Shown here: piece after piece, positions 1 through 64,000 of the stretch
Position numbering within the stretch: position 1 is the first letter of the stretch
Layout of the letters: each line of letters starts with the position of its first letter
NCBI GenBank assembly: GCA_903907745.1
Contig: CAIVPF010000035.1
Span: forward strand, 7,215 to 71,214
Origin: an uncultured Cytophagaceae bacterium
GTDB taxonomy: Bacteria > Bacteroidota > Bacteroidia > Cytophagales > Spirosomataceae
DNA: 64,000 nucleotides
Reading direction: 5' to 3'
Translations under genes and position numbers: made by a program
Notes under the pieces: generated by a model
What the model saw: the letters and a program-made list of their open reading frames with translations, nothing else
Databases searched by the model: none
What the model was told of the DNA's origin: nothing

Positions 1-1
1 G

Positions 2-268
2 ATCCAGCGGTCACACGCGGTGGCCAACGGCATTCCGGTCATTTCAGTCAATCGGGTCGGAGAAGAAAATGGCCAACAATTTTGGGGCGGAAGTTTTGTC
101 GCCAATGCCTTTGGGCGGGTGATTTTTCAAGCGAGTCATGATCAAGAAGAAATCGCTGTCGTGGCAGTAAACGTGGATTCCAGCGAATACTATCGTCGGA
201 CTTGGCCATTTTTCCGAGATCGTCGGATCGATTCCTACGGGGATTTGACGAAACGATTTATCGATTAA
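2..268 (+). CDS. aguB: Carbon-nitrogen hydrolase, probably N-carbamoylputrescine amidase (5' truncated by window edge)
   Basis: Frame open from position 2 (IQRSHAVANGIPVISVNRVG...FWGGSFVANAFG...RRTWPFFRDRR); typical C-terminus of the nitrilase-superfamily NCP amidase. Confidence 0.7.
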   Translation: MQRSHAVANGIPVISVNRVGEENGQQFWGGSFVANAFGRVIFQASHDQEEIAVVAVNVDSSEYYRRTWPFFRDRRIDSYGDLTKRFID

Positions 269-1261
269 TTACTCGATTAAATCACCCAATAACATCAGGA
301 AAGGTCCTTGAGGGCCGGCGTCCATATCGGCAAAGCGGTGGTAATAACCACTTAACAAATTTTGCGAAACCTTTTTCACACGCAGCAAACGGGCTTTCGG
401 TAAATGCGAACGACGGAACCAATACTCGATTTTTGCATCCAAGGCCTCAAAAGATTGTCCCGGAAATTTTAGTTCGATTTCTGCGCGAAGTGCATGCAAA
501 AACTCGTATTTTTTCAAATAAGGTCCTGTTTTTTCCTCATGTGGGCGTTTCATTCGATCCCATAGGGTGGGAGCTTTTCCCTGTTCTCCGCGAACCCCGA
601 CTTGCTGTTCGGAATGTTGACGATACTGTACATAAGTCGCCGGAATAAATCCGATTCGATTTTCCAAAGCTGCTGCGATTCCCATCCAAGCGTCATGCAA
701 GAAAAAAGCAGGTAAATTAGAAGGGAAGGGCGTAATTTTCTCAAAAAAGCTTTTTCGGATTCCCATGGTGCAACCTGTGACGCGATTTCCATCCAACAAT
801 ATCTCGAGCGCTTTTCCAGCTTTCCATTCCTTTTGCTGCTGATCCCTAAATCGGAATGTAGCCCATAATTTGTCATTGGATACTTGTCCGAATTCGTCGA
901 CGAGGACTGCATCCGTAAAAACAACATCGTATTCTGGATGTTGGTTAAAATAAGTCGATATCCGCTCGATTTTCTGAATGTCCCAAAAATCATCTTGGTC
1001 CGCTGGAAAAATATAATCCCCCGTGCACAGGGAAATGGCCTTTTCGAAATTTCGATAGGTGCCTAAACGAACAGGGTTTTGGTGGATTTTTAAAGGTAAT
1101 TTGGATTGGTATTGCGCTAAAATTTCTAAGGTTTTATCGGTGGAACCTTCATCACACACGATTACCTCATCGATGGGCATGGTTTGATCGACCAAGCTTG
1201 CCAATTGTGTCCTTAAAAATTTTTCCCCATTCAGGGTACAGAGAGCTACTGAAATCTTCAA
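269..1261 (-). CDS. Glycosyltransferase family 2 protein
   Basis: ISVALCTLNGEKFL N-terminus, DE-x-S-x-D, ADQDDFW (DxD) and HDAW motifs of GT2. Confidence 0.9.
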   Translation of the reverse strand: MKISVALCTLNGEKFLRTQLASLVDQTMPIDEVIVCDEGSTDKTLEILAQYQSKLPLKIHQNPVRLGTYRNFEKAISLCTGDYIFPADQDDFWDIQKIERISTYFNQHPEYDVVFTDAVLVDEFGQVSNDKLWATFRFRDQQQKEWKAGKALEILLDGNRVTGCTMGIRKSFFEKITPFPSNLPAFFLHDAWMGIAAALENRIGFIPATYVQYRQHSEQQVGVRGEQGKAPTLWDRMKRPHEEKTGPYLKKYEFLHALRAEIELKFPGQSFEALDAKIEYWFRRSHLPKARLLRVKKVSQNLLSGYYHRFADMDAGPQGPFLMLLGDLIE

Positions 1262-1271
1262 AATAATAGTA

Positions 1272-4115
1272 TTAATGGGCTTCCAACCAATTCGCCCCTA
1301 CGCCGATTCCCGTTTCCATCGCCACACCCAAATCCAATGCATGACACATGATGTCATTTATCTTTTCACGAAGGTAATTAATTTCAGGAATATGTGCATC
1401 AAAGACCAATTCATCATGAACAGTCAAAATCATCTTGGATTTTAAATTTTCCTTGATCAAAAAATCCTGTATCTGAATCATGGCCACCTTAATCATATCC
1501 GCAGCAGATCCCTGAATCGGTGCATTAATCGCATTCCGCTCCGCAAATCCGCGTTCATTCATATTCGCCGATAAAATATCCCGTAAATACCTTCTGCGTC
1601 CCAATACCGTTTCTACATAGCCTAGATCCTGCGCCGATTTAACGCAATCGTCCATGTAGGTTTTAACCTTTGGAAATTCCAAGAAATATTGTTCGATGAT
1701 TTCTTTGGCTTCGGTTCGAGAGATGTTCAATTGACCCGCCAATCCAAAGGCCGAAACCCCATAAATAATCCCAAAATTCACCGTTTTCGCCTTCCGACGC
1801 ATATCGGAATCCACATCCGCCAATGCGACATGAAAGACCTTAGCTGCCGTAGCTTTATGCACATCCAATCCTTGATTAAAGGCTTCCAGCATCGATTCAT
1901 CCTTGGAGAATGCGGCCATGATGCGTAATTCGATTTGCGAATAATCGGCCGATAAAATCTGAAATTCCTCATTTCGAGGGATGAAGGCTTTGCGAATTTC
2001 CCGACCTCGAACGGTTCGGATCGGAATATTTTGCAGGTTTGGATCTTTCGAAGATAATCGTCCCGTAGCCGTCACGGCTTGCATGAAGGACGTATGAATA
2101 CGGCCAGTGACTGGGGAGATTAATTGGGGTAAGGCATCGACATAGGTCGATTTCAATTTTTGTAATTCCCTAAAATCCAAGATCAAAGACGCGATTTCAT
2201 GCTCGCCTTCTAATTTGGATAAAATCTCTTCCCCCGTCATATATTGACCGGTTTTAGTCTTTTTAGCTTTGGGGTCTAAGCGCATTTTTTCAAACAAAAT
2301 TTCGCCTAATTGTTTCGGAGAGGCGATGTTGAATTCCTGACCTGCAGCCTCGAATATTTTTTGTTGGACCGCCTTCGAATCCGCATCCAAGGTCAGCGAC
2401 ATTTCTTGTAAAAATGGAATATCTAAATTGACCCCCTCGCGTTCGATGGCCGATAAAACCCTAGAAAGGGGCATTTCAACTTCCTCTAGCAAGGACGTAG
2501 CCTTCGGATTTAGACTCATTTGTTTGTCTAGAAAGGGTTTCAATTGTAAAGTGATATCCGCATCTTCGGCCGCATATTCTTTGATTTCATTGAGGTCGAC
2601 ATCGCGCATATTGCCTTGTTTAGCACCTTTTTTGCCGATGAGCGTTTCGATCGACAAAGGTTCGTACCCTAAATAGGCCATGGACAAAGCATCCATATTA
2701 TGGCGTTTTTCTGGTTCGATCAAATAATGGGCCAGCATCGTGTCATAGACTTTTCCTTTGATTTCAAGTCCATAATTGGCCATAACACTCATGTCGTATT
2801 TGATGTTCTGAGCGACCTTTTCGATGGCCTCATTCGCAAATAACTCTTTGAATAGATCCACTTGCGCTTGGCATTCCGCCCGATCTGCGGAAAAGGGGAC
2901 GTAAAATGCCTCTGCCGTTCGATAGGAAAAGGACATGCCTACTAATTCAGCCTCCACGACGTTCAGACTCGTGGTTTCGGTGTCGAAACAAAAGGTTGTT
3001 TGTCGGCCTAAAAACCCAATCAAGGACTTAATCGCCGCATCCCCTTGGACCAAATGGTATTGATGCGCTGTATTTTGTAGGTTTTTAAAATGGCTGTGCT
3101 GAATTTCTTCCTCCTCCGACGTACCAGATGCTTGTGCCATCGTAGCTTGGGTACCTGAGGAAGGAGCTGCTGCCGCAAACATATCCATTTGATTCGTATC
3201 TTTTTTGGATGCGATTTTCGGTGCCGCGCTTGCCGGAGCCTCTTCACCTAAAATCCGCCGGCGCAATGTCCTAAATTCCAACTCATCCAATAGCGGATCT
3301 AATAATTCTCGTTTCGGAGCGGTCGCAATTAATTTTTCCTCTTCATATTCGAGCGGCACTTCGCACAGGATGCGTGCCAAATGTTTGGACAAAAGCCCTT
3401 GTTCCCTGAAATTAACAACGTTTTCTTGGAGCTTCCCCTTGAGTTTATCCGTGTTTTCTAATAGATTTTCGAGCGATCCATACTCCTCAATCAACTTTTG
3501 CGCCGTTTTTTCACCCACCCCCGGAATGCCCGGAATATTATCGACGGCATCCCCCATGAGACCGAGCATGTCGATGACCTGGTCCACGTTTTGGATATTC
3601 CATCGGGCACATACTTCTTTGGGTCCTAAAACCTCCACCCCTTTGCCCATAAAGGCGGGTTTGTACATTTTGATGCGCTCCTCCACCAACTGCCCATAAT
3701 CCTTATCCGGCGTCATCATATAGACTTCGATATCTGGATTTGCACGAACCGCTTTTTTGGCGATGGTCCCGATGATATCATCTGCTTCGTAGCCATCTAA
3801 TATTAATATGGGGATGTCCATGGCCTCAACGAATTGCTTCACATAGGGAATCGCGATGGTGATATCCTCCGGTTGTTTCTCACGTTGGGCTTTGTAGGGC
3901 GTGTATTCGATATGTCGGAATGTAGGTGCGTGCGTATCAAAAGCCACCCCTAAATAATCAGGTTTTTCTTTTTGGATTACTTCTAAAATGGTATTGGCAA
4001 AACCGAAGACGGCGCTGGTATTAATTCCTTTTGATGAAATGCGAGGGGTTTTGGCAAAGGCAAAATGGGCGCGATAGATTAATGCCATCGCATCAAAAAG
4101 GAATAATTTTTTCAT
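1272..4115 (-). CDS. polA: DNA polymerase I
   Basis: 947 aa; 5'-3' exo (GYEADDIIGT, GIPGVGEKTA), 3'-5' exo (FDTETT), polymerase motifs ADYSQIELR, KTVNFGIIYG, VHDEL. Confidence 0.99.
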   Translation of the reverse strand: MKKLFLFDAMALIYRAHFAFAKTPRISSKGINTSAVFGFANTILEVIQKEKPDYLGVAFDTHAPTFRHIEYTPYKAQREKQPEDITIAIPYVKQFVEAMDIPILILDGYEADDIIGTIAKKAVRANPDIEVYMMTPDKDYGQLVEERIKMYKPAFMGKGVEVLGPKEVCARWNIQNVDQVIDMLGLMGDAVDNIPGIPGVGEKTAQKLIEEYGSLENLLENTDKLKGKLQENVVNFREQGLLSKHLARILCEVPLEYEEEKLIATAPKRELLDPLLDELEFRTLRRRILGEEAPASAAPKIASKKDTNQMDMFAAAAPSSGTQATMAQASGTSEEEEIQHSHFKNLQNTAHQYHLVQGDAAIKSLIGFLGRQTTFCFDTETTSLNVVEAELVGMSFSYRTAEAFYVPFSADRAECQAQVDLFKELFANEAIEKVAQNIKYDMSVMANYGLEIKGKVYDTMLAHYLIEPEKRHNMDALSMAYLGYEPLSIETLIGKKGAKQGNMRDVDLNEIKEYAAEDADITLQLKPFLDKQMSLNPKATSLLEEVEMPLSRVLSAIEREGVNLDIPFLQEMSLTLDADSKAVQQKIFEAAGQEFNIASPKQLGEILFEKMRLDPKAKKTKTGQYMTGEEILSKLEGEHEIASLILDFRELQKLKSTYVDALPQLISPVTGRIHTSFMQAVTATGRLSSKDPNLQNIPIRTVRGREIRKAFIPRNEEFQILSADYSQIELRIMAAFSKDESMLEAFNQGLDVHKATAAKVFHVALADVDSDMRRKAKTVNFGIIYGVSAFGLAGQLNISRTEAKEIIEQYFLEFPKVKTYMDDCVKSAQDLGYVETVLGRRRYLRDILSANMNERGFAERNAINAPIQGSAADMIKVAMIQIQDFLIKENLKSKMILTVHDELVFDAHIPEINYLREKINDIMCHALDLGVAMETGIGVGANWLEAH

Positions 4116-4179
4116 AAAATTTGACTAAATTTGACAGGCTAATAAGCCTAGGTAAAGATAAGAAATAAATTGTCGAATT

Positions 4180-4812
4180 ATGAATTTAGCCGCGCTTCGT
4201 GAGAATTATCAAAAAGGAGAATTGTTAGAGTCTACGGTAGCCGCGGATCCCATCGAACAATTTAAAATATGGTTTCAAGAAGCGAGTAATGCCAAGGTTC
4301 CTGAGCCCAATGCCATGATTTTAAGTACGGTGGGGCATGATTTCAAACCCTCCGCGCGGGTAGTTTTGCTGAAACATATCGGACAAGGATTCTCTTTTTT
4401 TACGAATTACCATTCACGGAAAGGAGCCGAGCTTGCCCATCACGCACAGGCTTCCTTAACCTTTTTCTGGGGCGAATTAGAGCGTCAAGTGCGGATCGAG
4501 GGAAAGGTTTATAAAATGTCAGACGTTTTGTCGAGCGAATATTTTCACCAGCGTCCTCGTGAATCTCAATTAGGTGCCTGGGTTTCTGATCAAAGTCAGC
4601 GCGTGGAATCCCGTGAGTTTTTAGAAAATCGATTTAAAGAAGTAGCCCAACAGTACGAGGGCAAAGAAATTCCAAAACCGGCGCATTGGGGCGGCTACGA
4701 ATTAATTCCAGATTATGTGGAGTTTTGGCAGGGTAGGCCTTCGCGTTTGCACGATCGGGTCGTATATGAGCGCCAAGAAAAAGAATGGGAACGCTACCGA
4801 ATCGCTCCCTAA
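4180..4812 (+). CDS. pdxH: Pyridoxamine 5'-phosphate oxidase
   Basis: EPNAMILST, ARVVLLK, FFTNYHSRKG, LERQVRIEG, VEFWQGRPSRLHDR. Confidence 0.97.
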   Translation: MNLAALRENYQKGELLESTVAADPIEQFKIWFQEASNAKVPEPNAMILSTVGHDFKPSARVVLLKHIGQGFSFFTNYHSRKGAELAHHAQASLTFFWGELERQVRIEGKVYKMSDVLSSEYFHQRPRESQLGAWVSDQSQRVESREFLENRFKEVAQQYEGKEIPKPAHWGGYELIPDYVEFWQGRPSRLHDRVVYERQEKEWERYRIAP

Positions 4813-4815
4813 GTT

Positions 4816-5538
4816 TTATAAAAGCGCGCTGAAATCCTTCAGGCCTATCTTACGCTGGCTTTGAAAGCCTTCGCCATAGGTAACCCCAATTTTATGTCCC
4901 ATCTCTCGAGATCGAGCCTCGATGAATTTCAGGAATTCCGGGCTTGAAATATAAGACATAGGTTCCGATGAACTCGGATCAAAAAATTGACTCTTAAAGG
5001 CCCGAATTGCCTTTTCCTTGGTATCCCAATGCGCACTAACGTCCAAGACAAAATCCGGTTCCAAATAGCGATCTTGAATGTAATGAAAGAGGTGTTTAGG
5101 TCTCCAAGCTACTTGGTCCTCAAGAGAATCCTTTGTTTTTATTTGCCGTAAACCCGCTAAAAAACAAGCGTCAATCGCTAATTTAGCCCCTTTTCCATGG
5201 TCTGGATGACGATCCTCGAGGGCGTTTGCTAAGACGATGTCGGGTTGGTAGCGACGAATAACCTGGATGAGTTTCATTTGGCTTGCCTGATCATTTTGAA
5301 AAAATCCATCGGCTAATTCTAGGTTCTCACGCGCATGAAGGCCCATAATTTGGCTCGCGGCGGCGGATTCTTGCAAGCGAATTTCGGCTGTTCCTCGGGT
5401 TCCTAATTCACCACGTGTAAAATCGACGATGCCTACTTTTTTTCCTTGGGCGATGGCGGCTAACATCGTGCCGGAACATGAAAGTTCCGCATCATCTGGA
5501 TGCGCAGCCATAACCAAAATGTCTAGTTTGATTCCCAT
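4816..5538 (-). CDS. bshB1: Bacillithiol biosynthesis deacetylase BshB1 (PIG-L family)
   Basis: AHPDDAELSCSGT, TRGELGTRGT, DRHPDH motifs. Confidence 0.85.
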   Translation of the reverse strand: MGIKLDILVMAAHPDDAELSCSGTMLAAIAQGKKVGIVDFTRGELGTRGTAEIRLQESAAASQIMGLHARENLELADGFFQNDQASQMKLIQVIRRYQPDIVLANALEDRHPDHGKGAKLAIDACFLAGLRQIKTKDSLEDQVAWRPKHLFHYIQDRYLEPDFVLDVSAHWDTKEKAIRAFKSQFFDPSSSEPMSYISSPEFLKFIEARSREMGHKIGVTYGEGFQSQRKIGLKDFSALL

Positions 5539-5539
5539 A

Positions 5540-6649
5540 TTAATGAATTCGTAAACGCCTTCCGGCCCGGATTGTGGAGGTTAATCGCAGACCATTTAGC
5601 CTAGCTAACTTATTAACTGACATCCCTGCCCTTTGTGCAATCGTATATAAACTATCGCCCGAACGAACGCGGGTCCATGCTTTTCTGCGTGTTCTGATTT
5701 TATCTCCCACACTTCCGTATTCATTGCGAAGCGATAAGGCACGCGCATTAAACGTTTTCGCGGTGATCAATAAATGATCCGAAAGGGGCTCGCCCGTTCC
5801 AAAATTATAGACTTGGTTCGGATTAAATGGATTGCCCTCAAAACGCGTTTCAAAATGCAAATGAGAACCCGTGCTTCTACCCGTATTTCCGCCTAAACCG
5901 ATTTCTTCTCCCGCTTTCACAAAGGTGCCGGGCTCCAAATTTTGTTTGGATAAGTGGCCATAAAGGGTTTCTAAGCCGTTATAGTGGCGAACAACCATGA
6001 ATTTTCCATAGCCACCCCAGTCAATCGATGCCACCCGCACAATCCCATCAAAGGCCGAAAAAACCGGATAGCCCGTTTCTAAATCCAAATCGACTCCCGC
6101 ATGTAAGCGCCCCCAACGTGGACCGAATGGACTCGTTTGTTTCACCAAAGCCAAGGGCGCGGACCAATTTCTCCCTGCCTCTAAATTATATAATTCCAAA
6201 TCCACCGGCTCATCAAATTCCTTGGCATTAATATCATAGGGATCGATGCTTTTGGTATCCCAAATCGAATAATAAGATGCCACCGAAACAAAATCCTCAC
6301 TGCCCTCCGGCGCATTTTCTTCCTCGATCTCCACGACTAGGGCCTCCCCCTCATCGATGGACGTGGTGTCAAAATTACTGATCGTTGGATTAATAACTTT
6401 TAATGGCTCATATTTACGTTCCTGCATTTCAGAACCTTGAATCGCCGTGGTGGTAGATTCTGATTCGGTGCGAAATTGCAATGGGGGCAACTCATCCAAA
6501 TCGCTTTTTTTCGTTTGCTCTTGGTATAATTGTGCCTGTGTTTTTACGTCAATTTTGGTGTTTTTTTTGAATAATTTCCGCTCCTGAGCCATACCTGAAA
6601 AGGAGGCTAGAAAAGTGAACATACTCAAGCAAAGAATGGATAATTTCAT
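5540..6649 (-). CDS. M23 family peptidase with C-terminal LysM domain
   Basis: Signal peptide; HAGVD (HxxxD) and GSHLHFE (HxH) zinc motifs; VRSGDSLYTIAQRAG LysM. Confidence 0.9.
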   Translation of the reverse strand: MKLSILCLSMFTFLASFSGMAQERKLFKKNTKIDVKTQAQLYQEQTKKSDLDELPPLQFRTESESTTTAIQGSEMQERKYEPLKVINPTISNFDTTSIDEGEALVVEIEEENAPEGSEDFVSVASYYSIWDTKSIDPYDINAKEFDEPVDLELYNLEAGRNWSAPLALVKQTSPFGPRWGRLHAGVDLDLETGYPVFSAFDGIVRVASIDWGGYGKFMVVRHYNGLETLYGHLSKQNLEPGTFVKAGEEIGLGGNTGRSTGSHLHFETRFEGNPFNPNQVYNFGTGEPLSDHLLITAKTFNARALSLRNEYGSVGDKIRTRRKAWTRVRSGDSLYTIAQRAGMSVNKLARLNGLRLTSTIRAGRRLRIH

Positions 6650-6658
6650 GTAATTGAT

Positions 6659-7597
6659 TTAGTGTAAGGCATTTGAAGCCAACCATCGTTCTGCATCCAA
6701 AGCAGCCATACAGCCTGTTCCTGCGGCGGTGACGGCTTGTCGATACGTGGAATCCTGCACATCCCCACAGGCGAAAACACCTGCGATATTGGTCCGTGAA
6801 CTACCTTTTTCAGTGATTAAATATTCTTGTGCATCCATGTCCAATTGGCCCTTGAAAATAGAGGTATTCGGTTGATGCCCAATGGCCACAAAAAATCCAG
6901 TTAAGGCAATTTCCTCCGTTTCACCCGTTGCCCGATTTTTTAATCGTACACCCGTTACTCCCGTCGCATCACCCAAAATTTCCTCGGTTTCTGAATTCCA
7001 GTGGATCTCAATTTTTGGATTGTTTTTTACTCGTTCCTGCATAATCAGGGAGGCACGCATTTCATCCCGACGAACAATCATATGGACTTTCGTACATAAA
7101 TTCGCCAAATAACTTGCCTCTTCAGCCGCAGTATCTCCGGCACCTACGACGGCAACTATCTGATTACGGTAGAAAAATCCATCACAAACCGCGCAGGCCG
7201 AAACGCCTAAGCCATTGTAGGTTGTCTCACCTTCCAATCCAAGCCATTTTGCGGAAGCTCCAGTGGCGATTATGACCGAATCGGCTTCGATTTCTGTCCC
7301 GTTATCGATCCACACTTTTTTAGGTTGGGATGAAAAATCTACTTTTTCTGCCAATCCGAAACGCACATCTGTTCCAAATCTTTTTGCTTGATTTTCTAGA
7401 TCGACCATCATCGTAGGTCCATCGACGCCAGCTGGATAGCCTGGGAAATTATCGACTTCGGTGGTGGTGGTTAATTGACCTCCGGGCTGGCCACCCATGT
7501 ACATCACCGGTTTTAAACCTGCACGAGATGCATAAATGGCTGCTGTATAACCCGCAGGGCCGGATCCAATAATCAAACACTTGATTTTTTCAGACAT
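6659..7597 (-). CDS. trxB: Thioredoxin-disulfide reductase
   Basis: IIGSGPAGYTAA, CAVC redox motif, VFACGDVQD. Confidence 0.98.
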   Translation of the reverse strand: MSEKIKCLIIGSGPAGYTAAIYASRAGLKPVMYMGGQPGGQLTTTTEVDNFPGYPAGVDGPTMMVDLENQAKRFGTDVRFGLAEKVDFSSQPKKVWIDNGTEIEADSVIIATGASAKWLGLEGETTYNGLGVSACAVCDGFFYRNQIVAVVGAGDTAAEEASYLANLCTKVHMIVRRDEMRASLIMQERVKNNPKIEIHWNSETEEILGDATGVTGVRLKNRATGETEEIALTGFFVAIGHQPNTSIFKGQLDMDAQEYLITEKGSSRTNIAGVFACGDVQDSTYRQAVTAAGTGCMAALDAERWLASNALH

Positions 7598-7639
7598 AAA
7601 AAATAATTTTTTGGGACTTCATTAGCTTGTAAAATTCGG

Positions 7640-7647
7640 CAAATCTA
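7640..7647 (-). promoter_or_regulatory. Bacteroidota -7 promoter box (TAGATTTG) upstream of trxB
   Basis: Exact TAnnTTTG consensus about 43 nt upstream of the trxB start. Confidence 0.5.
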
Positions 7648-7686
7648 GGCAGATTCCCAAACGATGATTTTATTATCAATAATTAT

Positions 7687-7694
7687 TACATTTG
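7687..7694 (+). promoter_or_regulatory. Bacteroidota -7 promoter box (TACATTTG) upstream of the dctA-like gene
   Basis: Exact TAnnTTTG, 22 nt upstream of ATG 7717. Confidence 0.55.
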
Positions 7695-7716
7695 TTTTCA
7701 AACCTATCTTTAACGC

Positions 7717-8976
7717 ATGAAGTTTCGAAATATTACCTCCAACCTCACTTTTTGGGTCCTTTTATCTATTTTATTGGGTGTGCTCATCGGACATTTCGCA
7801 CCTCAATTTGCGCTTTACCCCGTTTTTGAGAAAAAAATGAATTACAATTTATTAGGAACTGAACTGAGTTTTGGCCCTAGTTTGAGTGAGGTTTTCAGTG
7901 GCTTTTTTATCAGTTTAGTGAAAATTTTCATACACCCAATTATCATTTTGACCATCAGTTTAGGGATCGTCAACATGGGGAATCTGAAAAAAGTGGGTCG
8001 GGTAGGTGGAAAGGCCTTACTTTATTTTGAAGTCATTACCACCTTAGCCTTGGTGATTGGCTTAGGCGTATCCAATTTATTAGAACCCGGGGTCGGGGTT
8101 ATTCGTGATAACGTGGCGGGTGGAGATATCTCAAAATACACGCAAAAAGCGGCGGATTTTAGCTGGTTAAATTTTCTGAAAGAAAATCTTACGATTCAAA
8201 TTCTCTTCTTTTCCTTGGCTTTCGGAGTCTTTTTAACCTTTGTTCGTGGCAAGGCCAAAATGGTCGCTGGCATGCACCAGGCCTCTGATTGGGTTTTCAA
8301 AGGATTGCATTCGATCATGTATTTGGCGCCCTTAGGTGCGTTAGGGGGGATGGCCTATACGATTGGTAAATTTGGGATTCATTCTTTATTGCCCCTCGCG
8401 AAATTGATGGTTTCCGTGTATATGACGATGGGGATTTTTGTGTTTTTGGTGCTTGGATTGGTGATGCGAAGTTGTGGGGAGAAAATCACGACTTTCTTGA
8501 ATTATATCAAAGCGGAATTATTAATTGTACTCGGAACCTCCTCTTCAGAAGCCGCCTTACCTTCTTTGATGCATAAATTAGAGAAAATGGGTTGTTCGAA
8601 ATCCGTGGTGGGTTTAGTGGTGCCGGCAGGATATTCCTTTAATTTGGATGGAACGAGTATTTATTTATCCATGGCTACCTTATTTTTGGCCCAAGTATAT
8701 GGCATTCATTTATCCTGGGAACAATTATTGACCATCATCGGCGTGCTCATGGTTACGTCCAAAGGTGCCGCTGGTGTGACCGGTAGTGGTTTTGTCGTGT
8801 TAGCATCTACCTTGACGGCTTTGCAAGTGATTCCTTTGGAAGGTTTAGCCTTGTTATTGGGTGTAGATCGATTCATGTCCGAGGCACGCGCGATTACGAA
8901 TTTCATCGGAAATGGTGTGGCAACGGTCTGGTTAGCCAAACACGAAGGTGAATTTCAAGCACCTGAATCGCTTTAA
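7717..8976 (+). CDS. dctA: Dicarboxylate/amino acid:cation symporter (DctA/GltP family)
   Basis: KKVGRVGGKALLYFE, LGTSSSEAALP, GYSFNLDGTSIY, SKGAAGVTGSGF, GVDRFMSEAR. Confidence 0.8.
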   Translation: MKFRNITSNLTFWVLLSILLGVLIGHFAPQFALYPVFEKKMNYNLLGTELSFGPSLSEVFSGFFISLVKIFIHPIIILTISLGIVNMGNLKKVGRVGGKALLYFEVITTLALVIGLGVSNLLEPGVGVIRDNVAGGDISKYTQKAADFSWLNFLKENLTIQILFFSLAFGVFLTFVRGKAKMVAGMHQASDWVFKGLHSIMYLAPLGALGGMAYTIGKFGIHSLLPLAKLMVSVYMTMGIFVFLVLGLVMRSCGEKITTFLNYIKAELLIVLGTSSSEAALPSLMHKLEKMGCSKSVVGLVVPAGYSFNLDGTSIYLSMATLFLAQVYGIHLSWEQLLTIIGVLMVTSKGAAGVTGSGFVVLASTLTALQVIPLEGLALLLGVDRFMSEARAITNFIGNGVATVWLAKHEGEFQAPESL

Positions 8977-10832
8977 GATTTAAGCCATTCTTTCCGGAGT
9001 TTTACTTGGGCCTCCGTTGGGTTTTTCAGCTCGTAAATCGTATTCTCAGCATCGATCCGTGTGCGCTCAAAAGGCGCGCGTAAATGGTAGGTATCAAAAC
9101 CGCCTTTTCCATTGGGTCGGGCTATTTCTAAATCAAATACCTCGCCTACACGGATTTTACCCATAAACTCCTCCGTGCTTTTGACGAAATTGGCGATATC
9201 CAAGGCTAGGCCATTGACCGAAATTAGTTCATCTTTGGCATGCAAATCCAATAATTTTCCAAAGGCATTTATGCCAGGTTCTGCGCCAATATACACGCGT
9301 TTCGTTTCTGAATTCACACTTAAGGCTTGAAAATCAAAGCCCATGGTCATCGCGTAGCTGGGATTTTCGTCCCCATCCTTTTTATCGCGCAGTCCATAGC
9401 CGATTTCGTTCAACCATTCATTTAAGGGTAATTCTTTATTTCCTGAAATATAATCTTTAAAGTAGTTCGCAACCGCGGCTTGATGAGTGATTTGAATTAA
9501 TTTGTCAAATAATACCTCATCTTTAAAGGACTTATTCGGACCATATTCTTTGGCTAAATCCCGCATCATGTCTTGAGTTCCATAGGCGCCATTCGATCCT
9601 TTGCGCAGCAATAAATCTAAGCCAAATCCCAATAAAGCCCCTTTTTGATACACATTGCTATATTGATCTTTGTAGGTGTCCAATACCTTTTTGCTCATCT
9701 CGGTGAAAGGGATTTCATTATTGAATTGCATGTGCATGGTTTGCCATTTTTCCTGCATGGTTGTCATGAATTGACTTAAATCAGTTAAACCATATTTCAC
9801 CTGCATATGATGCGCCGCATATTCTGTCAGTCCTTCATATAGCCATAAATGCTGGGACATGCGGGGTTTGATGAAGTCGAAATTTCCAATTTCCTCGGAG
9901 TGAATGCTAAGCGGGGTTAGGATATGAAAAAATTCATGGGCGCAAACGTCGCGAATGGTTTGGCCAAGGGTTTGAATATTGCCTTCAGGCAAATAATAAA
10001 AGGAGGATTGCGCATGTTCCAAGGCACCGAAACTCCCGCTTTTCAATTGCTCAGATAGGACGATCAAAAATGCGTAGCGTTGGACAGGCAGACTTCCTCC
10101 CAAATAATTCTTTTGAGCTTCCAAAAGGGGAAGGATTTTTTCGCCTATTTGTTCCGCGCTAATCGTATGGTTTGGACTATACATCGAAATCAAGATTTCA
10201 CTTTTGCCCATGTGTAAGGTAAGCGTATCCGGCACGGAGTACATGATGGGGGAATCGACAATTTCCTGGTAGGAATGGGCACTAAACAGGTCTTTATTGC
10301 CTTTATGGGTGCTTTTGATCGAACTCGCGCCAAATAATTCTTTCGGATGACTGATTTCCAATTCGATGGGGGATTTTTCAAATCCTTTAAAATAACCTAA
10401 TAATCCGTGGGTATTCAGCGCAAATAAGGTGTCTTTTTGAAAGGAAGTTCCAGCGGGTTCAAAGACATATTCGCCCTCGATTTCGGGACTGTCCCAGGTG
10501 TCATCGACCAAATAACTGATTTTACTAAGCTTTTGACCTTCGTTGATCACATATTGGTTGATCGATTTTTTAGAGAATTTCAGTTCCTTTCCGGAAGCAT
10601 CCAGCGCTTTGAAATTTGAGATATATCGGCCGAAATCATAATTGGCATAGGTTCCGGGTACAATTTTTGGGAAACAATATTCTACGGATCCGGATTTAAG
10701 GAGCGGTGGTTTCACTTCCACGGTTAATTGGTCTTGGTTGAGTTTCGATAATTGAATCGAATAGGAGACTTTTTGTTGCGCTAAGGTGACAAAGCCGTGG
10801 AAAAGGAGAAAAAATAAGAGGAATTTGCGCAT
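8973..10832 (-). CDS. M61 family (glycyl aminopeptidase-like) metallopeptidase with PDZ-like domain
   Basis: Signal peptide, VPGTY, GALEH, AHEFFH (HExxH), LWLYEGLTEY, VYQKGA. Confidence 0.85.
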   Translation of the reverse strand: MRKFLLFFLLFHGFVTLAQQKVSYSIQLSKLNQDQLTVEVKPPLLKSGSVEYCFPKIVPGTYANYDFGRYISNFKALDASGKELKFSKKSINQYVINEGQKLSKISYLVDDTWDSPEIEGEYVFEPAGTSFQKDTLFALNTHGLLGYFKGFEKSPIELEISHPKELFGASSIKSTHKGNKDLFSAHSYQEIVDSPIMYSVPDTLTLHMGKSEILISMYSPNHTISAEQIGEKILPLLEAQKNYLGGSLPVQRYAFLIVLSEQLKSGSFGALEHAQSSFYYLPEGNIQTLGQTIRDVCAHEFFHILTPLSIHSEEIGNFDFIKPRMSQHLWLYEGLTEYAAHHMQVKYGLTDLSQFMTTMQEKWQTMHMQFNNEIPFTEMSKKVLDTYKDQYSNVYQKGALLGFGLDLLLRKGSNGAYGTQDMMRDLAKEYGPNKSFKDEVLFDKLIQITHQAAVANYFKDYISGNKELPLNEWLNEIGYGLRDKKDGDENPSYAMTMGFDFQALSVNSETKRVYIGAEPGINAFGKLLDLHAKDELISVNGLALDIANFVKSTEEFMGKIRVGEVFDLEIARPNGKGGFDTYHLRAPFERTRIDAENTIYELKNPTEAQVKLRKEWLKS

Positions 10833-12041
10833 TAGTTTTTGTAGTTTATGGCTTCTTGTGGATCTATTTTTTTAATGAAATGAGTCGGAATGGTCATGAT
10901 TATGGCAACTAAAACACAGGTGCCTAGATTCACTAAAATCCAAGTAAGAGCGTCCCAATGAATCGGAACTGCATTCATATAGTAATTTTCAGGATCCAAA
11001 GGGATCAAGTGATAACGGGATTGCAAATAGCAAAAAGCGACGGCGATCAAGTTGCCTAGCAGGATGCCTCGAATCAAAATGAAAAATCCGTTCCACCAAA
11101 ATAGCGTGCGGATTTGGGCATGTGAGCTTCCTAGCGCTTTTAATAATCCCACCATGGGGATGCGTTCCATGATTAACACCCAAAGCGTGGCGACTAAATT
11201 AAAACAGGCGACCACTAAAAGTAAAGAAATGAAGATGACGATGTTTCGGTCCAACATACTCATCCAATCAAATATCGCTGGATTCAATTCATATACGCTT
11301 TTCGGCTTTCCAATCTGGGGGAAGGGTTTGGACGATTTCGTATACCACTTGGTATATATCCGCCTCTTTTTTCAAAAACACTTCGTAAGAGCCTAATGAA
11401 TCCGCGGTCCAGCCATTCATTTTTTGGGCCCATGAGCGGTCGGCCAAAATATAAACTTTATCCAATTCTTCGAGACCCGTTTGGTAAATACCTGTCACAT
11501 GGACTTTTCTAGGTCTTTCCGGTTGGCTTAAAAAGTATAAAATTAGGGATTCGTTCAGGCGAACTTTTAATTGTTGGGCCAAGGTTTTACTTAAGATAAC
11601 ATCTTGGGGTCTGCGAATGCTGGACTGACCCTGAATCATGTTGGCCGACATTTGATTTGAAGGCATATCTGCCCCCACACCTTTAATTATCACGCCGGCT
11701 AGGCCATCTTTCCCCACTAAAATTCCTGGTTTTTGTACGTGAGATTGTAGGTGGTCGACGCCCGGATTTGCTAGCACTTGTTTTTCCCAAGCGCTATTTT
11801 TTACCATAGGACTTTCAGAAAGGGAGTGATTTCCGCTGATTTTACTAATGCGGATATCGCCGGAAATGCTGATGATTTTGGCCTGAATCGCTTCTTTGAA
11901 CCCAAAAAGAATGGAAAAAGCGATGAGGATAATGCCTAAACCGAGCGATATGGTCCCAATCCCCACATAGGTTACCGTTTTCGAAAAGGAAGATTCCTGC
12001 GTATTTCGAATTCTACGGGCTACAAACAATGGAAAGTTCAT
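10832..12041 (-). pseudogene. LolC/E-FtsX family ABC permease interrupted by a 1-nt insertion (pseudogene or sequencing error)
   Basis: ORF 12041-11289 (MNFPLFVARR, MacB-type periplasmic domain) ends WKAEKRI*. Removing one T of the TTTT at 11299-11302 gives WKAESVYELNPAIFDW, fusing with ORF 11287-10832 into one 402-aa permease. Confidence 0.8.
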
Positions 12042-12113
12042 TCTTCGGTTTTTACCTTGATAAATGTAAAAAATATCAGATATTTGAAATCGATATTTTA
12101 ACACGCAAAGAAA

Positions 12114-13271
12114 ATGGGAATGTCTCGATTCTACAAGCTAATTTTTTTATTCCTTTTAATTTCCATTTTTCAGGCTCAAGCGCAAATCCCGGGAGCCTAT
12201 GCGACGAAAAGCTATTTGCCCTTATTAAAAGGCAAAAAAGTGGCCCTTGTGGTGAACCATACTTCGGTGATTGGTCAGACCCATGTGGCCGATTCTTTGC
12301 TGGCCTTAGGCATTCATATTCAAAAAATATTTGCTCCCGAACACGGATTTAGGGGTGATGCTGATGCGGGGGCACATATTGCGAATGGCGTTGATCAAAA
12401 AACAGGTTTAACCATTGTCTCCTTATATGGGGCGCATAAAAAACCCACGGTGGAAGATTTAAAGGATGTGGACCTCGTTATTTTCGATATTCAGGATGTC
12501 GGCGCGCGCTTTTATACCTACAGTTCTACCTTGCATTATGTGATGGAGGCCTGTGGGGAAAATAAAAAACCTTTTCTGATTTTTGATCGCCCCAATCCCA
12601 ATGGCCATTATGTGGACGGGCCAGTATTAGATCGGACTTTTGCCTCTTTTGTGGGTTTAAATCCCATTCCGGTGGTGCATGGATGTACGATGGGGGAGTT
12701 AGCCCAAATGATGAATGGCGAAGGTTGGTTAGCCGAAAAGGTCCGCTGTGAATTACGTGTCATCCCAGTTTCGAATTACAAACATGCGGATGTGGTTAGC
12801 ATTTCTATTGCCCCTTCGCCCAATTTGCCCAATAATCAGGCCATCGGCTTATATCCCTCGCTTTGTTTTTTTGAAGGGACGGCAGTGAGTGTGGGTCGGG
12901 GTACGAATACGCAATTCCAAGTAGCCGGTGCGGAAGGTCCAAGTTTGGGAACGTATCAATTTACGCCCGTGCCTAGCCCCGGTGCCATGGATCCTCCTTT
13001 AAAAGGAAAATTATGCAGTGGCTTTGATTTGCGTCAAGTGAATACCCGGAAATTAGGATTCAGCCTGGAATATTTGTTTTACTTTTTTGAGAAGTCGGGT
13101 AAGAACGAGCGTTTTTTTACGAGCCCTTCGTTTTTTGATAAGTTGGCCGGTACGGATGCTTTACGCAAGCAAATGCTGGCGGGCCTGAGTGAAAAGGAAA
13201 TTCGGGCATCCTGGCAACCAGCCCTTCAAAATTACATCGCCCTACGTAAAAAGTATTTAATTTATCGCTAG
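12114..13271 (+). CDS. namZ: Exo-beta-N-acetylmuramidase NamZ (DUF1343) family
   Basis: Signal peptide; FAPEHGFRG, FDIQDVGARFYTY, DRPNP, PSPNLP, EGTAVSVGRGT. Confidence 0.88.
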   Translation: MGMSRFYKLIFLFLLISIFQAQAQIPGAYATKSYLPLLKGKKVALVVNHTSVIGQTHVADSLLALGIHIQKIFAPEHGFRGDADAGAHIANGVDQKTGLTIVSLYGAHKKPTVEDLKDVDLVIFDIQDVGARFYTYSSTLHYVMEACGENKKPFLIFDRPNPNGHYVDGPVLDRTFASFVGLNPIPVVHGCTMGELAQMMNGEGWLAEKVRCELRVIPVSNYKHADVVSISIAPSPNLPNNQAIGLYPSLCFFEGTAVSVGRGTNTQFQVAGAEGPSLGTYQFTPVPSPGAMDPPLKGKLCSGFDLRQVNTRKLGFSLEYLFYFFEKSGKNERFFTSPSFFDKLAGTDALRKQMLAGLSEKEIRASWQPALQNYIALRKKYLIYR

Positions 13272-13334
13272 GTTGTGCGTCAAATTTGATTGAAAATTGC
13301 CACCTTTGCTGTTTATTTTAAATCAAATCCAAAC

Positions 13335-14858
13335 ATGGCGGAAAAGATCTTAATTCTTGACTTCGGTTCGCAGGTAACTCAATTAATTGCCCGAAGGGTT
13401 CGAGAGCTTAATATATATTGTGAAATACATCCTTTTAATCATATTCCTGCCATCGATGCATCGGTAAAAGGAATTATTTTGTCAGGAAGTCCTTGTTCCG
13501 TGCGCGATGCGGATTCTCCGCGAGTAGATGAGTCGATATTCGGTGATTTACCTGTGTTGGGTATTTGTTATGGAGCGCAATTATTGGCCCATCAGGGCGG
13601 TGGATTGGTGCAGGCTTCGGGCCATCGGGAATATGGTCGGGCACATATGACGACGGTAAAATCAAGTCCTTTATTAGCTGGTTTATCTGAAAAGGGCCAA
13701 GTGTGGATGTCTCATGGAGATACCATCATGGAATTACCTGCGCAATATGAGTTGATCGGCTCCACGGAAACGGTTCGTGTGGCGGCTTTTGCCCACGTGT
13801 CAAAACCGATATTTGGTATTCAATTTCATCCGGAGGTGACGCATTCGACGGAAGGAAGTTTATTAATCAAAAATTTTGTTGTCGGGATTTGCGGCTGTGC
13901 ACAGACCTGGACCTCGGATTCTTTTGTGGATCGGACTGTCGCGGATTTGAAGTCGAAAATAGGCAATGACAAGGTGGTATTAGGTTTGTCGGGCGGGGTG
14001 GATAGTTCGGTGGCCGCGGTGTTATTGCATCGGGCGATTGGCAAGAATTTGTATTGTATTTTTGTGGACAATGGCTTATTGCGCAAAGATGAATTCGAGC
14101 AGGTTTTGGACTCTTACAAAGAATTAGGACTGAATGTGAAGGGGGTAAATGCCAAAGATCGTTTTTATTCAGCACTCGCTGGATTGAAGGATCCTGAAGA
14201 TAAGCGCAAGGCGATTGGTAAAACCTTTATTGAGGTGTTTGATCATGAGGCGCATTTGATCGAAGGGGTTTCTTGGTTAGGCCAAGGAACGATTTATCCG
14301 GATAAGATTGAGTCGGTTTCGTTGAAGGGACCTAGCGCTACGATCAAGTCGCATCACAATGTAGGTGGTTTGCCAGATTATATGAAATTGAAGGTCGTGG
14401 AGCCTTTGGATGCTTTGTTTAAGGATGAGGTTCGATTGGTTGGTAAAACCTTAGGGGTTCCACAAGATATTTTAGGGCGTCATCCGTTTCCGGGACCAGG
14501 TTTAGGGATTCGGATATTGGGGGATGTGACGGCAGAAAAGGTGGAAATTTTACAAAAAGTTGATGCCATTTTCATTCAAGGCTTGAAGCAAGATGGCCTG
14601 TATGACCAAGTTTGGCAGGCGGGTGCGATGTTATTGCCGGTGCAGTCGGTGGGTGTCATGGGCGATGAGCGGACCTATGAAAATGTGGTGGCGCTTCGGG
14701 CTGTAAGTAGTTTGGATGGAATGACGGCCGACTGGTGTCATTTGCCCTATGAGTTTTTAGGACGGATTTCAAATGAAATTATTAATAAGGTCAAAGGTGT
14801 TAATCGGGTGGTCTATGATATTTCTTCGAAACCACCGGCTACGATTGAGTGGGAGTAG
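13335..14858 (+). CDS. guaA: GMP synthase (glutamine-hydrolysing)
   Basis: [58 protein letters not shown]; start moved to ATG 13335. Confidence 0.99.
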
Positions 14859-14861
14859 TTT

Positions 14862-15083
14862 TTAGGTAATAAGTAATAGGTATTAGGTAATAAGTAATAG
14901 GTATTAGGTATTAGGTAATAGGTAACAGGTATTAGGTAACAGGTAATAGGTATTAGGTAACAGGTAACAGGTAATAGGTAGCAGGTAATAGGTAACAGGT
15001 AATAGGTAGCAGGTAATAGGTAGCAGGTGATAGGTAGCAGGTAATACTTATTACTTATTACTTAATACCTAATAAATACCTAA
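14862..15083. repeat. Heptamer tandem array with inverted arm: 26 x AGGTAAT-like units (14864-15045), then about 5 inverted units (ATTACTT/AATACCT)
   Basis: Read directly: units AGGTAAT, AAGTAAT, AGGTATT, AGGTAAC, AGGTAGC, AGGTGAT in exact 7-nt register; ends TTAGGTA...TACCTAA; lies between convergent guaA and pepT. Confidence 0.97.
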
Positions 15084-16351
15084 CTATGTAAACTAGAAGT
15101 AAAAAGGTAAGCTAAATAAATCACGGTTTCCGTTGCCTTTTGCATGTCTTGGACCGAAACCCACTCTTGTTTGGAATGGAAGGCGTGTTCCCCTGCAAAA
15201 ATATTTGGACAGGGTAATCCCATGAAGGTCAGTCGGGAGCCATCTGTTCCTCCTCGAATGCTCTTTGTCTCTGGGGTGATCCCCGCCATTTTCATCGCTC
15301 TAATAGCTAAATCGATACATGCTGGATGGTCTTTTAGGATTTCATGCATGTTGCGATACTGTTCTGTTTGAGTAAATGTTGCGCTGCTACCGGGATAATT
15401 TCGTAAAACTTTGGCGCTTAATTTTTTCAAGAAATCTCCGTATTCACTCAGTTTTTCGGTTTTAAAATCCCGCAAAATAAAATCGATTTGGGCGGTTTCT
15501 ACGGTGCCTTGAATCTGGACAGGATGTATGAATCCTTCCATGTCCTCGGTGGATTCAGGGCAAAGTCGGTCTTTGGGTAAGGATTGCACGATTTCGCTGG
15601 CTATTTTGATGGCACTTTCCATGCGGCCTTTGGCAAAACCAGGATGTTGGGATACCCCTTCGATGTGAATATGAAAGCCATCGGCTGAAAAGTTTTCGTT
15701 TTCGAGGTGGCCTCTTTTTTCACCGTCTAAGGTATAGCCGTATTTTGCATTTATTTTTTGGATATCGATGTGATCGGTTCCGCGTCCTATTTCCTCGTCG
15801 GGCGTAAAAACGATCGAAATGGGCCCATGAGGGACGTCAGGATGTGACTTCCAAAAGGCCACCGCATCCATAATTTCCGCCACGCCTGCTTTATTGTCTG
15901 CTCCTAAAAGTGTTAATCCACTCGCTGTGATAATGTCATGACCGATTTGCTCGCCTAAATCGGGATGTTCGACTAGACGAATGCAAACCGAGGGATCATC
16001 AGGCAGCACAAGATCCTGTCCTTGATAATCCATATGAACGATGGGTTTGACATCCTTTCCGGAACAATCTGGCGATGTGTCCATATGAGCACAAAAACAC
16101 AGACCTGGGATGACCTTCGATACATTGCTGGGAAGATGTGCATACACGTAGCCATGTGCATCGATATGCGCGTTTGAAATGCCCATTTCTTGTAGTTCTT
16201 GAACTAATAGAATTCCTAAGTCTTTTTGTTTTTCAGTGCTCGGACTTAGCTCAGAATTGGGATCTGATTGGGTGTCAATTTGGACATAAGCAAGAAATCG
16301 TACTTTTGAACTAAATAAATATTGTTCCAATAAATCAGAGATGTTGGGCAT
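15080..16351 (-). CDS. pepT: Peptidase T (tripeptide aminopeptidase, M20B)
   Basis: CAHMDTS, LLGADNKAG, FTPDEEIGRG, HPGFAKG, IRGGTDG, GEHAFHS. Confidence 0.96.
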   Translation of the reverse strand: MPNISDLLEQYLFSSKVRFLAYVQIDTQSDPNSELSPSTEKQKDLGILLVQELQEMGISNAHIDAHGYVYAHLPSNVSKVIPGLCFCAHMDTSPDCSGKDVKPIVHMDYQGQDLVLPDDPSVCIRLVEHPDLGEQIGHDIITASGLTLLGADNKAGVAEIMDAVAFWKSHPDVPHGPISIVFTPDEEIGRGTDHIDIQKINAKYGYTLDGEKRGHLENENFSADGFHIHIEGVSQHPGFAKGRMESAIKIASEIVQSLPKDRLCPESTEDMEGFIHPVQIQGTVETAQIDFILRDFKTEKLSEYGDFLKKLSAKVLRNYPGSSATFTQTEQYRNMHEILKDHPACIDLAIRAMKMAGITPETKSIRGGTDGSRLTFMGLPCPNIFAGEHAFHSKQEWVSVQDMQKATETVIYLAYLFTSSLHS

Positions 16352-16531
16352 AAAACGCGTATTTTTTTGAAATATCTTAAGAAAAAATTGTGTTAAATGA
16401 ATTTATTTTTTTAGGATTCATAAAGGTAATTAACCTTTCAAAATAACATATTATATTAGTGCTTCGAAATGGTCGTTTAGTTCTACACTTGGCTTAATTT
16501 CAAAACCAAAAGGTCAATATATTATTACATT

Positions 16532-17803
16532 ATGTCTCAAACTGCGCTTATAAACTTAGATGGAAAATCATTTGAGTTACCTACATTCGAAGGTACTGAA
16601 AACGAGAAAGCCATCGACATTGCAAAACTACGTGATTTATCAGGTTTTGTAACCTATGATCCTGGCTATAAAAATACAGGAGCTACCAAAAGCGCCATCA
16701 CGTATTTAGATGGGGAAGAAGGAATTCTTCGCTACCGAGGTTATAGCATAGAAGAATTAGCGGATCAGTCGACATTTATTGAGGTAGCTTATTTGTTGAT
16801 TCACGGAGAATTACCTACCGTAGCTGAATTGGCCAATTTTGAAAAACAAATTCAATCCTATACGGTCGTTAATGAGGAATTATTGGCCATCGCCAATGCT
16901 TTTCCTGCGAGTACACACCCGATGTGTGTTTTAGCTGCGGTGGTTGGTGCCATGTCCGCCTTTCATTCCACGGATGAGGCGGGTGATGATGAGGAAAATA
17001 TTTTATGTTTATTAGCCACTTTGCCTGTTATGGCCACTTGGCATTACAAAAAGTCCTTGGGTGAAGCGGTCAATCAAGTGGACAAAAGTTTAGATTATTG
17101 CTCTAGCTTTCTTCAAATGATGTTTGGTAAAAAAGGCGATGCTTATCTTGCTGATCCGATTGTAGCCAAAGCACTAAATAAATTATTGATTTTACATGCG
17201 GATCATGAGCAAAACTGCTCGACTTCCACAGTTCGTCTCGTAGGCTCTTCTCATGCCAATCTATTTGCTTCCATTTCGGCAGGTATCAATGCGCTTTGGG
17301 GTCCATTGCACGGAGGCGCGAACCAGGAAGTGATCGAGATGTTAGAGGCAATTAAAGCCGATGGGGGTGATACTGCCAAATATGTGACCATGGCCAAAGA
17401 TAAAAATTCAGGTTTCCGCCTGATGGGTTTTGGTCACCGGGTATACAAGAACTTTGATCCTCGCGCCAAAATCATAAAAGTGGCGGCAGATGATGTTTTG
17501 AAGGCATTAGGCGTGAATGATCCCGTATTATCCATTGCCCAACATTTAGAAGATGCCGCGCTTCATGACGACTATTTTGTCGCTCGTAAATTATATCCCA
17601 ATGTGGATTTCTATTCAGGTATTATTTATCGCGCTTTAGGTATCCCTACAAACATGTTTACCGTGATGTTCGCCATCGGTCGCCTGCCAGGTTGGATCGC
17701 CCAATGGAAAGAACTGCGGACAAACAAGGAGCCTATTGGTCGTCCTCGTCAGATATATACAGGAGCCACCTTGCGGTCTTTTGTAGCTATTTCCGAGCGA
17801 TAA
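16532..17803 (+). CDS. gltA: Citrate synthase
   Basis: YDPGYKNT, LHADHEQNCSTS, GPLHGGAN, LMGFGHRVYKNFDPR, PNVDFYSG. Confidence 0.98.
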   Translation: MSQTALINLDGKSFELPTFEGTENEKAIDIAKLRDLSGFVTYDPGYKNTGATKSAITYLDGEEGILRYRGYSIEELADQSTFIEVAYLLIHGELPTVAELANFEKQIQSYTVVNEELLAIANAFPASTHPMCVLAAVVGAMSAFHSTDEAGDDEENILCLLATLPVMATWHYKKSLGEAVNQVDKSLDYCSSFLQMMFGKKGDAYLADPIVAKALNKLLILHADHEQNCSTSTVRLVGSSHANLFASISAGINALWGPLHGGANQEVIEMLEAIKADGGDTAKYVTMAKDKNSGFRLMGFGHRVYKNFDPRAKIIKVAADDVLKALGVNDPVLSIAQHLEDAALHDDYFVARKLYPNVDFYSGIIYRALGIPTNMFTVMFAIGRLPGWIAQWKELRTNKEPIGRPRQIYTGATLRSFVAISER

Positions 17804-17820
17804 TTATCTGTAATTTTTTT

Positions 17821-17849
17821 AAGGCCTTCCTCATGGAGGGCTTTTTTTT
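17821..17849 (+). terminator. Rho-independent terminator after gltA
   Basis: AAGGCCTTCC-TCAT-GGAGGGCTTT stem (with G.U pairs) running into an 8-T tract, 17 nt after the stop. Confidence 0.85.
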
Positions 17850-17877
17850 GATTTAACCACTAATAATTCGATTTTCT

Positions 17878-18381
17878 ATGCTGAAAAAACAGCTTAGGTT
17901 TCCATGCCTTCTATTTTTCAATCTTTTATTCCTTTTATTACCCGCTTTTGGCCAGCAACAAAAAGGAAAGGCTACGTATTATCACCAGCTTTTTTGGGGA
18001 AGAAAAACCGCCAATGGAGAAATTTATCATCCCTATAAATACACGGCGGCGCATAGGAATTTTCCAATGGGTACCTGGTTGGAACTCTATTTTCCCAAAA
18101 CAGAAAAGAAGACCTTTGTCCGAATCAACGATCGAGGGCCCTTTCGAAAAGGCGCCATCCTCGATATCTCCATGGCCGCGGCGAAGGAGATTGGCCTAAT
18201 TAAAGACGGTATCGCCATGGTTCATATTCGAATCATACCCAAGGCCGAAATCAGTGATTCCTTGATGAAGTCTTGGGCCATCCGAGATTCTTTATCAGTC
18301 GCCGAACATCCTAAGCCCCTTAAAAAAATGAAGAAAAAAGCCCGAAAGCGAAAAAAAAGAAGTCGATCTAGGGCAAAATAA
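17878..18381 (+). CDS. rlpA: Septal ring lytic transglycosylase RlpA family protein
   Basis: GKATYY, KTANGE, TAAHR, VRINDRGPF, ILDIS (double-psi beta barrel); basic C-terminal tail. Confidence 0.85.
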   Translation: MLKKQLRFPCLLFFNLLFLLLPAFGQQQKGKATYYHQLFWGRKTANGEIYHPYKYTAAHRNFPMGTWLELYFPKTEKKTFVRINDRGPFRKGAILDISMAAAKEIGLIKDGIAMVHIRIIPKAEISDSLMKSWAIRDSLSVAEHPKPLKKMKKKARKRKKRSRSRAK

Positions 18382-19615
18382 TTTCGATTCTACGGTTAAT
18401 TTTACGCGCTTCCGCGGTAATTGCCTTCATTTTTGGTTTGCTATTGCCGAACGCAATGGTTTTTATCCGATCACTGGAAATCCCTTGATCGACCAAATAC
18501 GTTTTTACCGAATTCGCACGTCTATCTGAAAGGCTAAGATTCGCCTGTGCATTTCCCACTTCGTCGGTATGTCCATGAATTTCAATGGATTTACTCGGAT
18601 TTTGAAATAAATAAGAAACCAAATCCAATAAACATTGGGGAGTGACAAAGGGTAAATCTGATTTATTATTTTCAAATTGGATGTCTTCAAAATGCAGTTT
18701 TTGAAACTCGATGGGCGCTGGTTTGGTAATTAGGATTGGTGCCTGGATGATCGGAGGTTTTTTGAGCCAACAAAATTCGGGAATCTCAATCGATTGAATT
18801 TGAATATCCTGAACTTCATCAACAACTTTTCTGGATATAAAATAAGAATTCGGGTTTATACCTTCTGAAAAACCTGCGTCATTCGAAGGGCTATTGATTT
18901 CTTTAATGGCGACCGAAGCTGACCACACTTTCTCATCCCAGAGGCTTTGGTGAAAATCCAATCCGCCTTTTCCCCCTTTTTGATTGGTCGAAAAGACCAA
19001 AATCCCCCTTTCATCCATGAAATAAGGCCCTTGTTCATCTTCAGGACTATTAATTTGCTTGCCCAAATTTTTAGGTATGCCCCATTTTCCGTCTTCTGTT
19101 CGTTCGGTGAACCAAATATCTCGTTTTCCTTCGCCACCAGGTCGATCGGAGGAGAAGAATAATGTACTGCCATTTGAATTGAGTTGGGGTTGACCTTCCC
19201 AGTCATGCGAATTCACTAAATAGCCTAGGTTTTTAGGTCGGGTCCAAGAACCATCGACCCAGGTACATTCGTATAAATCACAGCCACCGAAGGAATTTGG
19301 ATAGTCACAACCTGAAAAAATTAAATGAAGCCCATCCTTAGAAAGGGTAGGCGTACCTTCATTATTTTCTTGATTTAATTCCTCGATGGGCCTAGGGGAT
19401 TCGAATTTTTCCCCATTCCAGGAAGCAACAAAAATTTCTTCATCTGATTTTACCCCTTTTCGAACCGTTAAGAAAAGTTCTTTTCGAGCAGCTGAATAAA
19501 TCGGGAAGTATTGGGTTCTAAATACGTTCACCTCCTTGATGGGTGCGGAGTGAATAAGAATGCTATCCCCTGGAGAAAAAATGGTTAGGAAAGGGAAAAG
19601 CCATAATCCTATCAT
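18368..19615 (-). CDS. OmpA-family protein with PD40 (WD40-like) repeats
   Basis: Repeated W..P.NLG..VNS...E..P / FSSDRPGG motifs; C-terminal EIHGHTDEVG...NLSLSDRRANSV...NRRIE. Confidence 0.85.
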   Translation of the reverse strand: MIGLWLFPFLTIFSPGDSILIHSAPIKEVNVFRTQYFPIYSAARKELFLTVRKGVKSDEEIFVASWNGEKFESPRPIEELNQENNEGTPTLSKDGLHLIFSGCDYPNSFGGCDLYECTWVDGSWTRPKNLGYLVNSHDWEGQPQLNSNGSTLFFSSDRPGGEGKRDIWFTERTEDGKWGIPKNLGKQINSPEDEQGPYFMDERGILVFSTNQKGGKGGLDFHQSLWDEKVWSASVAIKEINSPSNDAGFSEGINPNSYFISRKVVDEVQDIQIQSIEIPEFCWLKKPPIIQAPILITKPAPIEFQKLHFEDIQFENNKSDLPFVTPQCLLDLVSYLFQNPSKSIEIHGHTDEVGNAQANLSLSDRRANSVKTYLVDQGISSDRIKTIAFGNSKPKMKAITAEARKINRRIEIILP

Positions 19616-19618
19616 CGC

Positions 19619-20266
19619 TTACGGAATTTGTAAAAACTTATGCGTTTGAACGGAAATTTGCCAAGTTGGATTTTCCTTCACAAATGAAACAATTAATTCA
19701 TTCATTTCCACCTGTTTAGACCATTCAGGTTGTAAATAATAATGGGCCTTCTTTGGGATTTTCTCCACAAATGTTTCCGCCCACGGAATATCTGATTTAT
19801 GAAAAACCACGACTTTTAATTCATCCACCATGGAATATATCGCCGGATTCGGATCCTTGAATTTTTTAGGGGAAAAACAAATCCAATCCCAATGTCCCGT
19901 CAATGTCTCGCAAACTCCTGAAGTTTCGATGTGGGTTCTGAAGCCAGCCTCCTGTAATGCTTCGGTCAGTGGAAATAAATCATGCATCAAAGGTTCCCCG
20001 CCTGTGATGACCACTAGGCGGCCAGGATGCGCTGAGGCCTCCTGAACCAAGGTTTGAACGCTTTTTTTAGGGTGGGTGTCGGTGGGCCAACTTTCCTTCA
20101 CATCACACCAATGACAGCCCACATCGCAACCGCCCAAGCGAATGAAATAGGCCGCATGTCCTTGGTATTTCCCTTCTCCTTGAATCGTGTAAAAAGATTC
20201 CATTACAGGGTATTCAAAAACATCTCTTTTTGCGACTGATTTTATATCTTTGACGATTGATTGCAT
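19619..20266 (-). CDS. queE: 7-carboxy-7-deazaguanine synthase (radical SAM)
   Basis: ESFYTIQGEG, GCDVGCHWCD (CxxxCxxC), VITGGEP, SVQTHKFL. Confidence 0.93.
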   Translation of the reverse strand: MQSIVKDIKSVAKRDVFEYPVMESFYTIQGEGKYQGHAAYFIRLGGCDVGCHWCDVKESWPTDTHPKKSVQTLVQEASAHPGRLVVITGGEPLMHDLFPLTEALQEAGFRTHIETSGVCETLTGHWDWICFSPKKFKDPNPAIYSMVDELKVVVFHKSDIPWAETFVEKIPKKAHYYLQPEWSKQVEMNELIVSFVKENPTWQISVQTHKFLQIP

Positions 20267-20352
20267 AAGGACTTAAAATTCTAAGTAAAATTAAGGCTTG
20301 ATTTGTAATTTAACTAATAAGAAATCGTTCTTCCTAGCAAGAAAGAATATTT

Positions 20353-20640
20353 ATGCCAGCAGCTCGTTACTTTTTAATGGTCGTCACTTGTCTATTTTTA
20401 TTGACAGGTTTGAGTAGTTGCTGGTCTGCACGTTGTCCTCGAACGACCTGTCGGGTGCGGGTGGAACATCGGCATGGGGATTTATATTATCGTCCGCGCG
20501 AAGCATGGTCTTGGATGTGGACACCTCGTTATCAGCATGTTCGGAATCCGAATACGCCCGTATACGCACAGAATAAAGCAAAAATTTGGAGACGAATTTT
20601 TAAACCAGGTACGCCTGTTACGCAAAAGAAAGCTCGATAA
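20353..20640 (+). CDS. Small basic lipoprotein of unknown function
   Basis: Hydrophobic leader plus lipobox LSSC; fills the gap between divergent queE and nadE, 3 nt before the nadE ATG. Confidence 0.7.
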   Translation: MPAARYFLMVVTCLFLLTGLSSCWSARCPRTTCRVRVEHRHGDLYYRPREAWSWMWTPRYQHVRNPNTPVYAQNKAKIWRRIFKPGTPVTQKKAR

Positions 20641-20643
20641 TTC

Positions 20644-22551
20644 ATGTCGCAACTGACCATCGGTTCCGGGGTTTTAAATCAAACGCCATTAGACTGGGAA
20701 GGAAATTTCCTTCGCATCGTTGCGCTTGTCGAAGAAGCCCAAAAATCCTCTGTGAAGCTTTTATGTTTGCCAGAATTATGTTTGACCGGATATGGCTGTG
20801 AGGATCAATTTTTAAGCCCTTTTACCTCTCAAAAAGCATGGGAATATACCTTAAAATTAAAGGCTTATTCGAAGGATATTGCATTTTTAGTGGGTTTACC
20901 CCTGCCTTTTGAAGGCGCTTTATATAATGTCGCGGCATGTATTTCAGGTGGAGAAATCGTAGCATTGATTCCCAAACAGCATTTAGCGGATGATGGAGTT
21001 CATTATGAACCGCGTTGGTTTAGCCCCTGGCCCGCCGGAAAAAGAGAAACACATCTGGGGATTCCCATCGGGGATTATCGGATCCAGATACATGAATGGA
21101 TTTTGGGCGTGGAAATCTGTCAGGATGCATGGGAAGGCTCGCGTCGTCCCGCTCATGCGTTAGCCGACCGAGGAGTATCGATCATTTGTAATCCCACAGC
21201 TTCGCATTTTGCGTTTGGGAAGGCGAAGGTGCGTCAACAATTATCCCTCGAAGGTGCCGCCATTTGTCAAGGTGCCTATGTTTTTGCCAATTTATTGGGG
21301 AATGAATCTGGGCGGGTGATTTTCGACGGAGATGCCTATATCGTGCATGATGGCCAAATCTTGGCTCAAAATTCACGTTTTTCCTTTCAAGATCATCAAT
21401 TAATCACCGCTCAAATAGATCTAGCTCCCATGTATTCATCTGAAGCAGATGTCGTGATTGCGAAGCCTTTTGAGATCACTGATTCAATTTCTAAGGAGCT
21501 CACAAAATCAGTTGAGGCCTGGGAGACTAATGCCGAATGCCTGAAAGAAGAAGAATTTGAACGCGTTGTTCGTTTGGGACTTTGGGATTATATGCGGAAA
21601 TCGTATTCTAGGGGATTTGTCGTATCTCTTTCGGGAGGTGCGGATTCCTCCGCCATCGTGAGTTTATGTTTTTTAGCTTTGCAAGCGGCAGAAAAAGAAT
21701 TGGGTTTTGAGGGGATCAAAAAACGTTTGGCCTATATTCCTTGGATTTCCGCTGTCACGCAGGTAGCTGATCTTCAAAAAAGACTTTTAACCACCTTATA
21801 CCAAGGCACGGTTAATTCCTCCCTTCAAACCCGTTCCTCAGCGAAAGTCTTAGCGGACGGCATTGGAAGTACGCATTATGAATTAGAAATCGATGCGATC
21901 GTGGGTGAATATCGGGAGCTCATCGAACAGGCGATCGGTCGGGCTTTAACCTGGGAGCAGGATGATATTACTCTTCAAAACGTGCAATCGAGGGTTCGGA
22001 GCCCAAGTGCCTGGATGTTAGCTAATATCAACCAAGCCTTATTATTAGCTACCTCGAATCGTTCCGAAGCCAGTGTGGGATATGCCACGATGGATGGCGA
22101 TACGTCGGGTTCTATTTCGCCGATTGCCGGGATTGATAAAAGTTTTTTACGTACTTGGTTAGCCTGGGCCGAAGCCAAAATTCCTGCTTTGCATCAAGTA
22201 AATTCCTTAGAGCCGAGTGCGGAATTAAGACCTTTGGCAACAAAGCAAGTAGATGAAGAGGATCTGATGCCCTATCCGATTTTAAATGCCTTAGAGCGCT
22301 GGGCTTTTTACGAGCGAAAAAGTCCTTCAGAATGCCAAGAGGTATTATTTTTGACTTATGGAGCTCATTTTTCCAAAGAAAAATTGTCCGAATTTGCCCA
22401 TCGATTCTTTAGACTTTGGGCAAGAAACCAATGGAAACGCGAACGCTATGCGCCAGGTTTCCATGTAGATGAATATAGCTTAGATCCCAAATCCTGGCTA
22501 CGCTTCCCAATTCTTTCCGCTGGATTAGAAAAAGATTTACCCCCTGTATGA
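20644..22551 (+). CDS. nadE: Glutamine-dependent NAD(+) synthetase
   Basis: N-terminal nitrilase domain (PEL, PKQHL, EICQD); SLSGGADSS, QNVQSR, NRSEASVGYATMDGD, PSAEL. Confidence 0.96.
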   Translation: MSQLTIGSGVLNQTPLDWEGNFLRIVALVEEAQKSSVKLLCLPELCLTGYGCEDQFLSPFTSQKAWEYTLKLKAYSKDIAFLVGLPLPFEGALYNVAACISGGEIVALIPKQHLADDGVHYEPRWFSPWPAGKRETHLGIPIGDYRIQIHEWILGVEICQDAWEGSRRPAHALADRGVSIICNPTASHFAFGKAKVRQQLSLEGAAICQGAYVFANLLGNESGRVIFDGDAYIVHDGQILAQNSRFSFQDHQLITAQIDLAPMYSSEADVVIAKPFEITDSISKELTKSVEAWETNAECLKEEEFERVVRLGLWDYMRKSYSRGFVVSLSGGADSSAIVSLCFLALQAAEKELGFEGIKKRLAYIPWISAVTQVADLQKRLLTTLYQGTVNSSLQTRSSAKVLADGIGSTHYELEIDAIVGEYRELIEQAIGRALTWEQDDITLQNVQSRVRSPSAWMLANINQALLLATSNRSEASVGYATMDGDTSGSISPIAGIDKSFLRTWLAWAEAKIPALHQVNSLEPSAELRPLATKQVDEEDLMPYPILNALERWAFYERKSPSECQEVLFLTYGAHFSKEKLSEFAHRFFRLWARNQWKRERYAPGFHVDEYSLDPKSWLRFPILSAGLEKDLPPV

Positions 22552-23318
22552 TGTTATTACTCGTAGATATAGGAAATACCGACATCGTGTTCGGTTTTTA
22601 TTCCGAAAGTACCTGGCAAACGATTTTGCGAACTCCGACGCACCAGCCTTGGAGTCCTATAAAATTGCAAATGTGGCTTGTCAAGGAATTAAGTGAAAAA
22701 GGTTTAGTCCATTTACGTCCTGATTCGATCTTGATAAGTTCGGTGGTACCTTCTATTTTACCTCAAATTCAAAAGGGACTGGACATTTGGTCCGGTAAAA
22801 ATGCCCGAATCATGGGCCCTAAAATCTATTCGAATTTAGCGATTCAAGTATTAAGTCCCGATGAAATTGGTTCAGATTTGGTGGCCAATTCCGTATACGC
22901 GCATGCGCATTACGATTCTGATGTGTTGATCGTCGACTTCGGCACGGCCCTGACCTTTACCTTATTAGGCGAGGATGGAAAGATGCAGGGAGTATCCATC
23001 GCGCCAGGACTAAAAACGGCTGTAAAATCGCTCTTTTCTCAAACGGCTCAATTACCCGAAGTTCCCCTCGAAATGCCGAATTCGGCCCTTGGTTTTGATA
23101 CCGTATCCGCCATACAATCCGGAATTTTATGGGGATATGTGGGCATGGTGAAGGAAATGATTTTTCAAATCAAAGCCGAAAAAGGACCTCAGATTAAGGT
23201 ATTGGCCACCGGTGGCTTGTCTTCGATTTTGACGCCTTTGGAATCTTCTTTTGATGAGGTGAATAAGTTAATTACCCTGGAAGGTTTACGCATCGTCTTA
23301 CAGGATTTAGAAAAATAG
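22548..23318 (+). CDS. coaX: Type III pantothenate kinase
   Basis: VDIGNTD, ISSVVP, IGSDLVAN, VDFGTALT, IAPG, ATGG. Confidence 0.95.
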   Translation: MMLLLVDIGNTDIVFGFYSESTWQTILRTPTHQPWSPIKLQMWLVKELSEKGLVHLRPDSILISSVVPSILPQIQKGLDIWSGKNARIMGPKIYSNLAIQVLSPDEIGSDLVANSVYAHAHYDSDVLIVDFGTALTFTLLGEDGKMQGVSIAPGLKTAVKSLFSQTAQLPEVPLEMPNSALGFDTVSAIQSGILWGYVGMVKEMIFQIKAEKGPQIKVLATGGLSSILTPLESSFDEVNKLITLEGLRIVLQDLEK

Positions 23319-24361
23319 TGATGAGCCCTAAAGAAAGAGGATATTTTTTTCCTGCCGAATGGCATCCGCATGTGGCCACGTGGATCACTTTTCCGCACAA
23401 TGATCATTCATGGCAAGGGGATAAAATAGCCGATATGTACCCAGAATATTTTCAACTCATTCGTGTGATTTCGCAGGGTGAGGCAATCCACATTAATTGT
23501 CATTCGGCGGAATTAAAGGACTTTATTAGCTCTCAATTACCCCTATACCAAATCGACCCGAAACAAGTCACCTGTCACATTCGTCCCACGAATGATGCCT
23601 GGTGTCGTGATCATGGACCTGCTTTTTTAATTCATCAGGAGAATTCAAGTCGTTTATTGGTCGATTGGGGATACAATGCATGGGGAGGAAAATACCCGCC
23701 CTTTGACGATGATAATCGAATTCCTTTGGCCATCGCTCAGGAAATAGGCCTCGAATCTGTTTCGCCAGGGATTATTATGGAAGGTGGTTCGGTTGATTTC
23801 AATGGGGCAGGAACAGTCATAACAAGTAAATCTTGTTTATTAAATCGGAATCGAAATTCCCAGTTGACGCAAGAAGAAATCGAGCTTTATCTCTGTGATT
23901 ATTATGGGGTTTCGCAGGTACTTTGGGTTTCGGATGGAATTGTCGGGGATGACACGGATGGACATATCGACGATACGGTTCGTTTTGTTAATGAAGACAC
24001 GGTGATTTCCATGGTGGAGCCGAATCCCACGGATGATAATCATCTGGTTCTTCAGCAAAATCTAGAGGAATTGAAGGCCATGCGGCTAATAAATGGAAAT
24101 CCTTTGAAAATTGTGGAAATCCCTATGCCAGATCCGGTGGTGATCGATGAATTTCGGGCGCCTGGTTCGTATGCGAATTTTTATATCTGTAATGCTGGGG
24201 TTTTAGTACCGACTTTTGATTGTCCGCAAGATGCTGTGGCATTGGAAATTCTAGGACAATTATTTCAGGATCGGCCCGTTATAGGTCTTTCTGCCTCCAA
24301 AATTATTTGGGGTCAGGGGAGTTTTCATTGTTTGACCCAACAAGAACCTAAGGGAAATTAA
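23318..24361 (+). CDS. aguA: Agmatine deiminase
   Basis: PAEW, WCRDHGP, FN-like YNAWGGKY, EGGS, DTDGHID, SYANFY, GSFHCLTQQEP (catalytic Cys). Confidence 0.92.
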   Translation: MMSPKERGYFFPAEWHPHVATWITFPHNDHSWQGDKIADMYPEYFQLIRVISQGEAIHINCHSAELKDFISSQLPLYQIDPKQVTCHIRPTNDAWCRDHGPAFLIHQENSSRLLVDWGYNAWGGKYPPFDDDNRIPLAIAQEIGLESVSPGIIMEGGSVDFNGAGTVITSKSCLLNRNRNSQLTQEEIELYLCDYYGVSQVLWVSDGIVGDDTDGHIDDTVRFVNEDTVISMVEPNPTDDNHLVLQQNLEELKAMRLINGNPLKIVEIPMPDPVVIDEFRAPGSYANFYICNAGVLVPTFDCPQDAVALEILGQLFQDRPVIGLSASKIIWGQGSFHCLTQQEPKGN

Positions 24362-25065
24362 TGCAATACCGAATTCTTGTCCTTTGCTTTTTAGGGATAT
24401 TTTTTGCCTGTAAACGTCCTGTCACCAACCTAGCACAGGAAAAAATTCCGTTAGCGCCGAAAAAGCTTATCAAGCAGATTGAATTAGCCATGTCGGACAT
24501 CCAGGGAATTGACATTCAAGAGCAATTAACGGGACATGATGAGTTATTATTGACCTATCAAATCGGCATCATCGAGCGAGATTCTTTGGTATATAGTAAA
24601 ATGGCCACGGTTTATTTGGGAAATGCGAAACAAGGTCAGAAAATTCAATTAGATACGCTTTCTCGAGTAGCGGTGGAATTACATCCTGGGCAGGTTCTTG
24701 GGGTTCAAGTGGCACTTTGGGAAGTAGATGATTATCAAAAAACGCAGAAAGTACTGCGTCGAGTGAATCAAGTCGGTGGATTTTTACAAATCCCCATTTA
24801 TATGATGGAATGGAGTTTCGTGAGTAATCCTTTGTCTTGGTTTTTATGGGGAAGTAGGATTGGGGCTTGGGGTTTGGATTGGTTGGCCCAGGTCGACCAT
24901 AATGACTTATTAGGCGTTTCTGAAATCACGTGGGATTGGAACGATTTACCGGCCAACATGGCGACTCGGTACAAAAGGGGCAATTGGAAAGGAGGTAAAA
25001 GAGGTGTGAATGCATATATCTATTCTTTTGGGTACCAAATTAAGGTAAAGGATGTTTCGAAATAG
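24361..25065 (+). CDS. Hypothetical lipoprotein
   Basis: 234 aa ORF coupled to aguA (TAATG overlap); lipobox-like IFFAC. Confidence 0.75.
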   Translation: MQYRILVLCFLGIFFACKRPVTNLAQEKIPLAPKKLIKQIELAMSDIQGIDIQEQLTGHDELLLTYQIGIIERDSLVYSKMATVYLGNAKQGQKIQLDTLSRVAVELHPGQVLGVQVALWEVDDYQKTQKVLRRVNQVGGFLQIPIYMMEWSFVSNPLSWFLWGSRIGAWGLDWLAQVDHNDLLGVSEITWDWNDLPANMATRYKRGNWKGGKRGVNAYIYSFGYQIKVKDVSK

Positions 25066-25104
25066 GGTTTATTTCGATGAATATTCGTAATTTTAAAAGA
25101 TTGT

Positions 25105-27366
25105 ATGATGATGTTTAAAAAATATATTTTCGTTTTTCTTTTCGGGCTGCTTAGTGCTTTCAACGTATTGGCGCAAAGTCCTGTGCCTTTGCAGATTGGA
25201 ACAATGAAAATTAGTGCGGAGGAGTTTGCTAAGGATTATCGTCGCTTATTAGAAAGTGATAGTATACGAGCAGATAACAAACAGAAGTTTTTATCGGCCT
25301 ACATTGATTACCACATCAAAATATTAGCTGCCGAGGAGGAAAAAATTCCTAATTTACCTGGATTTCAGGATGAATATCAAAGTTTTCGGAAAGAATTAGC
25401 CTCTCCTTATTTGATTGACAATGAGAAAGTGGAGGCCCTGGTGAGGGAAGCCTATCAGCGGTTAAAATCTGAAAAACAGGTGGCACATATTTTGGTCCGC
25501 TTGCCCGCTAATCCGAGTCCGTCTGATACGCTTATTGCTTTTCAAAAGATTAATAATATTCAAAAGAAATTACAGGCAGGTGATGATTTTGCCATGACGG
25601 CGACTAAGTTTTCCGAAGATGAATTGTCGGCCGATAAGGGAGGCTTGATCGGTTATATCACAAGTTTACAAACACAATATGCCTTTGAAAATGCAGTTTA
25701 TGCGCTAGAAAAGGGTCAAGTCTCAAAAATCGTTCGCACTGAAACGGGGTACCATTTGATTAAAATTTTGGAGGTGCGGCCGAATCAAGGGAAAATTCGC
25801 TTAGCGCATATTTTAATTTCTGCGGCGGTGAAGGCACCAACAGCCCTTCAGGTGGAGGCTAAAAATAAGATTGATTTAGTTCAAAAATATTTGGAAAAAG
25901 GAGAGGAGCCCTTTGAATTAATTTGTAAAAATTATTCGGAAGATCCCTATTCGAAAAGTCGGGGCGGTGAATTACGCCGCTGGTATTATTCCTCCGATTT
26001 ATCTGAAGAATTACAGGATAAGTTATTTGGCTTACAACGTTTGGGTGATGTGACGCAACCTATTCGGACGAATTTGGGCTGGCAAATTTTTAAATTACTC
26101 GATAAAAAACCCTTATTAACTTATGAGGAGATGGCGGAATATTTACGCCAAAAAGTACTTACTGACAGCGAGCGAAGCGCCTTAATACGGAGTTCGTTTA
26201 TGAAACGGGTTCGTGCAGAGAATAAGGTATCGATTGAGGAGGCAAATCGGAAAATAGCCTTAGAACGCTATTCGCAAGACCGTATTGGAAATGAGGCCTA
26301 TTTGCAATTGCCCTTGTTTTCGATTGAAAACACCTCCTATTTGATCAAAGATTTTTATGCGTTTATTGTGGAACAGCAGCGTAAGAAATTAAAGGCTTTG
26401 GGTTATTTGCCCACGATTTCGGAAGCATTTTGGTTAGAGGAATATATAGATTTTAATACCCTTCAGGCGGAAGAAAGGCATTTGGAAACGAAATATCCTG
26501 CTTTTAAGGAACAAATGCAGGAGTTTTATGAGGGAAGTTTATTTAGTAAAATTACGGAGAAGGAGATTTATGATAAGTCTTTGGACTCATTGCGTCAACA
26601 AGCCTATTTTACCGCAAACACCTCTAAATTCACCCTGCCGAGTCGTTTGCAAGCCAAGGTGATTTCTGCTGATTCCCCCAAAACCTTAGCGGATGCGTTG
26701 GAATTAATCAGGAATCCTCCCTATCCCTTGAATAAGCGTTTTCCTGATTTGAATTTTGCTTTAGGTCAAAGTATGGTGCCTGCGGCGTCAACTAAAAATT
26801 TGCAAGAATTATTTATTCAGATGGCTAAGAATAAGGATTATATCCTAGAGATTTCGGGCCACCGGGATGCCAGTGAGGCGGATACGCTTGCTCAGGCGAG
26901 GATTTCGAAAGTACTTACTTATTTGACGAAAAAGGGGATTGGAATGTCTCGGATTATTGAAAAAGTAGAAGGAAATTTACGACCAGCCTCGAAAACAGAT
27001 AAATCAAAAAATTCACGCATTACGTTTAAATTCTATTCGCATTCCATGGATGATGTGGTCAAACGCTTTAATTCCGTGAAGCCATTAAGTCTAGATGCAT
27101 CGGAAGGTTTGTTTAAACGGGGAGAAAATGCGATCTTGGACAGTCTTAGCTGGGAACCAGGAAAAATGAATTTTGGATCACAAGGACGCTATATCTACGT
27201 GGACGTAAAAGAAGTCATTCCGGCTCGTTTAAAGACTTTTGAGGAATCTCGGAGTTCAATTATTCGGGATATACAGGCAGAATTGGAAAAATCGTGGCTT
27301 ACACGTTTAAAAGAGCGTTTTCCTGTCGTTCGAAATGAGGAGGAATTGAATAAAATAATGCAATAG
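25105..27366 (+). CDS. Peptidylprolyl isomerase (two parvulin domains) with an OmpA-like insert
   Basis: VAHILV...FSED...KGGLIG and LAHILI...YSEDPYSKSRGGEL; later LEISGHRD...ARISKVLTYL..KGI...SRI. Confidence 0.85.
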   Translation: MMMFKKYIFVFLFGLLSAFNVLAQSPVPLQIGTMKISAEEFAKDYRRLLESDSIRADNKQKFLSAYIDYHIKILAAEEEKIPNLPGFQDEYQSFRKELASPYLIDNEKVEALVREAYQRLKSEKQVAHILVRLPANPSPSDTLIAFQKINNIQKKLQAGDDFAMTATKFSEDELSADKGGLIGYITSLQTQYAFENAVYALEKGQVSKIVRTETGYHLIKILEVRPNQGKIRLAHILISAAVKAPTALQVEAKNKIDLVQKYLEKGEEPFELICKNYSEDPYSKSRGGELRRWYYSSDLSEELQDKLFGLQRLGDVTQPIRTNLGWQIFKLLDKKPLLTYEEMAEYLRQKVLTDSERSALIRSSFMKRVRAENKVSIEEANRKIALERYSQDRIGNEAYLQLPLFSIENTSYLIKDFYAFIVEQQRKKLKALGYLPTISEAFWLEEYIDFNTLQAEERHLETKYPAFKEQMQEFYEGSLFSKITEKEIYDKSLDSLRQQAYFTANTSKFTLPSRLQAKVISADSPKTLADALELIRNPPYPLNKRFPDLNFALGQSMVPAASTKNLQELFIQMAKNKDYILEISGHRDASEADTLAQARISKVLTYLTKKGIGMSRIIEKVEGNLRPASKTDKSKNSRITFKFYSHSMDDVVKRFNSVKPLSLDASEGLFKRGENAILDSLSWEPGKMNFGSQGRYIYVDVKEVIPARLKTFEESRSSIIRDIQAELEKSWLTRLKERFPVVRNEEELNKIMQ

Positions 27367-27369
27367 TTT

Positions 27370-28752
27370 ATGAGGAATATGAAATTAAAAGGATTTTTAT
27401 TGGGTGTTTTTGGATTGTTTCTATCGTTTGCTGCGTTTTCGCAGGAGGAGGCCAAACCGTCTTTATTAGATAAAATTATTGCTAAAATCGATAATCATTA
27501 CATTTTGAAGTCAGAGATCGAGGCGCAGTACCAACAGTATTTAGCCAGTGGCCAAGCGAATTCGCCCGATCGTTGTCAAATCTTGGAAAGTTTGGTCGTT
27601 AATAAATTAATGTTAGCCAAAGCTGAAATCGATTCCGTGATTGTGGAAGACAAGCGGATTGAAATGGAATTAAATTCTAGGATGGACCAAATGGAACAGC
27701 AATATGGTTCGGCTAAAAATATCATTGAGGCCTTCGGTAAACCGATCTCAACGATGAAGGAAGAATTAAGAGCTTCCCTAAAAGAGCAATTGACCGGCCG
27801 TAAAATGCAAGATAAAATTACGGATGCGGTAACGATCACCCCGAAGGAAGTCGCTCAATTTTTCAATAAAATCCCAACGGATTCCTTGCCTTATTTGCCT
27901 GCCGAAGTGGAAGTGGGTCATATTGTTCGTTTAGCCCAACCGAACAAAAATCAAAAAGAGGAATTAATTAGTCGTTTGTTGGATTACCGCAGACGCATCG
28001 AAAAAGGCGAAAACTTTGAAGATTTGGCCAAATTATATTCGGAGGATTTAGGGAGTGGAAAACGTGGAGGTGATTTAGGATTTTCGAAAAGAGGGGCCAT
28101 GGTGGCGCCATTTGAGGCAGCAGCGTTGAAGTTGAAACGCAATATGATGTCCGATGTCGTCGAAAGTGAATTTGGTTTTCACTTGATTCAGTTGCTAGAT
28201 ATTCGTGGACAGGAATACCATGCCCGTCATATTTTATTGCGCCCAGATTATCAAAAATTAGATCTCACAGACCCTACGAAATATTTAGATAGTATACGGA
28301 TTTTGATTCAACGGGATTCCTTGAAATTTGATCGCGCCGCGCGTGATTTTTCTCAGGATAAAGCCACACAAGACGCAGGTGGCTTAATTATGGATATGAA
28401 TACGAAGTCCTATCGGATTCCTTTTGATGGGACCATGGAACCTGGTTTGTATTTTTCCATCGATTCCATGAAGGTGGGAACCTTGTCTACACCGATTCCA
28501 TACCGTACAGAAGATGGCCGCAGCGCTGTTCGCATCCTGTTTTTTAAGGCAAAACACCCGCCACATTTCGCGAATTTAAAGGATGATTATCAGAAAATTG
28601 CGAACATCGCGATTTCCCGGAAGAAAAATGACGCGATTGAAAAATGGTTTTTGAAGGCAAAGGAAGATGTGTTTATCTACATCGATGATGAGTATAAAAG
28701 TTGTAATACCTTAGGCACACAAACCGCTGAGAATAAAGAGTCTAGTCAGTAA
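27370..28752 (+). CDS. surA: SurA-like peptidylprolyl isomerase
   Basis: LDKIIAKID N-domain; FEDLAKLYSEDLGSGKRGGDLGF, ESEFGFHLIQ, RHILLRP. Confidence 0.7.
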   Translation: MRNMKLKGFLLGVFGLFLSFAAFSQEEAKPSLLDKIIAKIDNHYILKSEIEAQYQQYLASGQANSPDRCQILESLVVNKLMLAKAEIDSVIVEDKRIEMELNSRMDQMEQQYGSAKNIIEAFGKPISTMKEELRASLKEQLTGRKMQDKITDAVTITPKEVAQFFNKIPTDSLPYLPAEVEVGHIVRLAQPNKNQKEELISRLLDYRRRIEKGENFEDLAKLYSEDLGSGKRGGDLGFSKRGAMVAPFEAAALKLKRNMMSDVVESEFGFHLIQLLDIRGQEYHARHILLRPDYQKLDLTDPTKYLDSIRILIQRDSLKFDRAARDFSQDKATQDAGGLIMDMNTKSYRIPFDGTMEPGLYFSIDSMKVGTLSTPIPYRTEDGRSAVRILFFKAKHPPHFANLKDDYQKIANIAISRKKNDAIEKWFLKAKEDVFIYIDDEYKSCNTLGTQTAENKESSQ

Positions 28753-28754
28753 CC

Positions 28755-29717
28755 ATGGAAGACGTTCGCTTAGCTGCCTCATTTTTTGAAGATGTTCAAA
28801 GGCTAAAAAAGGCCATTGCTTCGCGTGTCGTCGGTCAGGAAAAAACAATTGATTTATTATTAAACGCCTTGTTTTCGGGGGGTCATTGTTTGTTAGTCGG
28901 TGTTCCCGGCCTTGCCAAAACCCGCCTTGTTCAGACTTTGGCTGCCTTGGTGGATTTGGAATACAAACGAATTCAATTCACACCTGATTTAATGCCTTCT
29001 GATGTAATCGGGACAGAATTATTAGACCAAGATCGAAATTTTAAATTTAGTCGGGGACCTATTTTTGCGAATCTGATCCTCGCCGATGAAATCAATCGTA
29101 CGCCCCCTAAAACCCAGTCGGCACTTTTGGAGGCGATGCAAGAAGAAACCGTTTCCGTGGCTGGAATAAGTTATGAATTGCCCAAGCCATTTTTCGTTTT
29201 AGCTACCCAAAATCCGATCGAACAGGAAGGAACTTATCCGCTCCCTGAAGCACAATTAGATCGATTTTTGTTCATGATTCAGCTGGATTATCCGAGTTTT
29301 GCCGAAGAGGTACAGTTGGTTCGGATGACTGAAAAAACGGCTTTATTAGAAACACAACAGGCTATTTTGCATGCCAATGTGCTAATGAATTATCAAGAAT
29401 TAGTCAAACGAGTACCTGTTTCAGATTTAGTGGTGGAAACGGCGGTTCGATGGGTTCAACAAACGCGAGTCGGTCATGAAAATACCTCAGCCATTGCCAA
29501 AGAATTCATTACTTGGGGGGCTGGTCCTCGCGCTTCACAAAATTTAATTTTATCAGCTAAGTGCCATGCGCTCATGCACGGACGCTATTCACCGAATGTA
29601 GAAGATGTACGAGAAGTGGCGGTTCCAGTCCTTCAGCATCGTATAATACCTAATTACAAAGCGGATTCACAAGGCCTTAGCGCTGCGGATTTGATACGCC
29701 AATTGGTGCAAGATTAA
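28755..29717 (+). CDS. MoxR family AAA+ ATPase
   Basis: GVPGLAKT (Walker A), [56 protein letters not shown]. Confidence 0.96.
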
Positions 29718-30508
29718 ATGGCCACAGGCGCTTTAATGCCCGGATAAGGGTCGTAATTCTCCAGCGTGAAATCTTCGTAGGTAAACTCAAAAATGTCTTT
29801 AACGTTCGGATTAATCTTCATCGTAGGTAATGGCCGAGGCGTTCTGCTTAATTGCAATTCGACCTGTTCCATGTGATTGCTATATAAATGCGTATCGCCA
29901 CCGGTCCAAACGAAGTCACCAAGGCCTAAATCACATACCTGAGCCACCATCATGGTCAATAGCGCATAACTTGCGATGTTAAACGGAACGCCTAAAAATA
30001 CATCAGCGGAGCGCTGGTATAACTGACAGGATAATTTCCCATCGGCTACATAAAATTGGAAAAACGCATGACAAGGCATCAAAGCCATTTTGGGTAATTC
30101 TGCTACGTTCCAGGCACTGACGATGATACGTCGGGAATCTGGATTCGTTTTTAGGGTATGAATCACATCTTTGATTTGGTCGATGACCTGTCCATCGGGA
30201 CCTTCCCAAGTCCTCCATTGCTTGCCATAAACCGGGCCTAAATCCCCGTTTTCGTTCGCCCATTCATCCCAAATGCTGACATTGTTTTCCTTCAAATAGG
30301 CGATATTCGTTTCCCCTTTTAAAAACCACAATAATTCATAGATGATGGATTTTAAATGCGTTTTTTTGGTGGTAACCAATGGAAAACCTTCGGCTAAATT
30401 AAAGCGCATTTGATACCCAAAAACACTGGTGGTTCCCGTTCCTGTACGATCAGATTTAAAGGTGCCCTGTGTTTTGATGTGGCTTAAAAGGTCGAGATAT
30501 GCTTGCAT
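29714..30508 (-). CDS. thyA: Thymidylate synthase
   Basis: [46 protein letters not shown]. Confidence 0.99.
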
Positions 30509-30509
30509 A

Positions 30510-30947
30510 TTAGGCGATAAAAGGAGTGTCGTTAAGGAGTAAAGTGTGGGTGATGAGGGAACTTGGTTCCAATTGGGCTGTCGCCGAGCAATATTTTTCC
30601 ATGGACATTTGAATCGCCCTCAGCGCTTTTGATCCATCGATTTGGCCCTTTAATTCGAATTGAATATGGATGGTACGAAAGGGTGTTTTTTCTGTTCCTT
30701 CGATTTTCTCACGAGTTCCCGAGAGGCGTATTTGAAAATCTTCGATGATTTGACGTTGTTTTTTCAAAATCAAAATCACGTCTATCGCTGTACAGCCTCC
30801 CAATCCCATCAAGAGTAATTCCATCGGCCGAGCACCTGCATTATGGCCACCGATTCCCTCGGCGGCATCGATGTGTACCGGCACGGGCGAACTCCCAAGT
30901 GCTTCAAAGTGGAAATCTTGATCGATACGTTTTAAAACTACTTCCAT
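30510..30947 (-). CDS. OsmC/YhfA family protein
   Basis: [26 protein letters not shown]; start set at ATG 30947, just after the phoD stop. Confidence 0.9.
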
Positions 30948-30948
30948 G

Positions 30949-32265
30949 TTATTTGAGGGAATTGGATGAGATGTCATGATGCCAAATTTCGACACCCTTT
31001 TCATCGTTTAGCACGATGCGCAATTTACGATCTTTTAAAGGTCCTGACACGGATATGGTCGAAAAGGCCCGTTTTTGCGTCATGGTGCCCGCTACTAAAA
31101 CTTCGTTGGCATCTAATTTATGCGGAACGGCTGGACCAGCGGTCATCGGTGAAACGGTTAAATCAAATAGGGGATAAGTTCCCGGTCTTTCTAATTTCCA
31201 AAGGCTAGACGTATGCCGGTCGCCCGAAAGAAACACGACACCAGGGATTTTCCGATTTGTGATTTCTTTTAATAATTGATTCCGCTCTTGATCATAATTG
31301 GCCATATTTTCGAAGATTTTGGCCGGGTTTAATACCTGTCCGCCATTAACGACGATTTTGAAACTAGCCCGACTACTCGTCAGGGCATCCAATAACCAAT
31401 TCATTTGTTTTTGCCCAAAATAATCTTTTGCCGGATCATTTAGGTCATTGGGAGCTTTGAACCAGCGATCGTCCATGAGGAAAAATTCCACATCCGACCA
31501 GGTAAATTGGCCCGTCATCGCTTCATTCGGAAACACAAAATTTGGATTTCCCCAATACAATTTAAATAATTCGAGGGCCGTATGTTTTAATACAAAAGAG
31601 CGATCGGCGTCATTCGGACCATAATCATGGTCATCCCAAATCGCGTAATGGTGCGTGTTTGCCAATAATGGCTGCAAAGATGCCTGACTACGCGTGTGGT
31701 CATTGCGATGCATCATGCCCGTGCGAGTATTCCAATCAGGTTCGCGATAATAGAAATTATCCCCACCCCAAAGCATAAAATCGGGTTTTTTGGCATAAAT
31801 GGCTTGATAAATTTCATCGGCGCCGCCATAAGGTCGGCCGGGGCGGTCGGTTGCTTCTTCGTTGATATAATTACAAGACCCAAAGGCAAAACTAAAATCG
31901 GGTGGATCATTTCGGTATTGCCACAGGCTTTGGCTTTGAAATTCCAAGGGATAGGCAAAATTCATTTTTTTACCGTCGATCCATACCTCATATTCGTATT
32001 TCTTGCCCATGCTGACTTGGTCGGCGATGGCCTTGGCGATGAATCCTTGTGATTTTTGCGTCTGAATGGGATCTGTTTTCAGGATTGCTTGGGTTGATTT
32101 TTGCCCTTTCTCCCAGTAACTGATTTCTACCTTCGCCGCTTTTTGCGTTTGGACCCAAATCAGCACTTCTTTCATTTCGGAATAGCCAAGCATGGGACCA
32201 CTTTTGATTTGACCGAATAGGCTTCCAAGGGATAGAAAGCAAAGAAATGTGAACAAGTATTTCAT
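30949..32265 (-). CDS. phoD: Alkaline phosphatase D family protein
   Basis: Signal peptide; FAFGSCN, LWGGDNFY, IWDDHDYG, LMDDRW, FLSGDRH. Confidence 0.8.
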   Translation of the reverse strand: MKYLFTFLCFLSLGSLFGQIKSGPMLGYSEMKEVLIWVQTQKAAKVEISYWEKGQKSTQAILKTDPIQTQKSQGFIAKAIADQVSMGKKYEYEVWIDGKKMNFAYPLEFQSQSLWQYRNDPPDFSFAFGSCNYINEEATDRPGRPYGGADEIYQAIYAKKPDFMLWGGDNFYYREPDWNTRTGMMHRNDHTRSQASLQPLLANTHHYAIWDDHDYGPNDADRSFVLKHTALELFKLYWGNPNFVFPNEAMTGQFTWSDVEFFLMDDRWFKAPNDLNDPAKDYFGQKQMNWLLDALTSSRASFKIVVNGGQVLNPAKIFENMANYDQERNQLLKEITNRKIPGVVFLSGDRHTSSLWKLERPGTYPLFDLTVSPMTAGPAVPHKLDANEVLVAGTMTQKRAFSTISVSGPLKDRKLRIVLNDEKGVEIWHHDISSNSLK

Positions 32266-32284
32266 AAGATGATCATTTAAAAGC

Positions 32285-32292
32285 TATCTTTG
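32285..32292 (+). promoter_or_regulatory. Bacteroidota -7 promoter box (TATCTTTG) upstream of lysA
   Basis: Exact TAnnTTTG, 18 nt upstream of ATG 32311. Confidence 0.55.
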
Positions 32293-32310
32293 TCGCTTAA
32301 TTTAAAACCC

Positions 32311-33546
32311 ATGGCTTATTATTCCATTCAAGGTATTCCATTGACATCGCTAGCTAAGGAGTTTGCTACACCCTTATATGTGTATGATGCCGACAAAATT
32401 AGGGAAAAAATTTCAGTTCTTAGAAGCTCTTTTCAAGGTTTTCCTTTGTCGATTAAATATGCCTGTAAAGCAAATACCAATCTAGCCATTTTGCGGCTCA
32501 TGCTTGCGAATAAGGTTGATTTGGATGTGGTGTCTCCCCAAGAATTGGAATTAGGATTAATGGCCGGGTATGAAGGTTCTCAAATCACTTTTACGCCTAG
32601 TGGGGTTGATTTTTCTGAAATCGAGTTTGCGGTCTCCAAAGGGGCCATGGTGAATTTAGATAATTTGTCTGTGCTCGAGAAATTTGGTCAGGCTTATGGG
32701 AATTCAGTTTCATGCCTTATTCGCATTAAACCCCATGTATTTGGTGGCGGAAATGCAAAAATCATGACGGCGCATCCGGAATCTAAATTTGGAATTTCCA
32801 TTCATCAAAAGGAGGAAATTCTAGCAATTGTCCAGCGATATGGGATTCAGGTCTCTGGTTTGCATCAGCATACTGGCTCTGATATCAAAGACGGAAAGAC
32901 GTTCCAACAAGCCGCCTCTGCACTCTTTGATTTTGCAAAGGATTTCAAGGATTTGGAAATCATCGACTTAGGCGGTGGTTTTAAAGTACCTTATTCTCCC
33001 GAAGACCCGGGCGTGGATATGCAGGAGGTAGGAGGATTAATGAGTCGGGCCTTTTTAGATTTTTGCGCAAGCTACGGTCGGCCCTTGCGGCTTTGGATCG
33101 AACCGGGGAAATTTTTGGTTTCCGAGGCTGGGACTTTTTTGGCCCAGGCCACTGTGGTGAAAAAAGACCCTATAAAGACCTTTTTGGGGATAAATACGGG
33201 GTTAAATCACCTTATTCGGCCCATGATGTATGGATCCTATCATTACATCTTCAATGCATCGAATACGAATTCATCTGAGCAGGAAAATTATCGGATTGTA
33301 GGAAATATCTGCGAAACAGATACTTTTTCCTTTGATTACGATGGCAACCAAAACGAGCGGATGTTAAATAAGGTCCAAGAAGGCGACGTCATCGCCCTTG
33401 CCAATGCCGGCGCCTACGGATTTACTATGGCCTCCCACTATAATTCAAGATTTCTGCCAGCGGAAGTACTCATTGATCAAGGCAAAGCCGTTATCATTCG
33501 GAAGAGAGAGACATTGGATGATTTAACTAGAAACCAAGTTTTTTAG
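32311..33546 (+). CDS. lysA: Diaminopimelate decarboxylase
   Basis: TPLYVYD, KYACKAN (PLP Lys), SKFGI, HTGS, DLGGGF, EPGKFLV, GNICETD, GAYGFTMASHYN. Confidence 0.96.
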   Translation: MAYYSIQGIPLTSLAKEFATPLYVYDADKIREKISVLRSSFQGFPLSIKYACKANTNLAILRLMLANKVDLDVVSPQELELGLMAGYEGSQITFTPSGVDFSEIEFAVSKGAMVNLDNLSVLEKFGQAYGNSVSCLIRIKPHVFGGGNAKIMTAHPESKFGISIHQKEEILAIVQRYGIQVSGLHQHTGSDIKDGKTFQQAASALFDFAKDFKDLEIIDLGGGFKVPYSPEDPGVDMQEVGGLMSRAFLDFCASYGRPLRLWIEPGKFLVSEAGTFLAQATVVKKDPIKTFLGINTGLNHLIRPMMYGSYHYIFNASNTNSSEQENYRIVGNICETDTFSFDYDGNQNERMLNKVQEGDVIALANAGAYGFTMASHYNSRFLPAEVLIDQGKAVIIRKRETLDDLTRNQVF

Positions 33547-33719
33547 GTAATTGGTATCAGGTAATAGGTAATAGGTATCAGGTAATAGGTAATAAGTAAT
33601 AGGTAATAAGTAATAGGTACCAGGTATAAAGTAATAGGTACCAGGTATAAAGTAATAGGTATCAAGTAAGATGTATTACCTATTACTTATTACCTATTAC
33701 CTGATACCTATTTACCTAA
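33543..33719. repeat. Second heptamer array with inverted arm: 18 x AGGTAAT-like units (33545-33670), ATGT spacer, 6 inverted units (ATTACCT/ATTACTT/GATACCT/TTTACCT)
   Basis: Read directly; same consensus and TTAGGTA...TACCTAA ends as 14862-15083; lies between convergent lysA and the ATP-grasp gene. Confidence 0.97.
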
Positions 33720-35146
33720 TAAAGCACCCAAGTATCCTTAGAGCCCCCTCCTTGGGAGGAATTAACCACGAGCGAATCCTTTCGTAAGGCGACCCTAGTC
33801 AATCCCCCTGGCATCACATTTACGCCGTCGCCATATAAAATATAGGGTCTCAAGTCCACGTGGCGGCCTTCGGCATGATCGTCGATCAGGCAAGGCACAC
33901 GGGAAAGCGAAATGGTGGGTTGGGCGATGTAATTCCGTGGATTCGCCACGATGTATTTTTTGAATTTTTCTTGTTCTTCTTTGGTGGATTTCGGGCCGAT
34001 CAGCATTCCATAACCGCCCGCCTCATTCGCTTCTTTTACCACCAAATCAGCAATATTTTCCAAGACATATTTCATGTCATCCGCCTCGCTACAAATATAG
34101 GTTTTGACATTAGGGATGATCGGATCTTCGCCTAAATAATATTTGATAATTCGAGGTACATAGGCATAAATCACTTTATCGTCCGCTACGCCTGTTCCCG
34201 GGGCATTTGCGATGGCCACTTTACCGTTTTTATAGACCTCGAAAATACCTGGTATCCCGATTAATGAATCAGGGTTGAAGGTATTGGGGTCTAAAAAAGT
34301 ATCGTCGATCCGGCGATAAATCACGTCCACGATTTGGAAGCCTTTGGTCGTACGCATTTTGACATAGCCTTCATGAACGACTAAATCGCGGGCGTCGACT
34401 AATTCCACGCCCATTTGTTGGGCTAAATAGGAATGCTCAAAATACGCTGAATTATAGATTCCGGGCGTCAACACCACCACGGTAGGTTCCGGCCTGTCGC
34501 TGATGAAGCGAAGCATTTCCAGTAATTTATGTGGGTAATCCGAAATAGGCCGAATTTGTGTTTTTGCCACAACTTCCGGGAAGGTTTGTTTTAATAATTC
34601 CCGATTTTCCATCATGTAGGAAACGCCCGATGGACAACGTAAATTATCTTCCAAAATCATATATTCACCATCATTCCCCCGGATCAGGTCAGTTCCGGTG
34701 ATGTGAATCCAAATGTTTTTAGGAGGTTTAATACCCATGCAAGGTTCCAAGAAATTTTTGGAGGAATAGATAACTTCCCGGGGAATGATTCCGTCTTTGA
34801 TGATTTTTTGATCAGAATATATATCGGCCAAAAATAAGTTCAAAGCGGTAATTCGTTGGATCAAGCCTTTCTCCATCTTTTCCCATTCCTGCGCATGCAC
34901 GATGCGGGGGATGATATCCACGGGCATAATACGTTCGGTTCCTTCGTTTTCAGAATAGACGTCGAAGGTTATGCCCATCGCCATTAAAGCGCGTTCGGCG
35001 GAAATTTGACGCCTTTGAAATTCCACTTTGGTTAATTGTTCAACGCGATCTTTAAAATGCTGATAACCCGGTCTTATGTCACCTGAGGGCGTAAACATTT
35101 CATCATAGAATCCTTCGTTATCGTATTTTTCAAATGAAAAGTTCAT
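33716..35146 (-). CDS. Circularly permuted type 2 ATP-grasp protein
   Basis: YDEM, ITFDVY, DIIPRI, TDLIR, LEDNLRCPSGVSY, LTPGIYNSAYFEH, IYRRIDD, ANAPGTGVADDK, RHVDLRP, PGGLTRVAL, VVNSSQGGGSKDTWV. Confidence 0.93.
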   Translation of the reverse strand: MNFSFEKYDNEGFYDEMFTPSGDIRPGYQHFKDRVEQLTKVEFQRRQISAERALMAMGITFDVYSENEGTERIMPVDIIPRIVHAQEWEKMEKGLIQRITALNLFLADIYSDQKIIKDGIIPREVIYSSKNFLEPCMGIKPPKNIWIHITGTDLIRGNDGEYMILEDNLRCPSGVSYMMENRELLKQTFPEVVAKTQIRPISDYPHKLLEMLRFISDRPEPTVVVLTPGIYNSAYFEHSYLAQQMGVELVDARDLVVHEGYVKMRTTKGFQIVDVIYRRIDDTFLDPNTFNPDSLIGIPGIFEVYKNGKVAIANAPGTGVADDKVIYAYVPRIIKYYLGEDPIIPNVKTYICSEADDMKYVLENIADLVVKEANEAGGYGMLIGPKSTKEEQEKFKKYIVANPRNYIAQPTISLSRVPCLIDDHAEGRHVDLRPYILYGDGVNVMPGGLTRVALRKDSLVVNSSQGGGSKDTWVLY

Positions 35147-35291
35147 AGGCTAATTTGAATTATTGCTTGATAGTCATTTAATTTAAAATTTTATTTATCA
35201 AATGATTTTTAAAAGCGTTACTATTTTTTAATTTTTCCAAAATAGGTCTTTTTTATATTGGAAATTTACTATTTCCGATGAATTTTGATTG

Positions 35292-35299
35292 TATTTTTG
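35292..35299 (+). promoter_or_regulatory. Bacteroidota -7 promoter box (TATTTTTG) upstream of ogt
   Basis: Exact TAnnTTTG, 4 nt upstream of ATG 35304 (would be near-leaderless); AT-rich context lowers confidence. Confidence 0.4.
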
Positions 35300-35303
35300 C
35301 GCC

Positions 35304-35810
35304 ATGATTTTATTGAATTTCTTGTATTATGAAAGTCCCATTGGGATCATTCGGGTGGAATACTCGGATGCCGGGATGCATCGATTGGAATTTACCATCA
35401 CGATGGGTGAAAATCACTGCGATAATAAACGCATGGAAGGCTTAATCTTAGCGGATTTGAATGCTTATTTTAAGGATTCAACTTATCGGTGGGAATGCCC
35501 GATCGCGCTGCCTTTAGGAACTGATTTTCAAGAAAAAGTGTGGTTGGCCCTTCGGATGATTCCAGCCGGCGAAACGCGGTTTTATCAAGAAATCGCCCAA
35601 TTGATCGGTCAACCCAAAGCCGCACAGGCCGTCGGTCATGCCAATGCGCAGAATCCTGTCCTTTTACGAATTCCATGCCACCGAGTGATCGGTTCGGATG
35701 GCGCTATGACGGGCTATGCGGGGGAATTGTGGCGAAAGGAGTGGTTGTTAAATCATGAAGGATATGAAGGAGTAAACCAACAAATGACCCTGTTCGCCGA
35801 TGGAGAATGA
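35304..35810 (+). CDS. ogt: Methylated-DNA--protein-cysteine methyltransferase
   Basis: GTDFQEKVW, IPAGET, AQAVGHAN, NP, IPCHRVIG active site, GYAG. Confidence 0.93.
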   Translation: MILLNFLYYESPIGIIRVEYSDAGMHRLEFTITMGENHCDNKRMEGLILADLNAYFKDSTYRWECPIALPLGTDFQEKVWLALRMIPAGETRFYQEIAQLIGQPKAAQAVGHANAQNPVLLRIPCHRVIGSDGAMTGYAGELWRKEWLLNHEGYEGVNQQMTLFADGE

Positions 35811-37458
35811 TCAAATCGTCGATGCGCTCGAATTACTCATCAAATTATGGGACGTGCATGGCATCAATGAATTTAAAAGTAAAAACCTAAGTTTTGCCGC
35901 GCGCGCCTTAGATAAATTCCCTGGCCGAATATCGAATCTCTCAGAATCTGAATTATATGCCATTCCGGGTGTAGGAAAGGTGGTTATTCAAATCATTCAG
36001 GACATAGCCCAAACAGGAACTTGTCCGGATTTAGATGGGATGATTGAACAAAGCCCACCGGGTATTTTGGATTTATTGAAGGTCAAAGGTTTAGGTCCTA
36101 AGAAAGTAGGTCTTGTGTGGAAGGAATTGGGGATTACGGAATTGGATGATTTATTGGCTGCCTGCGAAAGTGGTCAATTGGAACAACTCAAAGGTTTCGG
36201 AAAATCAGTTCAAGAAAATGTCCGCACCTATATTTTATTCCTTCAGGAAAATCGCAAAAAAATGCGGATCAACAAGGCGGAAGATTTAAGTAATTTCTTG
36301 CTTGAATTATTAAGTCCTGCCTTTGCTCACATCGAGATATCAGGCGAATTAGCACGCGATTGTGAGGTAATCAGCACCTTGGTCTTTGTGGCCCAAACCG
36401 CGGACATGTTTGGCAGTCAATCAGTCATCGAGGCGATTGAGGGTTTTCAAACGGATTTCAAACAAAGTTCCCCTTTCACCTGGCGAGGGAATTATGAAGG
36501 ACATTTGATCCCCATCGAAATTCATTTGGTGGATGCCTCGCAATTCAAAATGGCCGTGTTCCAATATTCGGCTCATCCAGAACATTTAGGTCTTTTGAAT
36601 TTCTATAAATTAAAAAACCTCAGCTCTGCGGAGGAGGTATATGAAACCCAACAATTACCCTATATCATTCCCGCCATGCGGGAAGGTCTGCAGGAATTTT
36701 CATGGAGTGAGACCTATAGCCCCGCGGATTTGGTGAAAATGTCAGATTTGCAGGGTTGCCTGCATAATCATTCGACCTATTCGGATGGTAAAAATACGCT
36801 TTTAGAGATGGCAGAGGCTTGTCGGGCCATGGGTCTTTCTTATTTTGGCATCGCGGATCATTCCCAATATGCGGCCTATGCGGGAGGATTGAAGGAGGAG
36901 GATGTGATGCGTCAACATGCCGAAATAGACGCTTTAAATAAAAATTGGACTGATTTTACCATTTTGAAAGGTATCGAAGCCGATATTTTGCCGGATGGTT
37001 CCTTGGATTACAATGATCGGATATTAGCTAGTTTTGATTATGTGGTGGCCTCGGTCCATGCACAATTGGTCATGGATTTAGATCGGGCGATGGGTCGCTT
37101 GATTAAGGCCATTGAAAATCCTTACACGTCTATTTTAGGTCATCCGACGGGTCGACTTTTACTCAGTCGGCCAGGTTATCCCATCGATACGCTGAAGATA
37201 GTAGACGCTTGTAAGGCAAATGGGGTTTCCATTGAATTAAATGCGAGTCCATATCGCTTGGATTTGGATTGGCGACATGTATATGCGGCGATGGAAAAGG
37301 GGGTTTTTGTTTCGGTAAATCCAGATGCACATAAGATTATTGGTTTACAAGATATGGAATATGGGGTCCGGGTGGGTCGAAAAGGGGGATTGTTGAAATC
37401 ATTGACCTTGAATGCCTTAGCTTTACCAGATTTGAAAGCTTTTTTTGCTAAAAAATAA
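35800..37458 (+). CDS. polX: PolX-PHP family protein (polymerase site apparently degenerate, PHP intact)
   Basis: HhH motifs IPGVGK and VKGLGPKK, LKGFG; PHP motifs HNHSTYSDG, DHS, GIEADI, GHPTGR, NPDAH; the canonical DxD position reads STLVF. Confidence 0.85.
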   Translation: MENDQIVDALELLIKLWDVHGINEFKSKNLSFAARALDKFPGRISNLSESELYAIPGVGKVVIQIIQDIAQTGTCPDLDGMIEQSPPGILDLLKVKGLGPKKVGLVWKELGITELDDLLAACESGQLEQLKGFGKSVQENVRTYILFLQENRKKMRINKAEDLSNFLLELLSPAFAHIEISGELARDCEVISTLVFVAQTADMFGSQSVIEAIEGFQTDFKQSSPFTWRGNYEGHLIPIEIHLVDASQFKMAVFQYSAHPEHLGLLNFYKLKNLSSAEEVYETQQLPYIIPAMREGLQEFSWSETYSPADLVKMSDLQGCLHNHSTYSDGKNTLLEMAEACRAMGLSYFGIADHSQYAAYAGGLKEEDVMRQHAEIDALNKNWTDFTILKGIEADILPDGSLDYNDRILASFDYVVASVHAQLVMDLDRAMGRLIKAIENPYTSILGHPTGRLLLSRPGYPIDTLKIVDACKANGVSIELNASPYRLDLDWRHVYAAMEKGVFVSVNPDAHKIIGLQDMEYGVRVGRKGGLLKSLTLNALALPDLKAFFAKK

Positions 37459-37469
37459 GCGGAAGCACG

Positions 37470-37477
37470 TACCTTTG
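37470..37477 (+). promoter_or_regulatory. Bacteroidota -7 promoter box (TACCTTTG) upstream of rpiB
   Basis: Exact TAnnTTTG, 23 nt upstream of ATG 37501. Confidence 0.55.
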
Positions 37478-37500
37478 TCGCTTCGCTTGAACATACAGAG

Positions 37501-37941
37501 ATGAATAATTTAACTTTTGCCGTAGGCGGTGATCATGCCGGATTTGATTACAAAGATTCTTTAATTCAGTTTCTACAGGAATTACAAATCCATGTCAAAG
37601 ATTGTGGAACTTATTCTGCGGATTCCGTAGATTATCCAGATTTTGCACATCCCGTGGCGGCTGCGGTGGAATCTGGGGAAGTGAATTTTGGTTTATTACT
37701 CTGCGGAAGTGCCAATGGGGTCGCGATTACGGCCAATAAGCATCAAGGAATTCGGGCAGGTTTAGCTTGGAATGTGGAAGTGGCGAAATTAGTGCGTCAA
37801 CATAACAATGCCAACGTCCTTTGTCTCCCCGTACGTTTTATCTCCTTAGACGAAGCAAAAGCATGTTTGAAGGCTTTTATTGAAACCGATTTTGAAGGTG
37901 GACGTCATCAGGGACGCGTGAATAAAATCGCTTGCGTTTAA
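37501..37941 (+). CDS. rpiB: Ribose 5-phosphate isomerase B
   Basis: GGDHAG, SVDYPD, CGSANG, ANKHQGIRA, RQHNNANVLC, FEGGRHQGRV. Confidence 0.96.
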   Translation: MNNLTFAVGGDHAGFDYKDSLIQFLQELQIHVKDCGTYSADSVDYPDFAHPVAAAVESGEVNFGLLLCGSANGVAITANKHQGIRAGLAWNVEVAKLVRQHNNANVLCLPVRFISLDEAKACLKAFIETDFEGGRHQGRVNKIACV

Positions 37942-39308
37942 TTTTCCCGCTTATATAAATTAGGTCCAACTAAATGATAATCCTTCGTCCAATCTGGTAA
38001 ATAGGGACTTATGCGATTGAAATTTTGTTCTGGGTCATAAATGTAGCTAGGTTTTACCCGGCTCAAATAATCCTGTAAAATTACGATGGTTTTATATTGA
38101 TCTATTTCGGAAAAAAGCGATTTAGAAAGGTCCCAATTGACGAAAGGGCCGACCATTTCATTTTGTTGATACTCCTCTAATTGTGGTCCCAATACCAATA
38201 GCTTTTGATTCGAAAGACCTAATTTCGCTTTTTCTAGGCGTTGGGCACCCTGCTGATTCCACTCGGTTTTTAAACTGAAAAATAAGCTGGCCAATATCAC
38301 CCAAATCAGTAATTCTTTTTTCCAATAGCCCCGGTATAAATAACAAAGATTGAGGGCAAAATAGGCCAAAGACGGTAATAGAAAAACCATATGGATTACT
38401 TTCAAAGAGGGAACTGTAAATAAGGTGAGCAGGCAGGTGAATAGCCAGATCAAGTTAGTTTGTTGGGCCTTCTGCGCATTTGAACGTATTTTATTGCTTC
38501 GAATCACTTGATACAGTCCGACTAAACCGAAGAATAGGCAAGGGCCGAAACCTAAAGCCAAAGATTTGATGTCGATGTTGGATGGAATTTGAAATCGGAA
38601 GGACGAATTCCGGTAAACTTCAAGGAAATTTGCCAAATTTCCTTGGTAAGAAAAGACCATTCCTGCGCTTATCAGGATGATGATGAAGCCGATGCCAAGG
38701 AGTAAAATTTGACGAATGCTTATACTCGAATAAAATAGTAAACTTAACATCGCCCAAAAAATAAATAAGGAATAACTCAAATAGCATAAACTGGCGATTC
38801 CGATAAATAAACCGATGAGGAAAACGCGGTCATTGACTTGCAAGGTACTTTGCTGCGCCATAATTTCACGCCAGGCCAATAATAAAAAAGTGAGTCCTAA
38901 AATGGCACCATTGGGAACGAATAATTCGAATGAACTATGTAAAAAAACGAGGTAAATGAAAAAGGGTAAATTGCCCAATGGAGGCATGAGGTCGTAGCGT
39001 GAGATGGTACTTTGAAAAACATAGGCTTGAAAAAAAACAACAGCGAGGTTAATCGGGGCATTCCAAAAAAAGGAAATTGAAAAAAAATCCAATACTTGGA
39101 AAAAATTAGCCGTTAGCGGTCCCGTATTGTCGCGAATATCTTGGTATAAACGATAGCCTTTGTTCAAATTTTGTCCAATCAGGTAGTTTTTGAATTCCCA
39201 AATAAATGGCGCTACGTCTGCCTGGGCATAGCTCAAAATAGCTAGGCTAACTCCAATAAGGAGAAAAAGGAATGCAGAGCTCGACTTGTAAGATAAAAAT
39301 TGAAACAT
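37938..39308 (-). CDS. Multi-pass membrane protein of unknown function (possibly GT-C fold)
   Basis: 456 aa with about 10 hydrophobic segments; early loop LYQDIRDNTGPL; soluble C-terminal domain. Confidence 0.75.
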   Translation of the reverse strand: MFQFLSYKSSSAFLFLLIGVSLAILSYAQADVAPFIWEFKNYLIGQNLNKGYRLYQDIRDNTGPLTANFFQVLDFFSISFFWNAPINLAVVFFQAYVFQSTISRYDLMPPLGNLPFFIYLVFLHSSFELFVPNGAILGLTFLLLAWREIMAQQSTLQVNDRVFLIGLFIGIASLCYLSYSLFIFWAMLSLLFYSSISIRQILLLGIGFIIILISAGMVFSYQGNLANFLEVYRNSSFRFQIPSNIDIKSLALGFGPCLFFGLVGLYQVIRSNKIRSNAQKAQQTNLIWLFTCLLTLFTVPSLKVIHMVFLLPSLAYFALNLCYLYRGYWKKELLIWVILASLFFSLKTEWNQQGAQRLEKAKLGLSNQKLLVLGPQLEEYQQNEMVGPFVNWDLSKSLFSEIDQYKTIVILQDYLSRVKPSYIYDPEQNFNRISPYLPDWTKDYHLVGPNLYKREN

Positions 39309-39398
39309 ATTTCTCTTTTGGAATTACTAAATTACGGTGATTCCAATTATTATTGTGAAATTTGTTGGATTTTTGAGAAGAAACGAATCGGAGCAATT

Positions 39399-39782
39399 AT
39401 GGAAAGTAAGCGTCAACAAAAATACGGAAGACAAATTCAAAAGGATTTAAGTGATATCTTTCAAAAGGAATGCAAAGAGATTTTTGGCCAAGGGATGGTC
39501 ACCATTACCGATGTTAAAATCAGTCCTGACCTTTCAGCGGCGCGTTGTTATTTAAGTTTTTTATTAGTAGACAATCCGCAGCGCATCATGGATGAGCTGG
39601 AGTATAAAAATAAAATGGTTCGCAATGCCTTGGCGAATCGCATCCGTAAACAGGTTCGAATCATACCGACCTTGTCTTTCTTTTTGGATGATACAGCTGC
39701 TTATGCGGCTAAAATTGAGGCTTTGTTTGAAGGTTTGGTGATTCCACCAGCCCCCTTATCTGATTCTGAAGACGAAGATTAA
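39399..39782 (+). CDS. rbfA: 30S ribosome-binding factor RbfA
   Basis: MESKRQQK, ITDVKISPDLS, RKQVRIIPTLSFFLD; start set at ATG 39399. Confidence 0.93.
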   Translation: MESKRQQKYGRQIQKDLSDIFQKECKEIFGQGMVTITDVKISPDLSAARCYLSFLLVDNPQRIMDELEYKNKMVRNALANRIRKQVRIIPTLSFFLDDTAAYAAKIEALFEGLVIPPAPLSDSEDED

Positions 39783-39794
39783 ATTTTTAAGACC

Positions 39795-41027
39795 TTGAAC
39801 GTACCCTTATTTATTGCGAAAAGATATTTTGGGTCTAAAAAGAAGGCGAGTTTTATCACCTTGATTTCGCGTATTTCCATGGTAGGCGTGGGCGTGGAGG
39901 TGATGGCGCTTATTTTGATATTGTCCGTATTTAATGGCCTGGAAGATTTTCAGAAAGGGATTTTTAAAACCTATGATCCCGACATTAAAATCGTACAATC
40001 GGACGTTTCCCGTATTCAGCTTAGTCCAGATAAATTAGCCCAAATTCAGCGTATTCCGGGAATTCAACATATACATCCGGTTCTCGAAGATCAAGCCTTA
40101 ATTCGTTATGGTAAAAAACAATTAGTTGTTAAATTCAAAGGCGTCGATTCTACGTTCCTCGCCTCAGGTCGATTAAAAAAACAGGTTGTCGAAGGCGATT
40201 ATTTTTTACAAGAAGGCGATCAATCCTTTGGTTTGGTAGGAATAGGCGTGTTTTTAAGTATGGGAATGAGTTTTGAAAATACGCTTGAGCCCATCGAGGC
40301 CTGGTATCCGGATCATCGTTCTTTGAAAAATTTCTCGATTCGCGAGGAATCCATTCGGAGTAATTTGTTTTTCCCTTCGGGGGTCTTAGAGGTGGAACAG
40401 AATTTTGATAATCAAACCATTGTAGTTCCTTTGAAATGGATGAATGATTTAGTCGGGGCGGAAGGGAAATTATCGGCCTATGAGATCATGGTAAGCCCAG
40501 GGATGGATGAACGTACGGTGCAGGATCAATTGAAAAAATCATTAGGTGCTCGTTATCAAGTGCAAACACGGGATGAGCAGCATGCGATGTTACTTCGAGC
40601 GATCAAAATCGAAAAACTTTTTGTGTTTTTGATTATGGCCTTTGTGATGGGGATAGCTTCTTTTACGTTGTTTTATGCGCTTTCCTTGTTGGTGATCGAG
40701 AAAAGAAAAGATTTAAAGACTTTATTGGCGCTTGGCATAAGTCCGAAGCAATTATTCAATTTATTTATGTGGGTCGGATTTTTAATCAGCTTTTCAGGTG
40801 CTTGTTTGGGAATGCTGTTGGGTTTCGCATTGGGTTGGGGACAGCAGCGATTCGGTTGGATTGGCCTTGGCATTGAAAATGCGCTCATAGATGCCTATCC
40901 CATCAAAATGGAGCTGATGGATTTTATTTGGACAGCTTTAGTTGTCATGATGGTCACCACCCTAGCTTCCGTGTTTCCGGCCAGAAAAGCCGTCCAAATG
41001 ACCTTTCGGGCTAAGCAGGGGGATTAA
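39795..41027 (+). CDS. LolC/E-FtsX family ABC transporter permease
   Basis: LFIAKRYF, LSVFNG, periplasmic domain, EKLFVFLI, EKRKD..TL.ALG, YP, PARKA. Confidence 0.9.
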   Translation: MNVPLFIAKRYFGSKKKASFITLISRISMVGVGVEVMALILILSVFNGLEDFQKGIFKTYDPDIKIVQSDVSRIQLSPDKLAQIQRIPGIQHIHPVLEDQALIRYGKKQLVVKFKGVDSTFLASGRLKKQVVEGDYFLQEGDQSFGLVGIGVFLSMGMSFENTLEPIEAWYPDHRSLKNFSIREESIRSNLFFPSGVLEVEQNFDNQTIVVPLKWMNDLVGAEGKLSAYEIMVSPGMDERTVQDQLKKSLGARYQVQTRDEQHAMLLRAIKIEKLFVFLIMAFVMGIASFTLFYALSLLVIEKRKDLKTLLALGISPKQLFNLFMWVGFLISFSGACLGMLLGFALGWGQQRFGWIGLGIENALIDAYPIKMELMDFIWTALVVMMVTTLASVFPARKAVQMTFRAKQGD

Positions 41028-42243
41028 ATTCACCTTCCCACTTCGAAACAACACAAGTCGCCACACCATTTCCAGCCACTGAAGTCACCGTTCTACCCAT
41101 ATCTAAAAATGGGTCCACACCTAATAAAAGTGCGATTCCTTCCGCGGGCAAATTAAACATGGTAAGCGTTCCGGCAATGATCACCAAGGAGGCCCGTGGC
41201 ACGCCCGCAATCCCTTTGGATGTAATCATGAGGGTTAATAGCATGGTGATTTGTTGCTCTAAACTCAAGTGCACACCATAGGCCTGGGCGATAAATCCCG
41301 TAGCGAAGGTCATGTACAACATCGACCCATCTAAATTAAAGCTATAGCCGAGCGGTAGAACAAAGCCGACAATCCGCCTGCTGCAACCAAATCTCTCCAA
41401 TGCCGCAATCGTTTGAGGGAATGAAGCCTCTGAACTGGCTGTGGAGAAAGAAATCAATAAGGCCTCCTTTAATTCTTTTAATAATTTCCAATATGGAATG
41501 CCATTGAATATACAAATGAGCCATAAAATCACCACGGTGAAAAACAATAAGCCCCCTAAAAAGCAAATCATTAAATAGCCATAGGAGATTAAAATAGTTA
41601 GGCCTTTGTTGGCAACAACCGTGGTCATCGCCGCAAATACCGCATAAGGGGCCACTTCCATCACATAATTCACCATTTTGAATACGACCTCGGCTAAATT
41701 TTCAATCACATGAATGAGCTTTTTGCCAGTTTCGCCAATCGCCCCTAAGGCCACCCCAAAAAACAAGGAAAAAATAACAATTTGAAGGATTTCATTGTCT
41801 GCTAAGGCTTTGAAAAAACTGTCAGGAAAAATGTGCAGAATGAAATCTTCTAAGGATTTGGTTTTCGAGCCGTCGATGCCCGTTTCGGTTCCCGCGGCGG
41901 GTTTAGGCCAACTTTGTAAACTCCCCGGCTTCGTCACATTCACTACCACCAATCCGGTTACTAATGATAATATGGTTGCAAAGTAAAAATAGCCGATGGT
42001 TTTTATGCCGATTCGGCCAACCGCCTTGAAATCACCTAATTTCGCAATCCCAACCACTAAGGTGCAAAACACCAAGGGCCCCACGATCATTTTGATCAGA
42101 CGTAAAAATATCTTGGAAACGACTTGAACCTTTGTGGCTAAATCATGACTCACTTCAGGCGTGAAATTTAGGAAAAAAATCTCCCCTAAAATGAGACCTA
42201 GAATGAATCCGATGATGATTTTATTGGTAAGACTTAGTTTCAT
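41011..42243 (-). CDS. Dicarboxylate/amino acid:cation symporter (GltP-like)
   Basis: IFLRLIKMIVGPLVF, FSTASSEAS, GYSFNLDGS, SKGIAGVPRAS, GVDPFLDMGRT. Confidence 0.92.
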   Translation of the reverse strand: MKLSLTNKIIIGFILGLILGEIFFLNFTPEVSHDLATKVQVVSKIFLRLIKMIVGPLVFCTLVVGIAKLGDFKAVGRIGIKTIGYFYFATILSLVTGLVVVNVTKPGSLQSWPKPAAGTETGIDGSKTKSLEDFILHIFPDSFFKALADNEILQIVIFSLFFGVALGAIGETGKKLIHVIENLAEVVFKMVNYVMEVAPYAVFAAMTTVVANKGLTILISYGYLMICFLGGLLFFTVVILWLICIFNGIPYWKLLKELKEALLISFSTASSEASFPQTIAALERFGCSRRIVGFVLPLGYSFNLDGSMLYMTFATGFIAQAYGVHLSLEQQITMLLTLMITSKGIAGVPRASLVIIAGTLTMFNLPAEGIALLLGVDPFLDMGRTVTSVAGNGVATCVVSKWEGEFNPPA

Positions 42244-42682
42244 GGTTTAGATATTTTTTATAAAAAGGTTTTCGATAAAGCATCATTCCCCATAACATCG
42301 GGAATAATAGGTAGTCCAAAATAATAAATTTAGTTTGATATGTCACAAAATCTTCCACGATACAGGTTTTTTCACTCACCGAAATGATTGAATGCACATG
42401 TTTCCATGATTGAATGCCAAAGGGGACAATTCGGCCTTCGTCGATAAAATATATTTTTTCAGCTGTTTCTTGGGATTCCGTTATGTGGGATGTCCACAAA
42501 ATTTTCATGCCGAATACCTGGATTTCTAATTCGACTTCATCGCCTCGTAGGCAACCGTCGAATCGACGAATATGAACCTTCGGAAATGGCGGTGAAATTT
42601 TAAGTAAGAGGGATTTGTCAAATTGGGCCCAAACATCCCTCATGCTGGCAGAAACTGGGGTTTGGATTTTGAATTGAGGCAT
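42221..42682 (-). CDS. SRPBCC/START-like protein
   Basis: LLLKISPPFP, WTSHITE, FIDEG..PF...WKHVH, D.V. Confidence 0.7.
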   Translation of the reverse strand: MPQFKIQTPVSASMRDVWAQFDKSLLLKISPPFPKVHIRRFDGCLRGDEVELEIQVFGMKILWTSHITESQETAEKIYFIDEGRIVPFGIQSWKHVHSIISVSEKTCIVEDFVTYQTKFIILDYLLFPMLWGMMLYRKPFYKKYLNHETKSYQ

Positions 42683-42972
42683 TAAAGGGCACTTATTATT
42701 TTAATGATACCGCTTAAAATTGCTTTTATGCCCATTAAAATGTATTTGGACCACTCGATCGAGGAATCCTTTTGTTCCTTGCTCGCTTCTGATGGAGAAC
42801 CTTCCGCGTTTACATTTTTGGATTGAAGCGCGAGACTTTGTTTTTGAGCGCGCAGAACAGAATCTTGTTGGGATATGGTAAATTTCGGTCTGAAAACCGA
42901 ATATTCAATTAAGCCAAAGCTACTTAAAAAAAGAAAGGAAACGAGTGCAAAAATGATGATTTTAGATTTCAT
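42682..42972 (-). CDS. Hypothetical protein (N-terminal signal or anchor)
   Basis: 96 aa; TAATG coupling with both neighbours. Confidence 0.65.
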   Translation of the reverse strand: MKSKIIIFALVSFLFLSSFGLIEYSVFRPKFTISQQDSVLRAQKQSLALQSKNVNAEGSPSEASKEQKDSSIEWSKYILMGIKAILSGIIKIISAL

Positions 42973-43649
42973 TATTTGATCTTTTGTTGGGCGGATTCTA
43001 TTTTTTTTGTTTGGTCAATGATGGCCTGTTCGCTGGCTTTTTGATCTAATTTATTTTGTTCTTGGTTGGCTAAAATCTTTTCCTTTTCGACTTTAGTTTC
43101 TTCTAACTTCTTGACTAACAAATCAGTTTGTCTTTTGTTTGAATCTAATTCCCGGATATGGCGCTCAGCTAATCGTTCTTGTTTGATTTTTGTCTTTTTT
43201 AATTCGGCTAATTTCGCTTCCTCGATCCGGACATTTTCTTCTAGGCTGAGGCTTTGAAGGAATTCTTCTACCCATTCAGTGGCCTCTCGATATTTGTTAT
43301 GCCCCGTTTGAATAAATGAATCGGGTCCCGTGGCGATGGAAATGAAAAGTTTGACTTTGTCTTTATCTTCTGTAATGATGGACGTTAAAGCGACTGGGTC
43401 ATTTGAAATGGTAGGAATCTTAGCTTTTAAAACTACGATGGAACCAGCCCGACCACTTTCCACGGTGCCCGCTTTTTTTAAGAATTCTTTCCAAGCTATG
43501 CTGGAAATTCGTTCCTCAGAGGGTAAATAGGTGTAAAATCCTTGTTTTTTGGTTTTTTCAATTTCCGCGGTTCCCGAAAATATTTGGGAATGTGCGCTAA
43601 GGCTGGCGAATAGACAAATCAAACCGAAAAATAAGCATTTCATAGGCAT
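42972..43649 (-). CDS. Hypothetical secreted protein with C-terminal coiled coil
   Basis: Signal peptide (ASLSAHS-Q); K/E/Q-rich heptad tail. Confidence 0.75.
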   Translation of the reverse strand: MPMKCLFFGLICLFASLSAHSQIFSGTAEIEKTKKQGFYTYLPSEERISSIAWKEFLKKAGTVESGRAGSIVVLKAKIPTISNDPVALTSIITEDKDKVKLFISIATGPDSFIQTGHNKYREATEWVEEFLQSLSLEENVRIEEAKLAELKKTKIKQERLAERHIRELDSNKRQTDLLVKKLEETKVEKEKILANQEQNKLDQKASEQAIIDQTKKIESAQQKIK

Positions 43650-43674
43650 TTGGGTTGATGAATTTCAAAATTAA

Positions 43675-44856
43675 TCAAAAATCACGATTAAAATTGCATT
43701 TTTCTGTAATCGCTATTTCCATTTTTTGAAGATGATTTTGATAGGCGAAAAGGTAAATAGATCCGCCATCTTTCAATTTTATTTTTTTGCGAATTTCTTC
43801 GGGTTTTAAAGGAAAATTTCGGGTATGAATATGGGCTTGTCGACCCGGAATTTGTTCTCCAATCCATTGACTATCAAAAGGTCCTTTGGCGATCACCCGA
43901 TAGGATTTTCCGGGGGCCTCTTCGATGGCCTGTTCTGAGGTATATAAATGGGTGTTTATGTGTAATTTTTGAAATCCCAATGATTGGATGGATTTAAAGA
44001 ATCCAGCTTTTAAAATACCTGGGTGCGCTTCGAAGATGAAATTTTTGAGTTCTCCGATGGAATTTTGGAGTGATTTTTCTGTAGCGAGATCTCCGACAAA
44101 TAGCTTTCTAGGTTCAGGATGTAATTCAATTACCTGGATCTTAGGCTCCAGACTTGCCTGCTTTGATTTAAGGAAAAGCAATTCTTTGACCTCGTTTTTC
44201 ATACAAATCACCCAAACCTGATCCACGCCTTCTAATTCTTTGATGGCCCTTTCGATATCTAACAAAGGACTTGTTTTGATTAATAATTGCGTATCTCCCT
44301 GAATGAAAGGTAAAAATTCGAGGGCATTGGGCTCACAGTCTTTAAATAAAAGTACTTTATCACCTTTCGTGTTTCGTCTGGCTGGATCTAGGTAGATAAA
44401 ATCAAAGGCTTGGGGATTTGATTTTAGATAGGCAAGGCTGTCCCCATGAACATGGTCGATGTTTGTCAATCCCAATACCGAATGATTATGAGCGGTGATG
44501 GCTTGTAAATCGGTTTGCCTCTCTACATAAACCACCTGCGACGCTTTTTTCGCAAAAGCGGCAGCGTCCACGCCCATACCGCCGCTCGCGTCGAGCACAT
44601 TTCCATGTACGAGATTAGCTTTAAAGGCTGCCGTCGCTTCCGATGAGGCTTGTTCCAAAGAAATGCTGGCAGGGAAATAGAGGCTTGGATGACTGGTCCA
44701 GGTTGGTAATTTTTGATTTAATTTTTGCCGCGCCTGAATCTGTGAAGCGAGTAGGCTGACGTTTAAAGAAGGATATTTTTTTCCTGATAAAGCGATTTGA
44801 TGAGGATCCTGGTCCGCATGTGCTTGGATGAAATTCTGTTCCTCTTGGCTTAACAT
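43675..44856 (-). CDS. Class I SAM-dependent methyltransferase with THUMP-like C-terminus
   Basis: SLEQASSE, VLDASGGMGVD (motif I), IYLDPARR, LIKTSPLLDI. Confidence 0.85.
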   Translation of the reverse strand: MLSQEEQNFIQAHADQDPHQIALSGKKYPSLNVSLLASQIQARQKLNQKLPTWTSHPSLYFPASISLEQASSEATAAFKANLVHGNVLDASGGMGVDAAAFAKKASQVVYVERQTDLQAITAHNHSVLGLTNIDHVHGDSLAYLKSNPQAFDFIYLDPARRNTKGDKVLLFKDCEPNALEFLPFIQGDTQLLIKTSPLLDIERAIKELEGVDQVWVICMKNEVKELLFLKSKQASLEPKIQVIELHPEPRKLFVGDLATEKSLQNSIGELKNFIFEAHPGILKAGFFKSIQSLGFQKLHINTHLYTSEQAIEEAPGKSYRVIAKGPFDSQWIGEQIPGRQAHIHTRNFPLKPEEIRKKIKLKDGGSIYLFAYQNHLQKMEIAITEKCNFNRDF

Positions 44857-44929
44857 GTCACAAAAATAGCGAAAGTATGGATTAACTATTATTTTTAATT
44901 AAATTCAATCTTCAAAATAAAAACAGCTC

Positions 44930-45406
44930 ATGGCCATTTATAATTTACAGGTTAATACAAAAAAACATCGCGTGGATGTCGATAGTGACACCCCGCTTTT
45001 ATGGGTAATTCGGGATGAAATTGGATATAAAGGAACAAAATTTGGATGTGGTATGGGCCTCTGTGGCGCCTGCACCGTTTTATTAAATGGGCAAGCCATT
45101 CGCTCGTGTTCTACGCCTGTTTCTTCGTTAAAAGCAGGCGATAAAGTACTAACGATCGAAGGACTCTCTGCGGATGTGACGCATCCTGTGCAAAAAGCCT
45201 GGATCGAGGCGCAAGTTCCTCAGTGTGGCTATTGCCAATCGGGTCAAGTCTTAGCCGCTGCTGCTTTATTAGCTACGAATTCGAATCCTAGTGATGCGGA
45301 AATCGACATGGCCATGGCGGGTAATATTTGTCGCTGCGGAACTTATCAAAAAATGCGTGAAGCGGTTCATAGCGCGGCTAAAAATCTACAAACTAAAAAA
45401 TCCTAA
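44930..45406 (+). CDS. (2Fe-2S)-binding small subunit, IorA/CoxS type
   Basis: [31 protein letters not shown]. Confidence 0.95.
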
Positions 45407-45408
45407 GT

Positions 45409-47610
45409 ATGAAAAAGATCAATGAAACATCTCGTCGGGATTTTATTAAATTATCCGCGCAGGCAACCGCCTTTTTAGCTATTGGATTTTCAAGCAAGGC
45501 TTCGAATGAATTGGTCAAATTGGCCAATAAAAGTGCTTTAGGTATTGAATTAAACCCCTATATTTTAATTAATGAATTAGGTAAAGTTACTTTATTCAAT
45601 GCCCGTCCAGATATGGGGCAGGGGACTTTTCAAGCGCTTCCATTGTTGATCGCTGAAGAATTAGAGGTTCGTTTGGACCAAGTGGATATTCAAATGTCGG
45701 ACGGTTCCGGAAAATTCGGTTCTCAATTATCGGGCGGATCATCGTCGGTAAAAACGCGTTGGATTCCGATGCGGACGGCAGGTGCGGCGGCGAAGGAAAT
45801 GCTTGTTCAGACAGCAGCTAAACGTTGGAATGTCTCTGTTTCCGATTGTTATGCCAAAGAAGGCGCGGTCTATAAAAAAGGCAGTACCGTGAAATTAGGC
45901 TACGGGGAATTGGTAGAAGAGGCGTCAAAACTGCCCGTGCCGACCCAACCCCGCCTAAAAGCACATTCCGAATTCACGCAAATCGGCAAATCCATTCCTC
46001 GCCCCGATGTTCCTTCAAAAGTGGACGGAACAGCCGTTTTCGGGATGGATGTTCAGGTTCCTGGAATGTTATATGCGAGTTTGGTTCATTCCCCTACGAT
46101 TTATGGAAAAGTGAAATCTTTTTCGGCAGAAAAATCGATGGCCGTGAAAGGGGTTCGCTTTGTCGTGAAGACCGAACGAAATTTTTACCATGGACCATTT
46201 CCAACAGAAGCCTTCAAGGCAAAGGCCAAAACTGAGGCCGTGGCCGTGGTGGCCGAATCGTATTGGGCAGCTTTAAAAGGGAAGAAATTGGTGGAGGTGA
46301 ATTGGTCGACTGAGGGTGCTGAAACTACCTCGACTGACGAGTTTTTCCTGCGTGCGAATGAAGCAGCTAAAAAGGAAGGAGCGGAATATAAAGATGCGAA
46401 AGTGGGGGATGTGTCAAAAGCCTTTGCCATTTCTGAAAAATTAATTCAGGCGCAATATCAAAGCCCTTTCTTAGCTCATGCGGCCATGGAGCCGGTGAAT
46501 GCGACGGTATATGTGCAAGATGATTCGGTGGAAGTTTGGGCACCGGTGCAAGGTCCAGATGCTTTGGTGGAGGAATTAGCCACGTATTTGGGTATTAAAA
46601 AGGAGCGTGTGAAGATCAATGTTACCTTTTTAGGAGGGGCATTTGGTCGGAAAGCATATTATGATTTTGTGTTGGAAGCGGCACATATTTCGAAACAAGT
46701 GAATGCACCGGTCAAATTGATTTGGACGCGGGAGGAGGATATGCAACAGGGCCCTTATCGCCCTGGTATGATTTCTGCGATGAAGGGTGGATTAGATGAG
46801 AAAGGAAATATTCTTGGATTTGAACATAAATTAGTTGGCGCATCGATCATGACATCGGTTTTTAAATTTGACATGACTGGGAAAAGTGATCCTTGGGCTG
46901 GCGAGGGTATAAATTTAGAAGATAGTCCTTATGCGTTTCCATCACGTCGAAATTCCTTTGAATATGTGGCGCCGAATCTGCCGATGTTATGGTGGCGCTC
47001 GGTGTATGCGTCGACCAATTTATTTGGTCATGAAAGTTTTGTGGATGAATTAGCCCATGCGGCGAAAAAAGATCCATTGGATGTGCGGATGAGCTTGTTG
47101 GAAAAATCCCCTCGTTTCATCGCTGTTCTAGAGAAATTAGCTCAAATCTCGAATTATCGGTCCAAAAGAGCCAAAGGCCTTGGCATTGGAATCGCCATCG
47201 CGCGATCTTTTTCGAGTATCGCAGCCCATGCATTTGAGGTGGAAAAAAATGGAAAGGGTATTCGGATGAAGGAGGTGTTTTCGGTGATTGATTGTGGAAC
47301 CCCTGTTAATCCGGCGAATATTATTGCGCAGGTACAAAGTAATATAGTCTATGGCTTAACGGCAACGATTAAAAACGAAATTAGGGTCGTTAAAGGGCAG
47401 GTTCAGAATTCGAATTTCAATGACTATGCGGTTTTACGACAAGGTGAAATCCCGAAAATGACCGTTCATGTGATGGAAAGCACGGATGTACCAGGTGGGG
47501 TAGGCGAACCCGGCTTGCCTCCAGTCGCGCCGGCTTTATGTAATGCGATTTTTAATTTGACAGGGAAGCGCATTCGGACACTGCCTTTTGATCTGGAGCA
47601 AATCGGATGA
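45409..47610 (+). CDS. Xanthine dehydrogenase family molybdopterin-binding subunit, IorB type
   Basis: Tat-like SRRDFIK; [37 protein letters not shown]. Confidence 0.93.
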
Positions 47611-48212
47611 TCGGATTAATTTTAGCTGCGGGTCGTTCCTCTAGGTTAGGAGAGCCAAAGATTTTGATTCAGTATGAGGGAAAGAGTTTGTTGGAGCGTA
47701 CGTGCCAACAAGCCCTTTCTGTTTGTTCTGAAATTTTAGTCTTAATCGGGGCCGAAACCGAAAAGTCCTCTCAAATTTTAAATCGATTGCAAGCTGCAAA
47801 TCCCAAGGTTCATTTTACTATATCTGAACATTGGTCGGAGGGGATGGGTTCGACACTGGCGGAGGGATTACGAATGTTGTCAGATAAGCAGGAAGATATC
47901 ATGGTCATGCTTTGCGATTTGCCTTTTATTGAGGCCTCGCATTTATCTGCCCTTCAAAATGCCAAACAATTACATCCTCAGCTTTTTATCGTTTCGGATT
48001 TTGGTGGACAAATGTCTCCACCGGTGGTGATTCCGCAGCATTTCCAACCTCAGTTTTATCATTGGAAAGGTGAAAAAGGGCTCGGTGAAATTTGGCATAA
48101 ACAGGCGAAAGATGTGTTATATTGCCATTTTAATGTACAATATAAGGATTTGGATACGCCGGATGATAAGGCTTATTGGCGGGTGGTTGAAATACAAAAT
48201 ACTGTCGATTAG
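47607..48212 (+). CDS. MocA/MobA-like nucleotidyltransferase
   Basis: [36 protein letters not shown]. Confidence 0.85.
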
Positions 48213-48258
48213 AGACACATATTTGTGCTTGGATTTTGGGTCTCCACGTGGAAATTAT

Positions 48259-48266
48259 TACCTTTG
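48259..48266 (+). promoter_or_regulatory. Bacteroidota -7 promoter box (TACCTTTG) upstream of purL
   Basis: Exact TAnnTTTG, 47 nt upstream of GTG 48314. Confidence 0.55.
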
Positions 48267-48313
48267 TGGCTTATTGAATTCGCACGCATTTTTTTTCAAA
48301 TTAAATTTTTATT

Positions 48314-50545
48314 GTGGAATCTATCGAAAGTTTACCCACCCTTGATACAGCTAAAAAGTTAGGATTATTGCCCGAAGAATACGATCGCATTCAGGAAATA
48401 TTAGGTCGTAAGCCTAATTTCACTGAATTATCGATTTTTTCTGTCATGTGGTCGGAACATTGTTCTTATAAAAATTCGATTGTTTGGTTAAAAACCTTGC
48501 CGAAGGATTCCCCGCGGATGTTGGCCAAAGCCGGCGAAGAGAATGCGGGTTTGGTGGATTTAGGCGATGGTTTAGGCTGTGCGTTTAAGATTGAATCCCA
48601 TAATCACCCTTCGGCCTTGGAGCCTTATCAAGGAGCCGCCACGGGTGTGGGAGGAATCAACCGCGATATTTTTACGATGGGTGCGCGACCGATAGCCCAA
48701 TTAAATTCCTTACGTTTCGGAAATATTGAATTAGCTAAAACCAAATGGTTGGTGAAAGGGGTTGTAAAGGGAATTGGTGATTATGGCAATGCCTTTGGAA
48801 TTCCTACGGTGGGTGGTGAAGTGCAATTCGATGATTGTTACAATGTCAATCCTTTAGTCAATGCATTTTCGGCGGGTATTTTAAAGGTAGGAACTCAAGC
48901 CTCTGCGATTTCGTATGGGGTTGGGAATGGTGTTTTTATCGTGGGTTCTGCGACAGGAAAAGACGGAATTGGTGGGGCAAGTTTCGCTTCGGAAGATATA
49001 TCGGCTAAATCGTCGGAAAAATTACCAGCGGTTCAAGTGGGTGATCCTTTTCAAGAAAAATTATTATTAGAGGCTTCGTTGGAAATTATCGAAGCAGGTT
49101 GTGTAATCGGTATTCAAGACATGGGTGCGGCGGGGATTATTTGTTCGACCTCCGAGATGTCGGCCAAAGGAGAACACGGCATGATCATCAATTTGTCCAA
49201 GGTTCCTACGCGTCAGGCGAATATGCAGCCTTTTGAGATTTTGTTATCGGAATCTCAGGAGCGGATGTTAATCGTGGTGGAAAAAGGCCGTGAGCATGAA
49301 GCGAAACGCATTTTTGATAAATGGGATTTAAATTGTGAGCAAATTGGCGTCGTGACAGATACGAAACGCTTGGAGTTTTATCAAGATGGAAAATTAGTTG
49401 CGGATGTGCCGGCGGATGATTTGGTGTTAGGTGGTGGCGCTCCTGTATATCATCGGGAATATAAGGAACCTGCTTATTATCAAGAGTTTAAGAAATTTTC
49501 TATTGATTCAGTACAGGATATTAGTCAAGAAGAATTACCAAAGGCATTGAATTATTTAATGAATCATCCGAACATCGCCTCGAAGAAATGGGTGGCGGAA
49601 CAATATGATTCGTCGATTGGTCGGGCTAATCGCAATACCAATGCTCCATCCGATGCTGCGGTGGTAAAAGTACACGGCTCACAGAAATCGATAGTCATTA
49701 CGGTCGATTGCAATTCACGTTATGTGAATGCGGATCCGGAGGAAGGCTGTGCGATTGCGGTGGCGGAAGCGGCAAGAAATATCGTTTGTTCGGGCGGGGT
49801 TCCAGTGGCGATTACCAATTGTTTGAATTTCGGGAATCCATACGTGCCTGAGGTATATTGGCAATTTGTAGGTGCGATTAAGGGGATGAAAAAAGCCTGT
49901 TTGGCCTTCGAAACGCCTGTGACGGGAGGAAACGTGAGTTTTTATAATCAGTCATCGGACGAGGGTCCGGTGTTTCCGACGCCTACGATCGGCATGCTCG
50001 GAATCTTAGAAAATCCGGCCATGAAAATGACTTTGGATTTCAAGAAAGAGGGTGATTTAATTTATTTAGTTGGGCAATCCGTGAATGATTTGGCCTCTTC
50101 AGAATATCTATATTCGTACAAAGGTGTGAAGGCAAGTCCTTCACCTCATTTTGATTTAGCGACGGAACAAAAGATCCAATCGGCCATAGCCAGTTTAATC
50201 GAAGGAGGATTGATTCAGTCGGCCCATGATGTGTCTGATGGGGGTTTGATGGTGACCTTAGCGGAATCGAGTTTTCCTCGGAAATTAGGTTTTGATGTGC
50301 ATTCAGATGCCGCGATTCGTCAAGATGCATTTTGGTTCGGTGAGGCGCAAAGCCGGGTACTTGTATCCGTAGATCCATCCCAAAAATCAGCCTTTGAGGC
50401 AAAATTAAACGTATCTGGAACGGTATATTCGGTTCTAGGAATCGTGAAAGGGAGCGATTTAGTCGCAGATGGCCAAGTGCTTTCTAGCCTAGATAAAGCG
50501 CATACTTCGTATTACACGGCCTTAGAAACAGCCTTAATGAATTAA
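48314..50545 (+). CDS. purL: Phosphoribosylformylglycinamidine synthase subunit PurL
   Basis: MWSEHCSYK, GEENAG, KIESHNHPS, QDMGAAG, SESQERM, NCLNFGNP, VTGGNVSFYN, HDVSDGG. Confidence 0.98.
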   Translation: MESIESLPTLDTAKKLGLLPEEYDRIQEILGRKPNFTELSIFSVMWSEHCSYKNSIVWLKTLPKDSPRMLAKAGEENAGLVDLGDGLGCAFKIESHNHPSALEPYQGAATGVGGINRDIFTMGARPIAQLNSLRFGNIELAKTKWLVKGVVKGIGDYGNAFGIPTVGGEVQFDDCYNVNPLVNAFSAGILKVGTQASAISYGVGNGVFIVGSATGKDGIGGASFASEDISAKSSEKLPAVQVGDPFQEKLLLEASLEIIEAGCVIGIQDMGAAGIICSTSEMSAKGEHGMIINLSKVPTRQANMQPFEILLSESQERMLIVVEKGREHEAKRIFDKWDLNCEQIGVVTDTKRLEFYQDGKLVADVPADDLVLGGGAPVYHREYKEPAYYQEFKKFSIDSVQDISQEELPKALNYLMNHPNIASKKWVAEQYDSSIGRANRNTNAPSDAAVVKVHGSQKSIVITVDCNSRYVNADPEEGCAIAVAEAARNIVCSGGVPVAITNCLNFGNPYVPEVYWQFVGAIKGMKKACLAFETPVTGGNVSFYNQSSDEGPVFPTPTIGMLGILENPAMKMTLDFKKEGDLIYLVGQSVNDLASSEYLYSYKGVKASPSPHFDLATEQKIQSAIASLIEGGLIQSAHDVSDGGLMVTLAESSFPRKLGFDVHSDAAIRQDAFWFGEAQSRVLVSVDPSQKSAFEAKLNVSGTVYSVLGIVKGSDLVADGQVLSSLDKAHTSYYTALETALMN

Positions 50546-50548
50546 TGA

Positions 50549-51310
50549 ATGAGCCGCTATTTGATTCAATTTTCATATGATGGCGGTTCTTTTCATGGTT
50601 TTCAATCTCAGCCGAATGCCCATACGGTGCAATCCGAGTTGGATGAAAAATTAGCTTTATTTTTAGGTATATCGATCGAGACCACCGGAAGTTCACGAAC
50701 GGATACGGGTGTGCACGCTCATCAACAATTTGCCCATTTTGATCTACCTGATACCATTTTAATCCCAGAAGATGCGACGTATCGGATAAATCGGATGTTG
50801 CCCACTACACTCGTAGTTCAAGCTTTTTATCGCGTTGCCGAAGATTTCAATGCCCGTTTCGAAGCAGAATCGCGTACCTATGAGTACCGGATTGCGCGAC
50901 AAAAAAATCCATTTTCAAGGGATTATGCCTATTGGTTCGAGGCCCCCCTGGATCTAAAGAAAATGTACGAAGCCTGTGACATCTTTATGTCTTATGCGGA
51001 TTTTCAGAGTTTTTCCAAAGTAAAAACCGAGGTGAATACGTTCACTTGTGATATTCAACGTGCGGAATGGAAAGAGGAAGGGGAGATGCTCATCTTTACC
51101 ATTCAGGCTAATCGGTTTTTGCGCGGCATGGTTCGTGCTATCGTGGGGACCTTGCTGGAAATAGGTTTAGGAAAATGGGATTTAAACGATTTACATCGAA
51201 TTCTTGCCTCCAAAGACCGTAAGTTAGCCGGTCGGGCCGTACCCGCCCATGGCTTACATTTGATGGAAGTGGCCTATCCAAAGGCTACTTTTGCCGCCAG
51301 ATGTTCATAA
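50549..51310 (+). CDS. truA: tRNA pseudouridine(38-40) synthase
   Basis: YDGGSFHGFQ, SSRTDTGVHA (catalytic Asp), FLRGMVR, PAHGL. Confidence 0.96.
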   Translation: MSRYLIQFSYDGGSFHGFQSQPNAHTVQSELDEKLALFLGISIETTGSSRTDTGVHAHQQFAHFDLPDTILIPEDATYRINRMLPTTLVVQAFYRVAEDFNARFEAESRTYEYRIARQKNPFSRDYAYWFEAPLDLKKMYEACDIFMSYADFQSFSKVKTEVNTFTCDIQRAEWKEEGEMLIFTIQANRFLRGMVRAIVGTLLEIGLGKWDLNDLHRILASKDRKLAGRAVPAHGLHLMEVAYPKATFAARCS

Positions 51311-52664
51311 TGACATCCAACAAATTAGGTGCTGAACGGATTTTAATCGCCTTGGGTTTGTAATTCAATCCCTTCAAATTGTACTTGCTGATCCAAATTT
51401 CCTTGAATCCTAATTTTTCTGCCTCAGCGATGCGTTGGTCTATCCGCGTCACGGAACGCAATTCGCCTCCTAGGCCAACTTCCGCCGCAAAACAACTCGA
51501 TGAATCAATGATTTTATCCTCATAGGAAGACACAATCGAAAGGCAAGTAGCTAAATCCAATGCCGGATCATCCACACGGATGCCCCCGGTAATGTTTAAA
51601 AATACATCTTGGGTTCCTAATTTATAGCCCCCGCGTTTTTCGAGGACGGCGATGAGCATATTGAGGCGTTTGGCGTCATAGCCATTGGCCGTGCGCTGGG
51701 CCGTTCCGTAATTTGACTGGGTAACGAGCGATTGTATTTCAACCAACAATGGTCGATTTCCTTCCAACAAAGTCCCTATCGCAATTCCGGATGAAGCCTC
51801 TTCTCGCTGGGACAATAAGATTTCAGATGGATTTGTCACTGGCCTTAATCCGCTGCCCAACATTTCGTATATACCTAATTCGGAGGTGCTTCCGAATCTA
51901 TTTTTCGTGGTTCGAAGGATTCGATAGATCATATGCCGGTCGCCTTCGAACTGTAAAACGGTATCGACCAAATGTTCCAAGACCTTTGGGCCTGCGATGG
52001 AGCCTTCTTTGGTGATGTGGCCAACTAAAAATATAGGCGTGGCACTTTCCTTTGCGAATCGCATGAGTTCGAGGGCACATTCGCGGATTTGGGAGACGCT
52101 GCCGGGTCCGGATTCGATTTGGTCGGAATAGAGCGTTTGAATGGAATCGATGATGATTAAATCGGGCTCGATGTCGACGATTTGTCGGAATATTTGTTGG
52201 GTATTCGTTTCAGTCAAAATATAGACGTTGTTCGAAGAGGCTTGAAGCCGATCGGCGCGTAATTTGATTTGTTGCTCAGATTCCTCACCGGTCACATATA
52301 ACACTTTGGGACCTTGGAGGGATAGGGCAACTTGTAATAATAAAGTAGATTTTCCTATGCCCGGTTCTCCGCCGATGAGCACAAGGCTTCCGGGAACAAT
52401 TCCCCCGCCGAGGACGCGGTTGAATTCGGGATCAGCTGAGCTAATTTTGGGGGTATTTTCGAAGGAGACTTCGGCTAATAATTTAGGTTTGGGAGGGGTT
52501 CGATTGCTCCCTTTATCCTTCCAAACTTCGGCTGGATGGGCATTCGTTTCGATCAATTCTTCCACGAAAGTGTTCCATTCGCCACAAGAAGGACATTTGC
52601 CTAACCATTTTGGGGCAGAATGACCACAAGATTGACAAAAAAAAGAGGTTTTTGCTTTCGCCAC
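51285..52664 (-). CDS. radA: DNA repair protein RadA/Sms
   Basis: CQSCG...CPSC zinc finger, GGEPGIGKST, KNRFG, Lon-like C-terminus. Confidence 0.98.
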   Translation of the reverse strand: MAKAKTSFFCQSCGHSAPKWLGKCPSCGEWNTFVEELIETNAHPAEVWKDKGSNRTPPKPKLLAEVSFENTPKISSADPEFNRVLGGGIVPGSLVLIGGEPGIGKSTLLLQVALSLQGPKVLYVTGEESEQQIKLRADRLQASSNNVYILTETNTQQIFRQIVDIEPDLIIIDSIQTLYSDQIESGPGSVSQIRECALELMRFAKESATPIFLVGHITKEGSIAGPKVLEHLVDTVLQFEGDRHMIYRILRTTKNRFGSTSELGIYEMLGSGLRPVTNPSEILLSQREEASSGIAIGTLLEGNRPLLVEIQSLVTQSNYGTAQRTANGYDAKRLNMLIAVLEKRGGYKLGTQDVFLNITGGIRVDDPALDLATCLSIVSSYEDKIIDSSSCFAAEVGLGGELRSVTRIDQRIAEAEKLGFKEIWISKYNLKGLNYKPKAIKIRSAPNLLDVIMNIWRQK

Positions 52665-52683
52665 GACACTAGGATTTAAGCTT

Positions 52684-52691
52684 CAAATTTA
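52684..52691 (-). promoter_or_regulatory. Bacteroidota -7 promoter box (TAAATTTG) upstream of radA
   Basis: Exact TAnnTTTG on the minus strand, about 19 nt upstream of the GTG start. Confidence 0.5.
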
Positions 52692-52748
52692 CGCTTTGAT
52701 TTGGTTTTTTCTTTTTTTTCGATTGAAAAAGGATAATTTTACATCAAA

Positions 52749-53447
52749 ATGAAAACCATGAATCGAATTTACGTTTTTCTAATTGCTTTGCTACTAATAA
52801 GTATGCAAACTCAAGCTCAATTTTTAATGCCTGCCCGAAAAGTAACGGGTAGTTTTTTCCGCCTCGGAATCAAAGGTGGGGTGAACATGGCCAGCATTAA
52901 AACGGATGGTATTTTCCAATTTAATAGCACCAATTACTCCAATTTAATCAAGGAAAGTCTCGACACCAAACAAAGTTATGTTGGGGGTATTTACGCCCGT
53001 TTAGGCCGAAAAATATTTATTGAACCTGAATTATTGGTTTCCGCAAAGGGTGGCTCCATTAATTTGTTGAACGTATTATCTAGCCAAAATGTGATTAATG
53101 TATCCTATACGAATTTAGATGTACCGATTTTACTGGGCTATAAATTCGGTTTTATCCATTTTATGGCGGGGCCAGTAGCATCTTATACCTTGAATTCGGA
53201 TAGTAATATGGAAGCATTGATGACACAAATCAGTAATAAATTGGGTGGTAATATAGGCGAAATAGCATCTAGGGCCTCATTTTCATATCAGGCTGGTGCC
53301 GGTATTGATCTTTTGGGCTTAACGTTAGATATACGTTACGAAGGAAATTTAAGTCAATTGGCTAATACCATTCCGATTCCTGCAGGCATTACCTTTTCAC
53401 CCAAATTGAATTTGTGGCAGGCCACCTTAGGAATTAAAATTTTATAA
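52749..53447 (+). CDS. Outer-membrane beta-barrel (porin/PorT-like family) protein
   Basis: Signal peptide; GIKGGVN, YTNLDVPILLGYK, AGPVASY, GAGIDL, terminal strand WQATLGIKIL. Confidence 0.8.
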   Translation: MKTMNRIYVFLIALLLISMQTQAQFLMPARKVTGSFFRLGIKGGVNMASIKTDGIFQFNSTNYSNLIKESLDTKQSYVGGIYARLGRKIFIEPELLVSAKGGSINLLNVLSSQNVINVSYTNLDVPILLGYKFGFIHFMAGPVASYTLNSDSNMEALMTQISNKLGGNIGEIASRASFSYQAGAGIDLLGLTLDIRYEGNLSQLANTIPIPAGITFSPKLNLWQATLGIKIL

Positions 53448-53471
53448 GATTAGCGCATAGGCTTTGTATAT

Positions 53472-54497
53472 ATGAAGGAACAAATCACATCGATTCAAGC
53501 AGAGGTAGAACGATTTCCCATCGGAAATGAATCGGAATTAGAACAATTTAGAATTCAATTTGTCGGGAGAAAAGGTCGTTTAGCAGCTTTATTTGACCTA
53601 TTAAAAGACGTTCCTGCTGAGCAAAGACGTGAAGTAGGCCAGGCCTTGAATGGCTTAAAAAATTTAGCAGAGGCGAAATTTGAAGAGGCTCAAAGCCAAT
53701 TCGCAGGAGCGGGAGCCAAGGTGGAAATTCCTCATGATTTAACCTTATTGGATCCTATTTCGCAAGGAAGTTTGCATCCATTGACTTTAGTTCGCGCAAG
53801 GATTTTGGAAATTTTTAATCGCATGGGTTTTTCGGTTTCGGATGGCCCGGAGATTGAAACCGATTTTTACAATTTTACTGCGCTCAATTTTCCGGCCAAT
53901 CACCCCGCGAGAGAAATGCAAGATACTTTTTTCATCGAAAAAGGTGCAGGTGAAATCCAAGATGATGTGTTGTTGCGTACCCATACCTCCAACGTGCAGA
54001 TTCGCTTAATGCAACATCAAAAGCCACCGATTCGTTCGGTCATGCCAGGTCGCGTGTATCGCAATGAAGCCATTTCGGCTCGTGCGCATTGCCTATTCCA
54101 TCAGGTGGAAGGGCTATATGTAGATAAGCAAGTTAGCTTTAAAGATTTAAAAGACACCTTATATCATTTCGCGAAAGAGATGTTTGGGAAAGATACCAAA
54201 GTTCGTTTCAGACCTTCCTATTTTCCGTTTACCGAGCCTAGCGCGGAAATGGATATCACTTGTTTATTATGCAAAGGCGATGGCTGTAATGTATGTAAGC
54301 AGGCGGGCTGGGTCGAAATTGCTGGTGCAGGTATGGTCGATCCGAATGTGTTGGAAAATGTGGGCATCGATTCGACGAAATACAATGGTTTTGCTTTTGG
54401 TATGGGAATCGAGCGGATTACAATGCTGAAATACCAAATTAAGGACCTTCGTTTGTTTACCGAAAATGATGTTCGTTTTTTAAAGCAATTTTCTTAG
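53472..54497 (+). CDS. pheS: Phenylalanine--tRNA ligase alpha subunit
   Basis: HPAREMQDTF, LRTHTS, FHQVEG, FRPSYFPFTEPS, FAFGMGIER. Confidence 0.99.
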   Translation: MKEQITSIQAEVERFPIGNESELEQFRIQFVGRKGRLAALFDLLKDVPAEQRREVGQALNGLKNLAEAKFEEAQSQFAGAGAKVEIPHDLTLLDPISQGSLHPLTLVRARILEIFNRMGFSVSDGPEIETDFYNFTALNFPANHPAREMQDTFFIEKGAGEIQDDVLLRTHTSNVQIRLMQHQKPPIRSVMPGRVYRNEAISARAHCLFHQVEGLYVDKQVSFKDLKDTLYHFAKEMFGKDTKVRFRPSYFPFTEPSAEMDITCLLCKGDGCNVCKQAGWVEIAGAGMVDPNVLENVGIDSTKYNGFAFGMGIERITMLKYQIKDLRLFTENDVRFLKQFS

Positions 54498-54549
54498 AAC
54501 AAATAACAGATTTTAACAGCTTTGCTCGTTACTAGTGAAGGGCAATTCC

Positions 54550-54557
54550 TATTTTTG
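54550..54557 (+). promoter_or_regulatory. Bacteroidota -7 promoter box (TATTTTTG) upstream of the DUF2723 gene
   Basis: Exact TAnnTTTG, 17 nt upstream of ATG 54575. Confidence 0.45.
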
Positions 54558-54574
54558 ATTTTTAATCACTGAAT

Positions 54575-57547
54575 ATGCAAAATTTTACTCGTTTAAATAA
54601 CCTAGCTGGTTGGTTCGTTTTCTTAATCGCTTTGGTTACCTATACATTGACTGTGGAACCGACGGCCTCCTTTTGGGATTGTGGTGAATTCATCGCCTGC
54701 GCCTACAAATTACAGGTTCCTCATCCTCCAGGAGCACCCTTGTTTTTATTGATCGGTCGGATGTTTTCCTTATTGGCCTTGGGTGATGTGAGTCGAGTGG
54801 CTTTTTGGGTGAATATGATGTCTGTGGTTTCAAGTGCGCTGACGATTTTGTTTTTGCATTGGACGATTGTGATGATTGGTCGTAAGGTGTTGAATAAGCC
54901 ATTTGCAGCGTTATCGAATACAGAAGGTGGGGTTTTATTGTTCTCAGGTGTTGTGGGATCTTTGGTCTATACGTTTTCGGATACGTTTTGGTTTTCGGCG
55001 GTTGAGGCTGAAGTATATGCAATGTCCTCTTTCTTTACGGCGATTGTCGTGTGGGCGGCGTTCAAATGGGAATTGGTGGAGGATGAAGCTGAGGGGAATC
55101 GTTGGATTTTATTTATTGCCTATTTAGTGGGCTTGTCGATTGGGGTCCATTTATTGAACTTGGTAACTTTGCCGGCTTTAGCGATTTTGTATTATTTCAA
55201 AAAGGAGGCGAAACCTACGTATAAAGGTGGTTTTATCGCCATGATGATCGGTTTATTGATCCTAGGAATCATTAATTCAGGGATTATTCCGGGCTTGCCT
55301 TCGGTGGCATTTTGGTTTGAATTACAATTCGTGAATAGCATGGGTTTAGGCTATGGAAGTGGGGCATTGTTCTTCTTGATTTTATTGATTTTGGCGGTCG
55401 TGTTTGGGATTCGTTATTCCTATGCGAAGCATAAAGTGGTGTTGAATGTGGCTTTGTTTTCGTTTGTGTTTTTATTGATTGGCTATTCGACTTATACCGT
55501 GGCACTCGTTCGTTCGGGCTATAATCCGCCGATTAACGAGAATGACCCTAGCAACATCTTGAATTTCCTAAAATACTTAAAGCGTGAGCAATATGGTTCA
55601 CGGTCTTTATTGTACGGTCCCGTTTATACAGCCCAAATCGAGGATTTCAAACAAGGCGATCCTGTTTACAAGATGAAAGATGGCAAATACGTGGTGTATA
55701 CGAATAAGCCAGAGTATGTGTATCAGAAAGACCAACAAATGTTATTACCACGCGTGTGGAGCAATTCAGGCCAGCACGTGCAATTGTATCAGGAAATGTT
55801 AGGCATACCTGCGGGTCAAAAACCAAGTTTTGGAGATAATCTACGTTTCATGTTCAGCCATCAAATGGGGCATATGTACATGCGTTATTTACTGTGGAAT
55901 TTTGTGGGCAGGGAAGGAGACCAACAGGACGCATGGGCTATCAATGCCTTTGAAGATTCTTCCAAATTACCTGATTTAGTGCGTGAGAATAAGGCGAGAA
56001 ACAATTACTATTATTTGCCGATCATTTTGGTGCTTTTAGGGTTCTATTTATTGTACCGCAAAAATGAAAAGGATTTTCTAGTTACGATTTTAATGTTTGT
56101 CTTGACGGGCGTGGCCTTGGTGGTGTATTTGAATTCGCCGCCGGTGGAGCCACGTGAACGGGATTATATTTATGTGGGGTCCTTTTATTTCTTAGCTATT
56201 TGGGCGGGATTAGGTATTATGCAATTGGCTGAATGGCTAGCGAAATTCATCACATCGAAGCAGGTTCGTTGGGCAGTTTTGGCTGTCTTAGGTTTGGCTG
56301 CACCGGTGCTAATGGCTCAGCAAAACTGGGATGACCATGATCGAAGCAAGCGCTATCATCAAATTGATTTTGCTAAAAACTTATTGAATTCCTGTGCCCC
56401 GAATGCCATTTTATTTACGGGCGGAGATAATGATACATTCCCACTATGGTATGTGCAAGAGGTAGAAGGCTTCCGTACGGACGTTCGGGTGTGTAATTTG
56501 TCTTTGTTAGGAACGGATTGGTATGTGGATCAAATGAAGCGGCAGACCTATTTATCCGAGGCATTGCCGATTAAATTAAAGAAAGACCAATTTTTAGAAG
56601 GGGTGAATGATCAAATCATGTACAATGAAAATCCGAACATTTCGGGTATGTCCTTGCCGGATTATTTGGATTTATTGCACAAAGATGATCCTCGGATTCA
56701 AGCGCAAACCCAAAGTGGAGAAACGATTAATACCTTCCCTTCGGATTCCTTGGTGATTCCGGTGAATGCGGCTTTGGTGGCGAAATCGGCCTGGTTTCCA
56801 AAGGAATTTGTGCCCTTTTTGTCGGATCGCTTAGGTTGGAAATTGCCTTCTAAGAATATTTTCAAAGGTGAATTGGTCCAATTAGAAGTGATTTCAAACA
56901 ATGCCGTTTCGGGTTGGAAACGCCCGATTTATTTCGCGGCGACTTTGCCGAATGAGCAATATTTGGGCTTAAAGGAAAGCATGCAATTGGAAGGTTATGC
57001 CTATCGTTTGATGCCATTTAAGATTTCTGGTGCGAAGGATGGTTTTGTGAATACGAAGGTGATGTCGGATAATATGTTGCACAAAATGTTCTGGAGAGGC
57101 CTTAATGACCCTAGCATTTATTACCACGGTGATTTTTACATGGGTATTCCGAGTGTGACATTGCGTTTAGGTATTTATCGCTTGGCGGATCAATTAATCC
57201 GGGAAGGAAATATTCCCATGGCGAAACGCGTATTAGCTCATTTGGAACAAGTAATGCCGGATAAGGTGATTCCATACGATCAGTTTTCGGCAAGTATGGT
57301 GGGATTGTATTTGGAGGCAGGAGATGAGAAAAAGGCGCTAGCTATGGCGAATGTAATGGTTCGCCGGAATGCAAAGGCCATGGATTATTATTTGTCAGGT
57401 GGGATTCGTTCGAACGAGCGGAATATCCAAATCGCTTTGTATGAAATGAATTTGATTATTTCATCGCTAAAGGAATCCAGTGTAGCGCCAGCGAAATATA
57501 AAGAATTAGAAACAATGTTTACGGCTCAAATGAACAAGGTTCAATAA
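54575..57547 (+). CDS. DUF2723 (TMEM260-like, GT-C fold) membrane protein, putative protein O-glycosyltransferase
   Basis: ASFWDCGEF, VPHPPGAPLF, FWFSAVEAEVY, REQYG, PRERDY, GDNDTFPLWY. Confidence 0.88.
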   Translation: MQNFTRLNNLAGWFVFLIALVTYTLTVEPTASFWDCGEFIACAYKLQVPHPPGAPLFLLIGRMFSLLALGDVSRVAFWVNMMSVVSSALTILFLHWTIVMIGRKVLNKPFAALSNTEGGVLLFSGVVGSLVYTFSDTFWFSAVEAEVYAMSSFFTAIVVWAAFKWELVEDEAEGNRWILFIAYLVGLSIGVHLLNLVTLPALAILYYFKKEAKPTYKGGFIAMMIGLLILGIINSGIIPGLPSVAFWFELQFVNSMGLGYGSGALFFLILLILAVVFGIRYSYAKHKVVLNVALFSFVFLLIGYSTYTVALVRSGYNPPINENDPSNILNFLKYLKREQYGSRSLLYGPVYTAQIEDFKQGDPVYKMKDGKYVVYTNKPEYVYQKDQQMLLPRVWSNSGQHVQLYQEMLGIPAGQKPSFGDNLRFMFSHQMGHMYMRYLLWNFVGREGDQQDAWAINAFEDSSKLPDLVRENKARNNYYYLPIILVLLGFYLLYRKNEKDFLVTILMFVLTGVALVVYLNSPPVEPRERDYIYVGSFYFLAIWAGLGIMQLAEWLAKFITSKQVRWAVLAVLGLAAPVLMAQQNWDDHDRSKRYHQIDFAKNLLNSCAPNAILFTGGDNDTFPLWYVQEVEGFRTDVRVCNLSLLGTDWYVDQMKRQTYLSEALPIKLKKDQFLEGVNDQIMYNENPNISGMSLPDYLDLLHKDDPRIQAQTQSGETINTFPSDSLVIPVNAALVAKSAWFPKEFVPFLSDRLGWKLPSKNIFKGELVQLEVISNNAVSGWKRPIYFAATLPNEQYLGLKESMQLEGYAYRLMPFKISGAKDGFVNTKVMSDNMLHKMFWRGLNDPSIYYHGDFYMGIPSVTLRLGIYRLADQLIREGNIPMAKRVLAHLEQVMPDKVIPYDQFSASMVGLYLEAGDEKKALAMANVMVRRNAKAMDYYLSGGIRSNERNIQIALYEMNLIISSLKESSVAPAKYKELETMFTAQMNKVQ

Positions 57548-57562
57548 GCCGTAAACATATTT

Positions 57563-58729
57563 TTAGGAGAACATATCGCGTACCTTGTGGAAGAATCCTT
57601 TTTCGGATTTACTTGGTTGAGGTACGAAATTAGGCGAAGCCCTCAGTTTTTCTAAGATTTCAGTTTCTTCTTTGCTCAGCGATTTGGGTGTCCAAATATT
57701 GACATGTACTAATTGATCCCCGATCGAATAGCCATTTAATTCTTTGATTCCTTTGCCTTTTAAGCGAAGTATTTTGCCACTCTGCGTACCAGCTTCTAAT
57801 GTAATTTTTGCTTTGCCACTGATCGTCGGCACTTCGACGGAAGTTCCCAATGCCGCATCCACAAAATTCACATAGAGGTCAAAAATCACATTATTTCCGT
57901 CGCGATGCAGGACATCGTGATCTTCCTCTTCGATGACGATTAATAAGTCCCCGGCTATGCCACCGCGTGGAGGTACGTTTCCTTTGCCCGACATAGATAA
58001 TTGCATGTCATTCGAAACGCCTGCTGGGATTTTGATTGGGATGATTTCTTCTTCTAACACGCGGCCCTCGCCGAAACAAGATTCGCATTTAGCTCCTACG
58101 CTCTTTCCTTCGCCGCTACAAGTAGGACAGGTGGATGAAGTGACCATTTGGCCCAGCATCGTTTGTTGGACTCTTTTTACTTGCCCTGAACCTTGACAGG
58201 TTCCACAGGTTTTTAAATCGGTGCCATTTTTAGAACCGTTTCCACTGCAGGATTTACAAGCTACATGGCGTTTAACTTTGATTTTTTTCTCGACGCCGTT
58301 GGCGATTTCTTCTAAGTTGAGCTTCAACTTAATCCGCAGGTCGCTTCCTTTTCGTTGGCGTCTTCCTCCACCGCCTCCTCGGCCACCCGAGAAAAAGCTT
58401 CCGAATGGACTTTCATCGCCGAAAATATCTCCAAAATTCGAGAAGATATCCTCCATGTTCATGCCACCTGCTCCACCACCAAATCCACCTCCAGCTGCGC
58501 CACCCATTCCAGCATGTCCAAAACGATCGTATTGAGCTTTCTTTTGGCCATTACTTAAAACTTCATAGGCCTCAGCGGCTTCTTTGAATTTCTCTTCGGC
58601 CTCTTTATTATCTGGGTTTTTATCCGGATGGTATTTGATGGCCATCTTGCGATAAGCCTTTTTGATTTCTTCCTCGGAAGATGATTTTGAAACACCTAAA
58701 ATATCGTAATAATCTCTTTTTTGAGCCAT
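57563..58729 (-). CDS. dnaJ: Chaperone DnaJ
   Basis: HPDKNP J-domain, G/F-rich linker, four CxxCxGxG repeats. Confidence 0.99.
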
Positions 58730-58735
58730 GGGGAA

Positions 58736-59254
58736 TTAATTGCCGACAACCACTTTTGCAAAGCGGATGACCTTTTCATTTAGTGTATAACCTTTTTCAA
58801 TGACCTCAACAACCTTTCCTTTATCCGCTTCCGTGGGTGCTGGGAATTGCGTAATGCAATCATGTATTTCGGGATCAAAAACCTCGCCTTTGGCGGGAAG
58901 CTCTTTTAAGCCTTTGGATTGAAGTAAGGAACTGATTTTAGCGAAAATTAATTTCGTTCCTTCCGATATTTCGCCTTCGGGGGCATTGGCTAATGCGCGT
59001 TCATAATCGTCGATGACGGATAATAAATCAACGATTACTCCAGCTGAGGCCGTTTGAATCAATTCAATTTTCTCTTTGGCCGTTCTTTTTCTGAAATTTT
59101 CAAAATCAGAATACAAACGCAAATATTTTTCCTTCATTTCAGCTAATTCATCGGTGGCTGGTTCGCTTTCCGACGCTTGTTCTTGCTCCTCAGTCGCTTC
59201 AGGACTATTTACTACTTCTTCTTCCTGTTGTTCGGGCTTCTCTTTCTTTTTCAT
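58736..59254 (-). CDS. grpE: Nucleotide exchange factor GrpE
   Basis: LRLYSDFENFRKR, FDPEIH, KGYTLNEKVIRFAKVVV. Confidence 0.97.
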   Translation of the reverse strand: MKKKEKPEQQEEEVVNSPEATEEQEQASESEPATDELAEMKEKYLRLYSDFENFRKRTAKEKIELIQTASAGVIVDLLSVIDDYERALANAPEGEISEGTKLIFAKISSLLQSKGLKELPAKGEVFDPEIHDCITQFPAPTEADKGKVVEVIEKGYTLNEKVIRFAKVVVGN

Positions 59255-59354
59255 ATGGCAAAATTAATAAGCTTTCGCTCAAACAAATCATGAACCAAAA
59301 ACTATTTTCTGACAGTTTGGCATAAATTCGGATAGCTTCGTAATTTTAGGTCTC

Positions 59355-60293
59355 ATGAAAGCTAGTCCCGCACAAAATTCTCGGAAAATCAAGGAAATTG
59401 CGCTTCGGCATGGCTTTCAATTTTGTGGGCTTTCCGAAGCCGGGTTTTTGGAGGAAGAGGCGCCCCGTTTGGAAGCATGGTTAAGCCAAGGCATGCAAGG
59501 TAATATGGCCTACATGGAAAATCATTTTGACAAACGTCTAGATCCTCGAAAACTGGTGGATGGCTGTCAATCCGTGATTTCTTTGGTCTATAATTATTTT
59601 CCGTCCCCCAATCATTCTCCTCTGAATAATAGCTTTAAAGTATCCAAATACGCCTTTGGTATTGATTATCATCTGGTGATTAAGGATAAAATGAAGTCGA
59701 TGTGGGAGGATATGCAGGAAGAATTGGGGGCCTTTGAGGGTCGAATGTTTGTGGATTCGGCACCTGTATTAGAAAAAGCTTGGGCTCAAAAATCAGGCTT
59801 GGGTTGGATCGGAAAAAATGCAAATTTAATTATTCCCAAACAGGGTAGTTTTTATTTTTTGGCTGAAATGTTGGTAGATTTTCAGGTGGTTCCTGATGGG
59901 CCAATCAAAGATTTTTGTGGGACTTGTACGCGCTGCATCGATGCCTGCCCAACGGATGCGATAACGCCCTACGTTGTCGATGGCTCGAAATGCATTAGTT
60001 ATTTTACCATCGAGTTAAAAAAAGGCTTAGCGATTGAGATTCAGGCAGATTTTCAAGATTGGATTTTTGGTTGTGATATCTGTCAGGATGTTTGTCCATG
60101 GAATCGATTTTCAAAACCGCATCATGAAAGCCTATTTGAACCGAAAGAAGAAATTTTGGGCTTAACGAAGTCAGATTGGGAGGAGATGTCAGAACAGGCC
60201 TTTCGTGAATTATTTGCTTATTCAGCCCTCGAGAGAACGCAATTGGCCGGAATTCGAAGGAGTATTGCGCATGTAAAAAAAATGGTGCCATGA
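59355..60293 (+). CDS. queG: Epoxyqueuosine reductase
   Basis: [50 protein letters not shown]. Confidence 0.96.
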
Positions 60294-60322
60294 ATCCATG
60301 GCCCATTTTTGCAAATTAAACC

Positions 60323-61354
60323 CTAAAGTGATTTTCTTACAATGAGTTTGAGCTCAATTTTTTTGCTTGTTTTATCGTGATCCAAGAGCATTTGCGCGGC
60401 GATGGTGCCCATTTGGTCTGGTTGACTCGATAAAACCGTGATGCCGCCCGCCAAAATATCCTTTAAACAGGAATCATTATGGGCAAGAACGCCAATATCT
60501 TTACCTAAACGTAGTTCGAGTTTGTCCGCGTAATGGATGGCCTTGGCGAGTTCCATATCGGCTAGCGTGAAATAAATTTCACCCAAGCGGATATCTTCTT
60601 GCTCAAGGCCATCTAAAACTTGGAAATCCATTGAAATTGATTCGCAGAATTCCCTGCATCCGTTAATCCATTGTGGGTCGAAGTAATCTTCTTCGGTCAA
60701 CACGAGATTGAATGCGCGGTACTTGTTAAACAGGTTTAGTTGGGTATTAAAAATCTGTACGATTTGTTTGGCTGGTTCACACACCAAACTGGCATGCGTG
60801 TGCCTAATTTGTTCGAAATTTTGATCCATAAGCAATAAACGATCGCCGGATATTTTATTCAAACATGTTAAAATCGAATCTTCGGCTTCAATCAAATGTG
60901 GCATCACTACATAATAATGATAATTGCCTAATTGAAGATTGATAATTTCTTGAAATTGCTGTGATTTATACTTATACGTGAAAATATCCACATGGAAATG
61001 CTTGCCTAGATGCGAGCAAAATGCATCATAAATCGACTTATTGGAATCTGTAATTTTTCCAACCAAAAAAAGCACTTTGGTTTTCGTCTTTAATTTAGAT
61101 TCTGAAATGAAATATCCTTTTCTGAAAATGGAGGTAATGACACCCATTTTGTGTAGTTCCGTATAAGCACGCTCGACGGTGTCACGCGATAAATAACATT
61201 CTTCCGAAGCTTCGTTAATCGATGGCAAACGCTCGCCAGGTTTCAATTCACCCATCTCGATATCTTGCAAGAGAGAGTTAATCAATTGCCGGTATTTTGG
61301 CAATTTGGCATCTATATTCTTCGCACTAAAGGAGACAAAGGTTTTATTCATCAA
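60323..61354 (-). CDS. GntR-family regulator with C-terminal sugar-binding (periplasmic-binding-protein-like) domain
   Basis: PKYRQL, GERLPSIN, LSRDTVERAYTEL, GKGY-like RKGYF; C-terminal DIGVLAHND...GITVL. Confidence 0.88.
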   Translation of the reverse strand: MMNKTFVSFSAKNIDAKLPKYRQLINSLLQDIEMGELKPGERLPSINEASEECYLSRDTVERAYTELHKMGVITSIFRKGYFISESKLKTKTKVLFLVGKITDSNKSIYDAFCSHLGKHFHVDIFTYKYKSQQFQEIINLQLGNYHYYVVMPHLIEAEDSILTCLNKISGDRLLLMDQNFEQIRHTHASLVCEPAKQIVQIFNTQLNLFNKYRAFNLVLTEEDYFDPQWINGCREFCESISMDFQVLDGLEQEDIRLGEIYFTLADMELAKAIHYADKLELRLGKDIGVLAHNDSCLKDILAGGITVLSSQPDQMGTIAAQMLLDHDKTSKKIELKLIVRKSL

Positions 61355-61413
61355 TCAATAAAATGGCTTAAAATTCAATTTTTAAAATTACAGCGAACTT
61401 GCGCTAAGCAGTA

Positions 61414-61474
61414 GGACAAATCTTTCATTTTTGTGGACATTATTTGCACATGGCCTAATTTGAAAGTTTAGTCC
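61414..61474. promoter_or_regulatory. Imperfect inverted repeat in the gntR/sensor divergent region (candidate operator)
   Basis: GGACAAATCTTTCA (61414-61427) versus TGAAAGTTTAGTCC (61461-61474): 12 of 14 complementary. Confidence 0.35.
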
Positions 61475-61566
61475 CTGTTTTTCGACTCAGAATTTTCAGG
61501 ATTCGTCGGGATTCGATTTTTTCTCAGGTTTTTTCCCCTTTAATTTTCTATTTTTATACTTTAGAA

Positions 61567-64000
61567 ATGATGCCGAAAAATAACCTGAAAATTTATGGAA
61601 TGGTTTTGTGCCAACTGCTTTGTCAGCTTGGTCTCTTCGCGCAGAAAACCACTCGCTATGAGCGTTTGACTACCGCTTCGGGTCTTTCTCAGAATACGAT
61701 TAATAAAATCATTCAAGACAAAAAGGGTTTTTTGTGGTTCGCCACAGCGGATGGTCTTAATCGCTATGATGGCTATTCCTTTGAAGTATATCGTCACGAT
61801 CCTAGTGATCCTAAAACATTGTCTGGCAGCGATATTTCCACGGTGACCGAAGATGATGAAGGAAATTTGTGGGTTGGGACCCGAAACGCGGGTTTAAATA
61901 AATTGGACCTAAAAACAGGTTCTGTTATTCGATTCACCCAAGGTCCCTCAGGAGAGGATATGAGCTCAGCCATTATTCCTTCCATTGTGAATTTAGGTCA
62001 CCATAAAATTGGTATTGCTGCGGTGGGAAGGGGGTATATGGTCTATGATTCCAAACAAAATAAAATCATTCCCAGTGAATCCGATTTTAAAAATCCTGTT
62101 ATCAAAGAAATCGTTCGTGTTTTCAAACATTCAAATGGTTCTTTGTGGCTTGGAACGCGCTCGGGTGAATTAATCTCTGTTTTAGGGAATCGAAGTTATT
62201 TGCCTTTTCATATAGGGCCAAACAAACCATCCAATGACTACCGGGTGCGTGCACTTTTTGAGGCTAAAAATGGGGATATTTTGGTCGGGACAGAAGGTCA
62301 TGGGGTGTTTCGCTTTAATCTTCAAAACCAATCTTTCACGTCGGTGTTTTACAATGCTTCCGCGACTACCTCTCGGCAAAATGTGGTCACCAGCATTAGT
62401 CGGGATGCGCGGAATAATCTCTGCTTGGGAACCGATAATGGCATATATATAGTAGAAGGAGAAAATTTCAATCGATATACCTCCGTGGGTTCGAACCCTG
62501 ATCCGGAATTTGGGATTAGTTCATATTCAGTCACTTCCTTGTTTACGGATTCTAATTTAAATACGTGGATTGGTACGTGGGAGGCAGGATTAAATATAGA
62601 CTTTTATCAAAAATCCCGCTTTTCATTATTACGTTATAAACCCAATACTTTTTTGGGTTTATTGAGCAATAAAGTCACGGCCTTGCGGGCAGATGATCAA
62701 GAAGGGGTGTGGGTAGGAAGTAATGTAGGCTTGTCTTATTTGCATTATAAAACGGGGGAGGTTGATCATATTGTCAACAATGCAGGCATTAATCGCTACA
62801 ATTCAGGAGACATTTTTGATGTTAATTTTTTGTTAGGTGGCGAAAATAAGGACTTGTGGGTAGGCGTTTTGGGGGAGGGTTTACATCATTTGTCGGCCAA
62901 TAAACAATTAGAAGCTAATCCGGTTCCAACTGAATTTAATCAAAACTCAATTCCGCTACGCTTTACTATTGGGGCACGATTTGGACATGAAATTTTATTG
63001 GGGACGGTTGGGAATGGTATTTTCACCTTCGATCCTGCTTCGAAAAAATACCGGATTCCATTTCCAGCGTTAGGTCGGAATTTATTTGAAAATAAAACGA
63101 TTTCATCGATTTGTATCGAGGGAAATCGGCGTATATGGATTGGCACTAACGCATCAGGCGTTTTTGTATATGATCTGCAAAGCAAAGAGGTTCAGCATTT
63201 TGAAAAGACGAATGCCAATCAATCCCTACGCTATAATCACGTAACCTATGTGTATCAGGACCGTGCAAAGCGAATCTGGGTTTTGACGAATGGGGGTGGA
63301 TTGCATCTATATCAAGGTCCCGGGAATTCATTTCGAAATTTTACCGTGTCAGATGGATTGGTTAGTAATACCCTGAGAGGAATGGTGGAAGATAACAAGG
63401 GAAATTTATGGCTGACCACCAATGGCGGAATTACGAAAATGGATCCCAAAAGCTTTTCATGTATCAATTATGATGATGTGGATGGCTTGCAAGGGAAGGA
63501 ATTTGTGATTAATGCCTTTGATAAGAATGATAAAAATTGGTTGTTTTTTGGTGGGGTCAATGGGCTGAATTATATCAAAGCGGATAGTTTGCGGATGCGG
63601 TTGGATGTGCCGAATGTGTATTTGACGAACCTGAAAATTTTCAATAAAACGGTTCGCCCAGGCGACGAGAATTCGCCCCTTCAGGAAGATATTTTAAATA
63701 GTAAACAGCTTATTTTACAACCCGAACATTCGGTTTTTAGCCTCGATTTTGTGGCATTGGAATATCAAAGGCCTAAAAACAATCGCTATGCCTATTATTT
63801 AGAAGGATTCGAAAAGGACTGGAATTTTGTGGGGACCCAGCGGACGGCGACGTATACCAACTTAAGCCCCGGGGACTATGTCTTCAAGGTGAAAGCCACC
63901 AATGCCGATGGATTGTGGGCGGAACAACCTTTGGAAATTAAAATCACGGTTTTACCGCCTTGGTATCGGACTTGGTGGGCCTATTTGGCCTATGTAGTAT
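61567..64000 (+). CDS. Beta-propeller/Y_Y_Y sensor, likely a hybrid two-component system (3' truncated by window edge)
   Basis: Absent from the ORF track because no stop lies in the window. My translation: MMPKNNLK...GLSQNTI..IIQDKKGFLWFATADGLNRYDG; YAYYLEGFEKDW...ATYTNLSPGDYVFKVKATNADG (Y_Y_Y); PPWYRTWWAY before the TM helix. Confidence 0.9.
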   Translation, partial: MMPKNNLKIYGMVLCQLLCQLGLFAQKTTRYERLTTASGLSQNTINKIIQDKKGFLWFATADGLNRYDGYSFEVYRHDPSDPKTLSGSDISTVTEDDEGNLWVGTRNAGLNKLDLKTGSVIRFTQGPSGEDMSSAIIPSIVNLGHHKIGIAAVGRGYMVYDSKQNKIIPSESDFKNPVIKEIVRVFKHSNGSLWLGTRSGELISVLGNRSYLPFHIGPNKPSNDYRVRALFEAKNGDILVGTEGHGVFRFNLQNQSFTSVFYNASATTSRQNVVTSISRDARNNLCLGTDNGIYIVEGENFNRYTSVGSNPDPEFGISSYSVTSLFTDSNLNTWIGTWEAGLNIDFYQKSRFSLLRYKPNTFLGLLSNKVTALRADDQEGVWVGSNVGLSYLHYKTGEVDHIVNNAGINRYNSGDIFDVNFLLGGENKDLWVGVLGEGLHHLSANKQLEANPVPTEFNQNSIPLRFTIGARFGHEILLGTVGNGIFTFDPASKKYRIPFPALGRNLFENKTISSICIEGNRRIWIGTNASGVFVYDLQSKEVQHFEKTNANQSLRYNHVTYVYQDRAKRIWVLTNGGGLHLYQGPGNSFRNFTVSDGLVSNTLRGMVEDNKGNLWLTTNGGITKMDPKSFSCINYDDVDGLQGKEFVINAFDKNDKNWLFFGGVNGLNYIKADSLRMRLDVPNVYLTNLKIFNKTVRPGDENSPLQEDILNSKQLILQPEHSVFSLDFVALEYQRPKNNRYAYYLEGFEKDWNFVGTQRTATYTNLSPGDYVFKVKATNADGLWAEQPLEIKITVLPPWYRTWWAYLAYVV

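What the first reader, a model, noticed from the sequence alone, without database searches (positions are those of the whole stretch)
14862..33719. Candidate repeat-element family: two heptamer fold-back elements with identical ends, placed on the stop codons of convergent genes
Seen: 14862-15083 (222 bp) and 33543-33719 (177 bp) share a unit (AGGTAAT consensus), an architecture (long forward arm, short inverted arm) and 7-bp termini TTAGGTA...TACCTAA. For pepT, lysA and the ATP-grasp gene the TAG stop lies inside the terminal repeat. For guaA the TAG is 3 nt outside it. All four flanking genes end in TAG, versus 14 of 54 genes in the window by my manual tally. These are the only two of 12 convergent junctions with a gap over 30 bp. 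I see no target-site duplication and no transposase or RT nearby. Established: heptamer STRR repeats of heterocystous cyanobacteria and REP/BIME elements of Proteobacteria also sit at gene 3' ends, so the concept has precedent. I do not recognise this unit or architecture as a named family. Inference: a non-autonomous element, or a bidirectional 3'-end module that each incoming transcript reads as G-rich arm then complementary arm.
Basis: partly seen in the sequence, partly recalled or inferred. Interest (0 to 1): 0.75.

Follow-up and report, generated by a model that had tools for sequence, protein, structure and literature searches.

The report
Opposed heptamer microsatellites at gene ends
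The two "fold-back elements" are real, but each is a pair of fast-changing 7-base tandem repeat arrays, one attached to the stop codon of each of two convergent genes. This kind of bacterial repeat is already known but unexplained, and here it sits where relatives carry an ordinary transcription terminator.

Summary
14862-15083 and 33543-33719 are AGGTAWY heptamer arrays, each followed by a short inverted arm. They fill the whole gap between convergent genes, and all four stop codons are TAG at or in register with the array ends.

The mobile-element reading is not supported. There is no target-site duplication, no fixed ends or length, and no transposase, RT or RAYT among 34 ORFs checked.

Near relatives (97-98% protein identity) carry very different arm lengths at the same junctions. 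More distant relatives carry other C-poor heptamers, REP-like palindromes, a canonical bidirectional terminator, or nothing. In one relative each arm stays with its own gene after another gene separates them.

Across at least 120 loci from many phyla, the G-rich strand of such arrays starts at a same-strand stop codon (82 cases against 11). Opposed arrays meet head-on (42 against 3). Loci of one genome share the same unit variant (14 of 16 pairs).

These are heptanucleotide microsatellites of the STRR/LSSR type, a known and unexplained class. The likely role here is a hairpin at the 3' ends of both convergent genes, replacing the terminator. That role is inferred, not shown.

The parts
13290..14858 (+). 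guaA (GMP synthase). Its stop TAG is at 14856-14858, one 7-nt period upstream of the TAG of the first array unit.
14862..15045 (+). Array 1, guaA-sense arm: about 26 units of AGGTAAT/AGGTATT/AGGTAAC/AGGTAGC/AAGTAAT. It is G-rich and C-poor on the + strand.
   Evidence: 28 nt (4 units) longer in the independent contig L001
15046..15083 (-). Array 1, pepT-sense arm: about 5 units read on the - strand (AAGTAAT, AGGTATT). It contains the pepT stop (CTA 15080-15082).
   Evidence: the same arm is about 200 nt long in 98% relatives L167-L171
15080..16351 (-). Peptidase T (M20) gene.
32290..33546 (+). Orn/DAP decarboxylase (lysA-like) gene. Its stop TAG (33544-33546) lies inside the first unit.
33543..33673 (+). 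Array 2, lysA-sense arm: about 18 units, with a 21-nt higher-order period.
33674..33719 (-). Array 2, ATP-grasp-sense arm: about 6 units. It contains the ATP-grasp stop (CTA 33716-33718).
33570..33712 (.). 39-bp perfect inverted repeat (33570-33608 with 33674-33712), the core of the predicted hairpin.
33716..35146 (-). Circularly permuted ATP-grasp gene.

Best explanation
Each region is two opposed heptanucleotide microsatellite arrays (STRR/LSSR type), not one inserted element. One array is anchored on the stop codon of each convergent gene, with its G-rich, C-poor strand in the sense of that gene.

Shown: the arrays change length in steps of 7 nt, as replication slippage would produce, and they change fast enough that 97-98% relatives differ several-fold in arm length. 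Shown: loci of one genome share one unit variant.

Because this lineage uses one unit family at all four gene ends, the two arms are complementary. A transcript coming from either gene would fold into a long A/U-rich hairpin that spans the whole intergenic gap.

Inferred: in this very compact genome the hairpin takes over the job of the canonical bidirectional terminator that 85-86% relatives carry between guaA and pepT. That job would be stopping or pausing read-through, blocking 3' exonucleases, or providing an RNase III site. Array length would then be largely free to drift.
For: - Period-7 arrays, far more than chance.
- A 28-nt (4-unit) indel between two assemblies of the same locus.
- lysA junction arm lengths (G-rich/C-rich nt): window 130/45, L159 95/212, L126 287/75, L127 39/159, L128 72/180, L161 21/98, L165 21/32.
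- Other C-poor heptamers at the same junction in 79-82% relatives: AAGAGTT, AAGAGGT, GAGTAGA.
- In L167 the pepT arm and the guaA arm each stay on their own stop codon, although a DUF6855 gene lies between them.
- guaA/pepT junction in L173/L174 (85-86%): no heptamers, a canonical A-tract/GC-stem/U-tract terminator (z = -5.7 and -4.3) and TAA stops. Aquirufa (76%) has GC hairpins and a TAA stop on pepT.
- Cross-phylum rule in at least 120 loci: the 5' end of the G-rich strand lies within 12 nt of a same-strand stop in 44 arrays, against 6 on the 3' side. For 142 other period-7 arrays in the same loci the counts are 38 against 5.
- Adjacent opposed arrays meet head-on 42 times and back-to-back 3 times.
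- Hairpin folds: z = -9.0 and -2.9. Unit order in the two arms is mildly mirrored (4 of 200 and 8 of 200 unit-order shuffles fold as well).
- Metatranscriptome contigs reach from lysA and from the ATP-grasp gene into the array edges.
- Prior literature describes the same class and the same position bias: PMC4692102 and PMC4679880.
Against: - There is no U-tract after the hairpin in either direction. The + RNA has U-run, hairpin, AAUAAA; the - RNA ends in an A-run. It is therefore not a canonical intrinsic terminator.
- In other genomes the two arms often have different units and cannot pair, so pairing is not a general requirement of the class.
- The mirror-order signal is weak (z about -1.8).
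- No 3'-end mapping exists. The RNA evidence consists of unstranded contigs, possibly with DNA carry-over, and mostly from other loci.
- Ten other convergent junctions in the window manage with gaps of 29 nt or less and no hairpin.
- The reason for the G-rich-sense polarity is unexplained.
Confidence: 0.45

Rival explanations
1. Same identity (slippage-prone heptamer microsatellites anchored at gene ends) but no function. The arrays would be tolerated or selfish DNA that accumulates where nothing is disrupted, and the hairpin is a by-product of one genome-preferred unit lying in opposite orientations.
For: - Extreme length and sequence turnover at one junction, with 'empty' alleles (L147/L148 have a 48-nt gap; L130/L151 have TAATG overlapping the next gene).
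- In other genomes the arms often have different units.
- Stop triplets in units occur at the level composition predicts.
- Other convergent junctions in the window need no spacer.
Against: - Strong strand polarity relative to the adjacent gene (82 against 11) and head-on arrangement (42 against 3) are not expected from neutral slippage.
- The array occupies exactly the place of a lost canonical terminator.
- Arrays persist at the lysA junction across lineages of 79-98% protein identity.
Confidence: 0.3
2. The arrays act through their single-stranded, C-poor sense RNA or their G-skewed DNA, not through the hairpin. Options include binding sites for an RNA-binding protein (S1, Csp or Hfq type), R-loop-prone G-rich non-template DNA that stalls RNA polymerase once the ribosome has left at the stop codon, or, read in antisense, C-rich G-poor Rho-loading sites that shield the gene from incoming convergent transcription.
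For: - The sense strand is G 30%, A 34%, T 29%, C 6%.
- Anchoring directly at the stop codon and polarity relative to the gene.
- Genome-specific unit variants (14 of 16 pairs, p = 5e-5) fit a sequence-specific partner.
- RNA-binding candidates were proposed for TAACTGA repeats in PMC4679880.
Against: - Units are very diverse between genomes, so no universal binding site exists.
- Anchoring is just as strong in cyanobacteria (14 of 34). They lack Rho (my own knowledge), so Rho cannot be the general cause.
- No experimental data bear on this.
Confidence: 0.15
3. A non-autonomous mobile element (MITE or REP/BIME-like) with TTAGGTA/TACCTAA ends, mobilised in trans and inserted at TAG stops of convergent genes.
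For: - The same unit family at two loci 19 kb apart, and genome-specific unit variants elsewhere.
- At guaA/pepT the whole stop-to-stop interval differs from relatives, including TAA to TAG at both stops.
- Gene order differs next to the arrays in L167 and L168.
Against: - No TSD and no constant length, ends or internal sequence.
- Arms separate with their genes.
- Arms with different units in other genomes.
- Indels in multiples of 7.
- No transposase, RAYT or RT among 34 ORFs.
- Similar arrays occur in many phyla with graded unit changes inside a single array.
Confidence: 0.06
4. Assembly artefact: the repeats were created or inflated by short-read assembly.
For: Unitigs break in the arrays, and copy number differs between assemblies.
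Against: - The same arrays with the same flanks occur in several independent assemblies and samples.
- The class is present in complete or chromosome-scale records, for example CP078104.1, AP018227.1 and OY762007.1.
Confidence: 0.02

Closest known systems
G-rich heptamer repeats GGGAATC / GGGGA(C/T)T of Xanthomonas and Nostoc (Rehm et al. 2015, PMC4692102)
   Same: Intergenic 7-nt tandem arrays. [quoted passage not shown] They are under-represented between divergent genes. Inverted copies that can form stem-loops exist. They sit between the same genes in relatives, but with large length and sequence variation. They are transcribed and not linked to IS elements. Function is unknown.
   Different: The unit here has only GG, so there is no canonical three-tetrad G-quadruplex. 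There is no preference for 4 units (5 to 26 here). The lineage is Cytophagales. Here the arrays fill the whole convergent gap and replace a terminator.
STRR (short tandemly repeated repetitive) heptamers of heterocystous cyanobacteria and heptanucleotide LSSRs (Mazel 1990 from my own knowledge; Mrazek 2007 as cited in PMC4679880)
   Same: Period 7, dispersed, genome-specific units, copy-number variation attributed to polymerase slippage. AGGTAAT arrays lie beside a TTGGTCA (STRR2-type) array in a Nostocaceae locus (L008) and grade into GGGGAAT units (L004, L017).
   Different: The unit is not one of the named STRR1-3 units, and the host is a freshwater Cytophagales bacterium.
TAACTGA direct repeats of Beggiatoaceae, Cyanobacteria and Bacteroidetes (MacGregor 2015, PMC4679880)
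   Same: Heptamer arrays with a patchy cross-phylum distribution that includes Bacteroidetes. Indels come in 7-nt increments. Contigs end in the repeats. One dominant unit per genome.
   Different: In the Beggiatoaceae genome (BOGUAY), TAACTGA sets are mostly 2-6 copies just upstream of start codons; arrays of up to 43 copies occur in some Bacteroidetes and Cyanobacteria. The arrays here are long, lie after stop codons, and are paired head-on.
REP/BIME elements
   Same: Extragenic, at gene 3' ends, hairpin-forming, proposed to stabilise mRNA or aid termination. True GTAG-tagged REP-like palindromes occupy the same lysA junction in 79-82% relatives.
   Different: REPs are discrete 20-40 bp palindromes with a conserved tag and a cognate RAYT. 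The arrays here are tandem 7-mers of variable number, with no tag and no RAYT seen.
Bidirectional intrinsic terminators
   Same: A hairpin placed between convergent stops, in the same position as the canonical terminator of L173/L174.
   Different: The stem is long and A/U-rich, with no flanking A-tract/U-tract in the orientation needed.

Membership tests
Heptanucleotide tandem repeats (STRR / LSSR class) | Head-to-tail repeats of a 7-nt unit, longer than chance | tested here: met
   TRF period 7 with 26.3 and 16.9 copies; 41 matches against 1.24 expected
Heptanucleotide tandem repeats (STRR / LSSR class) | Copy-number polymorphism in multiples of the unit between strains | tested here: met
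   28-nt (4-unit) difference between the window and L001; arm lengths from 21 to 287 nt among relatives
Heptanucleotide tandem repeats (STRR / LSSR class) | Intergenic, G-rich strand next to the 5' neighbour ORF or on the coding strand just after the stop (Rehm 2015) | tested here: met
   All four arms in the window; 44 against 6 and 38 against 5 in other genomes
Heptanucleotide tandem repeats (STRR / LSSR class) | One of the named units (STRR1-3, GGGNATC, TAACTGA) | tested here: not met
   The unit is AGGTAWY/AAGTAAT. It is a member of the general class only, not of a named sub-family.
MITE / non-autonomous transposon | Target-site duplication flanking terminal inverted repeats | tested here: not met
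   Flanks are GAGTAGTTT|...|CTATGTAA and CAAGTTTT|...|TAAAGCAC, with no direct repeat
MITE / non-autonomous transposon | Copies of defined length and internal sequence, with precise empty sites | tested here: not met
   Length and content vary continuously at one site. Alternative occupants are other heptamers, REP-like palindromes or terminators.
REP/BIME | Discrete imperfect palindrome of 20-40 bp with a conserved GTAG/CGTC tag | tested here: not met
   Tandem 7-mers with no tag. Such palindromes are seen only in relatives.
REP/BIME | Cognate RAYT (TnpA-REP) gene in the genome | tested here: inconclusive
   None among 34 ORFs of the window. The rest of the genome was not available.
Canonical intrinsic terminator | GC-rich stem-loop directly followed by a U-tract | tested here: not met
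   The stem is A/U-rich. It is followed by AAUAAA on the + RNA and by an A-run on the - RNA. The consensus scan does not list the arrays.
G-quadruplex-forming heptamer repeats | Four or more runs of at least 3 G | tested here: not met
   Units carry GG only
Rfam RNA families | Match at gathering score | tested here: not met
   No match in the whole window

The most novel reading that the evidence does not exclude
C-poor heptamer arrays anchored in sense orientation on stop codons, meeting head-on between convergent genes and using a genome-specific unit, may form a cross-phylum class of gene-3'-end elements. A sequence-specific or transcription-coupled process would make or maintain them: a unit-specific binding protein, templated synthesis, or R-loop-driven expansion that starts where the ribosome leaves the mRNA. 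In that case they would be a terminator or insulator system parallel to intrinsic and Rho-dependent termination, not just slippage debris.
Probability: 0.2. Interest if true: 0.75.

Novelty: new member of a known kind. Interest (0 to 1): 0.42.

Why it matters
Heptamer tandem repeats have been known in bacteria since 1990 and are the commonest long simple-sequence repeats in prokaryotes, yet their function is still unknown.

This locus is a clean natural experiment. Closely related freshwater Cytophagales carry, in the same stop-to-stop gap, either a textbook bidirectional terminator or a heptamer fold-back. That makes the terminator-substitute hypothesis directly testable.

The survey made here also turns an observation from three genomes into a rule that holds across many phyla. 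The rule has three parts: anchoring on stop codons with sense-strand polarity, head-on pairing, and genome-specific units. Any mechanism must explain all three.

There is a practical side too. These arrays break short-read assemblies and may cause chimeric joins in MAGs.

Tried and rejected
- Rfam at gathering score on the whole window: no match.
- Nanopore or long-read runs holding the locus: none listed.
- Metatranscriptome and metagenome contigs laid on both loci. Depth over the arrays is 30-100 times the flanks, but it comes from many other loci, as the many different loose ends show. Contigs are unstranded, so no 3' ends could be mapped. Only two RNA contigs reach from a flanking gene into an array edge.
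- Idea that the units are selected to carry stop codons in all frames: rejected. 72% of units contain a stop triplet, against 71% for shuffled units.
- Idea that longer PepT homologues (444-482 aa) are read-through into arrays: rejected. The extra residues of the 444-472 aa proteins are N-terminal, a gene-calling effect; the 482-aa one also has internal duplications.
- Rho-loading as the general explanation of polarity: rejected as general, because anchoring is equally frequent in cyanobacterial loci (14 of 34).
- Anti-Shine-Dalgarno pairing of AGGU: dropped, because unselected arrays in the same loci use very different units.
- Selection for arm complementarity: only weak support (unit-order shuffles z about -1.8), and in other genomes the arms often differ in unit.
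Other period-7 arrays in the fetched loci were used as the control, and some of them are the opposing arms of the selected arrays.
- All gene contexts rest on a simple greedy long-ORF call, not on a gene finder.

Full report
**1. The observation**

Both regions are as described. Tandem Repeats Finder reports period-7 arrays at 14863-15046 (26.3 copies, consensus TAGGTAA) with an inverted run at 15042-15074, and at 33544-33661 (16.9 copies) with an inverted run at 33674-33718. Read directly, the termini are TTAGGTA...TACCTAA in both.

The stops are guaA TAG 14856-14858, pepT CTA 15080-15082, lysA-like TAG 33544-33546 and ATP-grasp CTA 33716-33718. The guaA TAG is exactly one period (7 nt) before the TAG of the first full unit (TAGTTTT|TAGGTAA), so it is in register with the array.

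A 13-mer of two units with up to 2 mismatches matches 41 times, all inside the two arrays, against 1.24 expected.

Array 2 contains a 39-bp perfect inverted repeat and folds with z = -9.0. Array 1 folds with z = -2.9.

TAG ends 14 of 55 ORFs. There are 12 convergent junctions, ten of them with gaps from -26 to +29 nt, and the two array junctions with gaps of 221 and 169 nt.

Pfam confirms the four flanking genes. Thirty further ORFs between 4.2 and 41 kb are housekeeping genes, with no transposase, reverse transcriptase or RAYT. No Rfam family matches anywhere in the window.

**2. Origin of the window**

Peptidase T is 76-77% identical to that of Aquirufa species (Cytophagales). A 'Cytophagaceae bacterium' MAG matches 5 kb around lysA at 75% nucleotide identity. 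Lake, river and freshwater metagenomes hold the sequence. The window therefore comes from an uncultured freshwater Cytophagales bacterium.

**3. The same loci in other assemblies**

An independent contig (L001, 99.4% identical) has 28 nt, or 4 units (AGGTAAC AGGTATT AGGTAAC AGGTAAT), more in array 1. Other contigs stop inside the array, and short-read unitigs break there. So the array is real, but its copy number in any short-read assembly is uncertain.

**4. The lysA/ATP-grasp junction in 43 metagenome relatives**

Stop-to-stop G-rich/C-rich arm lengths are:

- window 130/45
- L159 (98% protein identity) 95/212, with an expanded 14-mer ACATCTTACCTGAA
- L126 287/75
- L127 39/159
- L128 72/180 (the GTDB representative L065 carries the same arrangement)
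- L161 21/98
- L165 21/32

So 'long forward arm, short inverted arm' is not a fixed architecture.

At 79-82% identity the same gap holds other C-poor heptamers in the same arrangement. L134 has AAGAGTT/AAGAACT with a long inverted arm. L150 and L152 have AAGAGGT. L131, L135 and L158 have GAGTAGA followed by a canonical terminator. Other alleles hold GTAG-tagged REP-like palindromes (L136, L140, L141, L146) or almost nothing (L147/L148, 48 nt). In L130/L151 the lysA stop overlaps the start of a different gene (TAATG).

**5. The guaA/pepT junction**

Relatives with 98% identical PepT carry a pepT-sense arm of about 200 nt, (AGGTAAT AAGTATT)n, where the window has about 5 units.

In L167 a DUF6855 gene lies between pepT and guaA. 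The long pepT arm stays on the pepT stop, and a separate arm of about 13 units stays on the guaA stop. The two arms therefore belong to their genes, not to one element.

Relatives at 85-86% (L173, L174) have no heptamers. They have a canonical bidirectional terminator (AAAAAGGCGC...GCGCCTTTTT, z = -5.7 and -4.3), and both genes end in TAA. Aquirufa has GC-rich hairpins, and its pepT also ends in TAA.

The arrays are therefore a derived state that replaced a terminator, and the TAG stops came with them. The first unit of each arm overlaps the ancestral stop position.

**6. The same kind of array elsewhere**

The loci come from Cyanobacteria, Bacteroidota, Chloroflexota, Acidobacteriota, Gemmatimonadota, Deltaproteobacteria, Gammaproteobacteria, Clostridia, Saccharibacteria and others. 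They include complete or chromosome-scale records. The chance expectation for this pattern is about 0.02 hits (my own estimate from the pattern's degeneracy and the collection size).

Single arrays grade into other heptamers such as GGGGAAT, AGGTGAC and CAGCTAT. With the G-rich strand taken as +, three regularities appear.

- *Anchoring.* 44 of 112 intergenic arrays start within 12 nt of the stop of an upstream same-strand ORF. Only 6 have a stop abutting the other end (p = 3e-8). Among 142 other period-7 arrays of unrelated units in the same loci the counts are 38 against 5 (p = 2.5e-7).
- *Head-on pairing.* Adjacent arrays of opposite polarity meet head-on (G-rich strand pointing inward from each side) 42 times and back-to-back 3 times (p = 9e-10). 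The two arms often have different units.
- *Genome-specific units.* Loci from one genome share the same one of the four unit variants in 14 of 16 pairs (permutation p = 5e-5).

The G-rich strand is G 30%, A 34%, T 29% and C 6%. With that composition 72% of units contain a stop triplet, exactly what shuffled units give (71%). 'The stop lies inside the terminal repeat' is therefore a by-product of composition plus anchoring.

Anchoring is as frequent in cyanobacterial loci (14 of 34). Cyanobacteria lack Rho (my own knowledge), so Rho cannot be the general cause.

Lake metagenomes and metatranscriptomes show 30-100 times excess depth over the array with many different flanks. The unit is therefore abundant in those communities. 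The pattern also occurs in 29 viral contigs.

These statistics rest on a simple long-ORF call and on loci chosen by my pattern. Some of the 'other' arrays are the opposing arms of the selected ones.

**7. What is known**

According to MacGregor 2015, citing Mrazek 2007 (PMC4679880), heptanucleotide repeats are the most abundant long simple-sequence repeats in most prokaryotic genomes. Polymerase slippage was proposed as the cause.

Rehm et al. 2015 (PMC4692102) described G-rich GGGNATC heptamers in Xanthomonas and Nostoc. Those repeats lie 0-50 bp after the stop on the coding strand, sometimes overlapping it, or next to the 5' neighbour ORF. They are rare between divergent genes and include inverted copies able to form stem-loops. 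They sit between the same genes in relatives but vary greatly in length, are transcribed, are not linked to IS elements, and have no known function.

MacGregor 2015 described TAACTGA arrays in Beggiatoaceae, Cyanobacteria and Bacteroidetes, with 7-nt indels and contigs ending in the repeats.

The window's arrays fit this class in every tested respect except the unit (see Membership tests). They fail the tests for a MITE, for REP/BIME and for a canonical terminator.

**8. How it most likely works**

*Shown.* There are two opposed heptamer microsatellites per junction. Each is anchored on its gene's stop with the G-rich strand in sense. They change in 7-nt steps and share a genome-specific unit.

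*Inferred.* Because all four arms use the same unit family, they pair, and a transcript from either gene folds into a long A/U-rich hairpin spanning the gap. At guaA/pepT this hairpin stands exactly where relatives have a bidirectional terminator. It probably serves as the 3'-end structure for both genes, whether by pausing or stopping read-through, by blocking exonucleases, or as an RNase III substrate. The genome does use canonical terminators elsewhere, for example at 17821-17854 after citrate synthase.

*Against.* There is no U-tract. In other genomes the arms often cannot pair. Mirror order between the arms is only weakly supported. Ten other convergent junctions in the window have no spacer at all.

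A purely neutral origin (confidence 0.30) and a single-strand or R-loop or protein-binding role (0.15) remain open. A mobile element (0.06) and an assembly artefact (0.02) are unlikely.

**9. Verdict**

This is a new member (new unit, new lineage) of a known but unexplained kind of repeat. What is new here is a natural terminator-versus-array contrast between close relatives, and a cross-phylum statement of the anchoring, polarity, head-on and genome-specific-unit rules.

Noticed in passing
window 10832-12104 (- strand): Two adjacent ORFs carry the halves of an FtsX/MacB-type permease: MacB_PCD at 11289-12104 and FtsX at 10832-11287, 1 nt apart. An intact 410-aa paralogue lies at 39795-41027. 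This may be a frameshifted gene, a split gene or a sequencing error.
   Followed up: no
window, all 12 convergent junctions: Convergent genes in this genome usually abut or overlap (gaps from -26 to +29 nt). There is no room for a terminator between them, and the two array junctions are the only exceptions.
   Followed up: partly
window 17821-17854: A canonical intrinsic terminator (10-bp stem followed by a T-run) lies 18 nt after the citrate synthase stop. The genome therefore does use ordinary terminators.
   Followed up: no
L136, L140, L141, L144, L146, L152 (just downstream of lysA): Relatives at 79-82% identity carry GTAG-tagged REP-like palindromes (GTAGAGCCGCGATACTTCGCGGCTCTAC and variants). 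These sit in the same junction, sometimes flanked by short heptamer arrays.
   Followed up: no
L167 3273-4106; L168 3273-3520: In MAGs with 98% identical PepT the gene order changes right at the array. L167 has a DUF6855 gene inserted, and L168 has a GTPase and other genes in place of guaA. This is either rearrangement at the arrays or chimeric joins made by the assembler across the repeats.
   Followed up: partly
L178-L206: The same 26-nt pattern occurs in 29 IMG/VR viral contigs, three of them labelled giant-virus MAGs. Their context was not examined.
   Followed up: no
L089: A lake MAG labelled Klebsiella pneumoniae carries a 109-nt (GGTATTA)n array. The label looks doubtful for a lake-water bin.
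   Followed up: no
window 33547-33669: Array 2 has a higher-order period of 21 nt (5.9 copies, 87% matches), which is three units. Relatives show 14-nt super-units.
   Followed up: no
window 35289-37458: An Ogt-type methyltransferase gene (DNA_binding_1 domain) and a PolX-like gene (HHH_8 plus PHP) lie next to the ATP-grasp gene. In relatives L130/L151 a different gene follows lysA directly, its ATG overlapping the lysA stop (TAATG), and no ATP-grasp end is seen there.
   Followed up: no
L008 7437-7497: A TTGGTCA array (the STRR2 unit, from my own knowledge) lies in the same Nostocaceae locus as an AGGTAAT array. This ties the AGGTAAT type to the classical STRR class.
   Followed up: no

Follow-up and report, generated by a model that had tools for sequence, protein, structure and literature searches.

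In the genome of a freshwater Aquirufa (Bacteroidota), the space between lysA and a convergent ATP-grasp gene is probably filled by an old copy of a dispersed, non-coding palindromic family of AGGTAAT heptamers, of the STRR, Xanthomonas-pair or IVS-cassette type. According to this reading, the copy has been remodeled by block slippage, the core of its unit has been kept by constraint or homogenization, and the element would give both mRNAs a stem of the RNase III type rather than act as an intrinsic terminator. The window analyzed here is a stretch of 64,000 nt, the numbering of which is used throughout. Its source genome (G000) is an Aquirufa MAG assembled to 2.79 Mb in 165 contigs, with 42% G+C and 93% completeness. 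The relatives of its lysA are Aquirufa, freshwater MAGs of the Cytophagaceae/Spirosomataceae and other Cytophagales, and a cyanobacterial origin (STRR proper) was rejected on that account.

Structure of the lysA/ATP-grasp junction

The features of the junction, followed by a second array in the window, are as follows.

32290–33546, plus strand: lysA (diaminopimelate decarboxylase; TIGR01048, 360.9 bits against a cut-off of 297.9)
33544–33546, plus strand: lysA stop codon TAG, overlapping the first repeat word, TAGGTAA
33545–33670, plus strand: long arm of 18 in-register AGGTAAT-family heptamers (direct reading, TRF and pattern search)
33570–33608, plus strand: left half of a 39-bp perfect inverted repeat, made of outer forward units including AGGTATC and AAGTAAT
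33609–33673, plus strand: interior (loop) of 65 nt between the 39-nt arms, a one-sided expansion of the long arm
33671–33674: 4-nt center, ATGT, between the long and the short arm
33674–33712, plus strand: right half of the 39-bp inverted repeat, 100% complementary to the left half
33675–33717, minus strand: short arm of six inverted units of the ATTACCT type, the last of 8 nt with one extra T
33716–33718: stop codon of the ATP-grasp gene, read as CTA on the plus strand and adjoining the last inverted unit
33716–35146, minus strand: circularly permuted ATP-grasp gene (PF14403, E 2e-166)
14863–15079, plus strand: second array, with 26 forward and 4–5 inverted units, filling another convergent junction

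The initial annotation of this DNA had counted 18 forward and six inverted heptamers at the lysA/ATP-grasp junction, and coordinates, TRF and pattern search all confirmed that count; G000 being a short-read MAG, slight assembly errors in the number of copies are possible for a tandem array of ~130 nt. It had also stated that the element extends from the lysA TAG to the ATP-grasp TAG and leaves no unique intergenic DNA. This was found to be correct: the lysA stop and the convergent ATP-grasp stop are separated by 169 nt, and all 169 are repeat, because the unit coordinates run from one stop to the other. The C-terminus of the ATP-grasp protein (...KDTWVLY) is kept among relatives. The last two codons of lysA, V-F (GTT TTT), fall within the T-run that precedes many AGGTAAT arrays.

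At the junction, TRF reported a period of 7 with 16.9 copies (6.3 copies in the inverted arm) and, more strongly, a period of 21 with 5.9 copies and 87% matches. A two-unit pattern with up to two mismatches gave 36 matches in the window against 0.33 expected from shuffles, and none of 100 shuffled windows reached 36. The short arm mirrors the outer forward units and not the adjacent ones, and the order of the variants AGGTATC and AAGTAAT is mirrored with them. In the interior, the block AAGTAAT-AGGTACC-AGGTATA occurs twice exactly, followed by a third, degenerate copy and then by the center ATGT; the array-specific units AGGTACC and AGGTATA are confined to these 65 nt. These observations show that the asymmetry of 18 versus six units stems from duplications of a 21-nt block on the inner side of one arm.

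The second array has a comparable architecture. The best partners of its short arm are the forward units farthest out, with 91% over 33 nt at a distance of 135 nt, and AGGTAAC and AGGTAGC, the variants private to this array, are met only farther in than the outer mirrored units. Both arrays of the window are an outer palindrome with a one-sided inner expansion, and different variant units are therefore seen in each: AGGTATC, AGGTACC, AGGTATA, TGGTATC and AAGTAAG at the lysA junction, and AGGTATT, AGGTAAC, AGGTAGC and one AGGTGAT at 14863–15079. That the variants listed for the lysA junction are unlike those of the other array, and that each array expanded locally, had been proposed beforehand. 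The variants are indeed present and distinct, and local expansion is borne out by the occurrence of array-specific units only in the interior and by the exact duplication of the 21-nt block between the 39-bp arms.

Direct reading showed that the AGGTAAT strand carries TAG and TAA and is closed in all three frames, the complementary strand being open; because of the outward-facing orientation, an ORF that enters the element is stopped. A search for ORFs within the element at the lysA junction found none, only the 4-nt center and the 65-nt interior of repeat units.

Folding predictions gave −77.8 and −80.3 kcal/mol for the RNA (z −9.0 and −11.8 versus shuffled controls) and −41.2 kcal/mol for the DNA (z −8.5 versus shuffled controls). 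A rho-independent (intrinsic) terminator was rejected, because a U-tract 3′ of the stem was absent from both strands and a scan of 33300–33950 found no terminator-like site; on the plus strand the stem has the T-run on its 5′ side, and on the minus strand it is followed by an A-run. A known RNA family was rejected as well, since the Rfam 15 search returned no family at the gathering threshold and only a sub-threshold resemblance to long miRNA-precursor hairpins. Nor do the arrays belong to the G-quadruplex subclass of heptamer repeats (Rehm et al. 2015), as AGGTAAT contains only GG and the arrays have 3–34 units; with no G-tract in the unit, a duplex stem is the only plausible structure. A gene for RNase III (rnc) is present in G000.

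Copies, unit core and age of the AGGTAAT family

An in-register scan of G000 (at least three units) detected 34 arms at about 12 places, two of which are the sides of one contig break, as indicated by synteny with a relative, so that about 11 loci are counted. AGGTAAT is the only notable 7-nt tandem family in this genome. In all seven of the seven two-armed copies, the forward arm precedes the inverted arm. The copies occupy convergent and co-directional junctions and one divergent junction; at least nine adjoin a stop codon within a few bases, and roughly 8 of 19 arm ends have a common T-run before the first unit. The idea that the arrays cause contig breaks, and that further copies are thereby hidden, was rejected because units occur at only one of the 330 contig ends. 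No convincing similarity was found in the internal sequences of copies at different loci; only orthologous centers align. The family shows a tandem excess over chance, many mostly non-coding loci, a lineage-specific unit and convergent paired arrays, all of which are tests of the heptamer class. The initial annotation had derived the two arrays of the window from a shared seed. Their kinship stands, but the wording understates it, since they are two of ~11 copies of a palindromic family whose sites are mostly old and shared with a sister species.

Constraint on the unit was assessed with 220 units from 21 arms of G000, collected with a position-neutral filter that allowed up to two mismatches anywhere. 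The consensus frequencies at positions 1–7 were 0.995, 0.74, 0.98, 0.99, 0.97, 0.66 and 0.82, and the numbers of arms (of 21) with any variant at these positions were 1, 19, 3, 2, 5, 19 and 17. In the sister species (G032), 191 units gave the same position profile, also at sites that only G032 has. These data show that A.GTA (positions 1, 3, 4 and 5) is near-invariant across arms, loci and species, whereas positions 2, 6 and 7 drift. The initial annotation had placed the constraint on the “first five bases” and had suggested a genome-wide comparison of positions 1–5 with positions 6–7. Run over the 220 units, that comparison revealed constraint that is real, strong and position-specific, but the constrained set is A.GTA and not the first five bases (position 2, 0.74), so that the split is between 1, 3, 4, 5 and 2, 6, 7. 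Because variation is uneven among positions, the even spread that would have indicated a neutral microsatellite was not observed in G000, and the uneven profile was repeated in G032.

Among 41 sampled genomes of the genus, the numbers of AGGTAAT matches were bimodal, with 42–184 in eight genomes and 0–7 in the other 33, and the family is confined to one sub-lineage. For the comparison with G032, the flanks of each of 20 G032 array regions were mapped onto G000, and 15 sites had both flanks colinear. Arrays were present in both species at seven of these 15 sites, including the lysA junction and the 14.9-kb junction, and an eighth shared site lies across the C97/C125 contig break. At the other eight of the 15, the G000 junction has no array, and most of these junctions are only 12–55 nt long. 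Flank identity between G000 and G032 was 68–84% at all shared sites but one, and the genes that flank the lysA-junction array are only about 75–80% identical. The shared position shows that an AGGTAA[TG] element was already at the lysA junction in the common ancestor of G000 and G032.

Judged from these alignments, the lysA-junction element is old and positionally stable, but its internal layout is not. The G032 junction has six forward and seven inverted units around a central segment of ~70 nt that is absent from G000, and copy numbers differ widely between orthologous arrays. On inspection, no locus-specific variant units common to orthologous G000 and G032 arrays were found. Units ending in G account for ~4% in G000 versus ~18% in G032, whether the site is shared or private. 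The variant spectra thus look genome-specific rather than locus-specific, as might result from exchange between arrays or from a genome-wide bias.

The junction was also surveyed at 25 loci where lysA and the ATP-grasp gene have remained convergent. At two of these (L001 and L044), the stop codons overlap (TTAG or TTAA) and there is no spacer. The other 23 have spacers of 55–329 nt, of which 22 are strongly structured (z ≤ −3.8); the remaining one is a one-armed array. AGGTAA[TG] arrays, with or without a central segment, lie at the junctions L002, L003 and L005–L010. The lysA junction of A. rosea carries ATGGTAA heptamers, other heptamers occur by lineage (TAAGAGT, TAACGTC/GACGTTA, TAAGAGG and TAGAGTA), and further spacers contain REP-like GC hairpins or classic terminators. 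No AGGTAAT arrays were found in the genomes of L001 and L044, the closest lysA relatives, and arrays are present in the genomes of L003, L006 and L011. The alignment of relatives that had been recommended for this junction hence recovered an array at the orthologous position in G032, but with a different layout, and L001 and L044 have no array there. The genomes with overlapping stop codons show that the hairpin is dispensable at this junction.

PF05635 genes between heptamer arms

Exactly one gene of PF05635, the “23S rRNA intervening-sequence protein” family, was found in G000 (84 bits; TIGR02436, 100 bits; PDB 2RLD, E 3e-27). It lies between AGGTAAT arms at the convergent mutS/NAD-kinase junction.

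C137:4297–4331, forward: AGGTAAT arm
C137:4338–4697: PF05635 gene
C137:4810–4858, inverted: AGGTAAT arm

Because the gene sits within AGGTAAT arms, the lysA-junction copy looks like a gene-less relative of this cassette. An orthologous PF05635 cassette with AGGTAAT arms is present in G014. Of the 43 PF05635 loci examined in 26 genomes of the order, almost every one lies between inverted tandem arrays with periods of 7 nt or small multiples, and the six cassettes of Sandaracinomonas each have a unit of their own. Inside the genus, the clades of the protein correspond to families of arm units; each clade is found at one genomic position, and the match may therefore reflect vertical inheritance. 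The unit families at gene-less lysA junctions are those that bracket PF05635 genes. At the divergent hemE/engB junction, 10 loci from other Aquirufa have a PF05635 gene, where G000 has an AGGTAAT palindrome with no gene. The genomes G001 and G010 have AATGGTR cassettes together with 52–69 AATGGTR matches, and G004 and G005 have neither.

The correspondence is incomplete. Five AGGTAAT-rich relatives, including one assembled in 30 contigs with 98% completeness, lack a PF05635 gene; G012 is rich in arrays, but its PF05635 cassettes have different arms, and in G016 AATGGTR arrays are numerous although no cassette matches them. A search of the spacers of gene-less copies for a remnant of the PF05635 gene or its cassette gave only heptamer matches. 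The five array-rich genomes weaken the case for PF05635 as an obligatory partner, and these genomes, together with G016, indicate that the gene is not needed for the persistence of arrays.

The PF05635 family is related to Avd (PMC10053308). It is conceivable, though we think it improbable, that PF05635 genes (Avd-like, with a pentameric four-helix bundle) and heptamer-armed palindromes constitute one system, in which the candidate protein would recognize the A.GTA core as DNA or as a transcribed stem and the gene-less copies would be non-autonomous satellites able to outlive the loss of the gene. To our knowledge, no activity has been assigned to PF05635. If there were such a single system, it would give a function both to bacterial heptamer repeats and to the “IVS protein” family.

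Origin, possible role and known counterparts of the element

For an old, remodeled copy of a palindromic family, the reading we prefer, slippage or unequal exchange would lengthen and shorten the arrays by 7, 14 and 21 nt at a time, and the likeness of the arms, and of the arrays within a genome, would be due to inter-copying or to selection on the core. If transcribed, the element would lie at the 3′ ends of both mRNAs and fold into a stem of ~40 bp, a putative RNase III substrate like the heptamer-bearing stems of ORF-carrying IVSs in 23S rRNA. Any role would then probably be in 3′-end processing or insulation, not in rho-independent termination.

Two alternatives concern the origin of the array. 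Block duplications of 7, 14 and 21 nt and the wide differences in copy number between orthologous arrays are what a neutral microsatellite would display, that is, a chance seed near a stop codon expanded by slippage, with no family, constraint or function; according to the summary of Mrazek 2007 given in PMC4679880, no long simple-repeat unit is commoner in bacteria than the heptamer, which has been attributed to polymerase slippage. Nevertheless, this origin is very unlikely, as AGGTAAT recurs at ~11 loci and is the only 7-nt family of G000, the arms are mirrored in every two-armed copy, the perfect 39-bp mirror repeats the order of the variant units, and the unit is kept at orthologous sites despite flanks that have diverged by 16–32%; the position-specific variation in two species largely refutes it. 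A classical MITE, namely a non-autonomous element with terminal inverted repeats, a target-site duplication and a transposase elsewhere, is extremely unlikely. The element is palindromic, it shows presence/absence polymorphism (the eight G032 sites that correspond to short, array-free G000 junctions), some arm ends (roughly 8 of 19) begin after a T-run, and a TA duplication would fit the TA found on either side of the lysA-junction copy, where the empty site reads TTAG/TTAA. However, TA belongs to the repeat unit, and its presence at both flanks is therefore uninformative on target duplication; no consistent duplication was seen at other pairs of filled and empty junctions, and copies at different loci share heptamers only, with arm lengths free to vary.

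The other two alternatives concern function. A selected cis-acting RNA element, the stem of which would end, insulate or stabilize the convergent transcripts as a bidirectional terminator substitute or as a barrier to RNase III or a 3′-exonuclease, would fit a stem that begins at both stop codons, an outward-facing strand with TAG/TAA in all frames, so that neither ORF is extended, and the strongly structured spacers kept in 22 of the 23 syntenic relatives that have one, despite differing sequence families. A junction that is simply a tolerated landing site explains this pattern equally well, however, and L001 and L044 manage with overlapping stop codons. Since, moreover, AGGTAAT elements also fill divergent and co-directional junctions, and neither a U-tract, a terminator-like site nor an Rfam family at threshold was detected, we regard such selection as unlikely. 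It is quite unlikely that the array is maintained as a protein-recognized sequence, with A.GTA as the candidate binding word of a trans-acting protein, most plausibly PF05635, in the manner of REPINs and RAYT. This proposal draws on the lone PF05635 gene of G000 flanked by the only heptamer family of the genome, on PF05635 clades that track arm-unit families, on the use of cassette units at gene-less lysA junctions, on the joint presence or absence of AATGGTR cassettes and arrays in G001/G010 and G004/G005, and on the hemE/engB junction, occupied by the gene elsewhere and by a gene-less palindrome in G000. It is opposed by the five array-rich genomes that have no PF05635 gene, by the different arms of the G012 cassettes and by the unaccompanied arrays of G016, and vertical co-inheritance could explain the match between clades and units.

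Several known repeats resemble the AGGTAAT family in part. The Xanthomonas GGGAATC and Nostoc GGGGAYT repeats are dispersed tandem heptamers that are enriched in non-coding DNA and found no more than 50 bp from stop codons (Rehm et al. 2015, PMC4692102). Their unit number shifts between related species while their type (single or inverted pair) is kept; in Xanthomonas, pairs “in convergent orientation” on opposite strands were recorded in 70 and 75 cases, and most of the heptamer repeats are transcribed (PMC4692102). AGGTAAT likewise forms dispersed, non-coding tandem heptamers near stop codons and convergent pairs, but the Xanthomonas and Nostoc units are G-rich, form G-quadruplexes, prefer four units and belong to other phyla, and unlike them the AGGTAAT arms at the lysA junction fill the whole spacer. 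The heptamers of cyanobacterial STRRs reportedly include CCCCAGT, TTGGTCA and CAACAGT, as described by Mazel et al. in 1990. Both the STRRs and the long simple repeats of 5–11 nt in bacteria (Mrazek et al. 2007, as far as summarized in PMC4679880) share with AGGTAAT lineage-specific 7-nt units, intergenic tandem arrays at many loci and no established function. STRR arrays differ in that they are mostly described as one-armed, have no reported link to a bracketed gene and occur in another group of organisms.

Direct repeats of TAACTGA occur in Beggiatoaceae, cyanobacteria and five Bacteroidetes (MacGregor 2015, PMC4679880), in intergenic arrays of up to 43 copies that are patchy across the phylogeny (PMC4679880). 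AGGTAAT arrays are similarly intergenic, phylogenetically patchy and found in Bacteroidetes; TAACTGA, however, is another word, mainly in short direct sets just upstream of start codons and with no palindromic layout. In Coxiella burnetii, RNase III cuts the 28-bp stem of an IVS with S23p, and tandem GACAGAT heptamers in this IVS vary among strains (PMC4990558). The only PF05635/S23p gene of G000 also sits between complementary ends, in this case AGGTAAT arms, whereas the lysA-junction element has no ORF, lies outside an rRNA gene and has long arrays as arms instead of unique inverted repeats. The REP/BIME/REPIN sequences of Proteobacteria are dispersed intergenic hairpins located just after stop codons, and a single-copy RAYT gene is flanked by the repeat. 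REPs are unique palindromes of 20–40 nt, and RAYT is a transposase-type enzyme (IS200/IS605-like). AGGTAAT resembles them in having hairpins after stop codons, a single-copy gene flanked by the repeat and lineage-specific families, and differs in consisting of tandem heptamers and in that the gene between its arms is PF05635, which is not a transposase and which five array-rich relatives lack.

Literature searches found no description of such repeats for Aquirufa. Heptamer repeats of this poorly understood class have already been described in cyanobacteria, Xanthomonas and other Bacteroidota; the AGGTAAT case adds mainly constraints on mechanism. Heptamer arrays are the commonest long simple repeats of bacteria and are still unexplained, and G000 offers a clean, small system with one unit family, ~11 loci and one candidate partner gene, in a genus that includes cultured species with analogous arrays (Aquirufa rosea, ATGGTAA). 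For genome annotation, arrays of this kind supply or adjoin stop codons, and spurious ORFs can arise on their open strand. Any mechanism must be compatible with an A.GTA core that is invariant across species whose coding flanks have diverged by 16–32%, with arms that always face each other, and with arrays that persist in genomes without a PF05635 gene.

PF05635 cassettes with inverted repeat arms

The genome of the window (G000) contains a single PF05635/TIGR02436 gene, encoding a four-helix-bundle protein of 119-120 aa. It lies in a cassette at the junction of the convergent mutS and NAD-kinase genes, and an orthologue of this cassette was found in the related genome G014.

C137:4290-4862, G000 cassette located beyond the window, with AGGTAAT arrays, forward on one side of the gene and inverted on the other

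The Sandaracinomonas limnophila genome (G003) carries six PF05635 genes (loci L067 and L072-L076), all of which are flanked by inverted arrays with a unit that differs from gene to gene: a GAGCCAGT-type 17-mer, a 24-mer, GGTTAAT, TGTTAAT, GTTGAAA and GTAAGAG. At the hemE/engB junction, PF05635 cassettes were detected at 10 loci of other Aquirufa genomes, and their repeat words (CAGTRGT, AGTCCGGAGG 15-mers and TAGTCGC) differ from AGGTAAT. In G000, this divergent junction is entirely taken up by an AGGTAAT palindrome that contains no gene.

C103:1048-1392, gene-less palindrome, likewise beyond the window, in which 26 forward units and 10 inverted ones enclose approximately 85 nt of central sequence

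The lysA junction in relatives

At loci L001 and L044, the stop codons of the convergent lysA and ATP-grasp genes share two bases (TTAG or TTAA), leaving zero intergenic DNA, and the two genomes concerned are devoid of AGGTAAT arrays. Several other relatives carry a REP-like GC hairpin family (AGACGCGA...TCGCGTCT) downstream of lysA, often with GTAG ahead of it.

lysA junction of L004, L011, L020, L028, L030, L031, L034, L042 and L047, REP-like GC hairpin family

In L004 and L011 the hairpin follows GTTTTT, and in the window GTTTTT is followed by the heptamer array; it looks as if the hairpin had taken the place of the array at these two loci. Another repeat family, with the palindrome-like word GGTTTGCCAAAG/CTTTGGCAA at periods of 11-28 nt, was observed in G000 and, in other Aquirufa (L035, L041, L043 and L045), at the lysA junction.

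C63:38124-40403, C73:248-357, C101:50-111 and C112:8127-8235, G000 copies of the GGTTTGCCAAAG/CTTTGGCAA family

Arrays at a contig break and around other features

At the end of contig C97, a short heptamer hairpin is flanked on either side by inverted copies of unique flanking sequence, a fold-back that is probably an assembly artefact.

G000 C97:1900-2171 and C125:1-400, fold-back at the C97 end and start of the adjoining contig

Synteny with the sister species (G032) places the C97 end next to the C125 start, indicating that the contig break fell within an array. G032 itself carries a two-armed AGGTAAT element.

L112:6683-6946, G032 element with a terminator-like hairpin and a GC hairpin at its centre

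The first of these hairpins is of the classic terminator-like form with a T-run, and the second is GC-rich. The presence of both inside the element indicates that AGGTAAT arms can enclose ordinary intergenic features, and not genes alone.
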